A stretch of DNA of 64,000 bases. It comes from Rhizophagus irregularis. Lineage: Eukaryota. Position numbers and translations under genes: made by a program. The notes beneath the pieces are model-generated. The model was not told the DNA's origin. It worked only from the letters and a program-made list of their open reading frames with translations, and ran no database searches. Shown one piece after another: positions 1-64,000 of the stretch (within the stretch, counting starts at the first letter, position 1; every line of letters begins with the position of its first letter). The stretch covers positions 2,108,001 to 2,172,000 of the forward strand of contig NC_089431.1 of the NCBI RefSeq assembly GCF_026210795.1, given 5' to 3'.

Positions 1-359
1 AATTCATTTTATTTTTTCCTAAAGTTTAACGTGGGAAACCAAAATAACACAAATGATTAATAAATTTTTAAGCCACTAAATCGGTTATATAGGTTGATTA
101 TATCATGTGATAAATATTAATATGTATAACATAAGATTTTTCGCGACCCCCCACCCCCTAAAATATTACATAATAAATGTCATCGCCCTAAGTTAATGTC
201 AAATTATTAAATATTTTATTATTATATTTTTAGATGTTAATTGCTGATTCTAAAGCAATGAATCAAACTTTACGAAATTTAGTAAATAATTGAAATTTTT
301 GGTTGAATATTGAAAGTTTTACAGCTATTTTAGAACCTGAAAAAAAATGCTGTGAAGAG

Positions 360-1650
360 TAAAGCTCCGCACGTTGAGTTTCGAGCAGCAATCTGGCTCG
401 GCTTGGCTTGAAAAAAAAATTCTGGCTGAGCCGGAATGAGCGAGCCATAAAAAATTTCGGCAAGCTAAAGAATGAGCTGCCAAGCCATTAAAAACCTGGC
501 TCGAGCCGAAGTAGGCTTGAGCTTTATCTTCAGAAAAATGTTTCGCAACGTTTTTTATTAAAACATTGAAAAAAAATGTTGCGAAACGTTTTTTTTTAAA
601 TATATTATTAAGAAAAACGTTTTCGCAACGTTTTTTAATTAAAACATTGAAAAAAAATGTTGCGAAACGTTTTTTTCTAACATAATACTTTGAAAAAAAC
701 GTTTTCGCAACGTTTATTTATTAAAAATATCGAAAACCGTTGTGAAACATTTTTTTTAAATATAATATTTTGAAAAAACATTTTCGCAACGTTTTTTATT
801 AAAATATTGAAAAAAATGTTGCGAAACGTTTTTTTCTTAAATATATTATTACGAAAAAACGTTTTGCGCCATTTTTTAATTAAAACATTGAAAAAAAAAC
901 GTTGCAAACCATTTTTTTCTAACATAATACTTTGAAAAAAATGTTTTCGCAATGTTTTTATTAAAACATTGAAAAAAAATGTTGCGAAACGTTTTTTTTA
1001 AAATATATTATTAATAAAGAACATTTTCACAACGTTTTTTTATTAAAAATATCGAAAAACGTTGTCAAACGTTTTTTTTTAAATATAATATTTTGAAAAA
1101 ACATTTTCGCAACGTTTTTTATTAAAATATCGAAAAAAAATGTTGCGAAACGTTTTTTTCTTAAATATATTATTACGAAAAAATGTTTCGCGCCGTTTTT
1201 TAATTAAAATATTGAAAAAAAATGTTGCGAAACATTTTTTTTAAATATATTATTAATAAAAAACGTTTTCGCAACGTTTTTTTATTAAAAATATTGAAAA
1301 AAACGTTGTGAAACGTTTTTTTTAAATATAATATTTTGAAAAAACGTTTTTGCAACGTTTTTTATTAAAATATCGAAAAAAAACGTTGCGAAACATTTTT
1401 TCGTAATAATATATTTAAGAAAAAAATGTTTCACAACGTTTTTTTCGATATTTTACAAGCCAGCTCGAGCCTTTTGAGCTGAGCTTATTACCGGCTTGAG
1501 CTTTTTGAGCTGAGCCTATTACCACTCAGCTCGAGCTCTTTTCGAGCTGGTTACGATTTGCCACTGAGCCAATTTAATCATGGCTCAGTTCGGCTCAGCT
1601 TGAAAAGCTCGAGCCAGCTCACGAGTCGGCTCGGCTCATGCGGAGTTTTA
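360..1650. mobile_element. Non-autonomous hAT-type MITE
   Basis: TIR TAAAGCTCCGCA / TGCGGAGTTTTA (11 of 12 match); 8-bp TSD GTGAAGAG at 352-359 and 1651-1658; subterminal GAGCC/GGCTC repeats. Confidence 0.9.
533..1455. repeat. Tandem array of inverted AAAACGTTTTCGCAACG / CGTTGCGAAACGTTTT motifs inside the MITE
   Basis: The motif alternates in orientation between A/T tracts across ~900 bp. Confidence 0.9.
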
Positions 1651-4205
1651 GTGAAGAGTATTGAAGGTAAAAATGCAACTATGGCTGATGTTTTTTTGAA
1701 TGGCTACTGCTATCAAGGCTTTACCTACTGAAAGTACTAAAGAATTAAAAGAGTTTTGGCAAAAATGCATTCAATTTTATAATAATAAATGGAAGCAGTT
1801 TGATCATGAATTATATTTACTAGCATATTTTTTGAATCCAAAATTTCGCGGAAAAGGATTTATACCTGAGACCTATCAATTAATCCAAAAGAAAGCTTTA
1901 GCCTTATGGTCAAAAATGGGCAGAAGATCAAAATTAGCATTTACACTTGCTGTTCAAATGAATAATTATGATGATTCTTATATTGACGAACTTCCAACTC
2001 AATCATTATTTGCAAGAATTGGCTTTATATATTCTTTCTATTGTTCCTCATAGTGCAAGCTGTGAGTGTGTTTTCTCAGTATTAAATTGGTTTACCCAAA
2101 AAGACGAAGCAGATAGCAGGCTTTCCGATTTTTGAATAATCACATGATGATTGGCAAATGTGATTTTTACTTAAATAACAAATAAAATTTAAGTAAATCA
2201 TCAAGTTTTCAAGTAATTTTAAATGACATAACAGTCATAACACTGACGTAATTGTTTGTTACATAGATATGTATTTTATTGGCTGGATATCAAATGTATC
2301 GGCATATGATAATTGTACTAATTTATTTTAATTGTGCCACAAAAAATTTAATAGCGAAGGATGATAAAAAATATCAATTCTTCAGGTTATGTTTAAACGT
2401 ATTACAAAGGAATCTGGCTATTGGAGACGGAATCCAGAAGTTATAAACACTTGAAAACTTCTTATAAAACGAAAATAAGCATAGTACATTTTCTTTCGAA
2501 TTGTAATAAGCTGAAGAAACAAAGAAATATGAGATCTATTTACAACAATGGAAACAGACATATTCAAAGGTTTGTTTTTACTTAAGCTTTTTAATCTACT
2601 ATATGTTTATTGAAATTTATGATGGAAGAACCCTTTTAAAGAAGCTCTTTTCTTTGTATATTTAACAACTTCTTGAAAAACAAATTTTTTGGGTTTTATA
2701 ATAAATTATTTACATAATTTTTCTCTGTTAGAAACTGATCTATCTATTATTTTATTTTCTTTGAATAGTGAATGACTCTTTTTCATTCCTTTAAATATAA
2801 TACAAAATCTTAAAAATAACTTATTGGTAAGAAATTTATATTGGCTAAACAAATAATTTTACATTTTAAAAGATTAAATCACACTCTAATTTTGGAATCA
2901 AAGATCTTTCCGATTGATTCACTACATATAGAAATGTTGACAATCAAATTCATAATTAGGAATAAATGTGTTGAATGCATTTATTCATCAACCAATGATT
3001 CAACCAAAGTAATTTTTAATTTGTTGGATAGGTCTTGGTCTATTCTTTAAAGTGAATATAAAAACGTCCGCCTAGTTTATATATAAGTTAAATTATTTGC
3101 ATTTTTTTTATAAGAATTATGTTCGATTTTAATTTTACACAGATGATATATATTAAAGTTCTTTATTTTACATCCATATTCAGTAAAATTTTGAATACAA
3201 GTATATCAAGTTGCTATTTATTAATTTGGAAAGTTTGAGTTATAATTATTATGTAGAATTTTGAATTCACCAAACATTTATATCAAAAAAATGTATTGAT
3301 CACGTTAAATTAATAAGTTGTTACATATAAAAGTTAGCCAATAATAATCTGATTTTAATAAAAATTGGTATAATTAAAATTTAATATAGGACATATATAT
3401 TGATAGAATTTAAGGATATATTAATATGCCGAATTTTATTTTTATTTTATTTTTATTTTTATTTTTAAATAAAGACTAGTACTGGGGTTGCACTATACAT
3501 AGGAACAGGTACAAACAAAGTAAACTATTATTCCAAGCTAAAGATTAACCTAACCTCTCAAACAAATTGAAGGGATCACCTAGCCTCGCTCCACAAGGAA
3601 CGCAGGCTTAGCCGCAACTCAAGCTACGAACTAAATAGAACAAAAAGACACTCAAACACTAATTTAGCGAGAGTTCCCAGTCAAAAAAAAAGAGAAAATT
3701 AATTCTGCCTATTCTGAATAAAATCTATTATTCTTATAACTACTAAATCTTTAAGAAAAAAAGAAAGAATCGCCAGCGTTAACTGAATGAAATTGCTATA
3801 CTAGTTTTCGCAGTAAGGATAAAATTTCTCTGGGATTTGGGATCCTTCAACGGGTCTTTAGTAGATTTGGCTTGCTTTTTAGCACTAGTCGAGGATTTCT
3901 GGTCCTTCTTCTTAAGGTTAACATTACCAGACTGTTGCGCAGATTTTCTGGGCTTCTTGTCAGGAACATTCTTAGCCTTTAGTTTGATTAGTGCTTTCTT
4001 CAAGGTAGGTAAGGAGTGTTGACACCATTTCAACTCCAGAGAATTCTCCCAGAAAGCTTGCGGAGTTCCTAGGCTTTGAGTGTAGCCTCCCAATTCTCGA
4101 AATATCCTACGAGCTTCCTCTTACCTTTACTTGTTTGTATAATTTTAAACGCGCTAGCACCGCATGTCGTTAAAAATGATTGTGGTTTATGGTCTGCCCA
4201 CAAGG

Positions 4206-5879
4206 TAAGGATGGTGCCGCAAATATGTAATTGTGGAATAATTGCGATTTACGGTATTGCAGAACATTGCGGATTTTTAAATCTAAAAATCCGCAAATCC
4301 GCAAATCCGCAATTATCCGCAATCCCGCAAATATTCCGCAAATCCGCAAATATCGCAAAGTACCTCAAATATTCCGCAATTGAATTGCGGTACTTTGAGG
4401 ATTTGCGGAATATTTGCGGATTTGCAGAATGTCCGCAAAAAAAACTTTCTTTTTTTTAATAAAATATAATTACTACTAAAAAAAAATATTTCTATTTATT
4501 ATTAATAATAAAAGAAATTATTTTACATAAAAAAAAATTAAAAAAAACGCTGGAACCTATAGTTCCGGTGTTTTAATTAAAAAAAATTTAAAAGAAACCA
4601 CCGGAACCTATAGTTCTGGCGTTTTTACATAAAAAAAAATTAAAAGAAACCGCCGGAACTTATAGTTCCAGCGTTTTAATTAAAAAAAATTTAAAGAAAA
4701 TGCCGGAACCTATAGTTCTGGCGTTTTTATTAAAAAAAATTTAAAGAAAACGCTGGAACCCATAGTTCCGGCGTTTTTACATAATAAAATTAAAAGAAAA
4801 TGCCGGAACCTATAGTTCCGGCATTTTTATTAAAAAAAAATTAAAAGAAAACACCGGAACCTATAGTTCCGGCGTTTTTATTAAAAAAAAAATTAAAAGA
4901 AAATGCCGGAACCTTAGTTCCGGCGTTTTTATTAAAAAAAACTAAAAGAAAACGCCGGAACCTTAGTTCCGGCGTTTTTACATAAAAAAATCAAAAGAAA
5001 ACGCCGGAACCTATAGTTCCGGCATTTTTATGTAAAAAAATTCAAAAGGAAACGCCAGAACCTATAGTTCCGGCGTTTTTACATAAAAAAAATTCAAAAG
5101 AAAACGCCGGAACCTATAGTTCCGGCGTTTTACATAAAAAATTAAAAAAAAGTTAAAAAACGCCGGAACCATAGTTCTGGCGTTTTTATATAAATAAATT
5201 AAAGAAAACGCCAGAACCTATAGTTCCGGCGTTTTTATATAAAATAATTAAAAGAAAACGCCGGAACCTTGTTCCCGGCGTTTTTATTAAAAAAAAATTT
5301 AAAGAAAATGCCGAAACCTTAGTTCCGGCGTTTTTACATAAAAAAATCAAAAGAAAACGCCGGAACCTATAGTTCCGCGTTTTTACATAAAAAAATCAAA
5401 AGAAAACGCTGGAACCTATAGTTCCGGCGTTTTTACATAAAAAAAATTAAAAGAAAACGCCGGAACCTATAGTTCCGGTGTTTTTACATAAAAAAAATCA
5501 AAAGAAAACGCCGGAACCTATAGTTCCAGCGTTTTTACATAAAAAAAATCAAAGAAAACGCCAGAACCCATAGTTCCGGCGTTTTATATAAATAAATTAA
5601 AAGAAAACGCTGGAACCTATAGTTCTGGCGTTTTTATATAAAATAATTAAAAGAAAACGCCGGAACCCATAGTTCCGGCGTTTTTATTAAAAAAAATTAA
5701 AAAATATGCCGGAAGCAATAGTTCCAGCATTTTTGTATAAAAAACCTATTAGTTCTGGTGTTTTTTGTATGTAAGAAAACACCAAAACTGAATTGCGGAA
5801 TTACGGGCTACTAACCGCAATTCAACTTCAAAATTCGCAATATTACGGAATTTGAAAATCATTTGCGGACCCATCCTTA
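4206..5879. mobile_element. Non-autonomous hAT-type MITE
   Basis: TIR TAAGGATGGTGCCGCAAAT / ATTTGCGGACCCATCCTTA (17 of 19 match); 8-bp TSD CCACAAGG at 4198-4205 and 5880-5887; subterminal CCGCAA repeats. Confidence 0.92.
4540..5745. repeat. ~59-bp tandem repeat, about 20 copies, each a hairpin AAAACGCCGGAAC-CTATA-GTTCCGGCGTTTT
   Basis: Directly visible; the linkers are near-identical A-rich tracts. Confidence 0.92.
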
Positions 5880-6729
5880 CCACAAGGTAGCCATCGTCAT
5901 GTCAACCGAAATATCATGAATAACAGCTTGGAACTTTTCGTGTTGTTTTCTTTCTCGTAAAGTCCAATTTGCAGGGAACCATTCACCGGTATACCTCCCA
6001 GGTCAGTCGTCCAGAACTTGGTAAATTGGGGAAGAGAGAATGAGTTCAAAACTATTTTGACTTGAAGAGTCTAATATTTGTGTTGCCATTTTAATGACAA
6101 CTTAATAGTTTTGCCGCATATCGTTAATTCTCCTAAGATTTTTTCAACATCCCAGGTATACAGAATGTCGTATACAATAATGTCTCTGACTTGCTTTCGC
6201 TCATCATCGGCTTCTCTGTATCCAGTCAGTATATGTGTGACCCCAGGTGCGGTAGTTTTTGCCCCCCAAAAAAGGGTATTTTGTTTGTCCAGGGTTTGTG
6301 CCTCAGGATTTGCCGTAAATGATTGGTGTATAACTTGTTTATCTCCTGCAACACGCGCCTTTTGTTTATCTTTCTTCTGGGAAGTTTCGGGTGTCACAGT
6401 TAGATCAACAGTAGTCATTTCCACATCTGATAGTATTGGGGTATAACATGTACTGGTTTGACTCGCCAAACATATCTACTAAAAGCTGTGCTTTATCCAC
6501 AGGTTGCTGTGGGTTTTTATCAAATAAAGTTTTGAGGAAACCGTTCTCAACAAACTGTCCAGGCTGAAATGTTGTATAAGATAAGAACGTTTTCCCTTCT
6601 TCTGAAATGAACTCTAAAAAGTCGTCTACAGATATATTCTCAACTGAGTCTCCCATGTTCGACATTTATGCCAAATTTTTCAAACGTGATAAAATCGAAA
6701 AAATTCGTGTGATAAAATCGAAAGCCTGC

Positions 6730-7110
6730 TATGCTACTTGAAACTAAATTCAAATGGTGTGCCATGCATCATATAGATAAAATATGGGTGTACTTTTCAG
6801 TAATTAGTCTTCTTGCCATTTGCATTGCTGATTCAGCATCTGATACTACAGCTGCAAATTTCTCTGGGCCAATTAAAGTCAAAACTTTTTCAATTTCAGT
6901 AGCATTAAAAGTTCCAGTATGAGAATCCATTGATGTATCTTTCAAAGTATGAATATATTGCCTTTTACTTGGGGTAATTATTATAAATGCAAATAGATCT
7001 TCCTAAAGGATCACACCATCTATCAACCGCTATAACGAAATTAAAAATATTAATATGCATGTAAAAATATTAATTAATTTGATATACAGTAATTAAATAA
7101 ATTACCTAAT
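6730..7110 (-). pseudogene. hAT transposase catalytic-domain fragment
   Basis: The minus strand reads ITPSKRQYIHTLKDTSMDSHTGTFNATEIEKVLTLIGPEKFAAVVSDAESAMQMARRLI...I*CMAHHLNLV (second catalytic D and CxxH motif), with an internal stop. Confidence 0.75.
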
Positions 7111-7269
7111 GTTAGATTTTTTAAAATTATATTTAATATTTAATATTTTATTTTTTAAATATTTAATAATATAAATTCTAATAGAATATAAAGGGAACTA
7201 TTTGGCTGGAACAAATAGCTCTAATAGAAAGGACAACATTAATATAATAACTTATACAATGCTACATTT

Positions 7270-10248
7270 ATGTTGAACATTAGAGTACAGAATAACAAAA
7301 ACAAAAACAAAGCTAACATAGAAAATATAGACAGTTTTTTATATAGTCAACAAATACGGTATAAGGAACAACAACAAATAGATTTAGATGCGTTGTACCT
7401 TACACTCCACATTGGAACCCATAATATTAACGGATTGGCAGGGGACAATGCAAAGCTTTATGGAATTCTAAGTTGGATGCAAGAAAACTAGGTAGACATT
7501 ATGGCCTTGAATGAAACTAATTTAGACCGAAAGAACGGGTTTTTTCAAAACGCCTAATAGTTTTAAAGAGCAATTTCATATATATTGGTCAAGCAAACAG
7601 AATGACAAACATAATGGTTCAGGAGTAGCGTTAATTTGTTCAAGGAAATGGAATAAACATTATCAAGGACACAAATTCCATTCACCATATCTACTCTCAG
7701 CATACTTTTTTGTTCAGAAATGTTTTATTCTGTATATGGATTGTTTACGCGTCACCACAAATTAAAACAATCCTTCATGACACCCTGGAACTACTTAAAA
7801 GGAAAATGAGCGATGAAACTATAAAAAAAAAATAAACAATATTGTACACATATTAATGGGAGATTTTAATTTGATCTCAAATGGTCATATCGATCGTACA
7901 CCACCGCAACATATATCAAAACCCAAATTTTTTAATGATCTTGAGTAAGAAACAATAGGAAAAATACAGTGTATGATAAATTACCCATTGGTAACGCCCA
8001 CACCAAAGTTTTGTATGATTGTGATGACATTGAAGCGGAAAAGTGGGATAAATTCCGACTTAATATAAAAAGTCAACTTAACTCTCTAGATCAAGAAGTA
8101 ATTGAGAACAAAGTCTATATAACGGAGTATTCTCAAGAAGATATAGATAGATATTGGGACAAACTCAATAGTTTTATAGTCAGCACAGCGGACTCAGAAC
8201 TCCCTAGAAAAGTCATAAGACTTCATAATACCTTCATACGTTATAATAAGAAAAAGACGAGACCAGAATGTCATACAAATAAGCTGCTTAAATTATTATA
8301 TAATTATTATTATGGCAACCAACAAATGACCACATCTGTGGACGCCAAATCCAGATGGGCTAGAAAAATTGCCAAATATAATCAAGACTATGTTACATCA
8401 ACCAATGACTATAACAAATGTTTTTGGAAAACTGGTTTGACAATCTAAAAAAAAAGTGAATTATCGCTTAAGAGCAGATTATAAAAAATTCAAAGCAACA
8501 GAGATGAAATCTATTAAAGATAAAATAGAGAAAAGAGTTGAAATTACACAAAAAGACCAAACAACATGGCTGTCTAGCATATTAGATACATTTCACGCAA
8601 TATAGTTATAGATAAGGTGTTAGTGAACAAAAAATCAGAAGGTTTGACTAAGAGACTGGCTACAGAACTGGAAGAAGTTAAGGAAGCAGTGGACAATGAT
8701 TTTGCAAGTATGTTTAGGAAAAGGAATACACTTCAGAATTCTTTGACATCGCTTTGGCAACAAATTTATGAACCTGCAGGTAAATTCAAAGAAGTAATGG
8801 AAGCTACAATAGAAAAGGTTACTATGGAAGAATGGAATAATACCGTTAAAGAATTAAATAAAAATTTGACTGCAGGGTTGTCCGGTATTAACTACAAAAT
8901 AATTCTACAATTACCTGAGGAATTAGTCATCCTCTTGGTCAAGTTCAGAAATCTGACATTACAAACTGGACTTGTACCAAAGGCATGGAAAACATCGATC
9001 ATTCTCTCTATTCTTAAGCCCACCAACTTTGAATATAATATTTTGAATACTTGACCTATTGCATTGCTGGACTGTTTTCGGAAGACCTTCACAAAGATGA
9101 TCATGAACAGATTGAGTTCAGTTTTGAAATGATATAACATACTACAGGGATACAATTGTTGCGGTTTACCCAGAGAATGTACAAATGAACCAATACACCT
9201 GGTTAATAATTTTATTGAGGATGCCAGAGAAAATAAAAAAGAACTATGGGTCCTCACACAGGATATGAAAAAGGCGTTTAATTCAGTTGGGTTAGAAGTA
9301 CTAAATCAAGCATTGCTTCGTATTGACATTCCAGCATCACTGGTTGAATGGATTATAAGCCCTTTTCAAACACAGATTCCTTAGAATAGCCACAGCATAT
9401 GGGTTAAGTGATGGATTTATTGGAAATGACGGAATAGATCAGGGCGATGCACTATCTCCGTTGCTATGGCGAATTTTCTATGATCCACTTCTAGTAGGAA
9501 TACAACAAACTAAAGACAGTGGATATGAAATGAAAGTTACTTGGCCAAATGATATCAATGATCCTACCATGGACACATTACAGGCTTCAGGTTCTGGTAT
9601 GTGCATATATGGATGATACGGTATTTTTAGAATCATCAAAATCTAGGATGCAAAAGATAGTAGATATAGCAAATGATTTCTACTTGATTAATGATATTGA
9701 TATCAATGTTAAGAAATCAGAAATGATAATTATCAATAAAGTCAGGAAAAAGGCATGATCAAATTATCAAATTAGGCCGTATGATCGCTCCATAGTTCAA
9801 GCCACTAATAATGAAATAAGATACCTTGGGGTCTGGTTTTCTAACAAACCGAGTAGACGGCGATGGATGCAACGTTTGTCCATGATGGTCAAAAACTTTT
9901 GTGATACAGTTCGTAGGAAGTTTGTCCCAGCTGGACAATGTATTTACCTAATCAATAGAGTATTGATTTCCAGACTAATATATATAGCCCAAATCATGAC
10001 ACTGTCAGAACATGGCTGGAATCAAGTGTTCGCTCCCGTAATGAAATTGATTATTTCATGAGGGGTGTTTAGGTATGGATCACTTATGGAAAATTCATTG
10101 TATCAATATTATAACGGATTTAACGATTAGATTGAATAGTGACTCATACGCAGCGATAGCTACACAGATTAGGCTTAGAGACACGCAGCTTAAATCACTT
10201 ATCGTTGATCTGATCTTTGACTGTGATCTTCATGCAACGTCTTGGATA
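7270..10248 (+). pseudogene. Old LINE ORF2, endonuclease and RT part
   Basis: ORF fragments 7270-7491, 7969-8448, 8617-9054, 9549-9758 (YMDD) and 9867-10061, with many stops and frameshifts. Confidence 0.85.
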
Positions 10249-11143
10249 CCCTATAAAAAATATGTATACGGTTTTTATACTGTATATACGTATTTTTGAT
10301 ACAGTTTGCATTTTTACATACGGCATATCAGTATAATGTATACTGTTCGCAAAATGTGCTTAGTAAAAAATACAATAAAGTATACGGTAAACATACTGTG
10401 TGATACGGTATATTAAATTCATACGTCTATAATGTATATCATTTCTACTGTATATCAGTATTTTGTATACGGTTCACAAAAATATTGTAAATAAAGGATA
10501 CGGTATACGTATTATTCTACAGTATATTAAAATTCATACGTTTATAATGTATTTTTTACAGATATACACAGGTCAAATAAATAAACATCAGATTTTTGCC
10601 CTTTTTAATATGGCTGTCTGATTTTTTGGCAATTTTAATATAATATTTCCGATTTTAATAAATATTTCTGATTTTAATATAATATTTCTGATTTTTAACA
10701 TAAAATTGCCGATTTTTGGTTATTTGTAATAGGATTTTTCGATTTTAATATATAACATGTGATTATGTATTACGGTTTAATATTTATTTATTAACTTAGA
10801 TTTTTTTTTTTTATTTCAGTTATAATTATTTTTTTGCCTTAAAAACTTTACTAAAATACTTTTTAAATACTTTATAAAATAGAATTAAAATATTTTTTTT
10901 CTTAAATATAAATACATTTAAATTAAATAACTCATAATTTAAAATATAAACAAATATTATATTTTTTTTACATATATTTCAAAGTATGGTTTGAGCATTT
11001 TGGCTGAAGTAAATCTTATTCTTTTAATTAAAAGTAGTTTAGTAAGTTTAAAACTGTTAAGATCATAAAAGTACAGTTAATATTTTTGGAATTATTTACA
11101 TTTTTTATATTATACAGTAGTATTAAGTTACAAATTTTTTTAC

Positions 11144-12200
11144 CTTCAGAGCGTATTTTGAGATCTTTAGCCAAAGTAAATCAACTTCTTATATTAATTG
11201 TAAGTTGTTCGGCAGGTTAAAATCTACTTGGATATTAATTTTCACGAAGGTACAGTTAATACTTGATGAGTTATTTACAATTTTCACAACAGTACTCATT
11301 CACGACTTTTATTTTTTTTATTTTGTCACTTCAGAGCGTATTTTGAGATCTTTAGCCAAAGTAAATCAACTTCTTATATTAATTGTAAGTTGTTCGGCAG
11401 GTTAAAATCTACTTGGATATTAATTTTCACGAAGGTACAGTTATTACTTGATGAGTTATTTACAATTTTCACAACAGTACTCATTCCCGACTTTTATTTT
11501 TTTCATTTTGTCACTTCAGAGCGTATTTTGAGCACTTTATCCAAAGTAAACCAACTTCTTATATTAATTGAAAGTTGTTTAGCATGTCAAAATCTACTTG
11601 AATATTAATTTTCACGAAGGTACAGTTAATACTTGATGAGTTATTCACGATTTTCACAATGGTACTCATTTACGAATTTTATTTTTTTCCGTTTTGTCAC
11701 TTCAGAGCGTATTTTGAGCACTTTAGTCAAAGTAAATCGACTTCTTTTATTAATTGAAAGTTGTTCAGCAGGTCAAAATCTACTTGGATATTAATTTTTA
11801 CGAAGGTACAGTTAATACTTGATGAGTTATTCACGATTTTCACAACGGTACTCATTTACGAATTTTATTTTTTCCATTTTGTTACTTCAGAGCGTATTTT
11901 AAGCACTTTAGCCAAAGTAAATCGACTTCTTTTATTAATTGAAAGTTGTTCAGCAGGTCAAAATCTACTTGGATATTAATTTTTACGAAGGTACAGTTAA
12001 TACTTGATGAGTTATTCACGATTTTCACAACGGTACTCATTTACGAATTTTATTTTTTCCATTTTGTTACTTCAGAGCGTATTTTAAGCACTTTAGCCAA
12101 AGTAAATCGACTTCTTTTATTAATTAAAAATTGTTCAGCAGCTTAGAATCTACTTGAATATTTATTTTAATGAAGGCACAGTTAATATTTGTGGAGTTAT
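11144..12200. repeat. 185-bp tandem satellite, about 6 copies
   Basis: CTTCAGAGCGTATTTT recurs at ~11144, 11329, 11514, 11700, 11885 and 12070. Confidence 0.95.
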
Positions 12201-12231
12201 TAATTTTTTATAATTGTGCGTATTACATTAA

Positions 12232-12900
12232 TTGGTGATCCGCGAGTCAAGTAGCGAAAACGATAATAAAATTTGACGGAAATTTATTAATTAAAAGCCG
12301 CATTTCTGAATGTGGGGTTGTTCATGAATTTCTCTAGCCAAATGTTTAAATAATGCCATTTTGCTTTAATGAAATAGTTTTCCACAGTTTTCCCACCAAT
12401 CTCATGCAAAAAAACCATAATGTAACATTGGAAAAAGTCCAATTTCTAAGAGATCTGAGATTCGAAAGACAAAAACTAGTTTTATCATACCATATCACTT
12501 GTATAATGAGTGTGAAAAAGTCTTGAATTTGTCAGGTTAGAAGTTATTACAGCATAGTTTACTAATGAAATATATCAAAAATAAAGCAATATGCATGAAA
12601 GTTTAGTAAAATATAAAAAAATTTCCATAATTTGTACTTTTAAAACCTTAGTTTACCTAATAACATAGTAAATGCCGCGTGCTTCCAAGGTAAACTTCAT
12701 CAAAAAAAAGTTTTACACTTTGTAGCTTTGAAAAATAAAAGTGTGATATTTACTTTATTGTTTGTGTTATTTTTAGTAAACTATGCTTTATAGTTTTTGT
12801 TACATCAGAAATCATTAAAGTCGGCGTATTACGACAAATTAGTATATGATTTGCGTCAAATTTTATATGTAATTTCTCTAGTTGACTCGCGGATCGTCAA
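12232..12900. mobile_element. 669-bp MITE flanked by TTAA, superfamily unassigned
   Basis: Imperfect ~50-bp TIR TTG(GT/AC)GATCCGCGAGTCAA(G/C)TAG...; TTAA at 12228-12231 and 12901-12904. Confidence 0.75.
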
Positions 12901-13535
12901 TTAAATTACAAGTAAATTTATATTCTTAATGTATTTTGTTTAAAATTTAATTATTTAAGATTAGTTTTTTATTTAATATTGCTTAATAAAATATTTTTTA
13001 AATTTTAATTCAATATTACAATATAATTTTTTATAAAAATATATATTTCATAATGTATATACAATTTTTTTGTATAGTGAAAAAACTGAAAAATGTGGTT
13101 AAGAATTAGTAATACAGCTGTAAAAAGTCACAAATCGGACAAATATAGCTAAAATCAGCCAATTTTTTATTTATTTGACATGTGATAGAGTAAGTTTTTC
13201 TACACTTTAAAGCATTAAACAATACTAGTATCTGCTAATATGTACTACCCTAAAACTCACTGATGTAAAATCACAATTATTAAAAAATTCACAAGAATTT
13301 TTGTTAATACTGTTTAATTTTTAAGTTCAAAGTCCGATTGATAATACTAAATTCAAAACTCAATTATAAATCATTTTTATAAATTATAATTTAAAAATTA
13401 AGCAGTATTAAGGAAAATTCTCATGAATTTTTCTTAATACTACTTAATTCTAATTTAACTAATTTAGTATTAAGGTTTTAATTTAAAAATTAATCAGTAT
13501 CAAGGAAAATTCTTGCAAATTTTTCTTAATACTGC

Positions 13536-14596
13536 TGAGATCCCCCAATTCCCTCTGTCATCAATTTACAGAGTTGCCACATCGAACGGGCATTCTCATG
13601 GTCGAACGAACAAATAATCGAACGAACGAACAAATAAACGAACAAGCAAATAATCAACGGCATAATTAACAAACAACATAATAATCAAACAACATACAAC
13701 AACATATAACAACATTCTTGGTTCACGAAATAAATAGCGTTAGTAATATAAAACATCAAGCGATATAAAATAAAATTAACTTCTCTAAATTTTCCCTAAA
13801 TTATATCCACTTTTACCTTTAATTTCAAACTTCGATAGCTCTTGCTACGAATTATTACTTTTCAAAAACGTATATTTAATTCATCTTAAAATTTTCATTT
13901 ATTTAATTAAAATTAATTAAGCAAACATTAATTAAAGTTTAGGGCGAACCTATTACCTTTAATTAATATTAAACTTTACTAACAAATAATTAAATGAAAC
14001 TTATATTTTTATTGAGTTCTGTAGATGAGAACTATGGAATTACTTTGAATTTCACTCTCTATTTATACAAATTTTATGCTTCTTTCTATTCTATCTATAT
14101 ACTATCTTTTATATTCTTTTTACATATTATCTTTGAACTATCTTTCTAATATGCTATCTATATTTTAAATACGCTATCTAATAATATGCTATCTTTTATG
14201 TTCCATCTTTATACTATCTTTTTATATTATCTTTTATATTATTTTATATTCTTTAATCTTTCTGACATTATTTTGTGTATTCTTTTAATTCGCTTTATGT
14301 GTTTTGCTTATAATCTATCTTTTGTGGCTTATAATTATTCTTTCTAATTGTTCTTATTGTTAAAGATTACTAAGCCGCAATTGATCGACTCTAATTATCC
14401 TATTGGTTCTTTGTCAATCATTCAATAAATATTACATTATGTAGATCATTACTTTTCCTAAATGTTTATCCTTTTCGGCTAATTATTTATCCATCTACGC
14501 CAATTCATAATTAATTTGTTCATTCTTAATATTTGGCAATCACATTTGGTGGTTGAATTTTATCGTCTTTTCATGCTTGATATTCGACCGTCTACA
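13536..14596. mobile_element. 1061-bp insertion with TG...CA ends, possible solo LTR
   Basis: Begins TGAGA and ends TCTACA; CTGC is duplicated at 13532-13535 and 14597-14600; removal restores the 92-bp repeat unit. Non-coding. Confidence 0.6.
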
Positions 14597-15672
14597 CTGC
14601 TTAATTCTAATTTAACTAATTTAGTATTAAGGTTTTAATTTAAAAATTAAGCAGTATCAAGGAAAATTCTTGCGAATTTTTCTTAATACTGCTTAATTCT
14701 AATTTGACTAATTTAGTATTAAGGCTTTAATTTAAAAATTAAGCAGTATCAAGGAAAATTCTTGCGAATTTTTCTTAATACTGCTTAATTCTAATTTAAC
14801 TAATTTAGTATTAAGGCTTTAATTTAAAAATTAAGCAGTATCAAGGAAAATTCTTGCGAATTTTTCTTAATACAGTCAACTCTCTTTATAGTCACACATT
14901 TGGGACTGTCCATATTTGGTGATTACAAAGAGATGTGACTATATAAAAAATTTCTTATATTTGTATATCATAATTCTGGCCAAAAATTAACATAATTTTA
15001 GCCAGAATTATACTTAAAACTTTATTGTATCGTAACTTCGCCAATATTAATCGTAGAGAGATGATCTTACCGCCATTCGATTCGTCTTGATGAGACGGTT
15101 CTAATGGTATAAAATACATCGAAATTCAATCACTAGATTAATTTCCAAAATTAAAAAAATATTAATGGTTTTTGTGTAATAACTCTGCCAATATTGATCC
15201 TAGAAAGACGATCTTACTACTATTCGATTCGTCTTGATGAGACGCATCTAATGGTATAAGATACATCGAAATCCAATCACTAGATCAATTTCCAAAATTA
15301 AAAAATATTAAATGGTTTTTAAGTAATAACTCCGTCAATATTGATCACAGAGAGATGAACTTACTACCATTCGATTCGTCTCGATGAGGCGATTCCAACG
15401 AGCTATAAATCGTCCTTTTACAATCACTAGGTACTGAGAAATCTAGCAAAATGTTAAATGGCGCAGTAAACGTAAATCAAGAAATATTATAATGCCAATG
15501 TTTAACATTTTGTTGAATAACTCGTCAGCCAGTGATCGGAAAAGGATAAAATTAACTCTCTCCCGTTCTGCTCACTTGACAATATTTACGAAAAAATAAA
15601 AAATTTTTTCGAAGTTTTTTATTACTTTTTCTTTATATTTTCTTTATTTTAGATAACTGCGACACTTTACAA

Positions 15673-17691
15673 ATGGCTAAAGATAACAAAAAGAAAGATA
15701 ACAAGTCTAACAAAGATACTACTTCTAAACGTCCTGCCTCTAGCTCTCCAACTGGCAACGTTTCTGGTCAAGGTTCCTCTATGTCTGGTCCTTCGAACAC
15801 TCCACCTTCGACCACCTCTACTAATAAACGTACCAGAATCAGTGCCGACGACTCTGTCATGGATGTTGATAAACCTCTCACGCCTCCTGGCCCTGTTGAG
15901 ACAACTTCCGTTGAGACACCTTCTCAACCTGATACCTCCTCTCTTGACGCTTCTCAACACGCACCTGCTAATAACAACGATAAAGGCAAAGGCCCTGATA
16001 TTACTCCCGCAGTTTCCTTCCCAGAACGTGCTGCCTCCCGGACGCGTCCCAAGGCTGCAGTACAATCTCAACCTACACTTTTACGCCTGGCGCTCCTAAT
16101 GACGTCGAAGATTTTTGGACTCACTTCGCTTCGAACCGCGACACGTGCGACGCGGTTGATCGACAACTTTCCTTGTTCCCCTCTTATGGTAGTCGTGCCA
16201 CGTGTAGTGGATCCAACGATTTGAAAAGGATCATCGTTCACTTCCGAAAAAAGGAAGATCTTGTCAAAGCCGTAGCTTCCCCTATGGATTCTTTGTTTAA
16301 CTTGCATTTCCATGCATATGACCCCCAGGCTATTAAAGCAGATGAACACGCGCGTACCCTGGTGGTTACCGACATCCCCCTTTTTATAACTGACGCTCTT
16401 TTGCGTGGTACCTTTTCCCGTTATGGCAATATTGTTCGCTGCCATACCCGTTTATCTAAACTTTATCGTACTGCATACATTACCTTTGAATCTACTGGTG
16501 CTTTACAGAACCTCGACTCTACCTGGGGCGTCCTTTGTGGAGGACATTGTTTGCGTATCTGCCCCGCTACTTTCTCACCTGAACAACGCGCTGAAAGACG
16601 CGCTTACGTTGCCTTACTTGCCGGTCTCCCGCGTGGTACTATAGCGGTCGATCTTGCTGAAATTGCCGATGAAATTTCCGCTAAATCTATCAATGTTCCC
16701 TTCTCTACGCGAATTCTTACAATCCCAAACCTTACGCCTATTGCCATTTTGCCTCTGAAACGGCTATGGAAAATGCTAAATCTATTTCATGTGCCCTCAA
16801 GAAAGTTGGCCTTACCTGGCATTCTCTGGATGAAGTCACCTCTCTTTGTCATCGGTGTGGTCGCCCTAATTGTAACCCTGATCGATGTGGTTCTTCATCT
16901 AGACCTAATACCCTCTCGCCATTGGCGAATCTAATGATAAATTACGTGCTTTATATAACAAGCATCTACCTCCTTCTCATCCCGCTAAACGACATAACCG
17001 TTTTGCCCGCCCCTGATAACAATAATGATGGACGCGCCCGTACAATGCTTCTCGCCATCGTTCTAAATCCAGACCTAATAACCGACAACAATCTCGTTCT
17101 CGTTCTCAACATCGACCATGGAATCGTGACAATCTTAACAACAACAATAATAATCAACGTCGTCGTATTCCTGATGCAAATGAACTTGATCACTATGCTG
17201 ATGGCATGGATGTTACATATCCTGCTCCTCCTACTGTGCTTACTGATTGGAAATCTATTGGTGTTGCTCTTGAAAAAGTAGTTGAAGATTTAGCCCTCCT
17301 TACCACACAATTTGCTACCATGAACAGCCGCATCACCAAATTGGAATCTGCTATGGCTGCTCGTGCTCCTGTTCCAGGACCTTTTGTCGCAAAACCACCT
17401 TCCTACATCCCTTCCTCTATGCAAGGATGGGATGATACAGTGAATCGAAATGATAATAATATCCTCGTTGATGTTAATTCTCCTCCTTTGCAATCAACAA
17501 GTGGTTTTTCCCCAATTCCCCATTTTGCTCCCATTCCACCTTCTAACGTTGCCCCTTCCTCTCCTATTGATATGGAACAGCGACTCTCCTCTCTTTCTGA
17601 CACTGTTGCCTCTTTGGCTGGCTCGATTAAAGAAGGAATCCAACAAAATAACCTCATCCTAGCTCGGAAACAAGGCCAGGCTAATCAATAA
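15673..17691 (+). pseudogene. LINE ORF1 (RRM-like domains, CX2CX4CX4C knuckle, coiled coil), frameshifted
   Basis: Overlapping fragments 15673-16224, 16173-16934 (RTLVVTDIPLFI...FSRYGNI), 16766-17281 (CHRCGRPNCNPDRC) and 17206-17691. Homologous to ORF1 at 43721-45373. Confidence 0.85.
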
Positions 17692-17739
17692 TTGTTGTCC
17701 TTTTTCCCCTTCTTTATTACCGTTTATCAGTGTGTAATA

Positions 17740-20700
17740 ATGATGGACAACAAAAAACATAATTTTTCTCCTCATCCCTCTCCCCTTATTAAATTTGGTC
17801 AATTGAATGTTAATGGTTTATGTTCTCCAGTTCGACAACAACATTTACTTAATTTTTTTCTTCACTCTTCCTTTGGTGCTTTATCTGTTAATGATACGCG
17901 TCTTTTCCCTTCAAATGCTAAATTTATTTTCAAAAACGAACACTCCCAACATCACTTTAAGTCCTATTGGGCTTGTTCATCTTCTTCTCGCCTTCATGAT
18001 GGTGTTGGTATTTTGTTACGTAATCCTCTTCATAAGCATGTCCAAACAATTGATCCGTGGAAAGGTCGACTTCTTAAATTAAATTTGTTTTTTCATCAAA
18101 CCAAAATCTCTATTATTTCTATATATTACCCTCCTTCTGGTTCTATTCATCGTTCTATTTATAATGATCTTATTACTAAACTCCTTTCCTGGCTTGATTA
18201 TGCCAGAAATAACAATTATTTTGTAATTATTCTTGGCGACTTTAATATTGATGAAATCGCTCATTCCCATTATTCATCTAATCATTTTAAGCTCCTTCGC
18301 TTGCTTTCTTCTCGGTTTTTTACCGATCATCAAGCTTACTCCTCTACAAATGGTCCTGATCTCACCTTCTTTCATGATAATGGATCTTCTAGACTGGATT
18401 ATATTTGGTCTTCACCTGGTTTTCCTGCACCTGGTCTTTTTTCGCAAGTGGTTACTTGCCCGGATCTCCTTGATCGTCCTTTTACAGATCACAAAGTTCT
18501 TACAACTATCTTTGACTTCAGTTCTTGCTTGGCTGTTTTGGCTAAATCTCGTCTCAAACAGAAAAAAGAAATGCGTACTATTTTTTCTTACGTTTCCACT
18601 TCAGTTGAACAATGGAATAATTTTACCACTGAAGTAGATGATTCTTTTGGAGTTTATTTAGATAGACAATATCACCCTAATTCTGATTTCTCCTTTCTTT
18701 CTCTTGATCGTATGTGGCATGCATTGAAAGCTGCCATAATTAGTGCTGCAATTGAAACTCTACCCTTTCAAAAAGTCTCCAATACACACTGACATTCATA
18801 CTCTCCTGAATTGACTAAACTTATTGCTATTAACAAATTTTTAGATCGATTTTTACATCGCCTTACTACTCGTCATTCTAATCGGCCTACTCAGATTGCG
18901 CAAATGACTGCTGCTTTGCCCTCCCATCTTGGAAATTTAGCATCCTTACTTCCTGATTATTCAGTTCCTACCTATTCTACATTCCCTGTATCTGTATTTA
19001 AATCATTTTTACGATCACAGAAGAATTTAGTTTCTGCTTTTTTATCTACTAAATTTGCCCAACACCTTACGGATTCAGTGGAATATTATACTGCACTACG
19101 TGACGAACACTTTTCGAACTCGCTTGGCACCTTTATAGATTCTGCCTTATCAGTAGAAAAACGCTCAATTGTTCTTGATCGTGTCCTGGTTGTACTGGAC
19201 TCAACTCCTACTTTACTAACGGATCCTTCGGACATTAAACAAGCAGCTATTTCTCATTTTCAATCGATTGTTTCTCCTCCGTTGGTCCGCTATTCTTCCA
19301 TCACTTCATTTCCCGCCCGATGGCAACAAGCTTACACTCCTCTTACAAATGTGTCTGCTTCATTATATGATCCTGTTTTGGCGCCTATTTCCCTACAAGA
19401 ATGGTCTGCTGTGATTTCCTCCATGCCAAATAACAAAGCTTCCGGCCCTTCAAAAATTTCTTATGAGATGATTAAACACTTGTCCGGTGAAGCCTTGGAA
19501 TTTTCTCTTTTACTTGCCAATACTTGCCTTTCTCGTGGTGATATTTCTGCTGACTGGCGTGAAGCCGTGGTTTATCCTATTTCTAAACCTCATGACTTTG
19601 ATGCTCAACTTAAGAACACTCGACCTATTACCCTTCTGGAAACAGTTCGAAAATGTGTAGTTAAGGTCGTCACGAATCGTCTTTCCAACATCCTTGCTGA
19701 TAATAAAATTCTCCAAGGTGGTAATTTTGCTGGTTTACCTGGTAGTTCTACGGATGTCCCTATTAAGATGCTGGATGCGATTATTCATCAACATAAACAT
19801 GACTCTACTGATGATCAGGAACTATGGATCGTTTCTCAAGATATCTCTAAAGCTTTCGATTCTATGGACTTAAATATGCTTAAATTAGCTTTAGATAGAT
19901 TACATATTCCTGCACTTTTAGTGCGATTTATTTTGAATCTTTTTACCCGACGAAATAATAAGATTATTACCTGTCATGGCGATACAGCTGCTTATAGAGT
20001 ACGTGTTGGTATCGATCAAGGAGAAATCATTTCCCCTCTTCTTTGGGTTATTTATCTGGATCCCTTACTTACTATTTTGAATCAAGATGAGATCCTTTTA
20101 TTTTAAATTCTTCAGCTCTTCTAAATTATTCTCCACTAGAATTTGAACAACATTCCTTACCAATTTCACATTTAACGTTTATGGATGATTCTACACTTAT
20201 TGCCTCTTCCAAGTCCGGAATAGAAGATCGTCTTTCTATTACTGCTGAATTTTATACTTTAAATAATGTTCAAGCCAATTCAGCAAAATATGTTCTTCTT
20301 TCATCTTCTTCGCCTTCTTCAAAGATTATTTTTGATCTTTTACTTTCTTCTTTAGTTTCCGATACTTCTCTCTCCCTTTCTTCTTTATCTCTTAATACTT
20401 TTTTCCGTTTCTTAGGAGTTTGGTTTTCCTTGTCTGCCTCTTCCGCTTTTGTTTTGAAACAAGCGCGCTCCATGGTCAAAGATATGGCTGCTCTTCTGGG
20501 CCCGAAGAAATTATTAGCTCAACATGTGGCCTATCTTTATAATGCTGTCCTTCTTCCGCGATTGGAATTCCGTCTTCAAACTACCCTTTTCTCTGAAAGT
20601 ACTATTCAATCAATAGTTAAACCTATGTTTTCAGTACTTCGAAGAAAAGCTGGACTTGCTGCGACTACTCCGTTGGCTTTGTTATTTCTTAAACTTCCTT

Positions 20701-23121
20701 TTTCGATTCAGAATGCTTTTTATCGATTCCTTTCTTCCCATATCGCATCTTGGCAAAAAATTTTCATTCACCCTGACTTCAAAGATTTTGCCCTCTATGC
20801 TATCTCCTATCTTCAAGGATATTTGGGTGCTGAGAGTTGCCTGACTACTATTGACTTAGAACCGTGGTCACAAGTCGTTTCTTTACGGACGCATACTTTG
20901 TTTAATTCATTATTATTTTCTTCGCGATTGAATATCACGTGGTCCCTCTCTTTCCGACCTCCGAGGCAGGACTTGCAACCAGCTTCGCCACTCCGAACCG
21001 TCTTACCGCATTCGATTTTTCAGACTGCTTGGAAACTTTGGAAAAATTTGAATCTTTTTGTCCTTGCTCAATTGGTTTCCCCTTGTGGACGATATCTTAT
21101 GAATTGGCTTGACCTTCGTTACCTTGGTATCGTTGGCCGTAAAGGACGGATTCCCACTTGGTTCAATTTTATTAAAAATAATTTTCTTTTTTCTCCTTCT
21201 TCTTCTTTATTGTTGCCTTTATATTTTATTAATTCTTCTTTTACTTTATCTTCCCCTTGTTTATTAGATCATACTGTTAAAGATTATTCCTTTTATCCTC
21301 AATGGGCTATTAATTTTAATGTCGCTACCCAAACTTTATCTGTGGGCCGTGTATGTATCACCTACAAGAAACAAGATTCTGCTATCATGTCCCATTGGCT
21401 TCCTGTATCTTCTTCCGCTGATGAACGATCTTATAATCCTTGTCCTGGATGTTCCTTTAATATCCCCGCCTTATCCAAGAAATCCGCAATTAAGCAACGC
21501 TGTAATAGCGAGAAGTGTTTTTTTAATGTAATCTTATCAGAAACCGTAGGCTATCCTACCAGAAATGCCAAAGTCTTTGCGGCCTACCTTCCGATTATTT
21601 TATCTACTTCGTGGAGTTATGCTACTTCTCTGGCTCTTGTTCATTTGTCAAAACCGTCTTTATCTACTTCTTCCACTCTCTCTTCTTCCTTAAAGGATAT
21701 GCCTGACGATGTTGTTTTACCACTTTCCGTGCAATCTCTGTATACTGATGGTTCTTTTCATGTTGCTACGGACTCTTCACCTGCTTCCATGACCTCTGCT
21801 TGGCTTGCCCTTGATGATGATGGACTTATTCTTGAATCTTCATCTTTGCAACTTTTTTCATGTCTTCCTTCAGCTTTGCGTTCTGAAATCTATGCTGTTG
21901 TATTAGGACTAAACGCTCTTTCTCGTGGCACTTCAATCTCCATTCATACTGATTGTAGTCAGCTTATCTCACTATGGAAACGCTTTGTTGATGTTCCTTT
22001 TTCACCAAAGTTGCTTCGAGAACATAATCATCTCCTTTGGCTTTCTATTCGATATCTCATTATGGATCGTGACCTTAAGGTTGATTTGATTAAAGTCCCT
22101 GCTCATGGCGATGACATCTATAATATGCAAGCGGATTCATTGGCAAAAGACGCTCATTCGCCTTCCCCACCTAATATTTCACCTTGGCATTTTGTTATGC
22201 TCCGTGCTTGTTATCATTTAATTCTTTGCCTATTGACATGAATATTCGTCATTTCCTCCGCTCTATAGCTGACGCTCGTGCTCTTTTATCTTTCTGTTCA
22301 TTGGCACGGTTTACTGCTCTTGGTTCCCTTCACTTTTTGATTGGGCTGGTATATATTTTTGCCTTTCACAAATTAAAGGTTTTGCTTCGCATAAGAATGG
22401 TCGTCCTGAATTCTGGATCTTCTGTATCAAACTCCTTTTGGATATGTTGCCTACTTTAACTACTCTTCAACAACGCAAACCTTATTTATATTCTCCCGAT
22501 TGGCTTTGTCCACAATGCAACTCAGCTCCTGAAGATTTGAATCATCTTTGAACTTGTCCTTATATTCTTCCAGATTTAAATCCGTGTTTGACACATCGTT
22601 CTGAAATTATCAAATTCAGAGATTCCTGCTTATCTTCGTTCTCATCTCTGAAACCTCTGGATATTACCTTCCAAACTGGATTCTCTGCTCTAGATTGTTG
22701 GAACTATGATACTCCTTCTTTGTCCTGTCTCTGGCTTACTCGAGGATTGTTGCCTGCGCATTTAACAGGTTTTTTAAACCAACACTTTCCTCTCTCTGTC
22801 ATATACAAGATTATTTCTCCTCTCCTTAATGACTTCCAAGTCGAATTGTATGGTGAAATTTGGCTGTGTCGGAATGTTCTTTTCCATGCTTGGGAAGAGT
22901 CGCAGGGTATCTCGGCTGCTTCTAAATTACGTGGCCCATCTATAAATTCTTCTCCTATTGTTCCTTCTCCACATACAAATAACTCTTCTTTGGCGACAGT
23001 TTCTCAGGATTCCTGGATTTCTTGGATATCCTCTTCTATAATTCAGGGTGGATCATGGATCTCACACTTGGATTTTCTGCGCCGCTTAACAGTTCAACCT
23101 CTTAGGATTTCTTTCTGGTAA
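17740..23121 (+). pseudogene. LINE ORF2 (APE endonuclease, RT, RNase H, Zn motif), disrupted
   Basis: NVNG, GDFN, RLDYIW, TDH; QDISKAFD, GIDQGEIISP, FMDD; YTDGS, RSE, HTD, KVPAH; CPQC. Stops at 18790-18792 and ~22549; frameshifts near 20090, 22180 and 22330. Confidence 0.92.
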
Positions 23122-23391
23122 CGGACTGGATTTTTGGATGTTGGATAGTTGACTCACACTGGCCTTCGGGTAAAGTTGGGGTATGCGATTCTGTAATAGT
23201 CTAGTTTTTCTTTGCTTTAATTTTATTTTAGTTTAGATTTCTTTACTTGTATGAATCGTGAAGCTACTCTTTTATTTTTATTAGTTTATTTTCTTATTTT
23301 TGTAATTTGTTCGTTTGAATTTTCGATGTTAAAATATAAATAAAAATAAAGTCATAAGACTGTTTGCAAAAGGAAAAGGATAAAATTACCA

Positions 23392-24377
23392 GGGTTGGTC
23401 ACCCTATCTCGGTGGTTAGTCACTGAGACCCTCATTAAGCCTGAGTATGGTGAGATCGCAGGTTCGATTCCTATAACCACGGAAATAAAAAGAATTTTAC
23501 TGCGGACGCTACAACCAATAGCGTGAAGGTACAGGGATTAGTGTAGTTGGACTGCATTATGGTGAATTAGTGTGTACGGTTAGGCTGCACATTTCAACTA
23601 AGGGCGGTCATGGTGTCCTTCTAACGTTCCCTATGAGGCCATTGGCATGTGCGCAGTCCTGTCCTTGAGGTCACTACTATACCTTGGGAGGGACTTCCTG
23701 TCCGGGTGGTCACTCTACGATACCGCTTGGGGCCGTAATAGCTAGATGGTCGTCCTAGATGGTAAAGCTGAGGGTGCAATGTCTTAGTGGTAGTTAGACC
23801 TTCTGTTAGGTCTTAGACCAACCAAGGTGTTCGTGCGAGAACAGGTAACGCATGGCTATGGGGTTCGGATTCCCTACTTCTTGGGTCCTGGTTGGTGATC
23901 CCTGGTGGTTGATACCCACCATAAGGGGTGATCCTGGACAGATGCCTGCTACTTCCTGTCCGAGTGGTCACTACAAAAGTATACCACTTGGGGTAAACAA
24001 CTGTACTATCGGTGCTAGGTAATCGCGGGCTGTAGTGGCCTTTGAGTGAGGCTTAGTACCAAATAAAATGGTGGTATGGAAGGGTACTAGATGGTTGATG
24101 TTACCTGTCGAAAGTCCTCCATGAAAGTAGATGCTCTCTAAAGGTCGTTAAATAAATTGAGTATCAGTATCATGCAATGGGTATAGGATGAGTAGGCGGC
24201 GTGTACTGCTTCGATCAGCCTAAATGGCCCGATGGGGGATGTCTTCTATAGTGGTGCTGTTACCTGAGGAATTAAGTACTCGGTTTAATGGTTGCCCATT
24301 GAAGATGATAGGACACAGACCCTGAACGATTAGTCTCATAAGAGGCAATGGGTGGTCTGGCCGTAAACACTTGCAAA
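23392..24377 (+). mobile_element. 986-bp non-coding SINE-like retroposon, highly structured
   Basis: GC-richer than its surroundings and ORF-free; 20-bp TSD GGAAAAGGATAAAATTACCA at 23372-23391 and 24378-24397; Pol III B-box-like GGTTCGATTCC at 23461-23471; many hairpins; ends TTGCAAA like the adjacent LINE. Confidence 0.75.
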
Positions 24378-27348
24378 GGAAAAGGATAAAATTACCACCA
24401 TTCGATTCGTCTCAGTGAGACGATTCTAACAAGCTATGATACATCTTTGTACGATTATTAGATGCCAAGTTATTTAATATATTCTTTATATAACTGTGAT
24501 TATAAACAGTTCTTTTTAATATAAGATTTTTGAGGATAGGTATGATAGTGACTATAGATAGATTGTGACTATATAGGATAGATTTTAATAATAAAGTGTT
24601 TTGAACATTCAACTGGTGTGACTATATAGTAGAATGTGACTATAACGGGAGTGACTATAGAAGGAGTTGACTGTACTGCTTATTGTGCTTAATTCTAATT
24701 TAACTAATTTAGTATTAAGGCTTTAATTTAAAAATTAAGCAGTATCAAGGAAAATTCTTGCGAATTTTTCTTAATACTGCTTATATCTGCCAATTCGTGA
24801 AATTAGCCAAACATAAAGATTTGCACATTTTAACAAGAATTATGTTTCACAAGCTTAAATTGTATGTGTTACATAATCAGATGATCTAAATCTATCAAAA
24901 AATAAAAAAAAATTTTTTAACGTTTATTCAAAAATAACAATGGCAACTACTTTCTTTTTCAATCACTTTTCAATCACTTTTCAATCAGATTTTTGTTAGG
25001 TGACTTAGAAAAGTTTATAGGCATATATAGCAGGTTTTTTTCAATCAGTAAGTAAGAAAACAAATATTAATAATTTTTATTAATTAGAAAAATCTTTTTT
25101 CATTTATTTTTAACCTTATTCCCTTCTTTTTTTTAGTAAAAATATATACAAAATAAAAATGTGAGTTATGATTTAGAGTTTTTGAGATGGTTTTTTTTGT
25201 TTTTTACTATACTCTACTTGTTAATTACTTTTTTAACTTGATTTTATTAATTTATTCAATTTAAAACAGAAATGGCAAATAAAAACTTGTTAAGTAAAGT
25301 AAAAAGAGCCCAATAATACCTGTAAAGATCATCTTTAGGTAAGAATTATAATTTTAAAAATTTTTGTGTCAGAGTTTTATTCAATTAACAAAATCGTTAA
25401 TATCTCGGCGTACATGTATGCTAAACACATATATTTATATTCATATGAAAGCCCAGAATCTACTCTACCTGAACGAAAAAAGATTATTCAAATCGAATTA
25501 CTAGATGTGAAGATATTAACGATCAAAGTCAAAGGTTAAAAATAAATATATTGAACGTAATTATTCAGCAACTTGTGATCCAATTCATGTGATATTTGGT
25601 TTATGGATAGCTCTTGATTACCTCTTTCTAATGAATATAAATTCATTCGTCTAGCATACATACACGTTAAGTTATTCAATATTTTGTCATGACAATTATA
25701 TTTAAATTTTTTAATTTTAATGATATTATTAAAAAAATCAAAAAATAATATAATCAAATCAATTTTATTTATATCAGCGGTGTGAATCTATCATTTTCAT
25801 GTAAATTGTATTAGCATTTTCTTAATAAAGTTAGTTTTTTGAATATAAAAACTTAATTCCATAAATCAGTCCATATGTTAATTCTAATTTAACTAATTTA
25901 GTAGTATTAAGGCTTTAATTTAAAAATTAAGCAGTATCAAGGAAAATTCTTGCAAATTTTTCTTAATACTGCTTAATTCTAATTTAACTAATTTAATATT
26001 AAAGCTTTAATTTAAAAATTAAGCAGTATCAAAGAAAATTCTCACAAAATTTTCTTAATTCTAATTTAGTTAATTTAGTATTAAGGCTTTAATTTAAAAA
26101 TTAAGCAGTATTAAGAAAAATTTTTACAAATTTTCTTATTAAAAAAAAGAACTTTTAAATTACTAATTAAACTTTAAAAACAATCTGTATGATTTAAATT
26201 TTAAAAAAATACTTCTGCTTTTTAATTTTCGCATTTCTACATTTAACCAATTAAAATTCAGCTGATCGCCGATCACATGCATTAATAACACGTTATTGTT
26301 TATTTTTTGTTTATTTTTTCAAAAATATTCTTTTCTCTTCTTTTTTTTAGAAAAAAAAGACAATAAAAATGAATACCAAAATTATTTTAACATATAATAA
26401 TAAAAATTAAATAAAAAACTTATTTTGATAATATATAATATATATATTTGTACCAAACTACTAATTATACAAAAAGTGATATGCTCGTATATCAATTAAC
26501 AATTACTTTCACTAATATCTCTCTGGAATTGTAATGGTGAATTTTAACAATATTAATTAAACAACTATATGTACACCGTTTTATGTTTTTATTTTTATAT
26601 TAATATTATATGTTAACATATATTAATTATATTTTTTTTTACTTTTATGTATTTTATTTAATTTTTTTAATATATTACTAACATTACTACTATCGTTTTA
26701 TTACTTTTTTATATCTAACTAATATATTAATAATATTACTAACTTTTTATTATTTCTTTTTTATATTTAAAATAATGATAATATTACTAATTAAATTTCT
26801 TTTTTTTTGTTTATATTTTGCTAATATTATTTTTTTTACAAATAGTATATTATTTTATACTAGTTTTTTATTTATATTATTTATAAAAAAATATTTGTAT
26901 ATTTAATATTATTTAATAAAAATTTTATTGATTATAAATGCATTTTAAATTCTGTTTGCAAATATAAAATATACAATTTAATTGAATAATATATACTATT
27001 TATCAGTACAAAATATGCAGTTTAAACTGGAAAAAAGTACTGTTTATCAGTATAAAATATACGGTTTATCCTGGAAAAGTATACTGTTCGCAATATAAAA
27101 TATAAAACAATATACTGTTTATTGGTATAAAACATACGGTTTTTCTACTGTTTACAAGTATAAAACATACGGGTGAAACTGGAAAAATATACTGTATGCA
27201 AACCGTATATATAATACGGTGTGCAGAATACCGAATATATACAGTATGTGAAAATACTGTAATTATATGGTAATAATACTATAAATATACTGTTCGCAAA
27301 ATACGAAAATACAGTATACTAACCGTATATATATTTTTTATAGGGATA

Positions 27349-29083
27349 AAACTTCAAGCCCGGAAAAATGTCCCATTCAACACATTGGTAATAGCTAAAT
27401 TCCTTGACATTTCAATGGCGATAGACCCGATTGATAGATCAACTTGGAGTATATCAGGAGGGAAAGAGCCGATATTAAAGTTCTTTAAACAATATCAGCT
27501 TACGAAGTATATATATAGTATTAACCAAAGCTCACATTACCCAATATTTTATATTGATCAATTATTTATTAGGGGAACATATCTTATGACATGGAAACAA
27601 TATCGTAGTTTAGCACTACTCCCGGTACAAGGAAGGACAGCTAGATGGTACTGTGATGTGGCCCATTTGTGCACATCAAGGACAGATAATTTAACAGTAA
27701 GCAATGATCTGGAGATTACGAAAGTTAACCATTGGGCCTTCTTATTAGATATTATACTGGATGCACGACGCAAACAAGTCATTTTTGTTAGAGAGCCTTT
27801 GGCTAATTCAGATGCATGGTTAATTGGCAAAGTCAACAAAATACATCATCATGAACAGGGGATTTCAGTGAACTATCGTCCAGGATACAATGATAATGGA
27901 ATAATTGGATGGCAGGACACCGGACGAGTTATACTGGCTCATTGCTGTAAGAGAGCAATTTTAGATAGAGTCTCTAATTCACATGGTTGGAGTTTTCCTA
28001 GTGAATGGTTATCTTCAACTCATCATCCTGACATTTTGTTACCCGGAGATAGATCACCAACATCAACGCCAAGTCCCATAATTAGCCTACCACTGGTTCA
28101 GGACATATGGATTCACAGATGGATAGATGATGATGACTTGAAATCAAAACTTACGGATATTAGAAATATATTAGAAGAGAGAACATCAGTAGAATATTAC
28201 ACAGATGGTTCGCTCAGGACAAGTATCCCTACATCAAGGGATAAACAGGATCCCAATTTAGTGTACACAAAAATGGGTGCAGCGTTCTGTGTCAATGATG
28301 AACCTGCCTTATCTGCCCAAGCAAATTTATCATTATGGCCCTCTTCTACACGTGCAGAACTAGTGGCTATTTTTCTGGCATTACTCATAGGTCCTATGAA
28401 TGCAAAAATTAAGATATATACAGACAGTCAAAGTGCCATCTATATGATAAATAATAGACATAATAAATCGGGTAGAAAATTACTGAAACAGTCTAATTCT
28501 TTAATTTTACTTTCTTTTACAGGAAAAAAAGATGGATCTAGTGTTAGTGAAAGTTAAGGGACACAGTGAAGATGTTATGAATGAAATGGTAGATAAATTA
28601 GCTAAAAACACAAGTAATGATAGTGGTTACTTTAACAACAGATTTAACTATAGCAATAGGAAAAACAGATCCCCATTGAATACAACTTAAGGAAATTTAT
28701 CAAAACTCTAATGAATACTAAAGTGGCAGCAGAATGGTCAATGCTAAAATCAAATGGGAACTTAATTCATAGATATAAAGGGTTTAATTGTATTTCAGTT
28801 AAAAAACATTGGCACTTAATATTTATTGTTAAACTATTTGCTAAACTTCTTCCTATAGGTACTATTCTTCTACAGCGAAAACCAAATCTATACAAAGAGT
28901 TTGTCTGTCCAAGGTGCTAACAAAGAAGAAAACAGACATCATTTCATTGAATGTGAGGCCAATAAGGACTTATGGCCTATAATCAAAAGCAGAATGCAAA
29001 ATGATATGATTTCCATAATTCAAAAATAGAGTAATACAACAGAGGATACACCTAAGATTATAAATAAGAAATTAAACCAGATA
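27349..29083 (+). pseudogene. Old LINE ORF2, linker and RNase H part
   Basis: ORF 27385-28557 (YYTDGS, SSTRAEL, IYTDSQ), frameshifted KVKGHS, and ORF 28711-28920 ending CPRC. Confidence 0.85.
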
Positions 29084-29360
29084 CACTGGTCAAAAACTAG
29101 GCAAACGTGGCATAGTAGCCTTTATCTTTATTAAATTTATTCGAACTTTACAATTTACAAAAAAAAATAAAAAGAAAATATAAAAATAAAACTAACTAAA
29201 AACAAAGCTATATAGTTTCCTAAGAAAAAATAAAGTAAAAAAAATTAATCTAAAAAAAAGAAAAATCGCATTACACTAAATTTCCCCAGATCTTCCCCCT
29301 TGATATATTCCAACCAAAGTAGAAGCAACTATGCTAACAAAATAACGAATAGCGCGCCCA

Positions 29361-32300
29361 CTATAGAAATCGACACTCCATCCTGCAAAAGCTGTTATTA
29401 AGTAGCACCGTTAGACGACCCATAAAACCCGAAAAGTGATTAAACCAAGGCAAACCATATTTCATCGAGTTCTTCAACCAATCGGTTCCGGAGTCACGTG
29501 AATCGTGTAGGGTCGGAGGTGGTAAAGATGAGTAAGGTATGTACGTTGACAATGGCAAATTAGAAGGCTTCAGAGTAGTTTTCAACTTATAAGTAATATT
29601 CATCGCGTTTTCCCATCTACTTTTCTCATAAGAACGCGGATTCCAAATTCGTTTTCTGAATTTTTGGACAAAATTATTATGAATAGCAGCGATAACCTTA
29701 ATCGCAGAGATTCTTGGAATAGACAAATCGACTAAGATGTCAATAAAAAGTGTAGGTAAACAACCACGGACAAGGGCGTAAGAGGACCAATTTGTAGAAG
29801 AAAAGGACCAGCATGAAAGAGAAGTGAGTTTAGCAATAAAGGGAGTAGGATCAATATCAGCCAATTTTCCAGCTTCTTGAATTTTAGAAATCAAATGATT
29901 TTGATAAGATTGGAGAATTTGTTGCATAGGTAGACGACGTTTTTTGCACATAAAAAGGTGCATCAGGTCTTCCATGCGATCGATACAAGAACGGCAAGTT
30001 AATTCGTCCATGTATAAGTCTGGTCGAGTCCGCTTAAGCTTTTCCAATGTGGGTAAGTCGTCCAAGAAAAGTTTGAATTTAAAGGTTAAGTGTCTTGAAG
30101 CATGCTCAAGAGTAAAAGATGCATCATGAGAAGGCTTAAAATTCAAGGTAAACCAAGTAAGTTCCCAGTCGACAATATATTCTATATTAGATAATAATAA
30201 AGAAATAAAGTGAAATCGCGTTAAATTTAGCAAATCACGCATTAGCTGCGTTTGATAATACTGTTTAAGAAGGTGTCGTGGATTAGATTCACAAACGGCG
30301 TCATTGTCGTAAGTCAAGACGAAATCATGGGCAGAGGCAAGGTCCATTCCAGAAATCAAAATACTGGATGATGCGGTATGGGCAGTATTGGCCAGGGAGT
30401 CAGCAAAATCGTTCAAATAATTGCCAGAATGAGCTTTAACTTTAACAGGGAGAACTGTCAAATTCTTGGTAAGGATAGTTCGTTCAATAATGGCCCAAAG
30501 CTCAAAATTTGTTGTTTTGTAGTAAAGACGGCTATTTGAGTAGACATAGGAAGAGCAACTTCGAAGGCCATCAATGGCAGTTTGCGAGTCAGTATAAATA
30601 GTAACTTCTGAGTCGCGAGGAGAAATGGTTAAAACTGCGTAAATAGCGGCAGCTTCAGCACGAGAAGAAGAAGGATTATCTCGAATGATGCCATGTGCAT
30701 AAGTAGCAATGGAATTAGGAAAACCAGCATCAGGTACGATTTGCATCCAAGACCAGCCCATAGAAACATTAGGAGTGCCTAGATTAATAAGAGACCCATC
30801 AGTGAAAAAGATATAACGTGAGTCTGAAGACACAACCAACGGCGAATTTGCAAAAACAGCAGCAGCTGAGGATTCAATAGTGATAAGAGGAGCGGAAACT
30901 TCAACAATATCATCAGGAGGAGAGTCAAAATCAAAATCCAATCGACTGTAATAAAGACGGACACCATCTTCGATATCAGCCCAGGTAAAAGGAGAGGATA
31001 CTGCAGAAGTATTACGTCTAATGCGCTCATTGATAGTGGGCAGAATAAGCGAATGTTGTAGAGAAACCGTAGGCGTACAAAGGGTTAAATCAGCATTCCG
31101 TTTTTTGGAAGGAGGCAAAGAAGTATGAGCAGCACAACCAGGGCAAGGAGAGAGTCTAATGAGATCACCAGGCGAAGATTCACAATCAGAAGAGACCCAG
31201 TGAACAATAGAACAAGTACCATGACTTGCTTGAACTAAAAGTTGTTTGCCAAAGATGGGAGGACCGTAGTCGTCTAACGTGACAATCCAATTTTTCGTAG
31301 TGGTAGGAGAGGACAGGCAAGGAGTCAATTCATAAAATGAAGAGTCAATCGTAGGCGTAGTAATGAACTGGCTCAGCAAACGATTGTTAGTGTCAGGAAT
31401 GGTAGTAGCTTGCTGGATATCTTTATACCAATAAGGGATACAGCCAGGGCCACGTCGTCCAACCAAATTGTCATAGTAGGCTTTCCAAGAAATTAAATGG
31501 GTCCCTTGGGGAGTAACAAGCTGAGATAGATAAAACAAATGCCATTTTCGCAAAATAGGGAAATAGGCTTTAAACGCTTTAGGTGTCATGCATTCAAATA
31601 ACGGAACGCGTCCATCCATCAAAGTCAGGTTCGGAAGCTTCGAAAGTTGAGTATGAAGCAAACGAAAAGGAGTAGAGGATAAGAGAGCAATAGTGCATGC
31701 GATATAATCTTTCTTAAAAGAAAAAAGAGAAGACCATATAGACCAATCCTTAATTAAAAGGGGAGAAATAGGAATTAAAAAATTATATTGAATCAAACTC
31801 AATCTATAAATAAAAAGAGATTGAATAAAAGAAAAGGAAGAATTAGCCATTAAAAATAAATTAGTAATATGACATTGTCGTTGATGAGCAAATAAATTTA
31901 TCAAGCCCAAGGCTTGAGATAAAAATAAAATGGGATTTGGTAAAGAGCGAGAAAAATTTGCTTTGTGCTTTACAACAGATCGTATACTTCTCGTTATTAG
32001 GTGGCAGTCAGATTCAGACAAGTGAGTAACTTGCATCCGGTATTCAAGTTTCAGTATAAGGACAGCATTATGTAAATAAACAACTTGTTTGGATGAGAGC
32101 TTTGCAGGGCGGATGGTTGCAGCGAAGGAGCAGCATTCACGTTTGAGTTGTTTCTTGACAAAATCCCGGGAGCTTTTAATGTTAAACCAAACACCTAAAA
32201 AACGAAAAGAAGTTGTCATAGAAATTGGGGTAATGGTAATGGAAGGAACACTATTTAATGAGGATAAATCTAGATTAAAAGTAATAGGAGATAAAGTGGA

Positions 32301-34988
32301 ATTCGAAGTCAAAGGCAACGAATTAGTAATTAACACATATTTGTTATGATTGGCAGAAGTGTTATTAATTTGATAGAATTCTTCTGTAATGGATAACATA
32401 AATTCCATGCCAGTCTTCGACGAGGAAATAAGAGTAGAGTCATCCATAAATACTAAATTATTAATCTTCAAATCAGAAGAAAGATTGGGAGAATCAATTA
32501 AGGATGGTGTAGAAAGAACATAAGGGTCCATCATTTCATGCTTCAAGACAGTAAGTAAGGGATCAATATAAATAACCCATAAAAGAGGAGAAATAACTTC
32601 GCCTTGGTCAATACCAATGCGAACCCTATAAGCAGGCGTGGATCCATGAGCAGTGAAAACGCTATTAATGCGTTTTGTGAAAAGGGAAAGAATAAACTTA
32701 ATAGCAGAAGCTGGAAGACGTATTCGTTCTAAAGCGAAACGTAACATTGTCAAATCAACCGAGTCAAAAGCTTTAGAAATGTCTTGAGAGAGAATCCAAA
32801 GTGGGTTTTTGTTGACATCAGCATCATGGATAATAGATTCTAGAGTAATAATAGGGTCGCGGCAAGAACCACCAGGAAGACCAGCGAAGTTACCACCTTT
32901 AAGAACATCATGTGTAGCCATAACAGTAGAAAGGCGATTATAAAAGAGTTTGACAAGAGATTTTCTAATCACTTCAAGTAAAGTAATAGGACGAGTATTT
33001 TTCAATTGACATTTCCATTCGTGAGGTTTGGGAATGGGAAAAACCATTGCCTGTCGCCATAAGTCAGGAATATCAGCTTTGGAAAGGCAAGCTTGAATTA
33101 AAATAAGGAGTAGAGCCGAGGAACAAGATCCAAGGTGTTTGAGCATTTCATAAGTGATCATGGAAGGACCTGAGGCTTTACCGTTAGGAGTAGAAGAAAC
33201 GGTGGTTAACCATTCGTCAAGGGTAGGGGGATTCATCAAAGAATCATAGATGGAGGAGGGCACATCATCCATAGGTTGGTAAACAGAAGACCATCTATCA
33301 GGTAATGTATCTACAGATACAGGAGGAGTGGATTTTATAGGTACAAAGTTTTGGAAATGGTTAACAACAGCATCGTCTATATCCTTGGGAGCAGTTAATA
33401 ACTGAGGGTGAGTGGGATGATCAACAAAGACACGATCCAAAGTGATACGGCGGCGGGTGCGAGAAAGCGCTGAATCAATGAAAGAGGAAAGGTCAGTTTC
33501 AAAATTATTGTTCCTATCGTCCAAATGAGCACGGATGGAGGAATCTTGGAACTCTTTTTCTTGAAGTAAATGAAATCCCCGTAAGGATTTTGAAATATTG
33601 GATAAATCATCAAGAAGTGACTTGAAATCATCTTGTCGACATGATGAGAGAGAAGAGGGCAAAGTAGGAACGAAAGTAAATACTTTCTTATATAATTGCA
33701 AAATGTTTTGAAGTCTGATTAAATGAATAGACCACTTATGTTCATGAGCGGCAGAATAGGTTAAAGGATATTTGCGCAATAAACGTATTGAATGCATAAG
33801 GCGATTTAAAAACCGATAATGTTGGGTTAAAATTTCCAGATCTTTAGGAACCTTAGGAGTATAATTATTGCCAACAGTGGAAGAAGGTAGTGTAACGTTG
33901 GCAGCTTTAAGAATTCGTGATTGGAGATATTCGCACATTTGATTGATATGCCAGGAGGAAAAGGTTGAAGGTGAGACGTCACATAAAGCATCAGCTTTAT
34001 CAGCAAATTCCGTCCATTGAATTTCAGTTACAGAATCAAATTTGAAGACACGACGGGTTCGGCGCTTAAGTTGTCGAGCGCGAGCCAATTTGGTAGAGGC
34101 AAAAAGTAAGGACATATCATAGTATGTTATGACGGGGTTATGATCAGATGTGCAAACATCTTGAGCATTAAAAATGCAAGCAGTAAGAGCAAATCCTTTG
34201 AGAAGAGGGCAGGACCATACATAATCAACTCGAGTAATGTGGTCATTGCGATGAAAGGTACCTAAGGAGTCGGAAAGATTAATAGGAGTATAGTCTTCAT
34301 ATCCGTGAGAGAGGAGATGAAAAAATAATCGGTGAATATGTTTTGAAGCAACTTGAGGTTGATTGAAGTAAATAGGGTAATATTTGTCTAAATGCATATT
34401 AAAATCGCCACAAACAGCATGGTAAAAGCCAGCATGTTTAGCAAGGGTAAGTTGTTGAATGAGCAAATCAATAGTATCAGTGCGCAGAACACTTTCAGCA
34501 GGGGGAGGGATATAAATAACAAATATACGCAATTTAATATTGCCTTTGAAATATAAATCAACAGAAAGTAACCGTGAAGAATGGGATTTAAAATCTTGAA
34601 CATGTGAAGCGAGGGAATTTTCTATAAAAAGAGAAACACCACCAGAAGAGAGAATTTGTTTAGAAGTATCCAAATTAGAAGAGAACACAGTATAATTAGA
34701 AATACGTTTGGATAAAAACTTCATTTGTTTAGGGTGAAGATGGGTATCCACGATACCACCAAAGGAAATATGTTTTAAGGAAAAGAAAGTAGAAATTTCT
34801 TCTAATTTAGTCTGACCATACATTTTAAGGCCATTAACATTAAAGGAAGAAATATTAAATGAATTGGGGATAGGGGAAGTGTTACTGGAAGAGGAAAATA
34901 ACGATTCATGCGAAAAAATTTCAGTAACATAGTCAGGGTTGGGAGGGTTTCGTACAAAGGTATCATAATTAAAATTATTGTCCGACAT
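29361..34988 (-). CDS. Intact LINE ORF2, 1875 aa: APE endonuclease, reverse transcriptase, RNase H, C-terminal Zn-binding motif
   Basis: SFNVNG, CGDFN, RVDYVW, SDH; QDISKAFD, GIDQGEVISP, FMDD, FLGVWF; FTDGS, SSRAE, YTDS, KVKAHSGNYLNDFAD; CRSC..EDLMHLFMC. Confidence 0.96.
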   Translation of the reverse strand: MSDNNFNYDTFVRNPPNPDYVTEIFSHESLFSSSSNTSPIPNSFNISSFNVNGLKMYGQTKLEEISTFFSLKHISFGGIVDTHLHPKQMKFLSKRISNYTVFSSNLDTSKQILSSGGVSLFIENSLASHVQDFKSHSSRLLSVDLYFKGNIKLRIFVIYIPPPAESVLRTDTIDLLIQQLTLAKHAGFYHAVCGDFNMHLDKYYPIYFNQPQVASKHIHRLFFHLLSHGYEDYTPINLSDSLGTFHRNDHITRVDYVWSCPLLKGFALTACIFNAQDVCTSDHNPVITYYDMSLLFASTKLARARQLKRRTRRVFKFDSVTEIQWTEFADKADALCDVSPSTFSSWHINQMCEYLQSRILKAANVTLPSSTVGNNYTPKVPKDLEILTQHYRFLNRLMHSIRLLRKYPLTYSAAHEHKWSIHLIRLQNILQLYKKVFTFVPTLPSSLSSCRQDDFKSLLDDLSNISKSLRGFHLLQEKEFQDSSIRAHLDDRNNNFETDLSSFIDSALSRTRRRITLDRVFVDHPTHPQLLTAPKDIDDAVVNHFQNFVPIKSTPPVSVDTLPDRWSSVYQPMDDVPSSIYDSLMNPPTLDEWLTTVSSTPNGKASGPSMITYEMLKHLGSCSSALLLILIQACLSKADIPDLWRQAMVFPIPKPHEWKCQLKNTRPITLLEVIRKSLVKLFYNRLSTVMATHDVLKGGNFAGLPGGSCRDPIITLESIIHDADVNKNPLWILSQDISKAFDSVDLTMLRFALERIRLPASAIKFILSLFTKRINSVFTAHGSTPAYRVRIGIDQGEVISPLLWVIYIDPLLTVLKHEMMDPYVLSTPSLIDSPNLSSDLKINNLVFMDDSTLISSSKTGMEFMLSITEEFYQINNTSANHNKYVLITNSLPLTSNSTLSPITFNLDLSSLNSVPSITITPISMTTSFRFLGVWFNIKSSRDFVKKQLKRECCSFAATIRPAKLSSKQVVYLHNAVLILKLEYRMQVTHLSESDCHLITRSIRSVVKHKANFSRSLPNPILFLSQALGLINLFAHQRQCHITNLFLMANSSFSFIQSLFIYRLSLIQYNFLIPISPLLIKDWSIWSSLFSFKKDYIACTIALLSSTPFRLLHTQLSKLPNLTLMDGRVPLFECMTPKAFKAYFPILRKWHLFYLSQLVTPQGTHLISWKAYYDNLVGRRGPGCIPYWYKDIQQATTIPDTNNRLLSQFITTPTIDSSFYELTPCLSSPTTTKNWIVTLDDYGPPIFGKQLLVQASHGTCSIVHWVSSDCESSPGDLIRLSPCPGCAAHTSLPPSKKRNADLTLCTPTVSLQHSLILPTINERIRRNTSAVSSPFTWADIEDGVRLYYSRLDFDFDSPPDDIVEVSAPLITIESSAAAVFANSPLVVSSDSRYIFFTDGSLINLGTPNVSMGWSWMQIVPDAGFPNSIATYAHGIIRDNPSSSRAEAAAIYAVLTISPRDSEVTIYTDSQTAIDGLRSCSSYVYSNSRLYYKTTNFELWAIIERTILTKNLTVLPVKVKAHSGNYLNDFADSLANTAHTASSSILISGMDLASAHDFVLTYDNDAVCESNPRHLLKQYYQTQLMRDLLNLTRFHFISLLLSNIEYIVDWELTWFTLNFKPSHDASFTLEHASRHLTFKFKLFLDDLPTLEKLKRTRPDLYMDELTCRSCIDRMEDLMHLFMCKKRRLPMQQILQSYQNHLISKIQEAGKLADIDPTPFIAKLTSLSCWSFSSTNWSSYALVRGCLPTLFIDILVDLSIPRISAIKVIAAIHNNFVQKFRKRIWNPRSYEKSRWENAMNITYKLKTTLKPSNLPLSTYIPYSSLPPPTLHDSRDSGTDWLKNSMKYGLPWFNHFSGFMGRLTVLLNNSFCRMECRFL

Positions 34989-35038
34989 TAAAACACAATG
35001 ATATAAACAGTCGGAGAGTTAAAATTTGAAGAAAGAAA

Positions 35039-37152
35039 TTAATTGGAAGAAGCTGAATCAGCTTGTTCCAGGGGAGCACCACCAAGGGAGCCAATGAATT
35101 GCTTGATATGACCAGTAAGTTGGTCCAATTTACTTTCAATAGCGACACGACTATTTTTGAGATCATTAATTTCTTCTTGTGTGGAGAAGATGGGAGTAAA
35201 AGGAGGAGCATTTGGAGAAAGGTGAGAAGAAGGAGGTGATGTGTCAGGAACAATAGTGAATGTAGGCGAAGGTCGCGTTAAAATACTTTTGGGAGGCAGC
35301 GAAGATTTAGCGGAAGACAGAATATTAAGAGGAACGTGAGTTACAGGGGCATCTTCTTGCATGAGGTCCGGTTCAGGTTCATTGGGTATAGGGAGTGGAT
35401 CAAGGCCAAGGTGTGATTCAATACGAGTCATCCGTTGGTCAGCAAGTTCAAGAGCGGAGATGCGTTTGTGAAAGTTAGCAACTTCACATTGTAATTCTCG
35501 TAAAAGGTTTAGAATGTTGTTAGCATCATCGCAGAGTTAGGAGTTTGTCGGGGTAAGGGACGTGCTGTAGAACGAGAGGAGGAAGAAAAGGAGACAGATC
35601 GTTCTTTACTATTATGGCGGGCACGTTGAGAAGTATTGGGAGGGGGTTTGTTATGATTACTATTATCATTATTAGTGCGGTCATGGGAAGCGTTATTGGC
35701 TCGTCCAGAATTGGAAGCAGATCGATCTTTAGATTTGGAGCGAGATCGAGAGCGAGAACGTGCATTGGCAATATTAGAATTGGAGCGAGGTTGATTAACA
35801 TTGAATCGTTCTTTAAGTTTTGCAACAGGGTCGCGAGTGCGGCTTCTACCTCTGGTTTGTTTGAGTGGGCAAAAATTAGGAGCACAACCTAGTTTGCCAC
35901 ATCTGTGACAAAGTTTATTAGTATTATCGGAAGAGGACCAGAAAAGCACTTTGCCTTGGAAGCTAACAGTCTGTTCCATAGCAGCATCCATGGTTTCTTG
36001 GGAGTTGAAGGTGACATAGGCCCATCTTTTGGGTTTGTAGGAATTTAAAGAAAGAGGAACATTGACAGCTTTTGCACCAAGATCGCGTGTAAGAGGAGCC
36101 AAGTTGATATCCTTAACATTGGGAGGAAGTTGAGTGAGGGTGGCAACGTATTGACGGCGCGCAGCTTTTTGATCCACAGTATAGAAACATGGAGTAATTC
36201 GGAGACAAGTGGAGAAACAGTAAACAGCCCATTGGTCGGTAAAACGAGCAATTGAATCGGCGTGATCATACACAATACGGGCTTGCTGGACTTTAGCATT
36301 AGGCCTGGAGAAGAGGCGACAAGAGGTAATATTACCAAATTTTTTGAAATAGGCCATGAGGTTGTCCTTTTTGATAAAGAAAGGGATATCGGTAACTTGG
36401 ATAGCCCGGAGATCTTCATTGGATCGGAGTTGGCGAGGGTCATGGGCATGAAAAATCAAGTCAGGGAACTCAGGATGAGAGGAACCAACGCACAGAGCGC
36501 GTGCTTCAGCGGTATGGAAGTGGATAACGAGGCGTTTAGCCTCACCAGAACCTGTCATACGAGCTTTTCCAGTGAATGACTCGTACGTTTCCAAGAAAAG
36601 GTTATTCACAGCCTCAATAAGGGCTTTATTGGTAGGGAATTTCTTGAGCGATTCAGGGGCAGCATTCGGCGCAGCCGCAGCCTGAAAATCATCTCTGGTT
36701 ATGGCAAAGGTCACCACTGGATCTGGGGTTTGATCGCCATCAGGAGCACCATTAGTATCCAAATTGGGCGACGTGTTAGGGGGTAGTTGCAAGTCTTTGT
36801 TTGAAGGTGCATGCATGGACGCGTCCACATTTCCAGAAGACGCGACGTGACTGGACGCAGTTGGCGCAGCAGATTTTTTCGGGGAGGAGGCCAAAGTATT
36901 TTCGCCAGAGATATTTTGTTGAGGAGAAAAGGAAGGTCCATCTACTCCAACGTCAGCCGTCTGGTCATCGGCAACGTAGTCTTCTTCCATAGAATTTTCG
37001 GTAATCGTACGATTACGTTTCTGCTGGATAGTGTTTTCACCATCGGAGCTTGAATTATCGGAGTTGTTATTATTTTTTCGTTCTTGATGGGAAGCTTTCC
37101 TACTGTTAGGGTTATGACTTCCACGGCCTCTCTTGGCATAGTTACCAGATAT
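35039..37152 (-). pseudogene. LINE ORF1 of copy A, disrupted
   Basis: The start codon reads ATA (37152-37150) where copy B has ATG. A 10-bp deletion near 35530 (copy B has AGGAGATAAT) shifts the frame. Confidence 0.88.
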
Positions 37153-37572
37153 AGTAGAGGGCTTTGAGTTGGGAATATATAAATATAAAATTTTTATTAG
37201 TAGCTTGTATTATTTTTTAAAAATAATAAAAAATTATTTTCGTCGGAATTTTCGTTTTTGAAAAATTCAGGAGAGAGTTACTGGTCAAAAACCACTACTA
37301 CTGGTCAAAAACTAGGCAAACGTGGCATAGTAGCCTTTATCTTTATTAAATTTATTCGAACTTTACAATTTACAAAAAAAATAAAAAGAAAATATAAAAA
37401 TAAAACTAACTAAAAACAAAGCTATATAGTCTCCTAAGAAAAAATAAAGTAAAAAATTAATCTAAAAAAAAGAAAAAACGCATTACACTAAATTTCCCCA
37501 GATCTTCCCACTTGATATATTCCAACCAAAGTAGAAGCAACTATGCTAACAAAATAACGAATAGCGCGCCCA

Positions 37573-40500
37573 CTATAGAAATCGACACTCCATCCTGCAA
37601 AAGCTGTTATTAAGTAGCACCGTTAGACGACCCATAAAACCCGAAAAGTGATTAAACCAAGGCAAACCATATTTCATTGAGTTCTTCAACCAATCGGTTC
37701 CGGAGTCACGTGAATCGTGTAGGGTCGGAGGTGGTAGAGATGAGTAAGGTATGTACGTTGACAATGGCAAATTAGAAGGCTTCGGAGTAGTTTTCAACTT
37801 ATAAGTAATATTCATCGCGTTTTCCCATCTACTTTTCTCATAAGAACGCGGATTCCAAATTCGTTTTCTGAATTTTTGGACAAAATTATTATGAATAGCA
37901 GCGATAACCTTAATCGCAGAGATTCTTGGAATAGACAAATCGACTAAGATGTCAATAAAAAGTGTAGGTAAACAACCACGGACAAGGGCGTAAGAGGACC
38001 AATTGGTAGAAGAAAAGGACCAGCATGAAAGAGAAGTGAGTTTAGCAATAAAGGGAGTAGGATCAATATCAGCCAATTTTCCAGCTTCTTGAATTTTAGA
38101 AATCAAATGATTTTGATAAGATTGGAGAATTTGTTGCATAGGTAGACGACGTTTTTTGCACATAAAAAGGTGCATTAGGTCTTCCATGCGATCGATACAA
38201 GAACGGCAAGTTAATTCGTCCATGTATAAGTCTGGTCGAGTCCGCTTAAGCTTTTCCAATGTGGGAAAGTCGTCCAAGAAAAGTTTGAATTTAAAGGTTA
38301 AGTGTCTTGAAGCATGCTCAAGAGTAAAAGATGCATCATGAGAAGGCTTGAAATTCAAGGTAAACCAAGTAAGTTCCCAGTCGACAATGTAATCTATATT
38401 AGATAATAATAAAGAAATAAAGTGAAATCGCGTTAAATTTAACAAATCACGCATTAACTGCGTTTGATAATACTGTTTAAGAAGGTGTCGTGGATTAGAT
38501 TCACAAACGGTGTCATTGTCGTAAGTCAATACGAAATCATGGGCAGAGGCAAGGTCCATTCCAGAAATCAAAATACTGGATGATGCGGTATGGGCAGTAT
38601 TGGCCAGGGAGTCAGCAAAATCGTTCAAATAATTGCCAGAATGAGCTTTAACTTTAACAGGAAGAACTGTCAAATTCTTGGTAAGGATAGTTCGTTCAAT
38701 AATGGCCCAAAGCTCAAAATTTGTTGTTTTGTAGTAAAGACGGCTGTTTGAGTAGACATAGGAAGAGCAACTTCGAAGGCCATCAATGGCAGTTTGCGAG
38801 TCAGTATAAATAGTAACTTCTGAGTCGCGAGGAGAAATGGTTAAAACTGCGTAAATAGCGGCAGCTTCAGCACGAGAAGAAGAAGGATTATCTCGAATGA
38901 TGCCATGTGCATAAGTAGCAATGGAATTAGGAAAACCAGCATCAGGTACGATTTGCATCCAAGACCAGCCCATAGAAACATTAGGAGTGCCTAGATTAAT
39001 AAGAGACCCATCAGTGAAAAAGATATAACGTGAGTCTGAAGACACAACCAACGGCGAATTTGCGAAAACAGCAGCAGCTGAGGATTCAATAGTGATGAGA
39101 GGAGCGGAAACTTCAACAATATCATCAGGAGGAGAGTCAAAATCAAAATCCAATCGACTGTAATAAAGACGGACACCATCTTCGATATCAGCCCAGGTAA
39201 AAGGAGAGGATACTGCAGAAGTATTACGTCTAATGCGCTCATTGATGGTGGGCAGAATAAGCGAATGTTGTAGAGAAACCGTAGGCGTACAAAGGGTTAA
39301 ATCAGCATTCCGTTTTTTGGAAGGAGGCAAAGGAATATGAGCAGCACAACCAGGGCAAGGAGAGAGTCTAATAAGATCACCAGGCGAAGATTCACAATCA
39401 GGAGAGACCCAGTGAACAATAGAACAAGTACCACGACTTGCTTGAACTAAAAGTTGTTTGCCAAAGATGGGAGAACCGTAGTCGTCTAACGTGACAATCC
39501 AATTTTTCGTAGTGGTAGGAGAGGACAGGCAAGGAGTCAATTCATAAAATGAAGAGTCAATCGTAGGCGTAGTAATGAACTGGCTCAGCAAACGATTGTT
39601 GGTGTCAGGAATGGTAGTAGCTTGCTGGATATCTTTATACCAATAAGGGATACAGCCAGGGCCACGTCGTCCAACCAAATTGTCATAGTAGGCTTTCCAA
39701 GAAATTAAATGAGTCCCTTGGAGAGTAACAAGCTGAGATAGATAAAACAAATGCCGTTTTCGCAAAATAGGGAAATAGGCTTTAAACGCTTTAGGTGTCA
39801 TGCATTCAAATAAGGGAACGCGTCCATCCATCAAAGTCAGGTTCGGAAGCTTCGAAAGTTGAGTATGAAGCAAACGAAAAGGAGTAGAGGATAAGAGAGC
39901 AATAGTGCATGCGATATAATCTTTCTTAAAAGAAAAAAGAGAAGACCATATAGACCAATCCTTAATTAAAAGGGGAGAAATAGGAATTAAAAAATTAAAT
40001 TGAATCAAACTCAATCTATAAATAAAAAGAGATTGAATAAAAGAAAAGGAAGAATTAGCCATTAAAAATAAATTAGTAATATGACATTGTCGTTGATGAG
40101 CAAATAAATTTATCAAGCCCAAGGCTTGAGATAAAAATAAAATGGGATTTGGTAAAGAGCGAGAAAAATTTGCTTTGTGCTTTACAACAGATCGTATACT
40201 TCTCGTTATTAGGTGGCAGTCAGATTCAGACAAGTGAGTAACTTGCATCCGGTATTCAAGTTTCGGTATAAGGACAGCATTATGTAAATAAACAACTTGT
40301 TTGGATGAGAGCTTTGCAGGGCGGATGGTTGCAGCGAAGGAGCAGCATTCACGTTTGAGTTGTTTCTTGACAAAATTCCGGGAGCTTTTAATGTTAAACC
40401 AAACACCTAAAAAACGAAAAGAAGTTGTCATAGAAATTGGGGTAATGGTAATGGAAGGAACACTATTTAATGAGGATAAATCTAAATTAAAAGTAATAGG

Positions 40501-43200
40501 AGATAAAGTGGAATTCGAAGTCAAAGGCAACGAATTAGTAATTAACACATATTTGTTATGATTGGCAGAAGTGTTATTAATTTGATAGAATTCTTCTGTA
40601 ATGGATAACATAAATTCCATGCCAGTCTTCGACGAGGAAATAAGAGTAGAGTCATCCATAAATACTAAATTATTAATCTTCAAATCGGAAGAAGGATTGG
40701 GAGAATCAATTAAGGATGGTGTAGAAAGAACATAAGGGTCCATCATTTCATGCTTCAAGACAGTAAGTAAGGGATCAATATAAATAACCCATAAGAGAGG
40801 AGAAATAACTTCGCCTTGGTCAATACCAATGCGAACCCTATAAGCAGGCGTGGATCCATGAGCAGTGAAAACGCTATTAATGCGTTTTGTGAAAAGGGAA
40901 AGAATAAACTTAATAGCAGAAGCTGGAAGACGTATTCGTTCTAAAGCGAAACGTAACATTGTCAAATCAACCGAGTCAAAAGCTTTAGAAATGTCTTGAG
41001 AGAGAATCCAAAGTGGGTTTTTGTTGACATCAGCATCATGGATAATAGATTCTAGAGTAATAATAGGGTCACGGCAAGAACCACCAGGAAGACCAGCGAA
41101 GTTACCACCTTTAAGAACATCATGTGTAGCCATAATAGTAGAAAGGCGATTATAAAAGAGTTTGACAAGAGATTTTCTAATCACTTCAAGTAAAGTAATA
41201 GGACGAGTATTTTTCAATTGACATTTCCATTCGTGAGGTTTGGGAATGGGAAAAACCATTGCCTGTCGCCATAAGTCAGGAATATCAGCTTTGGAAAGGC
41301 AAGCTTGAATTAAAATAAGGAGTAGAGCCGAGGAACAAGATCCAAGGTGTTTGAGCATTTCATAAGTGATCATGGAAGGACCTGAGGCTTTACCGTTAGG
41401 AGTAGAAGAAACGGTAGTTAACCATTCGTCAAGGGTAGGGGGATTCATCAAAGAATCATAGATGGAGGAGGGCACATCATCCATAGGTTGGTAAACAGAA
41501 GACCATCTATCAGGTAATGTATCTACAGATACAGGAGGAGTGGATTTTATAGGTACAAAGTTTTGGAAATGGTTAACAACAGCATCGTCTATATCCTTGG
41601 GAGCAGTTAATAACTGAGGGTGAGTGGGATGATCAACAAAGACACGATCCAAAGTGATACGGCGGCGGGTGCGAGAAAGCGCTGAATCAATGAAAGAGGA
41701 AAGGTCAGTTTCAAAATTATTGTTCCTATCGTCCAAATGAGCACGAATGGAGGAATCTTGGAATTCTTTTTCTTGAAGTAGATGGAATCCCCGTAAGGAT
41801 TTTGAAATATCGGATAAATCATCAAGAAGTGACTTGAAATCATCTTGTCGACATGATGAGAGAGAAGAGGGCAAAGTAGGAACGAAAGTAAATACTTTCT
41901 TATATAATTGCAAAATGTTTTGAAGTCTGATTAAATGAATAGACCACTTATGTTCATGAGCGGCAGAATAAGTTAAAGGATATTTGCGCAATAAACGTAT
42001 TGAATGCATAAGGCGATTTAAAAACCGATAATGTTGGGTTAAAATTTCCAGATCTTTAGGAACCTTAGGAGTATAATTATTGCCAACAGTGGAAGAAGGT
42101 AGTGTAGCGTTGGCAGCTTTAAGAATTCGTGATTGGAGATATTCGCACATTTGATTGATATGCCAGGAGGAAAAGGTTGAAGGTGAGACGTCACATAAAG
42201 CATCAGCTTTATCAGCAAATTCCGTCCATTGAATTTCAGTTACAGAATCAAATTTGAAGACGCGACGGGTTCGGCGCTTAAGTTGTCGAGCGCGAGCCAA
42301 TTTGGTAGAGGCAAAAAGTAAAGACATATCATAGTATGTTATGACGGGGTTATGATCAGATGTGCAAACATCTTGAGCATTAAAAATGCAAGCAGTAAGA
42401 GCAAATCCTTTGAGAAGAGGGCAGGACCATACATAATCAACTCGAGTAATGTGGTCATTGTGATGAAAGGTACCTAAGGAGTCGGAAAGATTAATAGGAG
42501 TATAGTCTTCATATCCGTGAGAGAGGAGATGAAAAAATAATCGGTGAATTTGTTTTGAAGCAACTTGAGGTTGATTGAAGTAAATAGGGTAATATTTGTC
42601 TAAATGCATATTAAAATCGCCACAAACAGCATGGTAAAAGCCAGCATGTTTAGTAAGGGTAAGTTGTTGAATGAGCAAATCAATAGTATCAGTGCGCAGA
42701 ACACTTTCAGCAGGGGGAGGGATATAAATAACAAATATACGCAATTTAATATTGCCTTTGAAATATAAATCAACAGAAAGTAACCGTGAAGAATAGGATT
42801 TAAAATCTTGAACATGTGAAGCAAGGGAATTTTCTATAAAAAGAGAAACACCACCAGAAGAGAGAATTTGTTTAGAAGTATCCAAATTAGAAGAGAACAC
42901 AGTATAATTAGAAATACGTTTGGATAAAAACTTCATTTGTTTAGGGTGAAGATGGGTATCCACGATACCACCAAAGGAAATATGTTTTAAGGAAAAGAAA
43001 GTAGAAATTTCTTCTAATTTAGTCTGACCATACATTTTAAGGCCATTAACATTAAAGGAAGAAATATTAAATGAATTGGGGATAGGGGAAGTGTTACTGG
43101 AAGAGGAAAATAACGATTCATGCGAAAAAATTTCAGTAACATTGTCAGGGTTGGGAGGGTTTCGTACAAAGGTATCATAATTAAAATTATTGTCCGACAT
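37573..43200 (-). CDS. Intact LINE ORF2, 1875 aa (APE-RT-RNase H-Zn)
   Basis: Same motifs as 29361-34988, differing at a small number of residues. Confidence 0.96.
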   Translation of the reverse strand: MSDNNFNYDTFVRNPPNPDNVTEIFSHESLFSSSSNTSPIPNSFNISSFNVNGLKMYGQTKLEEISTFFSLKHISFGGIVDTHLHPKQMKFLSKRISNYTVFSSNLDTSKQILSSGGVSLFIENSLASHVQDFKSYSSRLLSVDLYFKGNIKLRIFVIYIPPPAESVLRTDTIDLLIQQLTLTKHAGFYHAVCGDFNMHLDKYYPIYFNQPQVASKQIHRLFFHLLSHGYEDYTPINLSDSLGTFHHNDHITRVDYVWSCPLLKGFALTACIFNAQDVCTSDHNPVITYYDMSLLFASTKLARARQLKRRTRRVFKFDSVTEIQWTEFADKADALCDVSPSTFSSWHINQMCEYLQSRILKAANATLPSSTVGNNYTPKVPKDLEILTQHYRFLNRLMHSIRLLRKYPLTYSAAHEHKWSIHLIRLQNILQLYKKVFTFVPTLPSSLSSCRQDDFKSLLDDLSDISKSLRGFHLLQEKEFQDSSIRAHLDDRNNNFETDLSSFIDSALSRTRRRITLDRVFVDHPTHPQLLTAPKDIDDAVVNHFQNFVPIKSTPPVSVDTLPDRWSSVYQPMDDVPSSIYDSLMNPPTLDEWLTTVSSTPNGKASGPSMITYEMLKHLGSCSSALLLILIQACLSKADIPDLWRQAMVFPIPKPHEWKCQLKNTRPITLLEVIRKSLVKLFYNRLSTIMATHDVLKGGNFAGLPGGSCRDPIITLESIIHDADVNKNPLWILSQDISKAFDSVDLTMLRFALERIRLPASAIKFILSLFTKRINSVFTAHGSTPAYRVRIGIDQGEVISPLLWVIYIDPLLTVLKHEMMDPYVLSTPSLIDSPNPSSDLKINNLVFMDDSTLISSSKTGMEFMLSITEEFYQINNTSANHNKYVLITNSLPLTSNSTLSPITFNLDLSSLNSVPSITITPISMTTSFRFLGVWFNIKSSRNFVKKQLKRECCSFAATIRPAKLSSKQVVYLHNAVLIPKLEYRMQVTHLSESDCHLITRSIRSVVKHKANFSRSLPNPILFLSQALGLINLFAHQRQCHITNLFLMANSSFSFIQSLFIYRLSLIQFNFLIPISPLLIKDWSIWSSLFSFKKDYIACTIALLSSTPFRLLHTQLSKLPNLTLMDGRVPLFECMTPKAFKAYFPILRKRHLFYLSQLVTLQGTHLISWKAYYDNLVGRRGPGCIPYWYKDIQQATTIPDTNNRLLSQFITTPTIDSSFYELTPCLSSPTTTKNWIVTLDDYGSPIFGKQLLVQASRGTCSIVHWVSPDCESSPGDLIRLSPCPGCAAHIPLPPSKKRNADLTLCTPTVSLQHSLILPTINERIRRNTSAVSSPFTWADIEDGVRLYYSRLDFDFDSPPDDIVEVSAPLITIESSAAAVFANSPLVVSSDSRYIFFTDGSLINLGTPNVSMGWSWMQIVPDAGFPNSIATYAHGIIRDNPSSSRAEAAAIYAVLTISPRDSEVTIYTDSQTAIDGLRSCSSYVYSNSRLYYKTTNFELWAIIERTILTKNLTVLPVKVKAHSGNYLNDFADSLANTAHTASSSILISGMDLASAHDFVLTYDNDTVCESNPRHLLKQYYQTQLMRDLLNLTRFHFISLLLSNIDYIVDWELTWFTLNFKPSHDASFTLEHASRHLTFKFKLFLDDFPTLEKLKRTRPDLYMDELTCRSCIDRMEDLMHLFMCKKRRLPMQQILQSYQNHLISKIQEAGKLADIDPTPFIAKLTSLSCWSFSSTNWSSYALVRGCLPTLFIDILVDLSIPRISAIKVIAAIHNNFVQKFRKRIWNPRSYEKSRWENAMNITYKLKTTPKPSNLPLSTYIPYSSLPPPTLHDSRDSGTDWLKNSMKYGLPWFNHFSGFMGRLTVLLNNSFCRMECRFL

Positions 43201-43250
43201 TAAAACACAATGATATAAACAGTCGGGGAGTTAAAATTTGAAGAAAGAAA

Positions 43251-45373
43251 TTAATTGGAAGAAGCCGAATCAGCTTGTTCCAGGGGAGCGCCACCAAGGG
43301 AGCCAATGAATTGCTTGATATGACCAGTAAGTTGGTCCAATTTACTTTCAATAGCGACACGACTATTTTTGAGATCATTAATTTCTTCTTGTGTGGAGGA
43401 GATGGGAGTAAAAGGAGGAGCATTTGGAGAAAGGTGAGAAGAAGGAGGTGATGTGTCAGGAACAACAGTGAATGTAGGCGAAGGTCGCATTAAAATACTT
43501 TTGGGAGGCAGCGAAGATTTAGCGGAAGACAGAATATTAAGAGGAACATGAGTTACAGGGGCATCTTCTTGCATGAGGTCCGGTTCAGGTTCATCGGGTA
43601 TAGGGAGTGGATCAAGGCCAAGGTGTGATTCAATACGAGTCATCCGTTGGTCAGCAAGTTCAAGAGCGGAGATGCGTTTGTGAAAGTTAGCAACTTCACA
43701 TTGTAATTCTCGTAAAAGGTTTAGAATGTTGTTAGCATCATCAGGAGATAATGCAGAGTTAGGAGTTTGTCGGGGTAAGGGACGTGCTGTAGAACGAGAG
43801 GAGGAGGAAAGGAGACAGATCGTTCTTTACTATTATGGCGGGCACGTTGAGAAGTATTGGGAGGGGGTTTGTTATGATTACTATTAACATCATTAGTGCG
43901 GTCATGGGAAGCGTTATTGGCTCGTCCAGAATTGGAAGCAGATCGATCTTTAGATTTGGAGCGAGATCGAGAGCGAGAGCGTGCATTGGCAATATTAGAA
44001 TTGGAGCGAGGTTGATTAACATTGAATCGTTCTTTGAGTTTTGCAACAGGGTCGCGAGTGCGGCTTCTACCTCTGGTTTGTTTGAGTGGGCAAAAATTAG
44101 GAGCACAACCTAGTTTGCCACATCTGTGACAAAGTTTATTAGTATTATCGGGGGAGGACCAGAAAAGCACTTTGCCTTGGAAGCTAACAGTCTGTTCCAT
44201 AGCAGCATCCATGGTTTCTTGGGAGTTGAAGGTGACATAGGCCCATCTTTTGGGTTTGTAGGAATTTAAAGAAAGAGGAACATTGACAGCTTTTGCACCA
44301 AGATCGCGTGTAAGAGGAGCCAAGTTGATATCCTTAACATTGGGAGGAAGTTGAGTGAGGGTGGCAACGTATTGACGGCGCGCAGCCTTTTGATCCACAG
44401 TATAGAAACATGGAGTAATTCGGAGACAGGTGGAGAAACAGTAAACAGCCCATTGGTCGGTAAAACGAGCAATTGAATCGGCGTGATCATACACAATACG
44501 GGCTTGCTGGACTTTAGCATTAGGCCTGGAGAAGAGGCGACAAGAGGTAATATTACCAAATTTTTTGAAATAGGCCATGAGGTTGTCCTTTTTGATAAAG
44601 AAAGGGATATCGGTAACTTGGATAGCCCGGAGATCTTCATTGGATCGGAGTTGGCGAGGGTCATGGGCATGAAAAATCAAGTCAGGGAACTCAGGATGAG
44701 AGGAACCAACGCACAGTTCGCGTGCTTCAGCGGTATGGAAGTGGATAACGAGGCGTTTAGCCTCACCAGAACCTGTCATACGAGCTTTTCCAGTGAATGA
44801 CTCGTACGTTTCTAAGAAAAGGTTATTCACAGCCTCAATAAGGGCTTTATTGGTAGGGAATTTCTTGAGTGATTCAGGGGCAGCATTCGGCGCAGCCGCA
44901 GCCTGAAAATCATCTCTGGTTATGGCAAAGGTCACCACTGGATCTGGGGTTTGATCGCCATCAGGAGCACCACTAGTATCCAAATTGGGCGACGCGTTAG
45001 GGGGTTGTTGCAAGTCTTTGTTTGAAGGTGCATGCATGGACGCGTCCACATTTCCAGAAGACGCGACGTGACTGGGCGCAGTTGGCGCAGCAGATTTTTT
45101 CAGGGAGGAGGCCAAAGTATTTTCGCCAGAGATATTTTGTTGAGGAGAAGAGGAAGGTCCATCTACTCCAACGTCAGCCGTCTGGTCATCGGCAACGTAG
45201 TCTTCTTCCATAGAATTTTCGGTAATCGTACGATTACGTTTCTGCTGGATAGTGTTTTCACCATCGGAGCTTGAATTATCGGAGTTGTTATTATTTTTTT
45301 GTTCTTGACGGGAAGCTTTCCTACTGTTAGGGTTATGACTTCCACGGCCTCTCTTGGCATAGTTACCAGACAT
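43251..45373 (-). CDS. LINE ORF1 (~707 aa consensus; RRM-like domains, CX2CX4CX4C knuckle, RS-rich tract, coiled coil) with a single 1-bp frameshift near 43810
   Basis: ORFs 43721-45373 and 43251-43643 fuse into one frame (…PNSALSPDDANNILNLLRELQ…MTRIESH) if the base present in copy A is restored. The indel could be a sequencing error. Confidence 0.85.
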
Positions 45374-46530
45374 AGTAGAGGGCTTTGAGTTGGGAATATA
45401 TAAAATATAAAATATTTATTAGTAGCTAGTATTATTTTTTTAAAAATAATAAAAATTATTTTCGTCGAAAATTTTCGTTATTGAAAAATTCAGGAGAGAG
45501 TTACTGGTCAAAAACTAATATATTAGGTAGCAGATATGTATCAGATATGTACCTGATATGTGTAGTATTAATGCTGAAAATCGGGTACCTGATATGTGTA
45601 AGATATGTGTAAATATATATATCGTCTATATATCATTTACATATCATATACATATCAGTACCTGATATGTATATGATATATATATTTACACATATCTTAC
45701 ACATATCAGGTACCCGATTTTCAGCATTAATACTACACATATCAGGTACATATCTGATTAGTTTTTGACCAGTGATACTAGGAACACAACATGATGATAA
45801 AAAATTTTTTGATTTTTGCTCACTGGCCTTGGAAGCTAAGATTGACACTAATTTTTCCAAAATATCAAAACAAATATTTGGATTCTCAGAGTCAAAAAAC
45901 ATTTTATTTTTGGCATCACTTTTGGATTCCTTCATCATGCACTTTAAGGAACTAATTTGGTTGCCTAGATGTAATACTACTAATGCATGGGAAAAGGCTA
46001 AAAATATTGGAAAAAAGACAAATTAAATGAATCTGAAAATATGGATCGTTATTTTAAATCCCCTCATCAACAGATCAAGCAATTAAAACAGAATAAACAA
46101 CAATCAAAGAAGAATAATATAACAAATTCACAGGAAGATCAAATGGTAGAGTTTAGTGATACATCATTGGAATTGGATTCAGTACAGCTTAAAAACTTAA
46201 AAAATGAAAATCTCATATTATCAAAATGCTATATATAATTGATTTAGCAACAGTATAATTAAACTTAAATTGGAGTTATACATAAATTTACCAAATTTGA
46301 AAGGAAAAAGGGAGGGAAAAAAAAAATAATAATAATAATAATATTTATAATAATAACAACAATTTCTATAATATAATCAATAGACATAATATTAATTATT
46401 TTTATAATCAATAGATACAACACTAATTATTTTTTATTCTATATTTATTCTTATCCATATTTTGATGATTGCATCCTACTGGGTGGATATAGCTTATGAT
46501 AATTTGTTTGTATGGTATATAAACTACATA

Positions 46531-47139
46531 TCAATAAAGCATATATAAATCATTAAAAAAAAAAAAAAAAAAATTACCTAATGTTAAATTTTTTTCATAT
46601 TTGGGTTCTTCTTTGATTTTATTTAAAATTATAGCAGTTTCATGATTTAAGAAAGTTGTTGATATGGTTGTTCTTTTAGGAAGACCATAAACAAAACAGA
46701 GACTTTGAACAAAATTAATAAAATAAGGATGACCAATGGTTGAAAATGGTATTCCACAGCAAATAAAAAACCGTATAAGTGCTTGATCGATTTTATCTTT
46801 TCTATCCGCAGTAAGCTCAGCTGATGAATCAGAATCTGTTTTTTGTTTTCTATTCATAGTAAATGTAGTTCCAACAGCCAGCATTTCCATATATTCTGTT
46901 TTAATATACAGTGGAACATCTTTACAATACAATGCTAAATGTGACTTCAAAATTTCTGGTTTTTCTTTAAACCAGTTTTGATTACAGTAATGACATCTAG
47001 CTTTGTAATGCTCACTACTCAATGGTTCTTTAAAATAATGATCCCAGTCATGTAATTCTTTACGAACCCTTCTAACTTCTCTAATATTTTGATTATTAAA
47101 TAAATCTGTAACTCTTTCCCGAAACGAAAATTTCTGCAT
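46531..47139 (-). pseudogene. hAT transposase N-terminal exon (BED zinc finger)
   Basis: WDHYF..ARCHYC..ILKSHLALYC and LIRFFICCGIPFSTIGHPYF...LPKRTTIS; runs into an intron at NLTLG; downstream exons are degraded or truncated. Confidence 0.8.
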
Positions 47140-47544
47140 AATAATTTTTTTTTAAAAAAATAATCCCCTTTATTAAATTTTATTACACAAATATAAAAAT
47201 GTCTGCTGAATTTTTTTCTTTTGAACAATTATTGTTTAATAATTATTATTTCAATGATATCAATAAATAAAACAATAAAATATAAAAGTATTACATGTAG
47301 TTAAAAAAATCAAAATATTAAGAAAAATGCATTATTTTTTATTAAAAAAATCTGTTTTTGATGATATGCATTTTTATGTTAAAAATACAAACGTAAAAAA
47401 ATGGATCGGCCAGATAATTTAATGGATTATTTATCTATTAATCCATTAGATCAACCGGCCAAAAATGATTTGCGAAAATTGATTAAATATTATTTTATCT
47501 GGTATTCTCATGACAAATACATAAAGCTGTTATCATTAAAAAAA

Positions 47545-50136
47545 AATAATTAAGTTTTAACTTCAATTGATTTTCTTGTATACCTAATTGGTGTATCTTG
47601 CATTTGATAATACAATTGCCGGTTTTCATAATATAAAATATCATGAACTACAGGTTTTTTTGATTTACCCCACCCATTTTAGTTCCTCCAAAGAATAATC
47701 ACACCTAAATGATTATTAAAATTAATTATATATAATTTTTATTAATCATTTGACAAATTTACCTGTTAGTGATTTTTTTTTTCAATACTTGATGTTGAAA
47801 AATATCGTAATACCATTCCTTTTTGATTCAAATATCGCATAAATTGGGGAACATGTTGAGCGAACACATGCATGTATGGGGAGACATCTGTGCACAAATA
47901 CATTCCCTGTTGCTGATTAGCACTATTCATAGTACCAATAGTAGGACGACAAAAATTATGAATCCACTGTTTTGCGTCAGCTTCAAACTGGTCAATTTCC
48001 AAATCTGTTATTGATTTTGGCGAATTATTTTGTAAAGCTGATAAAATTCATGCCAAAGCTGTTCAATTTCTTGTCCTTTTGTAGATTGTCATCCAAAAAG
48101 ATGTGCCACTTGAAATTCTTTCAGTATTTTTTTCTTGTCAGGACCCATAAGAGATGTCCACTCCCATTTTCCATTTTTTGTAGTAGGCAGATAGAATTCA
48201 AAATGAATGTGAAGTCTTTTCATCTGTAATTATCATTGGCTGCACATTGAAAGAGTACATCAGAAATTCGTAACATGAGATGCAACTCATCAGGGATCCA
48301 ATTATTTTGATCAATTGCTTGAAAAAGCATTGTGTTTTTGCATCCTATAATAATTTTCAATTATTGTTAAAATAATTAAGTATACAATGAAAAAAAATCA
48401 TATAACTATTTATTAAAAAATAACAAAAATACATTTTATATACCATGTGTATTTCTTGAATTTACCCATACTAAATCCATGTTATATCGTTGATCTTTAT
48501 GGCAATCACAATATAAACAGAAATAATTGGATGTCGGTGCATTAATTCCTAAGGCTAAGACTACAAATTTCCAATCACCTGAAAAAAAAATTCAACTGGC
48601 CAAATTGTATTATTTGAAGCCTTATATCCATTTGTTTTTAATTGTTCAAGTTCTTGTGAAAATATGGCTGATACTGTAGACAAGGAATCATAAGATTCTT
48701 TTCCTATATATAAGCAAATGCTGTAATAAAAAAACTTTAAATTAATAATTAATTTATAAATCATAAATCATAAATTAAAAAATATACTAATATTACCTGT
48801 ATTGATGTGTAGGATTCAAAACCATTTCACCTTCATTAATAATGCACATAGTAAGCATAACATGTTTTTGCTTGCGCCCCACATTTCTTCCATCTCCACT
48901 TATTCTTATATTAATTTTATTACCAATTTTTAATACAGGAGATGTTGAAGTAGCCAAGATTGGAACTATAATATCTAATAGAGATGTAATAGAATGGTAA
49001 GCACCATTTCCCACTTTTTCATCATCAAATTCTACTTTACTATATTTTGCTGACTCTCATCTCCATAATTATTAATAGCAATACTACAAATATTAAGGGA
49101 ACAAGTATTTTCATTGATTTTGTAATTTCATTTCGCGTTTTTCAATTACATGTTCTCTTGTTAAATTAGGAATAGCTTGTGCTAATCTGTGATACCCATC
49201 ACGTGAAATTAATGTTTCATCACATGCACGAACAATTGAATCTAAATATTTAATGTCATCATCAGCTGCATTATTAAAATCAAAATGTAATTCAACAATT
49301 TCACCATTAATCCTAAGTATTATTGATTCAACAGTTGTAATAATTTCTTCAGATGTAGATGTAAATCTATTTTCTTTAAGAATTTTCATAGTTTGTGCTG
49401 CAATATCTTTTCCAACCATTGAAATTTGCTTATTTTTTTGTGATCTTGATGTAAGTTCATTAAAGGGTTGTTTGCGATTAGCTGGTGTAATAGGTGATTG
49501 TTGGGCAATTGTTTCACGAAGTTGTTGCAGAAAACTTATGTCAAACCTGAAAAGTATTGTACCAAAAACACGTGAAGTAGGCTTATTGCATATTTCCTAT
49601 AAATATAAAATAGCGTTACTACTTGGAAAAACATAATTCATATTTTGCGCTCTTGTTAAAAAAAAAAGAAAAATATAATTCAATTGTAAAAATTGTTAAA
49701 CTTACGTTTAGAAATAAGGAACTTGCAGCCCCAGCTGATGATAAACTGTATCTTGATTCTTTTTGACCATTTTCATCCACCCGTTCAATGGTATATTTAA
49801 CAGTAACTTTACGCGAAAATTGATACTGTGTTTTACATAAAACTGTTAATCCATTTAACATTGTTTCTACTTGATAATTATCTGGAATCTTATGAGCTAT
49901 CCTTTTTCTTTTTTAGTATATTTCACTTTTGTAGGATATCTTCCAAGAGATATAATTTTATATGATTGTAAATAATTTTTGCCACCAAACACCCGAACAG
50001 CATGAATATGTGGATTGGAAGGGTAATTATGAAAAAATGTATGATTTGTACTACTATCATTTACTAAAATTAAATCTTCGTTTGTAGTTTCTTGTATCGG
50101 AAAAGTTATAAAATCTGGGTTTATCAATGTCATCAT
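47545..50136 (-). pseudogene. Multi-exon RAG1/Transib-like DDE transposase, degraded
   Basis: Ordered motifs ISGDGRNVG (~48880-48905), SGDWKFVVLALGINAPTSNYFCLYCDC (~48500-48583), PDELHLMLRI (~48265-48295), YMHVFAQHVPQF and STSSIEKKNH (47769-47878). Frameshifts and short introns are present. Confidence 0.72.
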
Positions 50137-50639
50137 AATATAGGGGTTATTATAAAAAAGCAGGTTAAATTCTATTCTCTTGTAATATTTTGTGCTTATT
50201 AAATGTATTCTAAAATATAATATATTGTTATTAATATTGGCTTCATTAAGGTGAAAATGTAATTAACATAAATAGAAATTCATGAAATTTTAAATTTACT
50301 TGTTTTTCCTTTTTTAGAGTACGTTTACTTTCCTTTTTTGAGTTCACTCAAAGATGAGACTATGAATATGATCGGAGTATGATTAACTTTGGAAAAAGAG
50401 TTGTCAAAATAGAAAGAAAGAAAATTGTTAGTTGGGCCGTGTTATATTTATCATAATATGTTTTCATACTATTTTCATGTATTACAACACGTGTTGTCAC
50501 GAGGATAACGTAATAATCACATACAAATAAATAAGTATTTCTCACATATCACATATGACGATATTATAGAAAAAAGTCCAATTCGCGCATATGTGGTACA
50601 AAGATAACATAACTAATTTAAATTGCAGTTTTGAAAATT

Positions 50640-51466
50640 CACCAGTTCTTTCTGCAATAGAACCTGTAGATACTTCAACATTATTAGTGCCACTACCTCA
50701 AAAAACTTTACTCTTCAAAGTTTGTGTTATTTTCAAGAAGTAGAATATATTCAACCTAATGAAATTATGCACCAAAATAATTCCAAAAGAAATCGATTTG
50801 GAGTTGCATTTTCTACAGCAAAAACTGCTATAAATATTGCTTTGGAAACAAAACCAATGAAGAATTAATTAAGATACTAAAAGATTTTATTGCAGCCAAA
50901 TATGAAAAACAATCAGAAAGAAATGATTATACTAATAATAATTTAAAAGTGAATAATTATACAGAAGATCAATCAAGACAAGATACTAGCAATATAATTA
51001 TTCCTTTACAACTTTACAACAGCACTTAATTGGGCAGATTACTAATCCTAATGTTACTAAAATACGAGTTGCTCCCTTAAAGAAAAGATTGAAGAGCACT
51101 ATGGAATTATCAAAAAAATGGGTCCCAATACAAGAAAACCTAAATAATCCAAATTATCAAGTGGCAAAGAGTCAACATAGGTGTCTGTTATGCGGAAAAC
51201 CTAATCATTAGTCCAAATGCTAGGGATGGGAAATATAGAGGTATTATACTATACTTCCATAGTTCTAGAAAATTATAATCGGAGAGGAGAACAACAGATA
51301 TTTTTGATGTAATTCTTAATGTAATTCAAATACTAATTAAAACATTATTTGTTGTTATAAACGAGATTTATTAATGTAAATTATATAATATATATGTTAT
51401 TTATTATTTTTGAAACGTAAAATATGACCAGGTAATTTTCACCCAGGGTGAGCATTAAAATTATCC
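50640..51466 (+). pseudogene. Probable Mutator/FAR1-like transposase C-terminal fragment with possible element end
   Basis: Degraded reading NSKRNRFGVAFSTAKTAINIALE...ITNPNVTKIRVAP..KRLKS...RCLLCGKPNH (knuckle typical of MULE C-termini). Confidence 0.5.
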
Positions 51467-51488
51467 TTTTCAATCATATCCTTAAAAC

Positions 51489-53030
51489 TAGGGTTCCGAT
51501 CGGTTTTGGTAATTACCGAACCAAACCAATTGGTTTTGGTATCGGAACAGTTTTGGTATTCTGATTTACCGAACTGAACCTTTCAGTAAATTTACCGATC
51601 AGTTTCAGTAATTTCAGTTTCGGTATCAGTTTTGCGATTTACTGAACCGAATTACTGAACTGATACTTTTAGTATCAGTTTCGGTAAATTTTACTGAACT
51701 GATTTACTGAACTTTTCACGTTGCGAATGTATTTTGACAGGCAATTTATTTTTATAAACGTAATTTATTTTGATAAATAATGTAATTTGTTTATGATATT
51801 AAAGCCATTTTTTATTAGTATTAAATTAAATTTTATTAAAATTTGATTAGACCTACAAAAAAAGTAAAAGAACGTTAATAAACATTTTTACATAAAGAAA
51901 AATTAAAAAATCGCTTCTCCCCTTTGAAAATACTTACCACCGGTCTCTATTTCCGGATTCCAGGCTAAAATCTACAAAAAAAAGTAGTAAAAGAACGTTA
52001 ATAAACGTTCTTGCATAAATAAAATAAAAAACCCCCCATTTCCCCTTTTTAAAAATACTCACCAGTCCCTATTTGAGTTCTGGGTTGAAATCTACAAAAA
52101 AATAGAAATAAAAGAACGTTAATAAGCGTTCTTACATAAAAAAAAATTAAAAAATTGCTTCTCCCCTTTGAAAATACTTACCACCGGTCTCTATTTCCAG
52201 ATTCCAGGCTAAAATCTACAGTAAAAGAATGTTAATAAACGTTCTTGCATAAATAAAATAAAAAAACCTATTTCCCCTTTTTAAAAATACTCACCAGTCC
52301 CCATTTGAATTCCGGGCTGAAATCTACAAAAAAAATAGAAATAAAAGAACGTTAATAAATGTTCTTACATAAAGAAAAATTAAAAAATCGCTTCTCCCCT
52401 TTGAAAATACTCACCACCGGTCTTTATTTCCAGATTCCAGGCTAAAATCTACAAAAAAAAGTAGTAAAAGAATGTTAATAAACGTTCTTGCATAAATAAA
52501 ATAAAAAAAACCCAACTTCCCTTTTTTAAAAATACTCACCAGTTCCCATTTGAGTTCCAGGCCGAAATCTACAAAAAAATAGAAATAAAAGAACATTAAT
52601 AAACGTTCTTATATAAAGAAAGATTAAAAAGTCCGCTTCCCCCCTTTGAAAATACTCACCACCGGTCTCTAGGCTGAAATCTACAAAAAAAAAGTAAAAG
52701 AATGTTAATAAATGTTCTTACATAAAGAAAAACAAAAAAATCTCCTCCTGCTTTCCCCTTTAAAAACACTTACTGATCCTCATTTTCAAGCTTCTAGGCT
52801 GAAATCTACAAAAAGGAAAAAAGTAAAAGAACGTTAATAAACGTTCTTACATAAGAAAATCCCAAAAAAACTCGCTTCCTCCTTTTAAAAATACTCACCA
52901 GTCTCCATTTTCAAGTTCCGGCCGAAATCTATAAAAAAAAGGAAGTAAAAGAATGTTAATAAACATTCTTACATAAAAAAAACAAAAAAAAATTAATTTT
53001 GGAGACACTTATCTGTCTCCATTTCCAAGA
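51489..53030. mobile_element. Probable hAT-type MITE; left end and internal array only
   Basis: Starts TAGGGTTCCGATCGG, followed by dense CCGAAC/ACTGAAC subterminal repeats and then a tandem array. No matching right TIR was found. Confidence 0.5.
51850..53030. repeat. ~120-bp tandem repeat with an alternating two-monomer (~240-bp) higher-order unit
   Basis: Each monomer has the hairpin AAGAACGTT-AATA-AACGTTCTT and AAATACTCACCA; two variants alternate. Confidence 0.9.
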
Positions 53031-53454
53031 ATAAAAAAAAGAATTTTTTTTTTAAAAAAAAAATTTGCCGTAATTATGTAGATCGGCCAATCAAGTGTGT
53101 GATACATTGAACAGCCGCACCCATGCAGATCGGCAATTAATTTATTTAAAAAAATGTTTCGTAACGTTTTTATGATAATTTAATAAAAGATCTTTTACTA
53201 AAATTCCTATAAAATTTTGATCACAGCAGTTTTTAATATCTAAGCATATGAGTGATGGTCAGTTAGATCCCTTTCTTATCTTTTCCCATTTCTTGTATTT
53301 TTCTTTTATGGTTGGTGGTATTGAAGATCAAAGTAAAACCTAATCCAACTGTTTCCAAGTAGCAGTGCATTTGGAATTAAAGAAAGTTCAATATTTTTTA
53401 GATTAATTTTGAGTGGTGTCATTATTAGAGTCTTCATTTATAATTATTGGGCAT

Positions 53455-54299
53455 TTTTATTATTAAATTTATTTATTTATTTTTGTTAAAGTGCATCCAG
53501 CACTAGGAGCTTAAATCCCTTGCCACCAGACCTCATCCTTGGATAAAGAGTAGAGCTATACCTACGCCGCCTAGTCTAACCCATATGCACTGGGTAAAAA
53601 TAAAGGAATCAACTACCTCTATAGCCAACGGGCATATAGAGAAAATAAAATATAAAAAATTCTGCAGCTAAGAATGCACTATATTCTAATTAATAATTAA
53701 TTTACGTAATAAAGTTAAAAATCTCTGCTAAAATCTCATTGTTACCTTTATTACACCCTTACTCTTTGAGAAATTCTTTGCCTTCTTCTGAGAATTTGGG
53801 TTCATCAACTGGTTATTATTCTTAGCAGCTTTGGTCGAGGACTTCTTATCCTTTTTCTTAGGCTGATTACTATTCGAACTTTGTCCAGTACCACCAGACT
53901 TCTTGTTCGGAATATTTTTAGCCTTCAACATGTGCTGTTTCTTCAAGATAGGAACGGAGTGTTGACACCATTTCAACTCTTTATTAGTAATAAGGAAAAC
54001 TTGAGGAATATCTAAGGCCTTGAGTGTGGCCTCCCAATTCTCAAAATAGCCTACAAGTTTCCTCTTTCCTTTGCTTGTTTGTATAATTTTAAACGTGCTA
54101 GCACCACACATTGTTAAAAATGTTGTTAGTTTACAGCTTAGAACTTTTCACGTTGTTTTCTTTCTCGTAAAGTCCAACTTGCGGGAAACTATCTTACAGG
54201 TATACCTTCCAGGTCAGTCATCCAGAACTTGTTAAATTGGAGAAGGGTAAATGAGTTCAAAACTATTTTGACTCTAAGAGTCTGATATTTGTATATATA
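53455..54299 (-). mobile_element. 3' part of a second ORF1-only retroposon, interrupted by the pogo-like MITE
   Basis: ORF 53728-54111 (CGASTFKIIQTSKGKRKLVGYFENWE...KWCQHS) is homologous to 3779-4190. A short UTR and (TAAA)n tail follow. Confidence 0.65.
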
Positions 54300-54301
54300 T
54301 A

Positions 54302-54597
54302 CAGTCAACTCCCTCTATAGTCACTCCCGTTATAGTCACATTCTACTATATAGTCACACCAGTTGAATGTTCAAAACACTTTATTATTAAAATCTATCCT
54401 ATATAGTCACAATCTATCTATAGTCACTATCACACCTATCCTCAAAAATCTTATATTAAAAAGAACCGTTTATAATCACAGTTATATAAAGAATATATTA
54501 AATAACTTGGCATCTAATAATCGTACAAAGATCTATCATAGCTTGTTAGAATCGTCTCACTGAGACGAATCGAATGGTGGTAGTTTTATCCTTTTCC
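54302..54597 (-). mobile_element. Arm of a second copy of the pogo-like MITE; the other arm is presumably beyond the window
   Basis: TA|CAGTCAACTCCCTCTATAGTCAC; reverse complement of 24378-24673 with 5 substitutions by manual count. Confidence 0.92.
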
Positions 54598-57500
54598 TGT
54601 GCAAACAGTCTTTTGACTTTATCTTTTATTTATATTTAACTTTTGAAAATACAATTGAACAATATTACAAAAATAAGAAAATAAACTAATAAAAAATAAA
54701 AGAGTAGCTTCACGACTCATACAAGTAAAGAAATCTAAACTAAAATAATATTAAAGCAAAGAAAAACTAAACTATTACAGAATCGCATACCCCAACTTTA
54801 CCCGAAGGCCAGTGTGAGTCAACTATCCAACTTCCAAAAATCCAGCCTGTTACCAGAAAGAAATCTTAAGAGGTTGAACTGTTAAGCGGCGCAGAAAATC
54901 CAAGTGCGAGATCATGATCCACCCCGAATTATAGAAGAGGATATCCAAGAAATCCAGGAATTCTGAGAAACTATCGCCAAAGAAGAGTTGTGAAATTGTG
55001 AAGAAATAGTAATAGATGAAGATTGCGAAGATGGGCCACGTAATTTGGAAGCAGCCGAGATACCTTGTGACTCTTCCCAAGCATGGAAAAAAACATTCCG
55101 ACATAACCAAATTTCATTAAGAAGAGGAGAAATAGTTTTGTAGATAACAGAGAGAGGAAAATACTGCTTCAGAAATGTCGTTAAATGCGCAGTTTACAAT
55201 CCTCTAGTGAGCCAAAGACAGGACGGAGAAGGGTATCGTAGTCCCAACAATCTAAAGTAGAGAATCCAGTTTGGAAAGAAATATCCAAGGACTTCAAGGA
55301 CAAGAACGAAGATAAGCAGGAGTCTCTAAATTTAATAACTTCAGAACGATGTGTTAAACATGGATTGAGATCAGGTAGGATATAAAGACAAGTCCAAAGA
55401 TGGTTCAAGTCTTCAGGAGCAGAGTTGCATTGCGGACAAAACCAATCCAGAGAATACAAATGAGGCATGCGTCGTTGTAAAGTAGTCAAAGTAGGCAACA
55501 TATCCAAGAGAAGTTTGATACAGAAGATCCAGAATTCAGGATGACCATTTTTATGCGAAGCGAAACCTTTAATCTGCAAAAGGCAAAAATGTATACCGGC
55601 CCAGTCAAAGAGTGCAGGGGAGCTAAGTGCAGTAAATCGCGCCATAGAGCAAAATGACAAAAGAGCACGAGCATCCACTATGGAGCGTAGGAAATGACGA
55701 ATATTCATGTCAATAGGCAAAGAATTAAAAGTCAATAGACATGGAGCATGACAGAACGTCAAAGGTGAAAAGGTAGGTTGTAAAGATGAATGAGCATCTT
55801 TGGCCAGAAAATCCGCTTGTATATTGTAGATGTCATCGCCATGAGCAGGGACTTTAATCAAATCGATTTTAAGATTACGATCCATAATAAGTTGTCGAAT
55901 AGAAAGCCAAAGAAGATGAAGCATCAACAAAGCGTGCCCATAGCGAGATTAGCTGACTACAATCAGAACGCAAGGCTGAAGGAAAGCATGAAGGGAGGCA
56001 CAAAGATGAAGAGTCAGGTATAAATTCATTATCATCAAGAGCAAGCCAAGCAGAAGTCATAGAAGGAGGAGAAGAGTCCTTAGCAGAAAAGAATGAACCA
56101 TCGGTATACATGGTATGCACAGAAAGAGGTAAAGCATCATCTTCTATCCTTGTTGTGGAAGGAGAGGAAAGGGCGGAGGAAGCAGGCTATGACAATTTTG
56201 TCAAATGTACAAGGGCCAAAGAAGTAGCATAACTCCATGAAGTAGATAAAGTTATAGGAAGATAAGCCGCAAATACTTTAGCATTTCTGGTAGGATAACC
56301 CACCGTTTCAGATAAACTGACATTGAAAAAACATTTTTCACTATTACAGCGCTGTTTAATTGCAGATTTCTTGGATAGAGCAGGTATATTAAAAGAACAA
56401 CCAGGGCAAGGATTATAGGATAGTTTATCGGCCAGAGTAAATACAGTAAGCCAATGAGACATGATAGCAGAATTTTGTTTCTTGTAGGTGATACACACAT
56501 GACTAACAGATAAAGTTTGAGTGGCAGAATTAAAATTAATAGCCCATTGAGGATAAAAATGATAATCTTTAACAGTATGATCTAATAAACAAGGTGAAGC
56601 TAAAGTAAAAGAAGAATTAATAAAATACAAAGGCAAAAATAAAGAAGAAAAAGAAGAAGAAAGAAAATTATTTTTAATAAAATTAAACCAAATAGGGATT
56701 TGTCCTTTACGGCCAACGATACCAAGGTACCGAAGATCAGACCAATTCATAAGATAACGTCCACAAGGGGAAGCCAGAATTTTTCCAGAGTTTTCAAGCA
56801 GTCTGAAAAATCGAATGTGGTAAAATGGATCGAAGCAGCAGAGCTGATTGTAGATCCCACCTCGTAGGTCAAAAAGGAAGGGACCACGTGATATTCAATC
56901 ATGAAGAGAATAGAATTGAATTAAATAAAATATGTGTTCGAAGAGAAATAACTTGAGACCATGGTTCCAAGCTAATAGTAGTCAGGCAGCTTTCAGCGCC
57001 CAAAAATCCTTGAAGATAAGAAATAGCATAAAAGGCAAAATTCCTGAAATCAGGATGTGTAAATATTTTTGCCAAGATGCAATGTGGGAAGAGAGGAACC
57101 GATAAAAGGCATTTTAAATCGAAAACAGAAGTTTAAGGAATAACAAAGCCAATGGAGTAGTAGTAGCAAGTCCAGCTTTTTTCCGTAAAACTGAGAACAT
57201 GGTATTTTCTGAAAAAAGAGTAGTTTGCAAACGAAATTCCAATCTCGGGAGAAGAACAGCATTATAGAGATAGGCCACATGTTGCGCCAATAACTTTTTT
57301 GGACCAAGAAGAGCAGCCATATCTTTAACCATAGAGCACGCTTGTTCAAGTACAAATTGGGAAGAAGCAGATAAAGAAAACCAAACACCTAAAAAGCGGA
57401 ATGAAGTATTCAAAGCTAAAGAAGAAAGAGAAAGAGAAGTTACTGTAACCAAAGAAGAGGTAAAAGATCAAAAATAATATTCGATGAAGGGGAGGAAGAT

Positions 57501-57758
57501 AACATATTTAGCCGAATTGGCTTGAACATTATTTAAAGTATAGAATTCAGCAGTAATGGAAAGGCGATCTTCAATTCCAGACTTTGAAGAAGCAATAAGG
57601 GTAGAATCATCCATAAATGTTAAGTGTGAAATGGGTAAAGAATGTTGTTCAAATTCAAGCGGAAAATAATCTAAAAGAGCTGAAGATTTTAAAATAAAAA
57701 GATCTCGTGCTTCTTGATTCAAAACAGTAAGTAAGGGATCCAGGTAAATAATCCAAAG

Positions 57759-60700
57759 CAGTGTTGGTTTTGGACTTGTCCAATTGGTTTTTTGAATTGG
57801 ACAGTTTTGGACGATCCAAAACTAGTTTTGGACCGTCCTAAACTGTCCAAAAGTTCTATGGGTTTTGGACAGTCCAAAACTGTCCAAAACTGTCCAAAAC
57901 TAGGTTTTGGACTGTCCAAAATTGTCCAATACTGTCCAAAACCCATATTTAGTAAGACTAAGAGATTATATGTAGATCATTTCAAGATTATCTTTTTTTT
58001 ACTTTTGTTCATAACTTCGTAATATTTTTTTTCTTTATACTCTGCTTATAAGTTATAACCTTACTACATTTACACTTTAAAGTTTAAACTTAATAATATT
58101 TTAACTTATGCCACGTGGAAGGCCGACCTAGGCATATTCTTTCTACATATGTAACAATTTTGAAAAAAACTAATTCAGGAGACAAAGACCGTCAATGTAT
58201 TTGCAATTGTTGTGCTGAGGTTTTAAAAGATAATGCCAAACCTATAGTAAATAGAAAGGAAAGAATTAAAAAACATTTAACAAATTGTAAATATTTTTGG
58301 GACAAATATAAAGGAGAAGCAGAGGAAATACTTGGAACTTGTGATGTTGATGAAGAAATGCCACCATCTAAACATATACGTATTGATGGTAAGCATATGT
58401 ATTTTTTTTAAGATTTTTTAAAAAAATATGTTTATTAATTAATTGGTTGATTGTATTTACAGATGATAGTGCATCTATTTCAAGTTTTCGTACAAATTCT
58501 ACGTCCTCATCATTTAATTTAAGTCGCCGGTCATCTGAATCTTATTATCAATCATCAATATCCAAATTTGCTGTACGTGATCTCAATAAATCCGAAATTC
58601 CTAAATTCCATGATCTTTTAATTAGGATGACAGTATCTAATGGCTGGTCATTTCAATGGGTTAATAATCCTTCAACACATGCTTTTTTTCATTGGTTAAA
58701 TCCAAAGTTAAAGTTGCCAGATCGAAAGCAACTAGCTGGTCCAATATTAGATCAAGCTATTAAAGGTATTGAACAATTACGTAAAGAAAAGTTAAACCAG
58801 GTACATGAACAAGCTGGTATTACTCTTTCATTCGATGGTTGGAAAAATATTGTAAATCAAGAATTACTTGGAATTATGATTATATTACCTTCTGGCGAAA
58901 CTTTGATATGGAAAGCAGTAGATATAAGTGATCAGAGAGGACGTGCAATTGATGTTATACCAAAAATAGAAGAAATATTAAATGATTTAAAGGATCAATC
59001 AATTAAAGTAGCCGCACTTGTGAGTGATAGTGCTGCTCATATGCTTCAGCACGGTAAGTTGATTGTGTATTTATTATTTATTAATTAATTTATTTTTTTT
59101 TAATTTATTTAATGAATTTTTATTTTATTTAGACGACAGCTTCGTCTCAAATACCCTCAATATGTATTTTTACCATGCTTTGCACATCAATGCAATTTAG
59201 CCGTTGGAGAGATTTTTAAAGAATCTAGTATCTTGAAAAATGCATCTACTAATGCTGTAAAATTGGTTAATTATTTTAATCATCCTAATAATGTGTATTT
59301 TATTGGAAAATTACGAAATATTCAACGAGAACTTTACTCAAAATATTATGCAATAATAAGACCCGGCGATACAAGATGGAATTCTTATTATGAATGTTAT
59401 TTAAGTTTAATTCGGACTAAACAGGCATTGAGAGTAAGTGAAATTTATTAATTAAATATTAAAAAATTAAATACTAATTTATTATTTTTTAATAGAATTT
59501 AGTTACTCGTTATGAGCCTCCTAAAGAAACTTCATCAAGATCTACTGAATTATACCTTCCAACTGATATCTGCCAAATAATTATGGGTGATTTATTTTGG
59601 TCCCGTATTTCACAACTTGCAACATTGATGAAACCTTATTGTGGAGCACTTGATAAATTGCAAACAGATAAGGCTCGACTACATGATGTTGCTTTATCTT
59701 TTGGATATTTTATTAAATTTTGGGAGCAGAATACAGATCGATTCTTGTCTGAAGGCATAATTTCACGTCTTGAAAAACGTTGGAATGACTGGGAACAGCC
59801 TATACTACTACTTTCTCTTGTACTTCATCCCAAATATCGCCTTAACAAATTTAATCCTGACTTAGAAACAATCAATTTTGTAACAATGGGAACTTGGCTT
59901 GATTATTATTATAAAGCTTGGACATCTGAAAAGCCAACAAAACTACTTGCACAATTTGAATCTTATCGAGTTAAAAAACCACCTTTTAATAATGAAACAT
60001 ATGAGCAATTTGGTGATGATGTTTTGGCATATTGGTATTATTGTTCTACAATGTGCAAGGAATTAGGATTTATAGCAACAAAAATTTTCAGTATTTGTGT
60101 GAATTCAGCCTCTGTAGAACGATTATTCTCATCTATGGGATTTTTGCACACTCCTCGAAGAAACAAATTAAAGGCAATATTGTTTTGTTTTTTATATATT
60201 ATTGATATTTACTAATTAATTTTTATTTATTTATTTAGCATGAAAGAGTTGTAACTATGGCTCAACTTCGAGCAGATATTCATCAGACTGAAAATGAAAA
60301 AAAAAGGAAACGTGAATCTGAAAAAATAAAGGTAAATATTACGCCACCAATTATTGAATCAGATGAACAAGAAACTGGTAATACAGAACAAAATGAAGCT
60401 GAAAGAATACTTGAGGACTTACAAGAAACATTTGATTACATAACAACTGAACAAGATTGGACTGAACGTCTGAATGAATGGAATGAGCTATTAATGGAAG
60501 AAGAAAGAGCACAGAATCTGAATGTTACAGAGGAATCATTAAATTGTAGTGATAATGATCTATTAAATTCATATATCCATCCTGCTATTAATGCTGATGC
60601 AAAGTGGAACTTACGAGATCTTTTTATTAGAGAATTGGAAAGGCCAGAATTTATATCTGTGTCTTCAGAATTTAATTAGTTAAATATGTAATTAGTTTAT

Positions 60701-60968
60701 TATAATTTTTTTCGTTCAATAATATAATGTTAATAATAAATATTAAATAATGGCTTAAAATTTAGTAATGCTAATATAAATTTGTAATTAACATTTATTT
60801 TATATAATGCTTACCAGAATTGGTTATAATTTTGGCCCAAATTAATTTAATAATCACGTGATCTGTCCAAAACTTGTCCAATGAAAAAAGGTTTTGGTTT
60901 TGGACAGGTTTTGGACAGGGGTTTGGACAGATGTCCAAAACATCAAATTGTCCAATTGCCCAACACTG
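57759..60968 (+). mobile_element. Full-length hAT DNA transposon (3210 bp) inserted in the LINE RT domain
   Basis: TIR CAGTGTTGG / CCAACACTG; flanks TCCAAAG (57752-57758) and CCCAAAG (60969-60975); subterminal TGTCCAAAA/TTTTGGACA repeats at both ends. Confidence 0.92.
58108..60679 (+). pseudogene. hAT transposase, 5 exons (58108-58388, 58463-59053, 59133-59433, 59496-60173, 60239-60679), two apparent 1-bp frameshifts
   Basis: BED-like CICNCC..KKHLTNC, SFDGW, VSDS, CFAHQ, TRWNS, LHPKY, NSASVERLFS; three GT-AG introns and one GC-AG intron; frameshifts at ~58115 and ~59037. Confidence 0.88.
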
Positions 60969-63900
60969 CCCAAAGTAAGGGGGAAATAATTTCTCCTTGA
61001 TCGATACCAACACGTACTCAATAAGCAGCTGTATCACCATGACAAGTAATAATTTTATTATTACGTCATGTAAAAAGATTCAAAATGAATTGCACTAGAA
61101 GTGTAAGAATATGTAATCTAACTAAAGCTAATTTAAGCATATTCAAATCCATAGAATCAAAAGCTTTAGAAATATCTTGAGAAACGATCCATAGTTCCTG
61201 ATCATCAGTAGAGTCATGTTTTTGTTGATAGATAATCGCATCAAGCATTTTAATAGGGACATCAGTCGAACCACCAGGCAGACCCGCAAAATTACCTCCT
61301 TGAAGAACCTTACTATCAGCAAGAATGTTGGAAAGACGATTAGTAACAACCTTAACTACACATTTTCGAACCATTTCCAGAAGAGTAATAGGTCAAGTGT
61401 TCTTGAGTTGAGCATCAAAATCATGGGGTTTAGGAATAGGATAAACCACGGCTTTACGCCAATCAGTAGGAATATCGCCGCAAAAAAGGCAGGTATTGGC
61501 AAGTAAAAGAGAGAAATCCAAGGCTTCATCTGACAAATGTTTTATCATCTCATAAGAAATTTTTGAAGGGCCGGACGCTTTGTTATTTGGCATGGAGGAG
61601 ATTACATCAGACCATTCTTGTAGGGAAATAGGCGCCAAAACAGGATCATATAACGAAGCAGACATACCGGAAAGGGGGTGTAAGCTTGTTACCATCGATC
61701 AGGGAATGAAGCGATAGAAGAATATCGGACCAACGGAGGAGAAACAATTGACTGGAAGTGAGTAATAGCAGCTTGCTTAATATCTGAAGGATCTGTTAAA
61801 AGAGTAGGAGTAGAGTCCAGGACAACCAAGACGCGGTCAAGAATAATTGAACGTTTTTCAACTGATAAGGCAGAGTCTATAAAGGTGCCAAGCGAGTTCG
61901 AAAAATGTTTGTCACGTAATGCAGTGTAATATTCCACAGAGTCCGTAAGATGTTGGGCGAATTTAGTGGATAAAAAGGCAGAAATTAAATTCTTTTGTGA
62001 TTGTAAAAAGGATTTAAATTCAGATACGGAAGTTGTAGAATAAGTAGGAACTGAAAATCAGGAAGCAAAGATGCAAGATTCACTAGGTGGGAAGGTAAAG
62101 CAGCAATCATTTGCGAAATTTGAGTAGGTTGATTAAAATGACGAATAGTAAGGCGATATAAAATTCGATCTAAAAACTTGTTGATAGCAATAAGTTTAGT
62201 TAATTCAGGAGAATAGGAATGTCGTTGCGTGTTGGAAACCTTATGAAAAAATAATGTTTCAATTGCAGCACTAAGTATGGCAGCTTTCAAGGCATGCCAC
62301 ATACGATCAAGAGAAAGAGAAGAGAAATCAAGACAAGAATTATATTGTTTATCTAAATACACTCCAAGACAATCATCCACTTCAGCGGTGAAATTATTCC
62401 ATTGTTCAACTGAAGTGGAGGTATAAGAAAAGATAGTACGCATTTCTTTTTTTTGTTTAAGACGAGACTTGGCCAAAATAGCCAGGCAAGAACTGAAGTC
62501 AAAAACAGTTGTAAGAACTTGGGCAAGCAACCACTTGCGAAAAAAGGCCAGGAGCAGAAAAACCAGGTGAAGACCAGATATAATCCAGTCTAGAAGATCC
62601 ATTAGCATAATAAAAGGTAGGATCAGGACCCTTAGGAGAAGAATGAGCTTGATGATCGGTAAAAAACCGATAAGAAAGTAAACAAAGAAGTCTAAAATGA
62701 TTGGGTGAATAATTGAAGTGAGCAATTTCATCAACATTGAAGTCGCCAAGGATAACTACAAGCACGGGCATGATCAAGCCAAGAAAGAAGTTTGGCAATA
62801 AGATCATTACAAATAGACTGATGAATAGAACCAGAAGGGGATAATATAAAGAAATAATAAAAATTTTTGTCTGATGAAAAAAAAGATCCAATTTAAGACC
62901 AAGAATCAATTGTTTGAACATGTTTATGAAGAGGATTACGAAGCAATATACCAACACCATCATGGGGACGAGAAGAGGTTGAACAGGCCTAATAGGACTT
63001 AAAATGATGTTGGGAATGATCATTTTTGAAAATAAATTTAGCAATTGAAGGGAAAAGGTGGGTATCATTCAAAGATAAAGCACCAAAAGAAGAGTGAAGA
63101 AAGAAATTAAGTAAATGTTGTTGTCTAACCGGGGAACATAAACCATTAACATTAATTTGATCAAATTTAATAAGAGGAGAAGGGGGAGGAGAAAAATTAT
63201 GTTTATTATTGTCCATCATTACTACACTATGATAAAAAGTGTAAGTAGTAAAGGAAAATAATTGGTAATCAATAATTATTGGGAGTTCGCATTATCACGA
63301 GCAACCAAGAATTGTTTTTGTTGAACCATGCCTTGTTGAACCGTTTTAGTGAGTTCAGTAACTGTAGCAGTAAGAGAGGAAAGGCGATCCTGTGGTGAAG
63401 TGGCAGGACCAGGGATCAGACTCATATGGGGAGGGAGAGGAATATGTAATTGAGCGGTAAAGTTGGGACCATTTGGTGGTGAAACAGGGGAGCTAAAATC
63501 CATGAGGTTGTCACTAAGACGTCTAGAATCAGAGGATTCATTATTATCCTATTCTTGATCAATAGGTGCTGTTTCAGGAGGAAGAGGAGCATGAGGTTGC
63601 GAGGATCTTGGAATAGAAGGGGAAAAGTGTTGGTCTTCTAACCATTTAACTCGATTTTGAAGTTGGGCAAATTCTGTGGTTAGATGAGTAATCTTTTCAA
63701 GTATGATAGTGATTTGTTCAGTAATATACTGCCAATCTATTAAAGGCGGAACATCCATTGCAGCTACGTCGTGATCCAAATCTGATTGAGAAGGACAATG
63801 AGGATGACGATGAGCATTATGTTGAGAGCGCGAACGTGAAGAATGAGGATGAGACTGGGACCGGGAAGAAACTCTTCTACTGGCAGCATCGGCATAAGAT

Positions 63901-64000
63901 CTGTGTTGGGAATTGGCAGGTCGTGCAAAATGATTATGACGTTTAGCAGGATGAGATGGAGGTAAGTGTTTGTTATATAATTCACGCAATTTATCATTGC

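Follow-up and report, generated by a model that had tools for sequence, protein, structure and literature searches.

The window analysed here, a 64-kb stretch of DNA from Rhizophagus irregularis, contains two copies of a MITE, each occupied by a LINE of one family (family 1: LINE A in MITE copy A, LINE B in copy B), and a second MITE occupied by two LINEs of another family (family 2). The features associated with family 1 are the following:

14873–15537, forward strand: left arm of MITE A, a non-autonomous TIR element, with left TIR CAGTCAACTCTCTTTATAGTCACAC
15538–15554, forward strand: target copy 1, with sequence GGAAAAGGATAAAATTA, serving as 5' target-site duplication of LINE A
15555–23371, forward strand: LINE A, family 1, full length at 7817 bp, without poly(A)
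~15673–16934, forward strand: LINE A ORF1, with RRM, frameshifted
17692–~23121, forward strand: LINE A ORF2, encoding APE, RT and RNase H, interrupted by one premature stop and by one or more frameshifts
23372–23390, forward strand: target copy 2, common to LINE A (3' duplication) and the 987-bp element (5' duplication)
23391–24377, forward strand: 987-bp non-coding element, 48% G+C, between target copies 2 and 3, ending in CACTTGCAAA
24378–24673, forward strand: target copy 3 (24378–24394) and right arm of MITE A, followed by the TA duplication at 24674–24675
54302–54597, reverse strand: MITE B, right arm including the target copy GGAAAAGGATAAAACTA, bounded by TA at 54300–54301 and then unrelated flank
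54598–64000, reverse strand: LINE B, family 1, with its 3' end at 54598 and its 5' part off the window
57762–60978, forward strand: hAT-type DNA transposon of 3.2 kb nested within LINE B, with Pfam DUF659 and a hAT dimerisation domain

Both LINE families possess an ORF1 with an RRM and an ORF2 with APE, RT and RNase H domains. Profile searches recovered Pfam Exo_endo_phos/Exo_endo_phos_2 and RVT_1 in both families, as well as RNase_H (E = 7.6e-11 in family 2 and 9.4e-7 in LINE A), and the DEDHD-type motifs of the RNase H domain are readable as FTDGS, SRAEAAAI, YTDSQ, KAHSG and NDFADSLA. The 3' UTR of LINE A is ~250 nt long and terminates in TGTTTGCAAAA; neither a poly(A) signal nor a tail is visible at the 3' ends of the family-1 LINEs. 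LINE B is heavily decayed, showing several frame-breaking indels and, where it aligns to LINE A ORF2, 12 premature stops; the nested hAT element appears as a 3217-nt gap in the alignment of the two LINEs.

The MITE hosting LINE A is embedded in a satellite of 92-bp units, and the intact units, which carry CTTAATACTGCTTA where the MITE inserted, allow the empty site to be reconstructed. On its left side a TA duplication (14871–14872) precedes the TIR and three 147-bp internal repeats span 15022–15462. TA flanks copy A at each end and copy B at the end that falls within the window, and the TIRs at the two ends of copy A, by direct reading, agree at 21 of 25 positions, features that fit a non-autonomous element of the Tc1/mariner superfamily; the label 'pogo-like' used in the first-pass annotation is not established, being drawn solely from the TA duplication and the CAGT-type inverted repeats, and the window contains no transposase partner. 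While the flanks of the two MITE copies differ from each other, arm B (54302–54597) matches 24378–24673, and not the sequence immediately 3' of LINE A, with exactly five mismatches in 296 nt (98.3% identical), as had been counted earlier; the comparison covers the right arm, the left arm and 5' end of copy B lying beyond base 64000. The four related internal repeats reported in the MITE are likewise real: the target is present in the fourth only, and the other three are unoccupied and have a different sequence at the equivalent place.

The 19-mer GGAAAAGGATAAAAYTACC, searched with at most two mismatches, occurs at four sites in the 64-kb window (15538 with one mismatch, 23372, 24378 and, on the minus strand, 54579–54597), and none of 100 shuffles contained any. 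Directly 3' of both family-1 LINEs stands GGAAAAGGATAAAA(T/C)TA: LINE A ends at 23371, abutting the target copy at 23372, and LINE B, on the minus strand, ends at 54598, abutting that at 54597, which confirms for both elements the junctions first proposed. In MITE copy A the 17-bp target is present three times, in the order target, LINE A, target, 987-bp element, target, which implies three insertion events at one site. The full-length LINE A is bracketed by a perfect 17-bp duplication of GGAAAAGGATAAAATTA, target copy 1 being a perfect 17-mer provided that LINE A begins with ACTCTCTCC, as family 2 begins. Family 1 is sampled in this one 64-kb window as two LINEs and one non-autonomous element; across two MITE copies from different loci, all three stand at the same nucleotide and point the same way, with a 17-bp target-site duplication.

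The 987-bp element was absent from the first-pass annotation. It lacks any ORF of 100 aa or longer and matches no LINE protein; ARAGORN found no genes in it, and Rfam returned no matches at gathering score and one chance-level hit at E up to 1. GGTTCGATTCC-like and B-box-like motifs are discernible by eye, and the 3' tail common to the element and the LINE is limited to TTGCAAA and a nearby TCATAAGA. It is likely to be a non-autonomous retroposon mobilised by LINE machinery.

The second MITE and its occupants comprise the following features:

29098–37278, reverse strand: F2-2, family-2 LINE with intact ORF2, in tandem with F2-1, and with GTTTTTGACCAGT at 37280–37292 and 29085–29097
37313–45501, reverse strand: F2-1, intact family-2 LINE, with GTTTTTGACCAGT at 45503–45515 and 37300–37312
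45502–45774, no strand assigned: body of the second MITE, palindromic, ~270 bp, with CACTGGTCAAAAAC termini, delimited by inverted-repeat search, sequence and motif positions

F2-1 encodes a 550-aa ORF1, in which an RRM is accompanied by a C-x2-C-x4-C-x4-C knuckle, and a 1875-aa ORF2; the ORF2s of families 1 and 2 are 37% identical. Four copies of GTTTTTGACCAGT, the terminal repeat of this CACTG-ended MITE, bracket the two tandem LINEs, defining a duplication of 13 bp, and the other terminus of the MITE (29084–29097) is split from the body by both LINEs. CACTA/CMC-type MITEs are typified by CACT(A/G) termini and a 3-bp duplication. Both are found in this element, which has termini CACTGGTCAAAAAC...GTTTTTGACCAGTG, 101-nt arms that are 95% complementary, and ATA on either side (29081–29083 and 45775–45777). 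F2-1 and F2-2 differ at 96 of 8193 columns, and their ORF2 codon differences comprise 31 synonymous against 23 non-synonymous changes where 23% synonymous would be expected (p = 4e-8), an excess which argues for two separate insertions. Family 2 is a sister family with the same habit as family 1, at a different MITE.

One could explain such coincidences by a loose preference, e.g. for AT-rich or bendable DNA or for MITEs lying in open chromatin, with the identical position reflecting a hot spot. Precedent for graded preference exists, in that those of Tx1-Mar LINEs and SINEU elements span weak (13-23%) to strong (90%) (Kojima, PMC4494074). Set against this, a single nucleotide was hit three times in family 1 and twice in family 2, the duplications have precise lengths of 17 bp and 13 bp, and the three paralogous repeats of the same MITE differ at the equivalent place and stand unoccupied; this alternative is hence unlikely, even though it is the strongest of those considered.

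The LINEs are far more diverged than the arms beside them, as originally proposed. ORF2 differs by ~15% between LINE A and LINE B, against 1.7% in the arms (Fisher's test, p = 9e-14). In 250-nt windows identity is 81-90% over most of ORF2 and 73% in one window; it falls to 55-66% in the C-terminal region of ORF1, and is 94% overall in the last ~220 nt. Over their final 120 nt the two LINEs are 87% identical (16 of 124 columns mismatched), and this stretch adjoins the 98.3%-identical arm, the shift falling exactly at the LINE/target junction (Fisher p = 8e-6). Three ORF2 segments gave dN/dS values of 0.208, 0.115 and 0.151 with dS of 0.47, 0.44 and 0.61, while the other two reading frames, serving as controls, gave dN/dS of 0.87-1.76. 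The combination of dN/dS of 0.12-0.21 and dS of 0.44-0.61 with arms differing by 1.7% indicates that most of the LINE divergence arose in active lineages, and supports its having built up under purifying selection and not after duplication of a composite. Equal divergence of LINE and MITE, named in the first-pass annotation as speaking against independent insertion, is not what is seen (dS ~0.5 against 1.7%). Moreover, other genomic copies are nearer to LINE A than LINE B is (P0005, 94% identical to A and 79% to B; P0043, 92% and 80%). Independent insertion is favored over duplication of a composite by the dN/dS values, the sharp shift at the junction, the differing flanks and the further elements at MITE sites, since the site in copy A also hosts the 987-bp element and family 2 is found twice in another MITE.

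There is, however, some tension in the age of LINE B, which seems older than its arm: in simulation its 12 stops need ~8% neutral divergence, against 1.7% for the arm (95% interval 0.6-3.9%). Of the 12 stops, nine stem from C-to-T or G-to-A changes (CGA to TGA in four cases), and the polarised amino-acid changes (47 on B versus 20 on A) bound the decay of LINE B at roughly 4%. The stop spectrum and the polarised changes soften the tension, yet it remains. The excess decay may reflect a LINE that was defective at insertion, a C-to-T-biased mutation process or an arm that has been homogenised.

This apparent excess of decay over arm divergence would also be accommodated if a LINE-carrying MITE had been moved as a unit by MITE transposase and one LINE body later overwritten by gene conversion from a diverged member, as would the graded identity (arm 98.3%, conserved 3' UTR part 94%, ORF2 ~85%). 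Such a conversion tract should end within common LINE sequence, whereas the observed change from 87% to 98% lies exactly at the junction; an extra event across nearly 8 kb would be required, and both the 987-bp element at the same site and the family-2 tandem pair would be left unexplained, making this alternative slightly less probable still than a loose preference. Very improbable is the proposal that the arm beside LINE B is a 3' transduction, i.e. read-through flank from a source copy in the MITE: read-through is common in LINEs and these LINEs lack a visible poly(A) signal or tail, but the homology stops exactly at the MITE terminal inverted repeat, followed by TA, and arm B is much closer to arm A than the adjoining LINE 3' end is to LINE A. 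Duplication of a MITE-LINE composite followed by neutral decay of both parts, though it would account for the same position and orientation in both copies, is the least credible, being contradicted by the dN/dS of 0.12-0.21, by dS of ~0.5 and the ORF2 divergence when set against the 1.7% of the arms, and by the differing flanks.

The best reading of these observations is site-specific target-primed retrotransposition into MITEs, to which we assign a probability of about 0.75. Given that two diverged LINEs stand at the same base of two MITE copies, the family-1 endonuclease is likely to target the MITE sequence. This APE-type enzyme likely nicks one specific sequence within the Tc1/mariner-like MITE, and each new copy would be made at the same base via target-primed reverse transcription. 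The nick would fall on the bottom strand, opposite GATC|GGAAAA, and the LINE RNA, ending in ...TTTGCAAAA without poly(A), would be copied from the 3' OH of the nick; a top-strand cut ~17 bp downstream would then regenerate the target on both sides, making tandem re-insertion possible. Specificity might be carried by the APE domain and not by RNA pairing or another DNA-binding domain, and the 987-bp element could have been mobilised in trans.

Beyond this, Rhizophagus might house a radiation of RNase H-bearing L1/Tx1-like LINEs, each family specialised on one site in a MITE of its own, with at least family 2 still intact and presumably active and with non-autonomous retroposons riding on the same targeting; we regard this wider picture as tentative, at somewhat less than even odds. 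If true, it would constitute three-level nested parasitism in a fungus, a SINE-like element on a LINE on a MITE, evolved in parallel with, or anciently common with, animal Tx1. Homing of LINEs into other transposons is a textbook 'safe harbour' strategy, and the documented cases found in the literature are animal Tx1-clade elements; a fungal RNase H-bearing counterpart would imply that the strategy is much older than thought or has arisen again. If LINE activity were confined to such a harbour in a genome made up about half of repeats, this would help to account for the tolerance of active LINEs by R. irregularis, and two closely related endonucleases with two well-defined DNA targets would form a natural pair for studying sequence reading by APE domains. 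In annotating the R. irregularis genome, tandem LINE arrays and composites of a LINE within a MITE should be taken for serial targeted insertions and not for duplications.

With respect to clade, the nearest proteins are 84-95% identical and are all named Rhizophagus irregularis; one nearest Atlas cluster is auto-named 'Transposon TX1 ...', which is a lead only, and the 'jockey-like' label of some relatives at NCBI is automatic. The APE profile matches the L1 endonuclease and L1 ORF2p structures (E of 1e-9 to 1e-6 for the L1 endonuclease structures) and, among matches with E up to 1, gave none to an R1 or TRAS endonuclease. The domain order APE, RT, RNase H would be compatible with the I group or the Tad1 clade. 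Members of the Tx1 clade are not known to have an RNase H domain, which is present in both families here. The list of RNase H-bearing clades in PMC4640811 omits Tx1, and the clade is described from animals (Kojima 2015, PMC4494074), whereas the nearest proteins here are those of R. irregularis. Families classed as LINE/L1-Tx1 are listed in a curated TE library of this same organism (Oliveira et al. 2024, PMC11075540) and are possibly the same elements; the paper gives the class only, and the terms 'site-specific', 'nested' and 'Tad1' do not occur in its main text. Literature searches found no fungal RNase H-bearing equivalent of a MITE-targeting LINE.

The R1 clade (R1, TRAS, SART and others) combines an APE endonuclease and RNase H downstream of RT with strict target sequences, these being arthropod rDNA, telomeric repeats or microsatellites. 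The present LINEs resemble this clade, named a target-specific group in PMC4640811, in endonuclease type, in RNase H 3' of RT and in apparent strictness, but differ in having a MITE target and L1-type APE matches. Homing of LINEs into DNA transposons is already known for the animal Tx1 clade, with targets including Tx1D, Mariner-N4_AMi and Harbinger elements (PMC4494074), and the present case would be a fungal, RNase H-bearing one. The precedent invoked at the outset, insertion of Xenopus laevis Tx1L and Tx2L in the non-autonomous DNA transposons Tx1D and Tx2D (Christensen et al. 2000, cited in PMC4494074 and PMC6719617), is apt: in both systems an APE-type LINE occupies a fixed site in a non-autonomous DNA transposon and each related family has its own DNA-transposon target. 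Unlike Tx1L, with its animal host and a target classed by Kojima as piggyBac-derived (PMC4494074), the LINEs described here belong to a glomeromycotan fungus, carry RNase H in ORF2 and target TA-flanked and CACTG-ended MITEs. Similar in form are the crocodilian Tx1-Mar LINEs and SINEU SINEs in Mariner-N4_AMi, along with Tx1-9_AMi in Harbinger elements, for which tandem copies sandwiching a duplication and co-targeting SINEs are documented (Kojima 2015, PMC4494074). These resemble the present arrangement, with a mariner-type non-autonomous target, a duplication of 16 bp against 17 bp in family 1, tandem insertions around a duplication, a non-autonomous element (here a likely retroposon) at the same site and sister families in other transposons. 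Tx1-Mar and SINEU are, however, old, decayed animal families documented genome-wide (e.g. 313 of 347 SINEU-3 copies; PMC4494074), whereas the present case comprises five events in one window of a fungal genome, by RNase H-bearing LINEs of which both family-2 copies retain an intact ORF2.

Four occurrences of the 19-mer GGAAAAGGATAAAAYTACC were mapped in the window: at 23372 and 24378, at 15538 with one mismatch, and at 54579-54597 on the minus strand; 0/100 shuffles contained it. The 3' ends of both family-1 LINEs, LINE A and LINE B, directly abut this target, each inside its own copy (A or B) of one MITE. The first-pass annotation had placed both LINEs at the same position of this MITE; this is confirmed and extended here. 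The following map of the two copies was obtained by reading of the sequence, and the family-2 LINEs, a sister family in a second MITE, are listed with it.

Features of the two MITE systems (window positions; plus strand unless stated)
14873-24673: copy A, a terminal-inverted-repeat element with ends CAGTCAACTC...
from 14873: left arm of copy A, three 147-bp repeats
15538-15554: target copy 1, copy A
15555-23371: LINE A, full-length, copy A
23372-23388: target copy 2, copy A
23391-24377: 987-bp element, non-coding, 48% G+C, copy A
24378-24394: target copy 3, copy A
up to 24673: right arm of copy A
54598, minus strand: 3' end of LINE B, then target and 296-nt right arm
54597-54302, minus strand: right arm of copy B, then TA, then unrelated flank
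57762-60978: hAT-type DNA transposon, 3.2 kb, nested in LINE B
Family-1 target sequence: GGAAAAGGATAAAAYTA
45501-37313 and 37278-29098, minus strand: family-2 LINEs, head to tail, each with an intact 1875-aa ORF2
Second MITE: palindromic, ~270 bp, CACTG...CAGTG termini, 3-bp ATA duplication

The left and right termini of copy A agree at 21/25 positions and a TA duplication is present on both sides; its host DNA is a 92-bp satellite, in whose intact units the empty site CTTAATACTGCTTA is visible. Satellite arrays are found at 551-1462, 4530-5759, 11136-12176, 13373-14872 with 24676-26144, and 51853-53032 (units of ~81, 50, 185, 92 and 120 bp), the 92-bp array being the insertion locus of MITE A. 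LINE B continues past the window end at 64000, and the comparison covers the 3' junction and right arm of copy B. The hAT transposon in LINE B contains DUF659 and a hAT dimerisation domain, split over several ORFs. A repeat also forms the flank of MITE B (54015-54133 and 54196-54292 are 86-89% identical to 4071-4189 and 5985-6081), and the other copy of this repeat in the window is broken up by the 50-bp satellite. Both MITE copies in the window are filled (2/2), with no empty copy found there.

The right arms of the two MITE copies (24378-24673 and 54302-54597) differ at only 5/296 positions, whereas in 250-nt windows LINE A and LINE B share 81-90% identity over most of ORF2 and 55-66% in the C-terminal region of ORF1. 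The substitution pattern of the LINEs provides the decisive test of independent insertion. Three ORF2 segments gave dS values of 0.47, 0.44 and 0.61 with dN/dS of 0.21, 0.12 and 0.15, against 0.87-1.76 in two wrong frames used as a control. These low ratios show that most of the divergence accumulated in two lineages under selection, as working elements, and not following duplication of a composite of LINE and MITE. Other genomic copies are nearer to LINE A than LINE B is; one of these, P0005, shows 94% identity to LINE A versus 79% to LINE B. The abrupt change in identity at the LINE/target junction argues against a tract of conversion terminating within the LINE: non-matching columns number 16/124 over the final 120 nt of the two LINEs versus 5/296 in the arm (Fisher p = 8e-6). 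RIP-like hypermutation accounts for a small excess on LINE B at most, given the nearly symmetric A-to-B spectrum (C>T 205 vs T>C 167; G>A 93 vs A>G 83), and CpG decay was likewise rejected as the source of the divergence, with only 67/636 ORF2 differences being of the CpG type. On the scale of this single window, the independent, target-specific insertion that had been proposed from the first reading is supported. Such insertions would proceed by target-primed reverse transcription at a site picked by the element's own endonuclease.

LINE B has decayed considerably: it carries 12 premature stop codons, and several indels break the frame. In a simple simulation ~8% neutral divergence was needed to produce 12 stops, for which the arm divergence of 1.7% (95% interval 0.6-3.9%) is too low. 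When amino-acid changes are polarised against family 2 (47 fall on B and 20 on A, with 145 undecidable), the decay of LINE B is bounded nearer 4%. The gap could be closed by a C-to-T-biased process (9/12 of the stops are C-to-T or G-to-A changes, 4 of these being CGA to TGA), by mobilisation in trans of a LINE B that was defective beforehand, or by homogenisation of the arm. The dN/dS argument for independent insertion is untouched by this excess decay.

Both families encode an ORF1 with an RRM, to which family 2 adds a C-x2-C-x4-C-x4-C knuckle, and an ORF2 combining an APE-type endonuclease, a reverse transcriptase and an RNase H; DEDHD-type RNase H motifs are readable in the family-2 protein. 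A poly(A) tail is absent from both families, whose elements start with ACTCTCTCC and finish in ...GTTTGC plus a few bases. In family 1, tblastn extends ORF2 to ~23121 and the true 3' UTR is therefore ~250 nt. It is conserved in its middle, including a 50-nt block identical between LINE A and LINE B, which would fit a stringent LINE recognised via its 3' UTR. At least two more LINE families are present as plus-strand fragments (8596-10010 and 27385-28624), comprising an RT piece that shares ~32% identity with family 2 and an ORF bearing RNase H; directly downstream of the RNase H-bearing fragment comes the second MITE, which contains the family-2 LINEs.

Target copies 2 and 3 of copy A enclose the 987-bp element, which contains no ORF of 100 aa or more and no match to the LINE proteins. 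Its 3' end is CACTTGCAAA, compared with TGTTTGCAAAA in the LINE. We read it as a putative non-autonomous retroposon, put in place by the same machinery as the LINE. A tRNA or known RNA head was sought and could not be confirmed (ARAGORN 0 genes, Rfam 0 matches), and the fold of the element is only mildly better than that of shuffled sequence (z = -2.4). It also contains two GGTTCG(A/G)ATTCC-like motifs and an internal 22-nt repeat with a spacing of 258 nt.

The two family-2 LINEs are enclosed by four copies of the 13-mer GTTTTTGACCAGT, which is the end of the second MITE. They differ in 96/8193 aligned columns (1.2%), and their ORF2 codon differences comprise 31 synonymous and 23 non-synonymous changes, against an expected synonymous share of 23% (p = 4e-8). 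Given this synonymous excess, the pair looks to have arisen by two insertions, from active sources that differed slightly, and not by tandem duplication; family 2 is probably still active. Read from the first ATG, ORF1 reaches 493 aa in the downstream copy, vs 550 aa in the other. At the tandem junction seven extra bases, AGTAGTG on the sense strand (37293-37299), lie between two target copies; they were probably added at a 5' junction, either without a template or by template jumping. Thus, counting the family-1 LINEs, the 987-bp element and the family-2 pair, the window holds five events involving two related LINE families, two defined sites and two different MITEs.

The conserved block of the LINE 3' UTR and the MITE target were sought by exact-pattern scans, which returned 0 loci in viral contigs and 0 in metagenome contigs. 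A protein-guided scan of metagenome contigs recovered one locus from 588 candidate stretches, a 43%-identical relative without flanks on a 1449-bp contig. Full-length relatives of 26-32% identity were found on metagenome and Logan contigs of 5.6-9.4 kb, and the closest database proteins, 84-95% identical, all carry the name Rhizophagus irregularis. In a PDB sequence search the matches were confined to reverse transcriptases of L1 and R2 and endonucleases of L1, references too few for clade placement by phylogeny. Three leads bear on the clade: the APE profile matches structures of L1 endonuclease and none of R1 or TRAS, one of the near Atlas clusters has an automatic name taken from Tx1, and LINE/L1-Tx1 is among the entries of the curated R. 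irregularis library (PMC11075540). The terms 'site-specific' and 'nested' are both absent from the main text of that paper. Full-text literature searches and PMC13465315 yielded no account of a fungal LINE that targets a MITE, a scope outside which Repbase reports and subscription journals fall.

In two surveys, the Tx1 clade is described as comprising animal elements that are often target-specific (Kojima 2015, PMC4494074), the target-specific APE clades are given as Tx1 and R1, and RNase H is assigned to the I group, plant L1, Proto1 and Dualen (Kojima and Jurka 2015, PMC4640811). Tx1 targets Tx1D, and Tx1-9_AMi targets Harbinger elements (PMC4494074); Cosby et al. 2019 (PMC6719617) cite Tx1 and Tx1d as the example of TEs targeting TEs. 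In behaviour, the R. irregularis LINEs closely match the Tx1-Mar LINEs, which, according to PMC4494074, share the target Mariner-N4_AMi with SINEU SINEs, generate a 16-bp duplication and form tandem copies that enclose a duplication. Unlike Tx1-Mar, the elements described here reside in a glomeromycotan fungus and carry an RNase H domain. The system is of a known kind; the kingdom is new and the domain set different.

Follow-up and report, generated by a model that had tools for sequence, protein, structure and literature searches.

We set out to ask how two families of LINE retrotransposons came to occupy precise positions inside other mobile elements in a 64-kb stretch of the Rhizophagus irregularis genome (64,000 nucleotides, analysed as a whole and called the window below). 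ORF2 is 98% identical to R. irregularis proteins, whose 90% cluster comprises 113 member sequences. The window itself is a dense transposon nest, in which a hAT element, tandem repeats and further LINE fragments are also found.

Domains, termini and relatives of the two families

The two LINE families, designated A and B, are APE-type non-LTR retrotransposons by their reverse transcriptase (RT), their endonuclease and their target duplications. ORF2 encodes, in order, an APE endonuclease, RT, RNase H and a Cys/His motif, and ORF1 encodes an RRM and a zinc knuckle. Pfam recognizes RT and RNase H in both families: RT (PF00078) at 6.8e-21 in B ORF2 and 2.6e-11 in A, and RNase H (PF00075), located downstream of RT, at 7.8e-11 in B (residues 1391-1536) and 9.4e-07 in A. 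Sequence matches in the PDB are to L1 ORF2p and R2 RT (1e-16 to 1e-15). The endonuclease of A scores 33.4 bits against PF03372, above the cut-off of 24.5, and that of B scores 19 bits against PF14529, below the cut-off of 27.4; both families nevertheless carry the APE catalytic motifs GDFN, (R/S)xD and (S/T)DH. A and B have an aspartate in place of the metal-binding glutamate of APE, which is retained in the metagenome family L001 and in 21 of 21 aligned relatives covering the site. ORF1 of B shows type I features (RRM_1 at 2.8e-09 and the knuckle CHRCGKLGCAPNFC), and L001 has the knuckle CKHCGSPNHQLKDC. Target duplications of 15, 16 and 20 bp, together with truncated B copies joined to the target, carry the signature of target-primed reverse transcription. 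Searches of PDB sequences and the ESM Atlas gave nothing informative for naming the clade.

A preliminary description of this DNA had judged the proteins of the two families homologous yet far apart, and the ORF2 proteins are indeed mutually 28-37% identical: in tblastn with B ORF2 as query, family A matches at 37% (residues 36-818), 30% (807-1540) and 28% (1605-1803). It had also placed three full-length 5' ends in the window, and all three were confirmed. The 10-mer AACTCTCTCC occurs three times, at 15554 (plus strand), 37279 and 45502 (both minus strand), each time beginning at the first base of a full-length LINE; 0.07 occurrences are expected, and none of 100 shuffles yielded three or more. 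The start reads AACTCTCTCCCG in family A and AACTCTCTCCTG in family B.

The 3' termini of A and B likewise agree with the earlier reading, in that a tiny hairpin and GTTTGC are followed by one to four extra bases, with no poly(A) tail at any of the four 3' ends A1, A2, B1 and B2. A1 ends in ...AAAGTCATAAGACTGTTTGC (last base 23367) followed by AAAA, A2 in ...AAAGTCAAAAGACTGTTTGC (last base 54601) followed by ACA, and both B1 and B2 in ...AAAGGCTACTATGCCACGTTTGC (last bases 29101 and 37316) followed by C. As a hexamer GTTTGC is common, and what is notable is only its placement at the extreme 3' end. The 3-4 bp hairpins of A and B are no more stable than shuffled controls (z -0.06 to -0.27), and with relatives at z -0.40 to +0.72 we rejected a thermodynamic signal in the hairpin. 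The signal AATAAA precedes the end by 17-26 nt in A and B, and precedes the poly(A) of the relative L038 by 28 nt. Rfam, searched over the entire window at E <= 1, returned 75 sub-threshold matches, none at LINE ends and none a ribozyme, and ARAGORN detected no tRNA gene. A scan of viral contigs with the 3'-end patterns of A and B gave one exact match each, which we set aside as chance, in an unrelated, apparently coding stretch.

Relatives from metagenomes place these termini in a wider frame. A, B and L001 form one RT clade (18 rows, SH-aLRT 98) in a tree composed of Rhizophagus and metagenome relatives plus three distant proteins. L001 begins with the same AACTCTCTCCTG as B, and AACTCT(C/T)T(C/T)C likewise starts L005/L006, L032 and L034; L008 has the looser start AACTCAATC. 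The 3'-terminal GTTTGC was seen only in A and B, the nearest forms being GTCTG (L002) and TTTTGC (L005/L008). The proposal of one clade with conserved cis signals is partly supported: A and B share a clade, and the 5' motif is clade-wide. This motif is not tied to site-specificity, for the poly(A)-tailed, non-specific G3 family (L013/L014/L016), with three different 5' flanks, begins with it as well. G3 branches outside a 42-row group that contains every tail-less lineage.

Counted by lineage, nine are tail-less and 12 are poly(A)-tailed. Of the relatives whose 3' end is readable, the more distant ones have poly(A) (G3, L071-73, L077, L021/44, L038/46/55 and L065). The preliminary description had held that poly(A) tails and random sites in most relatives would speak against its reading, and this picture applies in part, since more distant relatives carry poly(A). 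Among the tail-less relatives, L019/20/23/24 and L022 are inserted at the DLG codons (DFG motif) of a kinase with a 12-bp duplication, and L008 adjoins a CACTA transposase gene. The sequence TGTTACATTT(G/A)AC flanks L001 on its 5' side and L002 on its 3' side, at differing distances from the element.

Target sites in two DNA transposons

Both families lie within DNA-transposon-derived repeats, and the targets are unrelated, as had been proposed: a Tc1/mariner-like element for A and a MITE for B. The target duplications of A1 and B did not figure in the preliminary description.

The host of A1 is a ~1-kb Tc1/mariner-like non-autonomous DNA transposon on the plus strand. Its left part (14873-15553) has the terminal repeat CAGTCAACTC..., three subterminal repeats of 147 bp and, at 14871-14872, a TA duplication, and its right part (24398-24673) closes with ...GGAGTTGACTG and a TA duplication at 24674-24675. 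Family A is inserted after GATC in the last subterminal repeat, with GGAAAAGGATAAAATT duplicated; the empty site ttcttaaTActgctta is seen in adjacent 92-bp repeat units. The 16-bp 5' copy of GGAAAAGGATAAAATT (15538-15553) is followed by LINE A1 (15554-23367, plus strand), which is full length and decayed, starting with AACTCTCTCCCG and ending with AGTCATAAGACTGTTTGC, its ORF1 and ORF2 broken into at least eight pieces. At the 3' junction (23368-23391) come four extra A (23368-23371) and the 3' copy of the duplication (23372-23387).

Bases 23372-23391 double as the 5' copy of a 20-bp duplication, GGAAAAGGATAAAATTACCA, that belongs to the next insertion, a 986-bp non-coding retroposon (23392-24377, plus strand, 48% GC) ending in CACTTGC and AAA; the other copy lies at 24378-24397. 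Its left nick is the left nick of A1. ARAGORN found no tRNA gene as a head for this element, and Rfam gave no match up to E = 10 (23380-24380); the sole hint of a pol III promoter is a B-box-like GGTTCGATTCC. We rejected assignment to the SINEs, which calls for a tRNA, 7SL, 5S or snRNA head and an internal pol III promoter, and in the absence of a tRNA or an Rfam match we name it a SINE-like non-coding retroposon. Since it ends in CACTTGC and not GTTTGC, the 3' tail it has in common with the LINE is only partial.

A second copy of the A host, on the minus strand, is 98% identical in its right part (54302-54597) to 24371-24675 and carries the target GGAAAAGGATAAAACT (54582-54597). LINE A2 (54601-64000, minus strand) is inserted there at the position that A1 occupies in its own host; it represents a diverged subfamily, is broken by a hAT transposon at ~57762-60968 and continues past the window edge. 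Identity between A1 and A2 is 81-85% in the body and 98% in the host flanks, and the body has roughly five times the transversion frequency of the flank (76 in 2327 against 2 in 305). The A site has been used repeatedly and independently, by A1, A2 and the 986-bp retroposon, on a test that is non-quantitative.

Family B is represented by two tandem minus-strand copies in the terminal repeat of a small, CACTG-ended MITE, a palindrome of ~270 bp with CACTGGTCAAAAACTA ends, whose body lies at 45503-45774 and whose TAT duplication lies at 45775-45777 and 29081-29083. The target duplication, T, is the 15-bp TAGTTTTTGACCAGT (45503-45517, 37300-37314 and 29085-29099), which stops one base before the tip of a terminal repeat of the MITE. 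The T at 45503-45517 is occupied; an identical T in the opposite terminal repeat (45759-45773, plus strand) is empty. The end of the terminal repeat (29084-29099, minus strand), ...TAGTTTTTGACCAGTG, holds the 3' copy of T for B1.

LINE B2 (37316-45502) is full length, with an ORF1 (43721-45373) that encodes the RRM and zinc knuckle and an ORF2 (37573-43200) of 1875 aa that encodes APE, RT, RNase H and the Cys/His motif. A 130-aa ORF between them (43251-43643) is probably the frameshifted C-terminus of ORF1; we rejected the alternative of a separate middle gene with a PAM2 match. LINE B1 (29101-37279) is also full length, with an intact ORF2 (29361-34988, 1875 aa) and an ORF1 (35509-36990) that has lost its ATG and has a 10-nt deletion relative to B2. 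The copies are 98.4% identical (131 of 8269 aligned sites differ) and their ORF1 lesions differ. Between them (37280-37315, minus strand) lie first an extra C and a full T (37300-37314), then AGTAGTG as filler and a partial T of 13 nt (37280-37292). With ORF1 frameshifted in both B copies and both A copies decayed, present activity of these particular copies is doubtful.

Logan contigs of public reads from 24 runs, among them X2, X7, X8 and X13, show the B site in further contexts. In X13, B position 29930 is joined to target base 45503 through seven filler bases, a 5'-truncated copy that meets the target at the same nucleotide, and in X7 a contig that contains no more of B than its final 35 nt adjoins a variant target. 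All three loose ends listed at 5' junctions (two from X8, one from X7) lead into T-like and then MITE-like sequence, two of them entering a different MITE variant. Among the 10 B 3'-junction rows listed of 72, four (seven contigs) retain all 15 nt of T before diverging, with agreement of 0.59-0.73 in pools of more than one contig, the pattern expected from different MITE insertion loci. Three rows (five contigs) depart 1-3 nt past GTTTGC without T, one retains 10 nt of T, and two diverge 3-4 nt ahead of the LINE end. One flank without T, TGATAAGGACTGATGACC, is found in both X13 and X2. By summed contig depth, a rough measure, T reaches ~25-53% of the LINE's last bases. The B site, too, has been used repeatedly and independently, by B1, B2 and truncated copies and in variant MITEs, on non-quantitative evidence, and some B 3' ends lack the target.

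Candidate routes to a fixed insertion point

A and B are two families of one APE-type clade in Rhizophagus, each found at a fixed sequence in a multicopy DNA transposon, and we consider it probable that they insert there by target-primed reverse transcription after a nick by their own endonuclease. The element's endonuclease would make two staggered nicks, 15-20 bp apart; the RNA would end 17-26 nt past the AATAAA signal, and reverse transcription would start at the last templated bases (GTTTGC) instead of in a tail, leaving just the 1-4 extra bases. The clade-wide AACTCT(C/T)T(C/T)C may be the transcription start of an internal promoter, in which case each full-length copy would bring its promoter along. 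Insertion into transposons would spare host genes. That the endonuclease chooses the site, and that it has been retargeted between the families, is our inference.

We reasoned that fixed positions could also arise if a single LINE had landed by chance and the host transposon or MITE had then multiplied with the LINE inside, or if the region had been duplicated. Each target is itself a mobile element present in many copies, B1 and B2 stand in tandem at 98.4% identity, and the two A hosts are inverted copies less than 40 kb apart, all as such a history would have it. However, the bodies of A1 and A2 have diverged far more than their flanks, in transversions too; a different, non-coding retroposon sits at the same nick site with another duplication length; 5'-truncated B copies meet the target at one and the same base, and ends of B lie on variant MITEs; and the B junction consists of 1.9 target copies plus filler, with no clean repeat unit. 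We regard hitch-hiking of this kind as very unlikely. Less probable still is that LINEs simply pile up in transposon-rich, AT-rich regions and have common termini by coincidence. The density of the nest in this window (hAT, tandem repeats, other LINE fragments) fits that idea, but the same junction nucleotides recur in three A-site and several B-site events, the 10-mer occurs solely at the three LINE starts, and metagenome relatives begin with the same 5' start.

A further alternative is that the nick is not very specific and that the point of insertion is set by read-through or upstream-initiated transcripts whose target sequence anneals to the target DNA, a mechanism described for R1 and R2 elements. 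The 5' junction of B1, where 13 nt of target are fused to the element start behind filler and a full target, is what would be expected if the template RNA had begun in an upstream target copy, and one paper states that co-transcription with the target can reinforce target-specific integration (PMC4494074). Against it, the left (bottom-strand) nick falls at an identical base in A1, A2 and an unrelated retroposon, and the extra bases between 3' end and duplication (AAAA, ACA, AAA and C) differ from the target sequence. We judge RNA-guided choice unlikely, though it can coexist with specificity of the endonuclease.

Precedents and significance

By analogy, the closest precedents for A and B are the Tx1 and R1 clades. 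Passages of PMC4494074 place Tx1L of Xenopus in the non-autonomous piggyBac element Tx1D, and the crocodilian Tx1-Mar and its partner SINEU in Mariner-N4_AMi. As described there, Tx1 resembles the present families in being an APE-type LINE with a fixed target inside a non-autonomous DNA transposon, in having related families with different targets, and in the short non-autonomous retroposon at the LINE's target, comparable to the 986-bp element. Tx1 is in these passages an animal clade (PMC4494074), whereas A and B are fungal; moreover, A and B have RNase H after RT, and Tx1 is not among the RNase H-bearing clades listed in PMC4640811, which, judged by domain content, speaks against Tx1 membership.

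The same list includes R1 and Tad1 (PMC4640811), and both are listed as ORF1 type I, with an RRM directly upstream of a zinc (Cys/His) knuckle (PMC4120745). Most target-specific non-LTR elements belong to three groups, of which the R1 clade, within the I group, is one (PMC4640811). By domain content, A and B show features of the I group (I, R1, Tad1, Loa and others): RNase H after RT in A and B, and ORF1 type I in B and L001. They share with R1 the APE endonuclease, RNase H, ORF1 type I, precise insertion into multicopy targets and target switches between sister lineages. Known targets of the R1 clade (R1, TRAS, SART and others) are rRNA genes, telomeric repeats and microsatellites of arthropods, whereas here a fungal LINE targets DNA transposons, and its relatives a kinase gene family. 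Tad1, the fungal member of the I group, shares a fungal host, RNase H and ORF1 type I; to our knowledge, Tad1 elements are not known for fixed targets. Stringent-type LINE/SINE pairs, such as eel UnaL2/UnaSINE1, recognize a 3' stem-loop instead of poly(A), and are similar in lacking a long poly(A), in a conserved 3' end with a small stem-loop and in having a non-autonomous partner. The stem-loop here, in contrast, is just 3-4 bp and statistically indistinct, and the 986-bp element ends in CACTTGC.

What we describe is likely the site choice by a LINE's own endonuclease that is familiar from animals; our literature search found no target-specific Tad1-like or Glomeromycota LINE, and no report of such site choice for this fungal group. 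According to passages of PMC4640811, nearly all known target-specific LINEs fall in three groups. To the early-branched RLE elements, Tx1 and R1 the Glomeromycota may add a fourth such radiation of non-LTR retrotransposons with specific targets, a reading that we put forward tentatively and that falls somewhat short of probable. Its members would be RNase H-bearing and Tad1-like, with poly(A) lost and at least four fixed-target switches among close relatives (the Tc1/mariner-like element, the CACTG-ended MITE terminal repeat, the gene for a CACTA transposase and, in an expanded kinase family, the codons of the DFG motif). If so, nature would here supply a set of closely related endonucleases that differ in their 15-bp specificity.

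For programmable, RNA-templated insertion of DNA, the chief models found in nature are target-specific LINEs, and sister families with common RNA end signals and unrelated 15-16 bp sites would offer matched pairs for finding the endonuclease or linker residues that read DNA. For the annotation of mycorrhizal genomes, nested LINE-in-transposon and LINE-in-kinase arrangements would otherwise be misread as random decay or pseudogenes. In a genome that is about half repeats, the lineage of A and B would also show how a parasite of parasites can persist.

Copies and shared termini of the two LINE families

The window is AT-rich (GC between elements is about 25-28%) and dense in nested repeats. Family B is present as two full-length LINEs, B1 (37279-29101) and B2 (45502-37316), arranged head-to-tail on the minus strand and 98.4% identical, with 131 differences over 8269 aligned positions. 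Both copies retain an intact ORF2 of 1875 aa that encodes RT and RNase H and matches APE weakly, and their ORF1 carries an RRM and a Cys knuckle. The ORF2 product is 98% identical to Rhizophagus irregularis proteins, whose 90% cluster has 113 members; more weakly related proteins are from R. irregularis and R. clarus, and further out we found only metagenome proteins. ORF1 has lost its start ATG in B1, along with 10 nt present in B2, while the B2 reading frame differs by a 1-nt indel. Downstream lies a 130-aa ‘middle ORF’ (minus strand, 43251-43643 and 35039-35431). In L001, a related LINE from a metagenome contig, ORF1 spans 785 aa and is continuous through the matching region. Given this continuity and the ORF1 lesions, the 130-aa ORF is probably the frameshifted coiled-coil C-terminus of ORF1, and the same evidence disfavors treating it as an ORF of its own on the strength of a marginal PAM2 (PABP-binding motif) match, scoring 21 bits where the cut-off is 20. 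If real, a PABP-binding motif would be a curious feature of a LINE without a poly(A) tail.

In family A, A1 (15554-23367, plus strand) is full length but decayed into at least eight ORF pieces, and A2 (minus strand) has its 3' end at 54601 and extends past the window edge. A hAT-type DNA transposon with DUF659 and hAT dimerisation domains lies within A2 (57762-60968). Fragments of a third LINE lineage occur at 8596-10010 and 27415-28624, their RT and RNase H parts being nearest to poly(A)-tailed metagenome loci (L071-L073). Tandem-repeat arrays occupy 4500-5760, 550-1460, 11136-12176 and 51850-53030, with periods of about 50, 81, 185 and 120 bp; the 50-bp array contains GC-rich hairpins (GCCGGAAC...GTTCCGGC) and drew many sub-threshold Rfam matches.

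The preliminary description had proposed that A and B encode homologous but distant proteins and share a 5' start at three LINEs and a 3' signature without long poly(A), and all of this holds. The ORF2 products are 28-37% identical. We found AACTCTCTCC at three places in the window, against 0.07 expected, each of them the first bases of a LINE; past 12 nt, the 5' UTRs of the two families do not align. All four 3' ends lack poly(A) and consist of a 3-4 bp stem and GTTTGC followed by AAAA, ACA or C. The stems are no more stable than shuffled sequence, so that only their position counts as evidence. In public contigs the C that follows B’s GTTTGC is retained even where the flank differs, suggesting that it may be the element’s own base.

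Target sites within DNA transposons

A1 is flanked by a 16-bp duplication, GGAAAAGGATAAAATT, and occupies the last of three 147-bp subterminal repeats in an element of about 1 kb. Terminal inverted repeats CAGTCAACTC(T/C)... and a TA duplication bound this host, which in turn interrupts a 92-bp tandem repeat; the intact units of that repeat display the empty site. On the basis of its ends and TA duplication, not of a transposase, we interpret the host as a Tc1/mariner-like non-autonomous transposon. A1 and A2 are only 81-85% identical in their LINE bodies, with transitions and transversions both raised, whereas their host flanks are 98% identical over 305 bp, indicating that two subfamilies used the same base in two near-identical host copies. 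Directly 3' of A1 lies a 986-bp non-coding element (23392-24377) that shares A1’s left boundary; its duplication is 20 bp long, and it terminates in CACTTGC followed by AAA. No further copy of it was found in the window or the fetched loci, and no tRNA derivation was recognised.

The sequence flanking family B, TAGTTTTTGACCAGT, is 15 bp long and lies at the tip of a palindromic MITE of about 270 bp with CACTG ends and a TAT duplication, covering all but the outermost of its 16 terminal bases; the other terminal repeat of this MITE carries the identical target, unoccupied. The two families thus reside in different DNA transposons, as had been suggested. The junction between B2 and B1 reads C, the full target, AGTAGTG, 13 nt of target and the B1 start, which is not a clean tandem-duplication unit.

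We surveyed B junctions in Logan contigs of four public sequencing runs. One contig (run X13) holds a 5'-truncated copy joined at target base 45503 with seven filler bases, and another (run X7) holds only the last 35 nt of B, joined to a variant target. Among the 5'-junction loose ends listed, all three run into target-like and then MITE-like sequence, two of them into a different MITE variant. Ten 3'-junction rows were listed, with 62 further rows outside the listing: four of the ten (seven contigs) carry the complete 15-nt target and differ from each other beyond it, one keeps 10 target bases, three (five contigs) lack the target, and two diverge just inside the LINE. On this evidence B strongly prefers the MITE target, though not exclusively; alternatively, subfamilies with the same 3' end as B use other targets.

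Termini and targets of related LINEs

We used an ORF2 alignment to scan metagenome contigs from JGI and NCBI and obtained 80 loci. Our RT tree of 77 rows comprised 58 locus rows, 16 database proteins and the three copies from the window, with three distant proteins as the outgroup; 11 of 69 loci with enough RT were left out as near-identical, and eight of 24 database proteins were also left out. An 18-row clade (SH-aLRT 98, the sole support measure in a tree built by a quick method with many rows of odd composition) unites B and its Rhizophagus relatives, A, the loci L001/L003/L062 and L009, and the database protein P0109. Its sister holds L004/L011, L005, L007/L008, L012 and the protein P0110.

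L001 begins with AACTCTCTCCTG, as does B, and AACTCT(C/T)T(C/T)C starts L005/L006, L032, L034 and the outlying family G3 (L013, L014, L016); L008 has a looser form, AACTCAATC. GCTGATC or a close variant comes next in L005/L006, L034 and G3. Across 12 aligned starts, AACT and one C are invariant and the 20 upstream columns are unconserved. Counted by family, the motif stands at the presumed start in seven of the 12 with some 5' region; L008 has its looser form, two (G4, comprising L019/L023/L024, and L022) have only the downstream part, and for two (L072 and L076) the start position could not be fixed. Since G3 combines this start with poly(A) tails of at least 19-29 A and three different upstream flanks, these sequences argue that the start is an old feature of the whole group with no link to targeting.

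The expectation that further families would conserve the terminal motifs and lack poly(A) was therefore only partly borne out: the 5' start recurs, in G3 together with poly(A), and tails divide the relatives. No poly(A) was seen in A, B, L002, L005/L006, L008, L032 or G4; tails are present in G3, L071, L072, L073, L077, L021, L044, L038, L046, L055 and L065. All tail-less lineages fall within a 42-row part of the RT tree, where L065 is the only tailed one. Beyond its poly(A), the L072 contig continues (9150-9381) into sequence resembling a primate Alu repeat; this contig may be a chimeric or contaminated assembly.

G4 and a second family, L022 (68% nucleotide identity to G4), occupy a protein-kinase ORF in antisense orientation, as does L020. 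The 3' flank of L019 (6328-6516) translates as ...HCDFHHGNIL...KLSISDLGLC and the 5' flank of L020 (918-1157) as CDLGLCKPIQ...GILPFVASEVL...SDIYSFSMIMWE; together they form one continuous kinase domain around a 12-bp duplication, ATCCTAAATCAC. The insertion point is exactly the DLG (DFG-motif) codons. Head-to-tail LINE arrays without poly(A) were found in L005 (5300-5400), L006 (6340-6440), L008 (1-100 and 7780-7840) and L032 (380-446), the first three with a T/C-rich spacer of about 29 nt between copies. The L008 array adjoins ORFs matching Transposase_21 (CACTA/EnSpm), a fragment of which is encoded by its 3' flank.

A putative insertion mechanism and its known parallels

Precise junctions, target duplications, truncated copies and the reuse of the same base are all expected of target-primed reverse transcription with a sequence-specific first nick, probably made by each element’s own endonuclease. 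APE catalytic motifs are found in A and B, and the metal-binding E is D in both (SVNDTRL, near 17900; GIVDTHL, 42900-43050); it is E in 21 of 21 aligned relatives that cover the site, and in L001. An AATAAA precedes the element end by 17 nt in A and by 26 nt in B, and in L038 it precedes the poly(A) by 28 nt. This spacing suggests normal cleavage and polyadenylation of the element RNA; where lineages lack a tail, reverse transcription would then initiate on the final templated bases, and the additional A-rich bases of family A (AAAA, ACA, AAA) would fit a start in the first bases of the tail. The fusion of a partial target to the start of B1 suggests an origin upstream of the element for some template RNAs, in which case RNA-target pairing could contribute.

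RNase H is present in the I group (including R1 and Tad1), plant L1, Proto1 and Dualen, according to PMC4640811, and type I ORF1 (RRM and CCHC) in the I, Jockey, R1, Tad1, plant L1 and L2 clades, according to PMC4120745. From their domain order and ORF1 type, A and B would belong to the I group, most plausibly as Tad1-like elements. Rhizophagus LINE superfamilies have been listed (PMC11075540), in a main text where ‘site-specific’ does not occur; we found no description of target-specific LINEs in Glomeromycota in the literature searched, a scope outside of which fall subscription journals and Repbase Reports. LINEs in DNA transposons have precedents in PMC4494074: Tx1 sits in Tx1D, a piggyBac derivative, and in crocodilians Mariner-N4_AMi hosts Tx1-Mar families along with SINEU, the latter case a close functional parallel to family A and its 986-bp companion. 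The finding of shared termini and distinct targets is real and richer than it first appeared, and it is a variation on a known strategy, not a new kind of element.

Follow-up and report, generated by a model that had tools for sequence, protein, structure and literature searches.

The window analyzed here comprises 64,000 nucleotides of DNA from Rhizophagus irregularis, an arbuscular mycorrhizal fungus. On its + strand, positions 23392..24377 hold a full-length, non-coding copy of a SINE-like retroposon of 986 bp. A sequence-only reading of the window had described this segment as an ORF-free, GC-richer insert, and all the features quoted for it were found in place. Its GC content is 48.0%, compared with about 22–34% in the non-LINE parts of the window. 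The longest stop-to-stop frame has 79 aa, and Pfam searches with the three longest frames (79, 63 and 63 aa) returned no family. Inside the 64-kb window the element is single-copy, and it shows no similarity to either of the two LINE families of the window except in its last bases. An internal direct repeat of 22 nt (copy 1, 23693..23714; copy 2, 23951–23972; + strand) is identical in 21 of 22 bases. The ends of the element, GGGTTGG... and ...TTGCAAA, are no inverted repeats and its target-site duplication (TSD) measures 20 bp, which is not the make-up of a MITE or DNA transposon. The idea of a telomerase RNA was dropped by eye, a CCCTAA template being absent.

The element is framed by two exact 20-bp copies of GGAAAAGGATAAAATTACCA, at 23372..23391 on the left and 24378..24397 on the right (both + strand). 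The first 17 bp of the left copy double as the 3' TSD copy of a LINE that ends directly upstream, i.e., the local order in the window is TSD-LINE-TSD-element-TSD. As had been proposed, the element's own 20-bp TSD begins at the same GGAAAAGG as the TSD of the LINE. A search of the 64-kb window for this TSD with up to three mismatches gave four matches where 0.04 were expected; the two further ones lie at 15538, on the 5' side of the LINE, and at 54578 on the − strand, at an empty site. TTGCAAA(A) stands before each 20-bp TSD copy.

The upstream LINE is copy a of LINE family 1 (LINE 1a; 15555..23371, + strand). In this family, ORF1 has an RRM and ORF2 is of the order APE-RT-RNase H. LINE 1a follows this layout in a degenerate form with broken frames. 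Its 5' TSD copy, GGAAAAGGATAAAATTA (17 bp; 15538..15554, + strand), is repeated at 23372–23388, and its end reads ...GTCATAAGACTGTTTGCAAAA. Copy b (LINE 1b) lies on the − strand with its 3' end at 54597 and runs off the window, and both family 1 copies of the window are broken or incomplete. One nick site served all three insertions in the window (LINE 1a, LINE 1b and the SINE-like element), whose TSDs all begin at GGAAAAGG. At 54578..54617 (− strand), the 3' end of LINE 1b is followed by GGAAAAGGATAAAACTACCA and the same flank without the 1-kb insert, which makes this a site empty of the SINE-like element.

Target repeat and LINE 3' ends

Upstream of LINE 1a, the target repeat occupies 15022..15537 (+ strand); its 147-bp tandem subunits are followed by a variant unit that closes with ...CAGCCAGTGATC just before the nick site. 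The downstream part of this dispersed repeat is 24398..24675 (+ strand), the first ~32 nt of which are from an abundant 147-bp repeat family. Together with the 27 preceding bases, this part forms a stretch of 305 bp (24371–24675) that is 98% identical to 54604–54300. The class of the target had been given as a MITE; what we find is a dispersed repeat with 147-bp tandem subunits, for which no pair of terminal inverted repeats could be demonstrated. With a 19-nt pattern from the target repeat, metagenome contigs yielded 28 loci, none of which (0/28) carried the element or the end of the LINE. In these loci a unit of ~40–90 nt, CCATTCGATTCG..., recurs widely, in either orientation and often spaced at 147 bp.

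The uninterrupted target was seen in a contig of the sediment run X19, which reads ...CAGCCAGTGATC|GGAAAAGG... and contains neither the LINE nor the element. In a longer reading this junction is ...TTGTTGAATAACTCGTCAGCCAGTGATC|GGAAAAGG..., in agreement with 15508–15537 upstream of the LINE. The empty target thus has ...GTGATC|GGAAAAGG and no TTGCAAA. We accordingly place the first nick at the GATC/GGAAAAGG junction. The second cut lies 16 bp downstream in most copies seen, at 17 bp for the LINE and at 20 bp for the element in the window.

The 3' end of the element had been described as an echo of the LINE, and both of its parts are present. The terminal TTGCAAA (24371..24377, + strand) is common to the family 1 end TTGCAAAA at 23364–23371, and a small hairpin, GTCTC-ATAA-GAGGC (24335..24348, + strand), resembles AGTC-ATAA-GACT at the LINE family 1 3' end. 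The likeness is confined to these seven terminal bases and the small AUAA-loop hairpin of 4–5 bp; the energies of the ATAA-loop hairpins were no better than those of shuffles.

The window also holds two copies of LINE family 2 (29074–45515, − strand), which are 98.6% identical to each other and end in GTTTGCC. The 99% identity of their ORF2 to proteins assigned to Rhizophagus irregularis marks the host as this arbuscular mycorrhizal fungus. Their site, TAGTTTTTGACCAGT, is found ahead of the first copy, between the two and behind the second. The element agrees with family 1 in nick site and terminal TTGCAAA, and not with the end or the target of family 2. Both LINE families thus restack at one site, which is a different one for each, and the element sides with family 1.

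Copies in public sequencing runs

Further copies were sought in contigs of public runs (short Logan contigs) with the stretch 22900–24900 as reference; this also takes in the LINE end and the flank, and the contig counts cover these too. Across 14 studies, parts of the element were found in 20 of the 24 public runs listed and at least half of its sampled words in eight, the best share in one run being 0.69. On 22900–24900 there were 13372 contigs in X1, 10938 in X3, 7115 in X8 and 3657 in X6, with identities to this stretch from >99% to <90%. Summed contig depth is not equivalent to copy number, and we give none. At single positions in the element, the majority letter of the family was carried by 38–100 different contigs per run, and the window copy departs from this majority at several sites, e.g., 23455, 23472, 23475, 23558 and 23586. 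The sequence-only reading had named a single-copy element as the outcome that would speak against it; with thousands of contig fragments in public runs the opposite was found. The element is non-coding and dispersed in many copies, as seen from these fragments in four DNA-like runs. A 21-nt pattern from the 3' part of the element had no match in metagenome contigs, and two patterns had no match each in viral contigs.

Contigs that leave the element at its 5' side join it to a constant flank. For full-length starts, ...GGATAAAA plus CT is joined to the element at 23390–23393. The same GGATAAAA-CT is joined at about 23472, 24011, 24023, 24057, 24169, 24175 and 24180 in 5'-truncated copies, i.e., at least seven different truncation points stand behind one constant flank among the joints listed for the public runs. 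Target-primed reverse transcription at a fixed site is recognized by truncated copies of this kind behind a constant flank. The joints are a selection, and copies at other targets may exist.

Tandems were found as well. Four X1 contigs and one X3 contig jump back from 24391 to 23390–23392, with 29–38 letters on the shorter side of the joint. Since the left side must include the element's own 3' end, we read these joints as element-TSD-element. A loose end before 23391 in X3 (7 reads) likewise ends in GGATAAAACT. The TSDs of the other copies were derived from the constant 5' flank, which equals the sequence following the 3' end, each contig showing one flank. Full-length, truncated and tandem copies among these joints stand behind the same target sequence. 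These copies lie directly 5' of GGAAAAGGATAAAAC in the dispersed repeat, with a duplication of 16–20 bp and some of them 5'-truncated, and elements also form head-to-tail stacks that have the duplicated site at the joint. In X3, X6 and X8, the depth of the target-repeat flank was 5–10 times that of the element.

RNA and the tRNA-like head

RNA contigs were confined to the element in four studies. In the poly(A) metatranscriptome X15, a single contig of 960 nt covered 23412–24378 at a depth of 72, the flank having a depth of 0–5. The cDNA run X9 covered 23392–24373 at depths of 21–180, with 0 on the LINE end except for one bin and 0–54 on the flank. Contigs of the rhizosphere metatranscriptome X16 extended over 23399–24280 and those of the sediment metatranscriptome X19 over 23422–24248. 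Where X15, X16 and X19 have no cover on the LINE end and on the flank, this denotes absence in contigs only.

In an X16 contig, what we take to be an Illumina-type adapter is joined at 23399. An X9 contig has GGTATCAACGCAGAGTACGGG directly before 23392, i.e., a template-switch oligo joined at the first base of the element. In the available text on Smart-seq2 data, AAGCAGTGGTATCAACGCAGAGTACGGG is the label marking RNA 5' ends (10.1101/2022.01.12.476004). Because this label abuts 23392, we conclude that the RNA starts at the first base of the element, give or take the run of G, as read from one 100-nt contig of one run (X9) labelled only 'RNA?'. RNA-seq had been suggested as a check, and the element is indeed transcribed as a discrete RNA of ~980 nt. 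The 5' end of this RNA is the first base of the element, and its 3' end coincides with the last base or lies a few bases from it. A retroposon with an internal promoter requires such a start.

The terminal TTGCAAA is part of this RNA, as the X15 contig extends to 24378. It had been considered whether TTGCAAA might belong to a longer TSD; this is unlikely, because RNA contigs extend to 24373 and to 24378 and because the X19 contig with the empty target lacks the motif. For these two reasons, we assign TTGCAAA to the element as its own end.

Hairpins had been described as nearly continuous along the element. The quoted pairs TCTCGGTG/CACTGAGA, ACGCTA/TAGCGT and AGACCT/AGGTCT as well as GGGGTTCGGATTCCC are present, but hairpins are no more frequent than by chance. 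For nine folding windows of 200 nt in the element (+ strand), z lay between +1.46 and −2.39 (mean about −0.4), and one of the nine fell below −2. Folded at whole length, the element gave z = −3.26 on the + strand versus −0.30 on the − strand (20 shuffles each), a strand asymmetry that was seen only at whole length. A highly structured element is not shown by these values.

Near the 5' end, beginning 18 nt after the RNA 5' end, lies a tRNA-Leu(AAG)-like cloverleaf (23410..23483, + strand), which is degenerate, has a long variable arm and scores below the ARAGORN default threshold. It was called with -ps90, a setting at which 7 of 500 shuffles also gave a call and the whole window gave two. At 80% there were three calls, a number reached by 2 of 200 shuffles, while 86 of the 200 had at least one; calls with -ps60 are meaningless, as 50 of 50 shuffles were called too. 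ARAGORN at default found no tRNA in the window, and a rerun with seven family majority letters left the outcome unchanged at default and at -ps80. Rfam returned nothing at gathering scores for the whole window. Three sub-searches at E up to 10 gave only chance-level matches and no significant tRNA, 7SL or 5S; the best score in the tRNA clan (tRNA-Sec, 12.6 bits, E 3.9) was not significant. Neither by ARAGORN default nor by the Rfam tRNA gathering score is the cloverleaf a tRNA gene.

The B-box-like GGTTCGATTCC noticed earlier near the 5' end is present at 23461..23471 (+ strand) as a B-box/T-loop motif. It is unique in the window, being the sole match on either strand of the 64 kb to the B-box consensus, which we take to be GGTTCGANNCC. 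The A-box pattern had no match in the element. The only T4 run of the element (23495..23498, + strand) lies 12 nt behind the tRNA-like module and, judged by its position, may be the remnant of a Pol III terminator. With dinucleotides kept, the depletion of T runs was not significant (1 observed versus 1.56 expected, P 0.52). Read as a whole, the 5' 110 nt may represent a decayed tRNA-Leu gene unit made up of an 18-nt leader, the cloverleaf with its B box, and T4. The second tRNA-like module that had been claimed for 23821–23885 is not supported: TGTTC/GAACA is present in the element, but the segment had no match in the tRNA clan and an ARAGORN call only at a setting where 50 of 50 shuffles were called.

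A stricter reading than the one that we favor below, namely that the element is a true tRNA-derived Pol III SINE, seems rather unlikely. The tRNA-Leu-like head would then be an internal promoter, and read-through of the weak T4 at 23495 would give the 1-kb RNA. The unique B box GGTTCGATTCC would fit such a promoter, as would the cloverleaf call at the 90% threshold with its 7 of 500 shuffles and the T4 12 nt behind it with no second T4 in the element. The RNA start 18 nt upstream of the cloverleaf is at a plausible distance for Pol III. Against this stand the failure of ARAGORN default and Rfam to find a tRNA (12.6 bits at E 3.9 at best in the tRNA clan), the unmatched A-box pattern and a scarcity of T runs that dinucleotide content explains (P 0.52). 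Moreover, the RNA was assembled from a poly(A)-selected library (X15), and 986 nt far exceeds usual Pol III products. Pol III transcription is accordingly not supported by A box, T runs or library type. SINEs in the strict sense are short, usually below about 600–700 bp. The length of the element, 986 bp between the TSD copies with RNA contigs of ~960–980 nt, was rightly called unusual for a SINE and lies beyond this range. The strict SINE label is not established for it.

The likely LINE partner and known systems

The element belongs to a retroposon family of Rhizophagus irregularis that is non-coding, transcribed and present in high copy number, and the copy in the window is of full length. 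With a probability of about 0.75, we consider it a non-autonomous retroposon that LINE family 1, itself target-specific, mobilizes in trans into the dispersed repeat; copying by the endonuclease and reverse transcriptase of this LINE is likely. The APE endonuclease of the LINE would nick the bottom strand between GATC and GGAAAAGG, and the reverse transcriptase would begin on the 3' end of the element, probably recognizing it by the terminal UUGCAAA in common with the LINE and by the small hairpin with its AUAA loop. A cut in the top strand 16–20 bp downstream would then regenerate the site for the next insertion. The element had been proposed as a non-autonomous partner of family 1, and its many copies, the shared nick site and the discrete RNA support the core of this view; action of ORF2 in trans is an inferred part of it.

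It is improbable that the copies arose as retropseudogenes from a host gene for a non-coding RNA with a cellular function, i.e., that one master gene produces an abundant ~1-kb RNA which the LINE copied by accident. A discrete and abundant RNA in four studies would agree with such a gene, as would 48% GC in a genome of ~28% GC and the difference in whole-length fold between the strands (z −3.26 versus −0.30). Yet thousands of contig fragments with many sequence variants were found, and the copies stack in tandem at a fixed target. The 3' end common to the LINE points to adaptation to the LINE machinery, and the element belongs to no Rfam family and has no local structure above chance.

Very improbable is an amplification at the DNA level, inside the target repeat or by segmental duplication, without independent insertions. 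The flank is indeed a very abundant repeat (5–10 times the element depth in X3, X6 and X8) and is 98% identical between its two places in the window. LINE 1a and LINE 1b, however, are only 81–85% identical, compared with the 98% of their 305-bp flanks. That the LINE copies are far more diverged than the flanks argues for their independent insertion into young copies of the repeat rather than for a segmental duplication. The at least seven 5' truncation points behind one constant flank, the differing TSD lengths (16 bp in other copies, 20 bp here, 17 bp for the LINE), the existence of empty sites and the coincidence of the RNA 5' end with the DNA boundary likewise argue against amplification of DNA.

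Least probable of all is that the element is the 3' part of an unrecognized longer LINE with 23392 as merely a frequent truncation point: 5'-truncated copies do occur and a LINE may have a long 3' untranslated region, but several independent contigs begin at 23390–23393, the template-switch label puts the RNA 5' end at 23392, RNA contigs in four studies stop short of the upstream sequence, and resemblance to the LINE families of the window is limited to the last bases.

For a retroposon mobilized in trans by a target-specific LINE, the closest precedent is the crocodilian pair of Tx1-Mar and SINEU in a Mariner. According to the available text of its description, SINEU and the Tx1-Mar LINEs have common preferred sites in Mariner-N4_AMi, tandem insertions sandwich a 16-bp TSD, and 5'-truncated copies prove independent insertion (Kojima 2015, PMC4494074). 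As far as that text goes, the systems are alike in that a non-autonomous retroposon and a LINE use one preferred site in a dispersed repeat, with a sandwiched TSD of 16 bp there and 16–20 bp here. In both, 5'-truncated copies at the same site indicate independent insertion, and mobilization in trans is deduced from the common target. They differ in host, a fungus (Glomeromycotina) and not a reptile, and in target, a repeat with 147-bp tandem subunits and not a Mariner. Our element has ~1 kb and a weak tRNA-like head, in contrast to the snRNA-derived head, <300 bp, that the available text gives for SINEU. LINE family 1 carries RNase H; it is likened to Tx1-Mar by its target behavior, being known here by its domains alone.

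Sequence-specific insertion of an APE-type LINE into another repeat is also the case for Tx1L in the DNA transposon Tx1D of Xenopus; to our knowledge, a partner SINE is not part of the classic description of Tx1L/Tx1D. Long SINE-like elements of fungi include Eg-R1 (Blumeria, about 700 bp) and MgSINE (Magnaporthe). Elements of this type are non-coding and LINE-dependent, and some are unusually long and have no clear Pol III promoter. We know of no site specificity in Eg-R1 or MgSINE, which are likened to the element by description only.

A curated repeat library exists for R. irregularis (Oliveira et al. 2024, PMC11075540). According to the available part of that paper, about two-thirds of the repeats are unclassified and SINEs are a new find; no other repeat class has as many up-regulated families, 158 in arbuscules and 148 in intraradical mycelium (Table S4). 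These SINE entries are from the same species and the element may already be among them; sequences, lengths, targets and partners are not given in that part of the paper. In the accessible text of the literature on Glomeromycota, including PMC11075540, PMC11952901 and PMC13465315, the element family is undescribed. For a target-specific LINE or a LINE/SINE pair in Glomeromycota, no description was found in the accessible literature either.

Only tentatively would we call this the first described fungal sequence-specific LINE with its own ~1-kb RNA passenger, the two having in common a single safe landing site within a satellite-like repeat, where they build head-to-tail arrays. If so, the LINE endonuclease would read a long, defined DNA site, and the passenger RNA may belong to the 'SINE' families up-regulated in arbuscules (as listed in the available part of PMC11075540). 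The known workings of LINE/SINE pairs are left unchanged, the shared-site arrangement being already known from animals. What is added is a fungal example of an APE-type LINE at one sequence, of interest for how such endonucleases read DNA, and a family whose RNA start and target site are known and for which a LINE is the likely partner, which offers a mechanism for the SINE annotations of R. irregularis. The abundance of the passenger RNA suffices for its assembly from metatranscriptomes of rhizosphere and sediment, and it can serve as a marker for Rhizophagus irregularis in soil transcriptomes.

Divergence of the window's copy from its family

The 986-bp SINE-like element (window 23392–24377, + strand) carries minority letters at 23455, 23472, 23475, 23558 and 23586. 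Moreover, at 23603, 23975, 24061 and 24323–24327 it contains one to three bases that are absent from most family members, and the same bases are absent from all RNA contigs covering those places. From the minority letters and extra bases we hence conclude that the window's copy is a somewhat mutated member of its family.

DNA behind the element

ARAGORN at a 90% threshold made a single call in the window besides that in the element itself, i.e., a tRNA-Leu(TAA)-like fold at 24806–24894 (− strand). This call, which is probably due to chance, falls roughly 430 bp downstream of the element, where the DNA is very AT-rich. Fold z-scores were strongly negative on both strands over 24592–24891 (−2.8 to −5.4), and contigs from two public sequencing runs, X8 and X9 (the latter cDNA), showed numerous 'goes back' joints near 24690–24783. 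Immediately after the target repeat, which ends at 24675, this stretch holds an inverted-repeat element.

Tandem repeats and the LINE family 2 pair

The upstream part of the target repeat contains a 147-bp tandem repeat (15022–15391), the unit of which includes CCATTCGATTCGTCT.GATGAGACG. This unit was also found, at equal 147-bp spacing, in soil and rhizosphere metagenome contigs (loci L001, L004, L009 and L027); other metagenome loci, e.g., L012 and L021, carry it in inverted orientation. Four more tandem-repeat blocks, with 72–89% identity between units, lie at 525–1445, 4520–5744, 10957–12207 and 51853–52990.

LINE family 2 is present as two full-length copies arranged head to tail (29074–45515, − strand), 98.6% identical to each other, with an ORF2 of 1875 amino acids. 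The pair is flanked on both sides by a 15-bp site, TAGTTTTTGACCAGT, which also separates the two copies; the middle junction holds an additional partial site copy, AGTAGTGGTTTTTGACCAGT. LINE families 1 and 2 share the 5′ start (A)ACTCTCTCC. Directly 5′ of the pair, at 45540–45790, lies a long AT-rich palindrome composed of CATATCTGATACATATC-like words.

Follow-up and report, generated by a model that had tools for sequence, protein, structure and literature searches.

Two full-length LINEs of one family, A and B, stand head-to-tail inside the left TIR of a CACTG MITE of Rhizophagus irregularis, and they were probably placed there by two separate target-primed insertions, the LINE family being predicted to cut a 15-bp sequence of this TIR specifically. 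Both LINEs are located at bases 2-16 of the TIR. The tandem was read from assembled sequence at one locus, the only stack seen as DNA, in a window of 64,000 nt, which is the whole stretch analysed and to which all positions refer.

Copy A (29100-37279, minus strand, 8180 nt) was delimited by blastn, MAFFT and reading of the junctions, and copy B (37315-45502, minus strand, 8188 nt) by blastn and MAFFT. The sequence-only reading had described a head-to-tail pair of full-length 8.2-kb LINEs, each with an intact ORF2 of 1875 aa and separated by scattered substitutions and private indels. The open frames of ORF2 (29361-34988 in A and 37573-43200 in B, both on the minus strand), the pair itself and the pattern of differences all stand, and only the orientation had to be corrected, both LINEs lying on the minus strand. 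In blastn, 29074-37292 and 37289-45515 were 98.64% identical over 8233 columns, and MAFFT alignment of the LINE bodies gave 96 substitutions and 6 indels, the copies being about 98.8% identical. LINE A begins with AACTCTCTCC... and ends with ...GCCACGTTTGCC, without poly(A), and self-comparison revealed no terminal repeats apart from the 15-mer discussed below, that is, no LTRs. LINE family 1 of the window begins with the same AACTCTCTCC.

The ORF2 proteins of the two copies differ at 23 aa and contain a reverse transcriptase (RVT_1, 5.3e-21, aa 652-934) and an RNase H domain (RNase_H, 7.6e-11). The N-terminal APE-type endonuclease match is weak (Exo_endo_phos_2 in the ORF2 protein P0001, 19.7 bits, below the Pfam cut-off of 27.4); relatives carry precomputed PF14529/PF03372 matches. 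In a PDB sequence search, the RT chains of L1 and R2 matched ORF2 about equally (~1e-15). ORF1 of B (43721-45373, minus strand, 550 aa) encodes an RRM (RRM_1, 2.8e-09) and a Cys-rich knuckle; ORF1 of A (35509-36990, minus strand, 493 aa) starts 57 codons later, the canonical start at 37150-37152 being ATA, not ATG. Close to the C-terminus, ORF1 of B lacks 1 bp and carries 10 additional bp relative to that of A. Predicted introns aside, aa 1-1845 of the ORF2 protein of A are identical to the NCBI gene model P0136, and 5'-truncated partner copies are present in gene models. Relatives are abundant in R. irregularis, a mycorrhizal fungus, and in R. clarus. The Rfam search returned nothing at the gathering score and no ribozyme in the LINE 5' end or the MITE region; its sub-threshold matches were miRNA hairpins only, to the MITE palindrome.

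The MITE is a palindromic element of 273 bp (CACTG...CAGTG) nested in an older LINE. The outer 16 bp of its left TIR, CACTGGTCAAAAACTA (29084-29099, plus strand), are the reverse complement of 45759-45774. The remainder of the element (45503-45774, plus strand; 272 bp, or 273 bp including the C at 29084) is a near-perfect palindrome with arms of 101 nt that are 95% complementary, twelve subterminal GATATGT/ACATATC short repeats and no ORF. The inverted termini, CACTGG...CCAGTG, are perfect at 16 of 16 positions and of the CACTA/CMC type. In the right TIR, the 15-bp target is empty (45759-45773, TAGTTTTTGACCAGT on the plus strand), and 18 of 18 terminal bases match the left end. A perfect outer TIR and an identical, unoccupied target on the right had been proposed from the letters of the window, and both proposals hold. 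The window contains no autonomous partner that shares this TIR and encodes a CMC transposase; R. irregularis is reported to harbor CMC/EnSpm and Plavaka families (PMC11075540).

The MITE is hosted by 3' sequence of an older, degenerate LINE (27277-29083, plus strand, continuing at 45775-~46240), of which the RNase H region is frameshifted (RNase_H, 8.7e-06) and the C-terminal motifs are similar to those in P0001. The MITE flanks read ...CCAGATA|CACTGG and CCAGTG|ATACTAGG, with ATA on both sides (29081-29083 and 45775-45777), likely a 3-bp TSD of the MITE. Contigs of a paralogous copy of the host (two contigs in X15 and one of 287 nt in X5) join 29079 to 45774, skipping 16694 nt. Given the ambiguous terminal bases, the MITE TSD may be 4-5 bp long, the empty-site contig fitting 3-5 bp, and the MITE may alternatively be ACTGG...CCAGT with a 5-bp TSD, GATAC; set against this last parse, a variant MITE end in the contigs also reads ...GACCAGTG. 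The MITE preceded the LINEs, as follows from its perfect 16-bp inverted termini, the flanking ATA and the empty-site paralogue.

The 13-mer ACTGGTCAAAAAC occurs five times in the whole window, at 29085, 37280, 37300 and 45503 on the plus strand and at 45761 on the minus strand, against an expectation of 0.17, and none of 100 shuffles attained five. In LINE orientation, the locus is ordered as MITE interior, TAGTTTTTGACCAGT, B, TAGTTTTTGACCAGT and AGTAG, followed by TGGTTTTTGACCAGT, A, TAGTTTTTGACCAGT, G and flank. The 5' junctions of A and B are base-identical (CCAGT|AACTCTC), and so are the 3' junctions (GTTTGCC|TAG). Target copies lie on the plus strand downstream of A inside the left TIR (29085-29099), downstream of B (ACTGGTCAAAAACTA, 37300-37314, located by word search) and upstream of B, as the first bases of the MITE remainder (45503-45517). 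The middle junction spans 35 nt and consists of a complete target copy, the 5-nt filler CTACT (37295-37299, plus strand, read directly from the sequence) and, upstream of A, a variant 15-mer, ACTGGTCAAAAACCA (37280-37294, plus strand), which is TGGTTTTTGACCAGT in LINE orientation.

The sequence-only reading had listed the four plus-strand words as equivalent boundaries of the LINEs. Those at 29085, 37300 and 45503 are as it claimed, but the word at 37280 departs from the others past base 13, with TGG instead of TAG in LINE orientation, and is followed by CTACT. Since the 13-mer upstream of A lies within this TGG-containing 15-mer and beside five filler bases, it is probably not a TSD copy. The variant 15-mer is likely a 5' leader brought by the RNA of A's source. 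In gene models of two other loci, W-FLTS points to this TGG variant as well. An alternative parse of 37293-37314 is C(ACT)3GGTCAAAAACTA, that is, the whole TIR with ACT triplicated.

These junctions raise a key question: were A and B inserted separately, or was one LINE insertion in the TIR later doubled as DNA, by unequal exchange between the TSDs or by a replication error? Under the latter explanation, which we consider improbable, target specificity would be superfluous for the window locus. The identical flanks and the high similarity of the copies agree with doubling, and R1 arrays reportedly grow through unequal exchange once a first double insertion has occurred (PMC5932611). However, unequal exchange predicts a single 15-mer between the copies, whereas 35 nt including the variant 15-mer were found. 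The A-B differences in ORF2 comprise 31 synonymous and 23 non-synonymous changes. In a spectrum-preserving neutral simulation, the expectation was 35.1 +/- 3.4 non-synonymous changes, and 23 or fewer were obtained in 0 of 5000 simulations and in 0 of the 987 runs of the stop-free subset. Such a dN/dS, well below 1, is unlike neutral decay after a duplication. By region, the substitution rate between A and B is 4.2% in the 5' UTR and 0.96% in ORF2.

Amino acid distances likewise speak against doubling. Over 1743 columns, A and B differ by 21, whereas A differs from five unlinked genomic copies by 18-28 and B from the same copies by 15-25, so that the two neighbors are as distant from each other as from unlinked copies; in these columns, no site carries a derived residue exclusive to A and B. 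Judged from the copies compared, A and B are non-sister copies whose divergence bears the signature of purifying selection. Serial independent insertion is favored over DNA duplication because of the non-synonymous deficit, the distances and the lack of an exclusive derived residue. Ectopic conversion among LINE copies could blur the sister relationships of A and B. Two other loci, stacked likewise with differently truncated partners, also count against a doubling.

These loci were recognized from gene models that read through the LINE 3' end, four of which were present among the 182 family proteins retrieved. P0005, P0171 and P0172 represent one locus and P0138 another. All four read ...GYYA(T/M)FA-W-F-L-T-S and then pass directly into the ORF2 of a second copy from ~aa 658 or ~aa 1600, the second copy being 5'-truncated at both loci. 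The corresponding frame of the window gives ATFA-*-FLTS (GCC TAG TTT TTG ACC AGT); for W-FLTS, TGG TTT TTG ACC AGT is expected, the two loci being known as amino acids only (NCBI gene models), of which Trp alone fixes its codon. Exactly one target word lies between the copies, with no filler in the frame. By their predicted proteins, both loci have the same target and the same stacking as the window. This sample is tiny and biased, since a TAG target would terminate a gene model; among eight near-length candidates, only the P0005 cluster read through, and among shorter proteins none did. Consecutive accession numbers on one 2.0-Mb contig were considered as arrays and rejected, as their differing lengths look like isoforms of one locus.

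Weak hints of the same target elsewhere come from two of the contig joints listed, which have sides of 20-27 nt and an interval of unspecified sequence between them: a 5'-truncated copy starting at 29309 is linked to the target and a LINE 3' end (X15, X6), and a copy truncated at 39866 is linked to the target and the MITE interior (X6). A scan with a 21-mer from the LINE 3' end gave 0 matches in metagenome contigs and 0 in viral contigs. A single match in a prokaryote genome was dismissed as chance, being the bare 21-mer in unrelated MAG sequence.

Independent insertions that share the same word and the same cut positions were thus found, in a small and biased sample, and a 15-mer (plus 20 extra nt) separates copies of separate origin, as in a dimer produced by double insertion. 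The earlier proposal, in which the TSD of a sequence-specific LINE restores the target so that insertion can recur, gains from the non-sister status of A and B, from the purifying selection and from the two further loci.

Another question is whether the pair could be a dimer formed in one integration, in which the reverse transcriptase finished one RNA, added bases and jumped to a second RNA carrying a read-through target. End-to-end template jumping by LINE reverse transcriptases is familiar from the R2 literature, and the five filler bases, the presence of target-like sequence to either side of the middle junction and the different sources of A and B would all suit it. The window data fit both a jump and two events; at the other two loci, however, one target word without filler in the frame agrees with ordinary re-insertion, and we give a jump little probability.

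Very improbable, in our view, is that the 15-mer belongs to the LINE transcript, as a 3' transduction or terminal repeat, and that its match to the MITE TIR is secondary. At all junctions seen, in the window and at the two gene-model loci, the word does come after the LINE 3' end. However, it is also found ahead of B, running there without a break into the MITE interior, and, together with the terminal C/G and the opposite MITE end, it makes up a perfect inverted repeat of 16 bp flanked by ATA. Moreover, the whole composite is missing from the paralogous host copy, and no other TSD flanks the LINE-plus-15-mer unit. The shared start of LINE family 1 also indicates that the element itself begins only after the 15-mer. 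An assembly artefact, with two alleles or paralogues of one insertion placed end to end, is scarcely credible: an 8.2-kb repeat of such identity is difficult to assemble, but the window contains no N, the filler and variant 15-mer would be unexpected from a mis-join of identical loci, and stacks at other loci occur in an independent annotation.

For two separate target-primed insertions, we propose the following course of events. The endonuclease would nick the plus strand of the window between TIR bases 16 and 17 (CTA^AT, 45517/45518), and the freed 3' end would prime reverse transcription from an RNA ending in ...GUUUGCC. The second strand would be cut after CCAGT, at a distance of 15 bp from the nick and a single base within the end of the MITE, to yield a 15-bp TSD. 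As this TSD is a complete target, the next element could enter either copy and the stack could grow. The word expected after the 3' ends of the family (...GTTTGCC) is T(A/G)GTTTTTGACCAGT. Transcripts likely begin in the upstream target copy and would then bear a target-derived 5' leader, through which the cDNA could anneal to the target, giving a precise 5' junction of the kind seen at B. Such annealing may have failed at A, leaving behind the leader of the source (the TGG variant) and the five filler bases. The leader and filler remaining at the 5' junction of A suggest that A arrived later than B.

A broader proposition, which we regard as doubtful, is that the LINE family is confined essentially to the TIRs of one MITE family and stacks there, that the composite (16.7 kb in the window) could travel to new loci by cut-and-paste, much as the sequence-only reading had suggested for a CACTA-type transposase, and that the LINE draws from the MITE end both its site of transcription initiation and the 5' leader that precise integration requires. 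With the stack lying a single base within the terminus, the composite retains perfect ends for transposase recognition. If the proposition is true, the LINE, as a retrotransposon, would rely on a DNA transposon in two respects. Our literature searches found no description of such an arrangement, and the accessible parts of PMC11075540 and PMC13465315 do not mention a LINE-in-MITE stack. Strict target specificity among APE-type LINEs is known in a limited set of lineages, and the targeting of transposons chiefly in Tx1/Tx2 of Xenopus. If our reading is correct, an RNase H-bearing fungal lineage converged on a MITE TIR, an independent case of long recognition by APE endonucleases. It would also explain part of the nested TE-rich compartments in arbuscular mycorrhizal genomes and, with its intact ORFs and numerous identical targets, would allow double insertions and the first steps of tandem arrays to be followed from strain to strain in a natural setting.

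In its weak APE-type match, RT and RNase H, and in an ORF1 with RRM and Cys knuckle, the LINE resembles the RNase H-bearing fungal LINEs (Tad1/I-like), although we know of no Tad1-like element that is site-specific. To our knowledge, ORF2 of Tx1-clade elements lacks RNase H, and the RNase_H match of the present ORF2 (7.6e-11) sets it apart from that clade. The resemblance to Tx1L of Xenopus laevis, which inserts into Tx1D (PMC6719617, PMC4494074, PMC1950540), lies in a LINE, putatively APE-type in Rhizophagus, that occupies a single site within a non-autonomous DNA transposon, forming composites, with the specificity of the Rhizophagus LINE predicted from sequence and that of the Tx1L EN shown in vitro. 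Unlike Tx1L, the present LINE has a fungal host and a 15-bp TSD, forms head-to-tail stacks and targets the TIR itself of a CACTG MITE, whereas Tx1D is described as piggyBac-type. Target-bearing RNA has been suggested to strengthen precise integration in R2 and other co-transcribed target-specific LINEs (PMC4494074), and the variant 15-mer at the 5' end of A fits such a target-derived leader, although the Rhizophagus LINE is putatively APE-type rather than a REL-endonuclease element and Rfam found no ribozyme at its 5' end. R1 of Drosophila rDNA forms TSD-separated dimers and arrays, 5'-truncated tandems among them, by double insertion (PMC5932611). Here, too, the TSD of the LINE would re-create the target, the copies are TSD-separated and 5'-truncated tandems occur; unlike in R1, the target is a mobile MITE end rather than 28S rDNA, the stack has two members and one junction holds filler and a variant word. 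The stacked MITE-end LINE may be the fungal equivalent of what Tx1 does in frogs and R1 in insects.

The two long repeats at 29074-37292 and 37289-45515 are 98.64% identical over 8233 columns (blastn) and correspond to two LINE copies of family 2, A (29100-37279) and B (37315-45502). Their bodies of 8180 and 8188 nt differ by 96 substitutions (74 transitions) and six indels (MAFFT). ORF2 is open over 1875 aa in both copies (29361-34988 in A, 37573-43200 in B, minus strand), with 23 residue differences between the proteins; Pfam domains RVT_1 (5.3e-21) and RNase_H (7.6e-11) were detected, together with an Exo_endo_phos_2 match below the Pfam threshold. ORF1 carries an RRM and has a private lesion in each copy: the start codon is ATA in A, whereas B lacks 1 bp and carries an insertion of 10 bp compared with A. 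No poly(A) tail is present. The sequence-only reading, which had described two long LINEs with intact 1875-aa ORF2s, bounded by a 13-mer and differing by substitutions and indels, was borne out except for the strand, both copies lying on the minus strand, and for one detail of the middle junction (see below). Near the ORF2 end, a 73-nt GT...AG interval (29383-29455 and 37595-37667, minus strand) is removed by splicing in every NCBI gene model compared; the predicted splicing yields an alternative C-terminus (...MKYG followed by WSVDFYSGRAIRYF...), and the unspliced frame is open to 1875 aa.

The 13-mer ACTGGTCAAAAAC occurs at 29085, 37280, 37300 and 45503 on the plus strand and at 45761 on the minus strand, i.e., five times in the window versus 0.17 expected, and none of 100 shuffles contained at least five. 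The outermost 16 bases (29084-29099) are the reverse complement of 45759-45774 and read CACTGGTCAAAAACTA. Without the LINEs, the MITE is a near-perfect palindrome of 273 bp (arms of 101 nt, 95% complementary) containing GATATGT/ACATATC 12 times, with termini CACTGG...CCAGTG and ATA on both flanks. Its host is the 3' portion of an older LINE, plus-strand and frameshifted (27277-29083 and 45775-~46240), that includes the RNase H region and Cys/His motifs at the C-terminus; the nesting has three levels, LINE in MITE in LINE. In two of four public runs, contigs pass straight from 29079 to 45774 and leave out 16,694 nt (~5% other letters). They stem from a paralogous copy of the host that lacks the composite, indicating that the MITE-plus-LINE block is an insertion with MITE ends and hence that the left 16 bp are part of the MITE rather than of the LINE. 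The terminal 16 bp of the composite are intact, and its left subterminal repeats now lie 16.4 kb from the terminus; the data speak neither for nor against transposase-driven movement of the composite. In Logan contigs, a variant MITE end (...CTTGATTTTGACCAGTG; joint 45597->45549) indicates that related MITE subfamilies differ inside the 15-bp target of the LINE, which could limit the MITEs that get colonised. Just right of the composite, a 206-aa open frame (46534-47151, minus strand) has a Cys/His-rich stretch and no match in a Pfam search.

In LINE orientation, the MITE interior (...CCTAATATAT) is followed by the target TAGTTTTTGACCAGT, B (AACTCTCTCC ... GCCACGTTTGCC), TAGTTTTTGACCAGT, AGTAG, TGGTTTTTGACCAGT, A (with the same 5' and 3' ends as B), TAGTTTTTGACCAGT, G and the host flank. 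The 5' junctions of A and B fall at the same nucleotides, as do the 3' junctions. A family 1 LINE in the window also appears to begin with AACTCTCTCC, at 15553, which supports the placement of the family 2 5' end.

Did the pair arise by one duplication or by two insertions? Unequal exchange would leave a single TSD between A and B, whereas the middle junction spans 35 nt, with TGG replacing TAG in the second of its 15-mers; on this detail the sequence-only reading needed correction. The 54 ORF2 differences comprise 31 synonymous and 23 non-synonymous changes, while random placement with the same mutation spectrum gave 35.1 +/- 3.4 non-synonymous changes (23 or fewer in 0 of 5000 runs), and divergence is 4.2% in the 5' UTR and 0.96% in ORF2. 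Much of the A-B divergence thus arose under selection, while the source lineages were active and before the copies inserted. In an alignment of 1743 aa columns that also covers five unlinked genomic copies, A and B differ by 21 aa, within the range of their distances to those copies (18-28 for A, 15-25 for B), and at no site in this comparison was a derived state exclusive to A and B, so that they show no sister relationship. We favour two insertions, from different sources, over one duplication on these three results; the selection signature and the non-sister copies likewise support the earlier proposal of serial insertion through a target-regenerating TSD.

Among the 120 matches listed, the significant relatives were nearly all from R. 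irregularis (up to 98% identity) and R. clarus (55-71%), and one 90%-identity protein cluster has 113 members. The gene model P0136 equals copy A over aa 1-1845, predicted introns aside, so the window is from R. irregularis and locus A is also present in a separate annotation. Four of the 182 family proteins fetched read through the LINE 3' end; P0005, P0171 and P0172 share one locus, and P0138 comes from a second. Each of them continues as ...KDKGYYA(T/M)FA-W-F-L-T-S and directly enter ORF2 of a second copy, from ~aa 658 or ~aa 1600; the same frame in the window is ATFA-stop-FLTS (GCC TAG TTT TTG ACC AGT). These models reveal two more loci with TGG and the translated equivalent of TTTTTGACCAGT after the 3' end, each with exactly one target word and then a 5'-truncated copy, as known from gene-model translations. 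Because TAG ends the reading frame, this protein view detects only non-TAG targets. In a related family, the R. clarus model P0058, with ORF2 fused to the next ORF1, is a pair of copies arranged head to tail. Among the joints listed, two with sides of only 20-27 nt and an intervening stretch that is not known point weakly the same way as the gene models: a copy truncated at 29309 passes to the target and a LINE 3' end, and one truncated at 39866 to the target and the MITE interior. Scanning the LINE 3' end against public collections (metagenome contigs, viral contigs and prokaryote genomes) returned nothing useful.

In the mechanism we propose, a putative endonuclease would nick the window plus strand between TIR bases 16 and 17, and the nick would prime cDNA synthesis on the LINE RNA 3' end. 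A cut in the second strand, 15 bp from the first and a single base in from the MITE terminus, would give a 15-bp TSD with the full target on either side of the new copy, so that stacks could grow. Short of a mutation, the TGG 15-mer before A cannot have been copied from the local TAG target; it matches the variant at the two other loci. It is likely a 5' leader: A's source element would have had this target word upstream of it, and its transcript would have carried the word along, to be joined here with five filler bases. For B, a comparable leader would have annealed to the target, producing a clean junction. Such leader annealing is set out for co-transcribed, target-specific LINEs in passages of PMC4494074. 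No ribozyme was found at the LINE 5' end.

Elsewhere in the window, family 1 is represented by two diverged copies (82-88% identical; ~15553-24675, plus strand, and 54300-64000, minus strand) with ORFs for RRM, APE, RT and RNase H. Both end in ...GGAGTTGACTGTA, beyond which the bases differ. The second copy is interrupted by ~3.2 kb (~57758-60969), whose ORFs match DUF659 (5.2e-09) and the hAT dimerisation domain (6.6e-06), indicating a nested hAT-like element. Four tandem-repeat arrays (self-match identity 75-94%) lie at 525-1445, 4521-5744, 11134-12201 and 51857-52992, with offsets of ~80, ~50, ~185 and ~120 bp, respectively.

The stacked-LINE feature is real and well defined, and family 2 is most likely a site-specific LINE that stacks by repeated insertion. 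The closest known cases are Tx1L and R1. Tx1L is described in PMC6719617, PMC4494074 and PMC1950540 as having a sequence-specific endonuclease and one insertion site in the DNA transposon Tx1D; for R1, PMC5932611 describes double insertions giving dimers and arrays with a TSD between copies, as well as 5'-truncated tandems. By comparison, the R. irregularis LINE lives in another host kingdom, targets the TIR of a CACTG MITE, carries RNase H and has a different TSD length.
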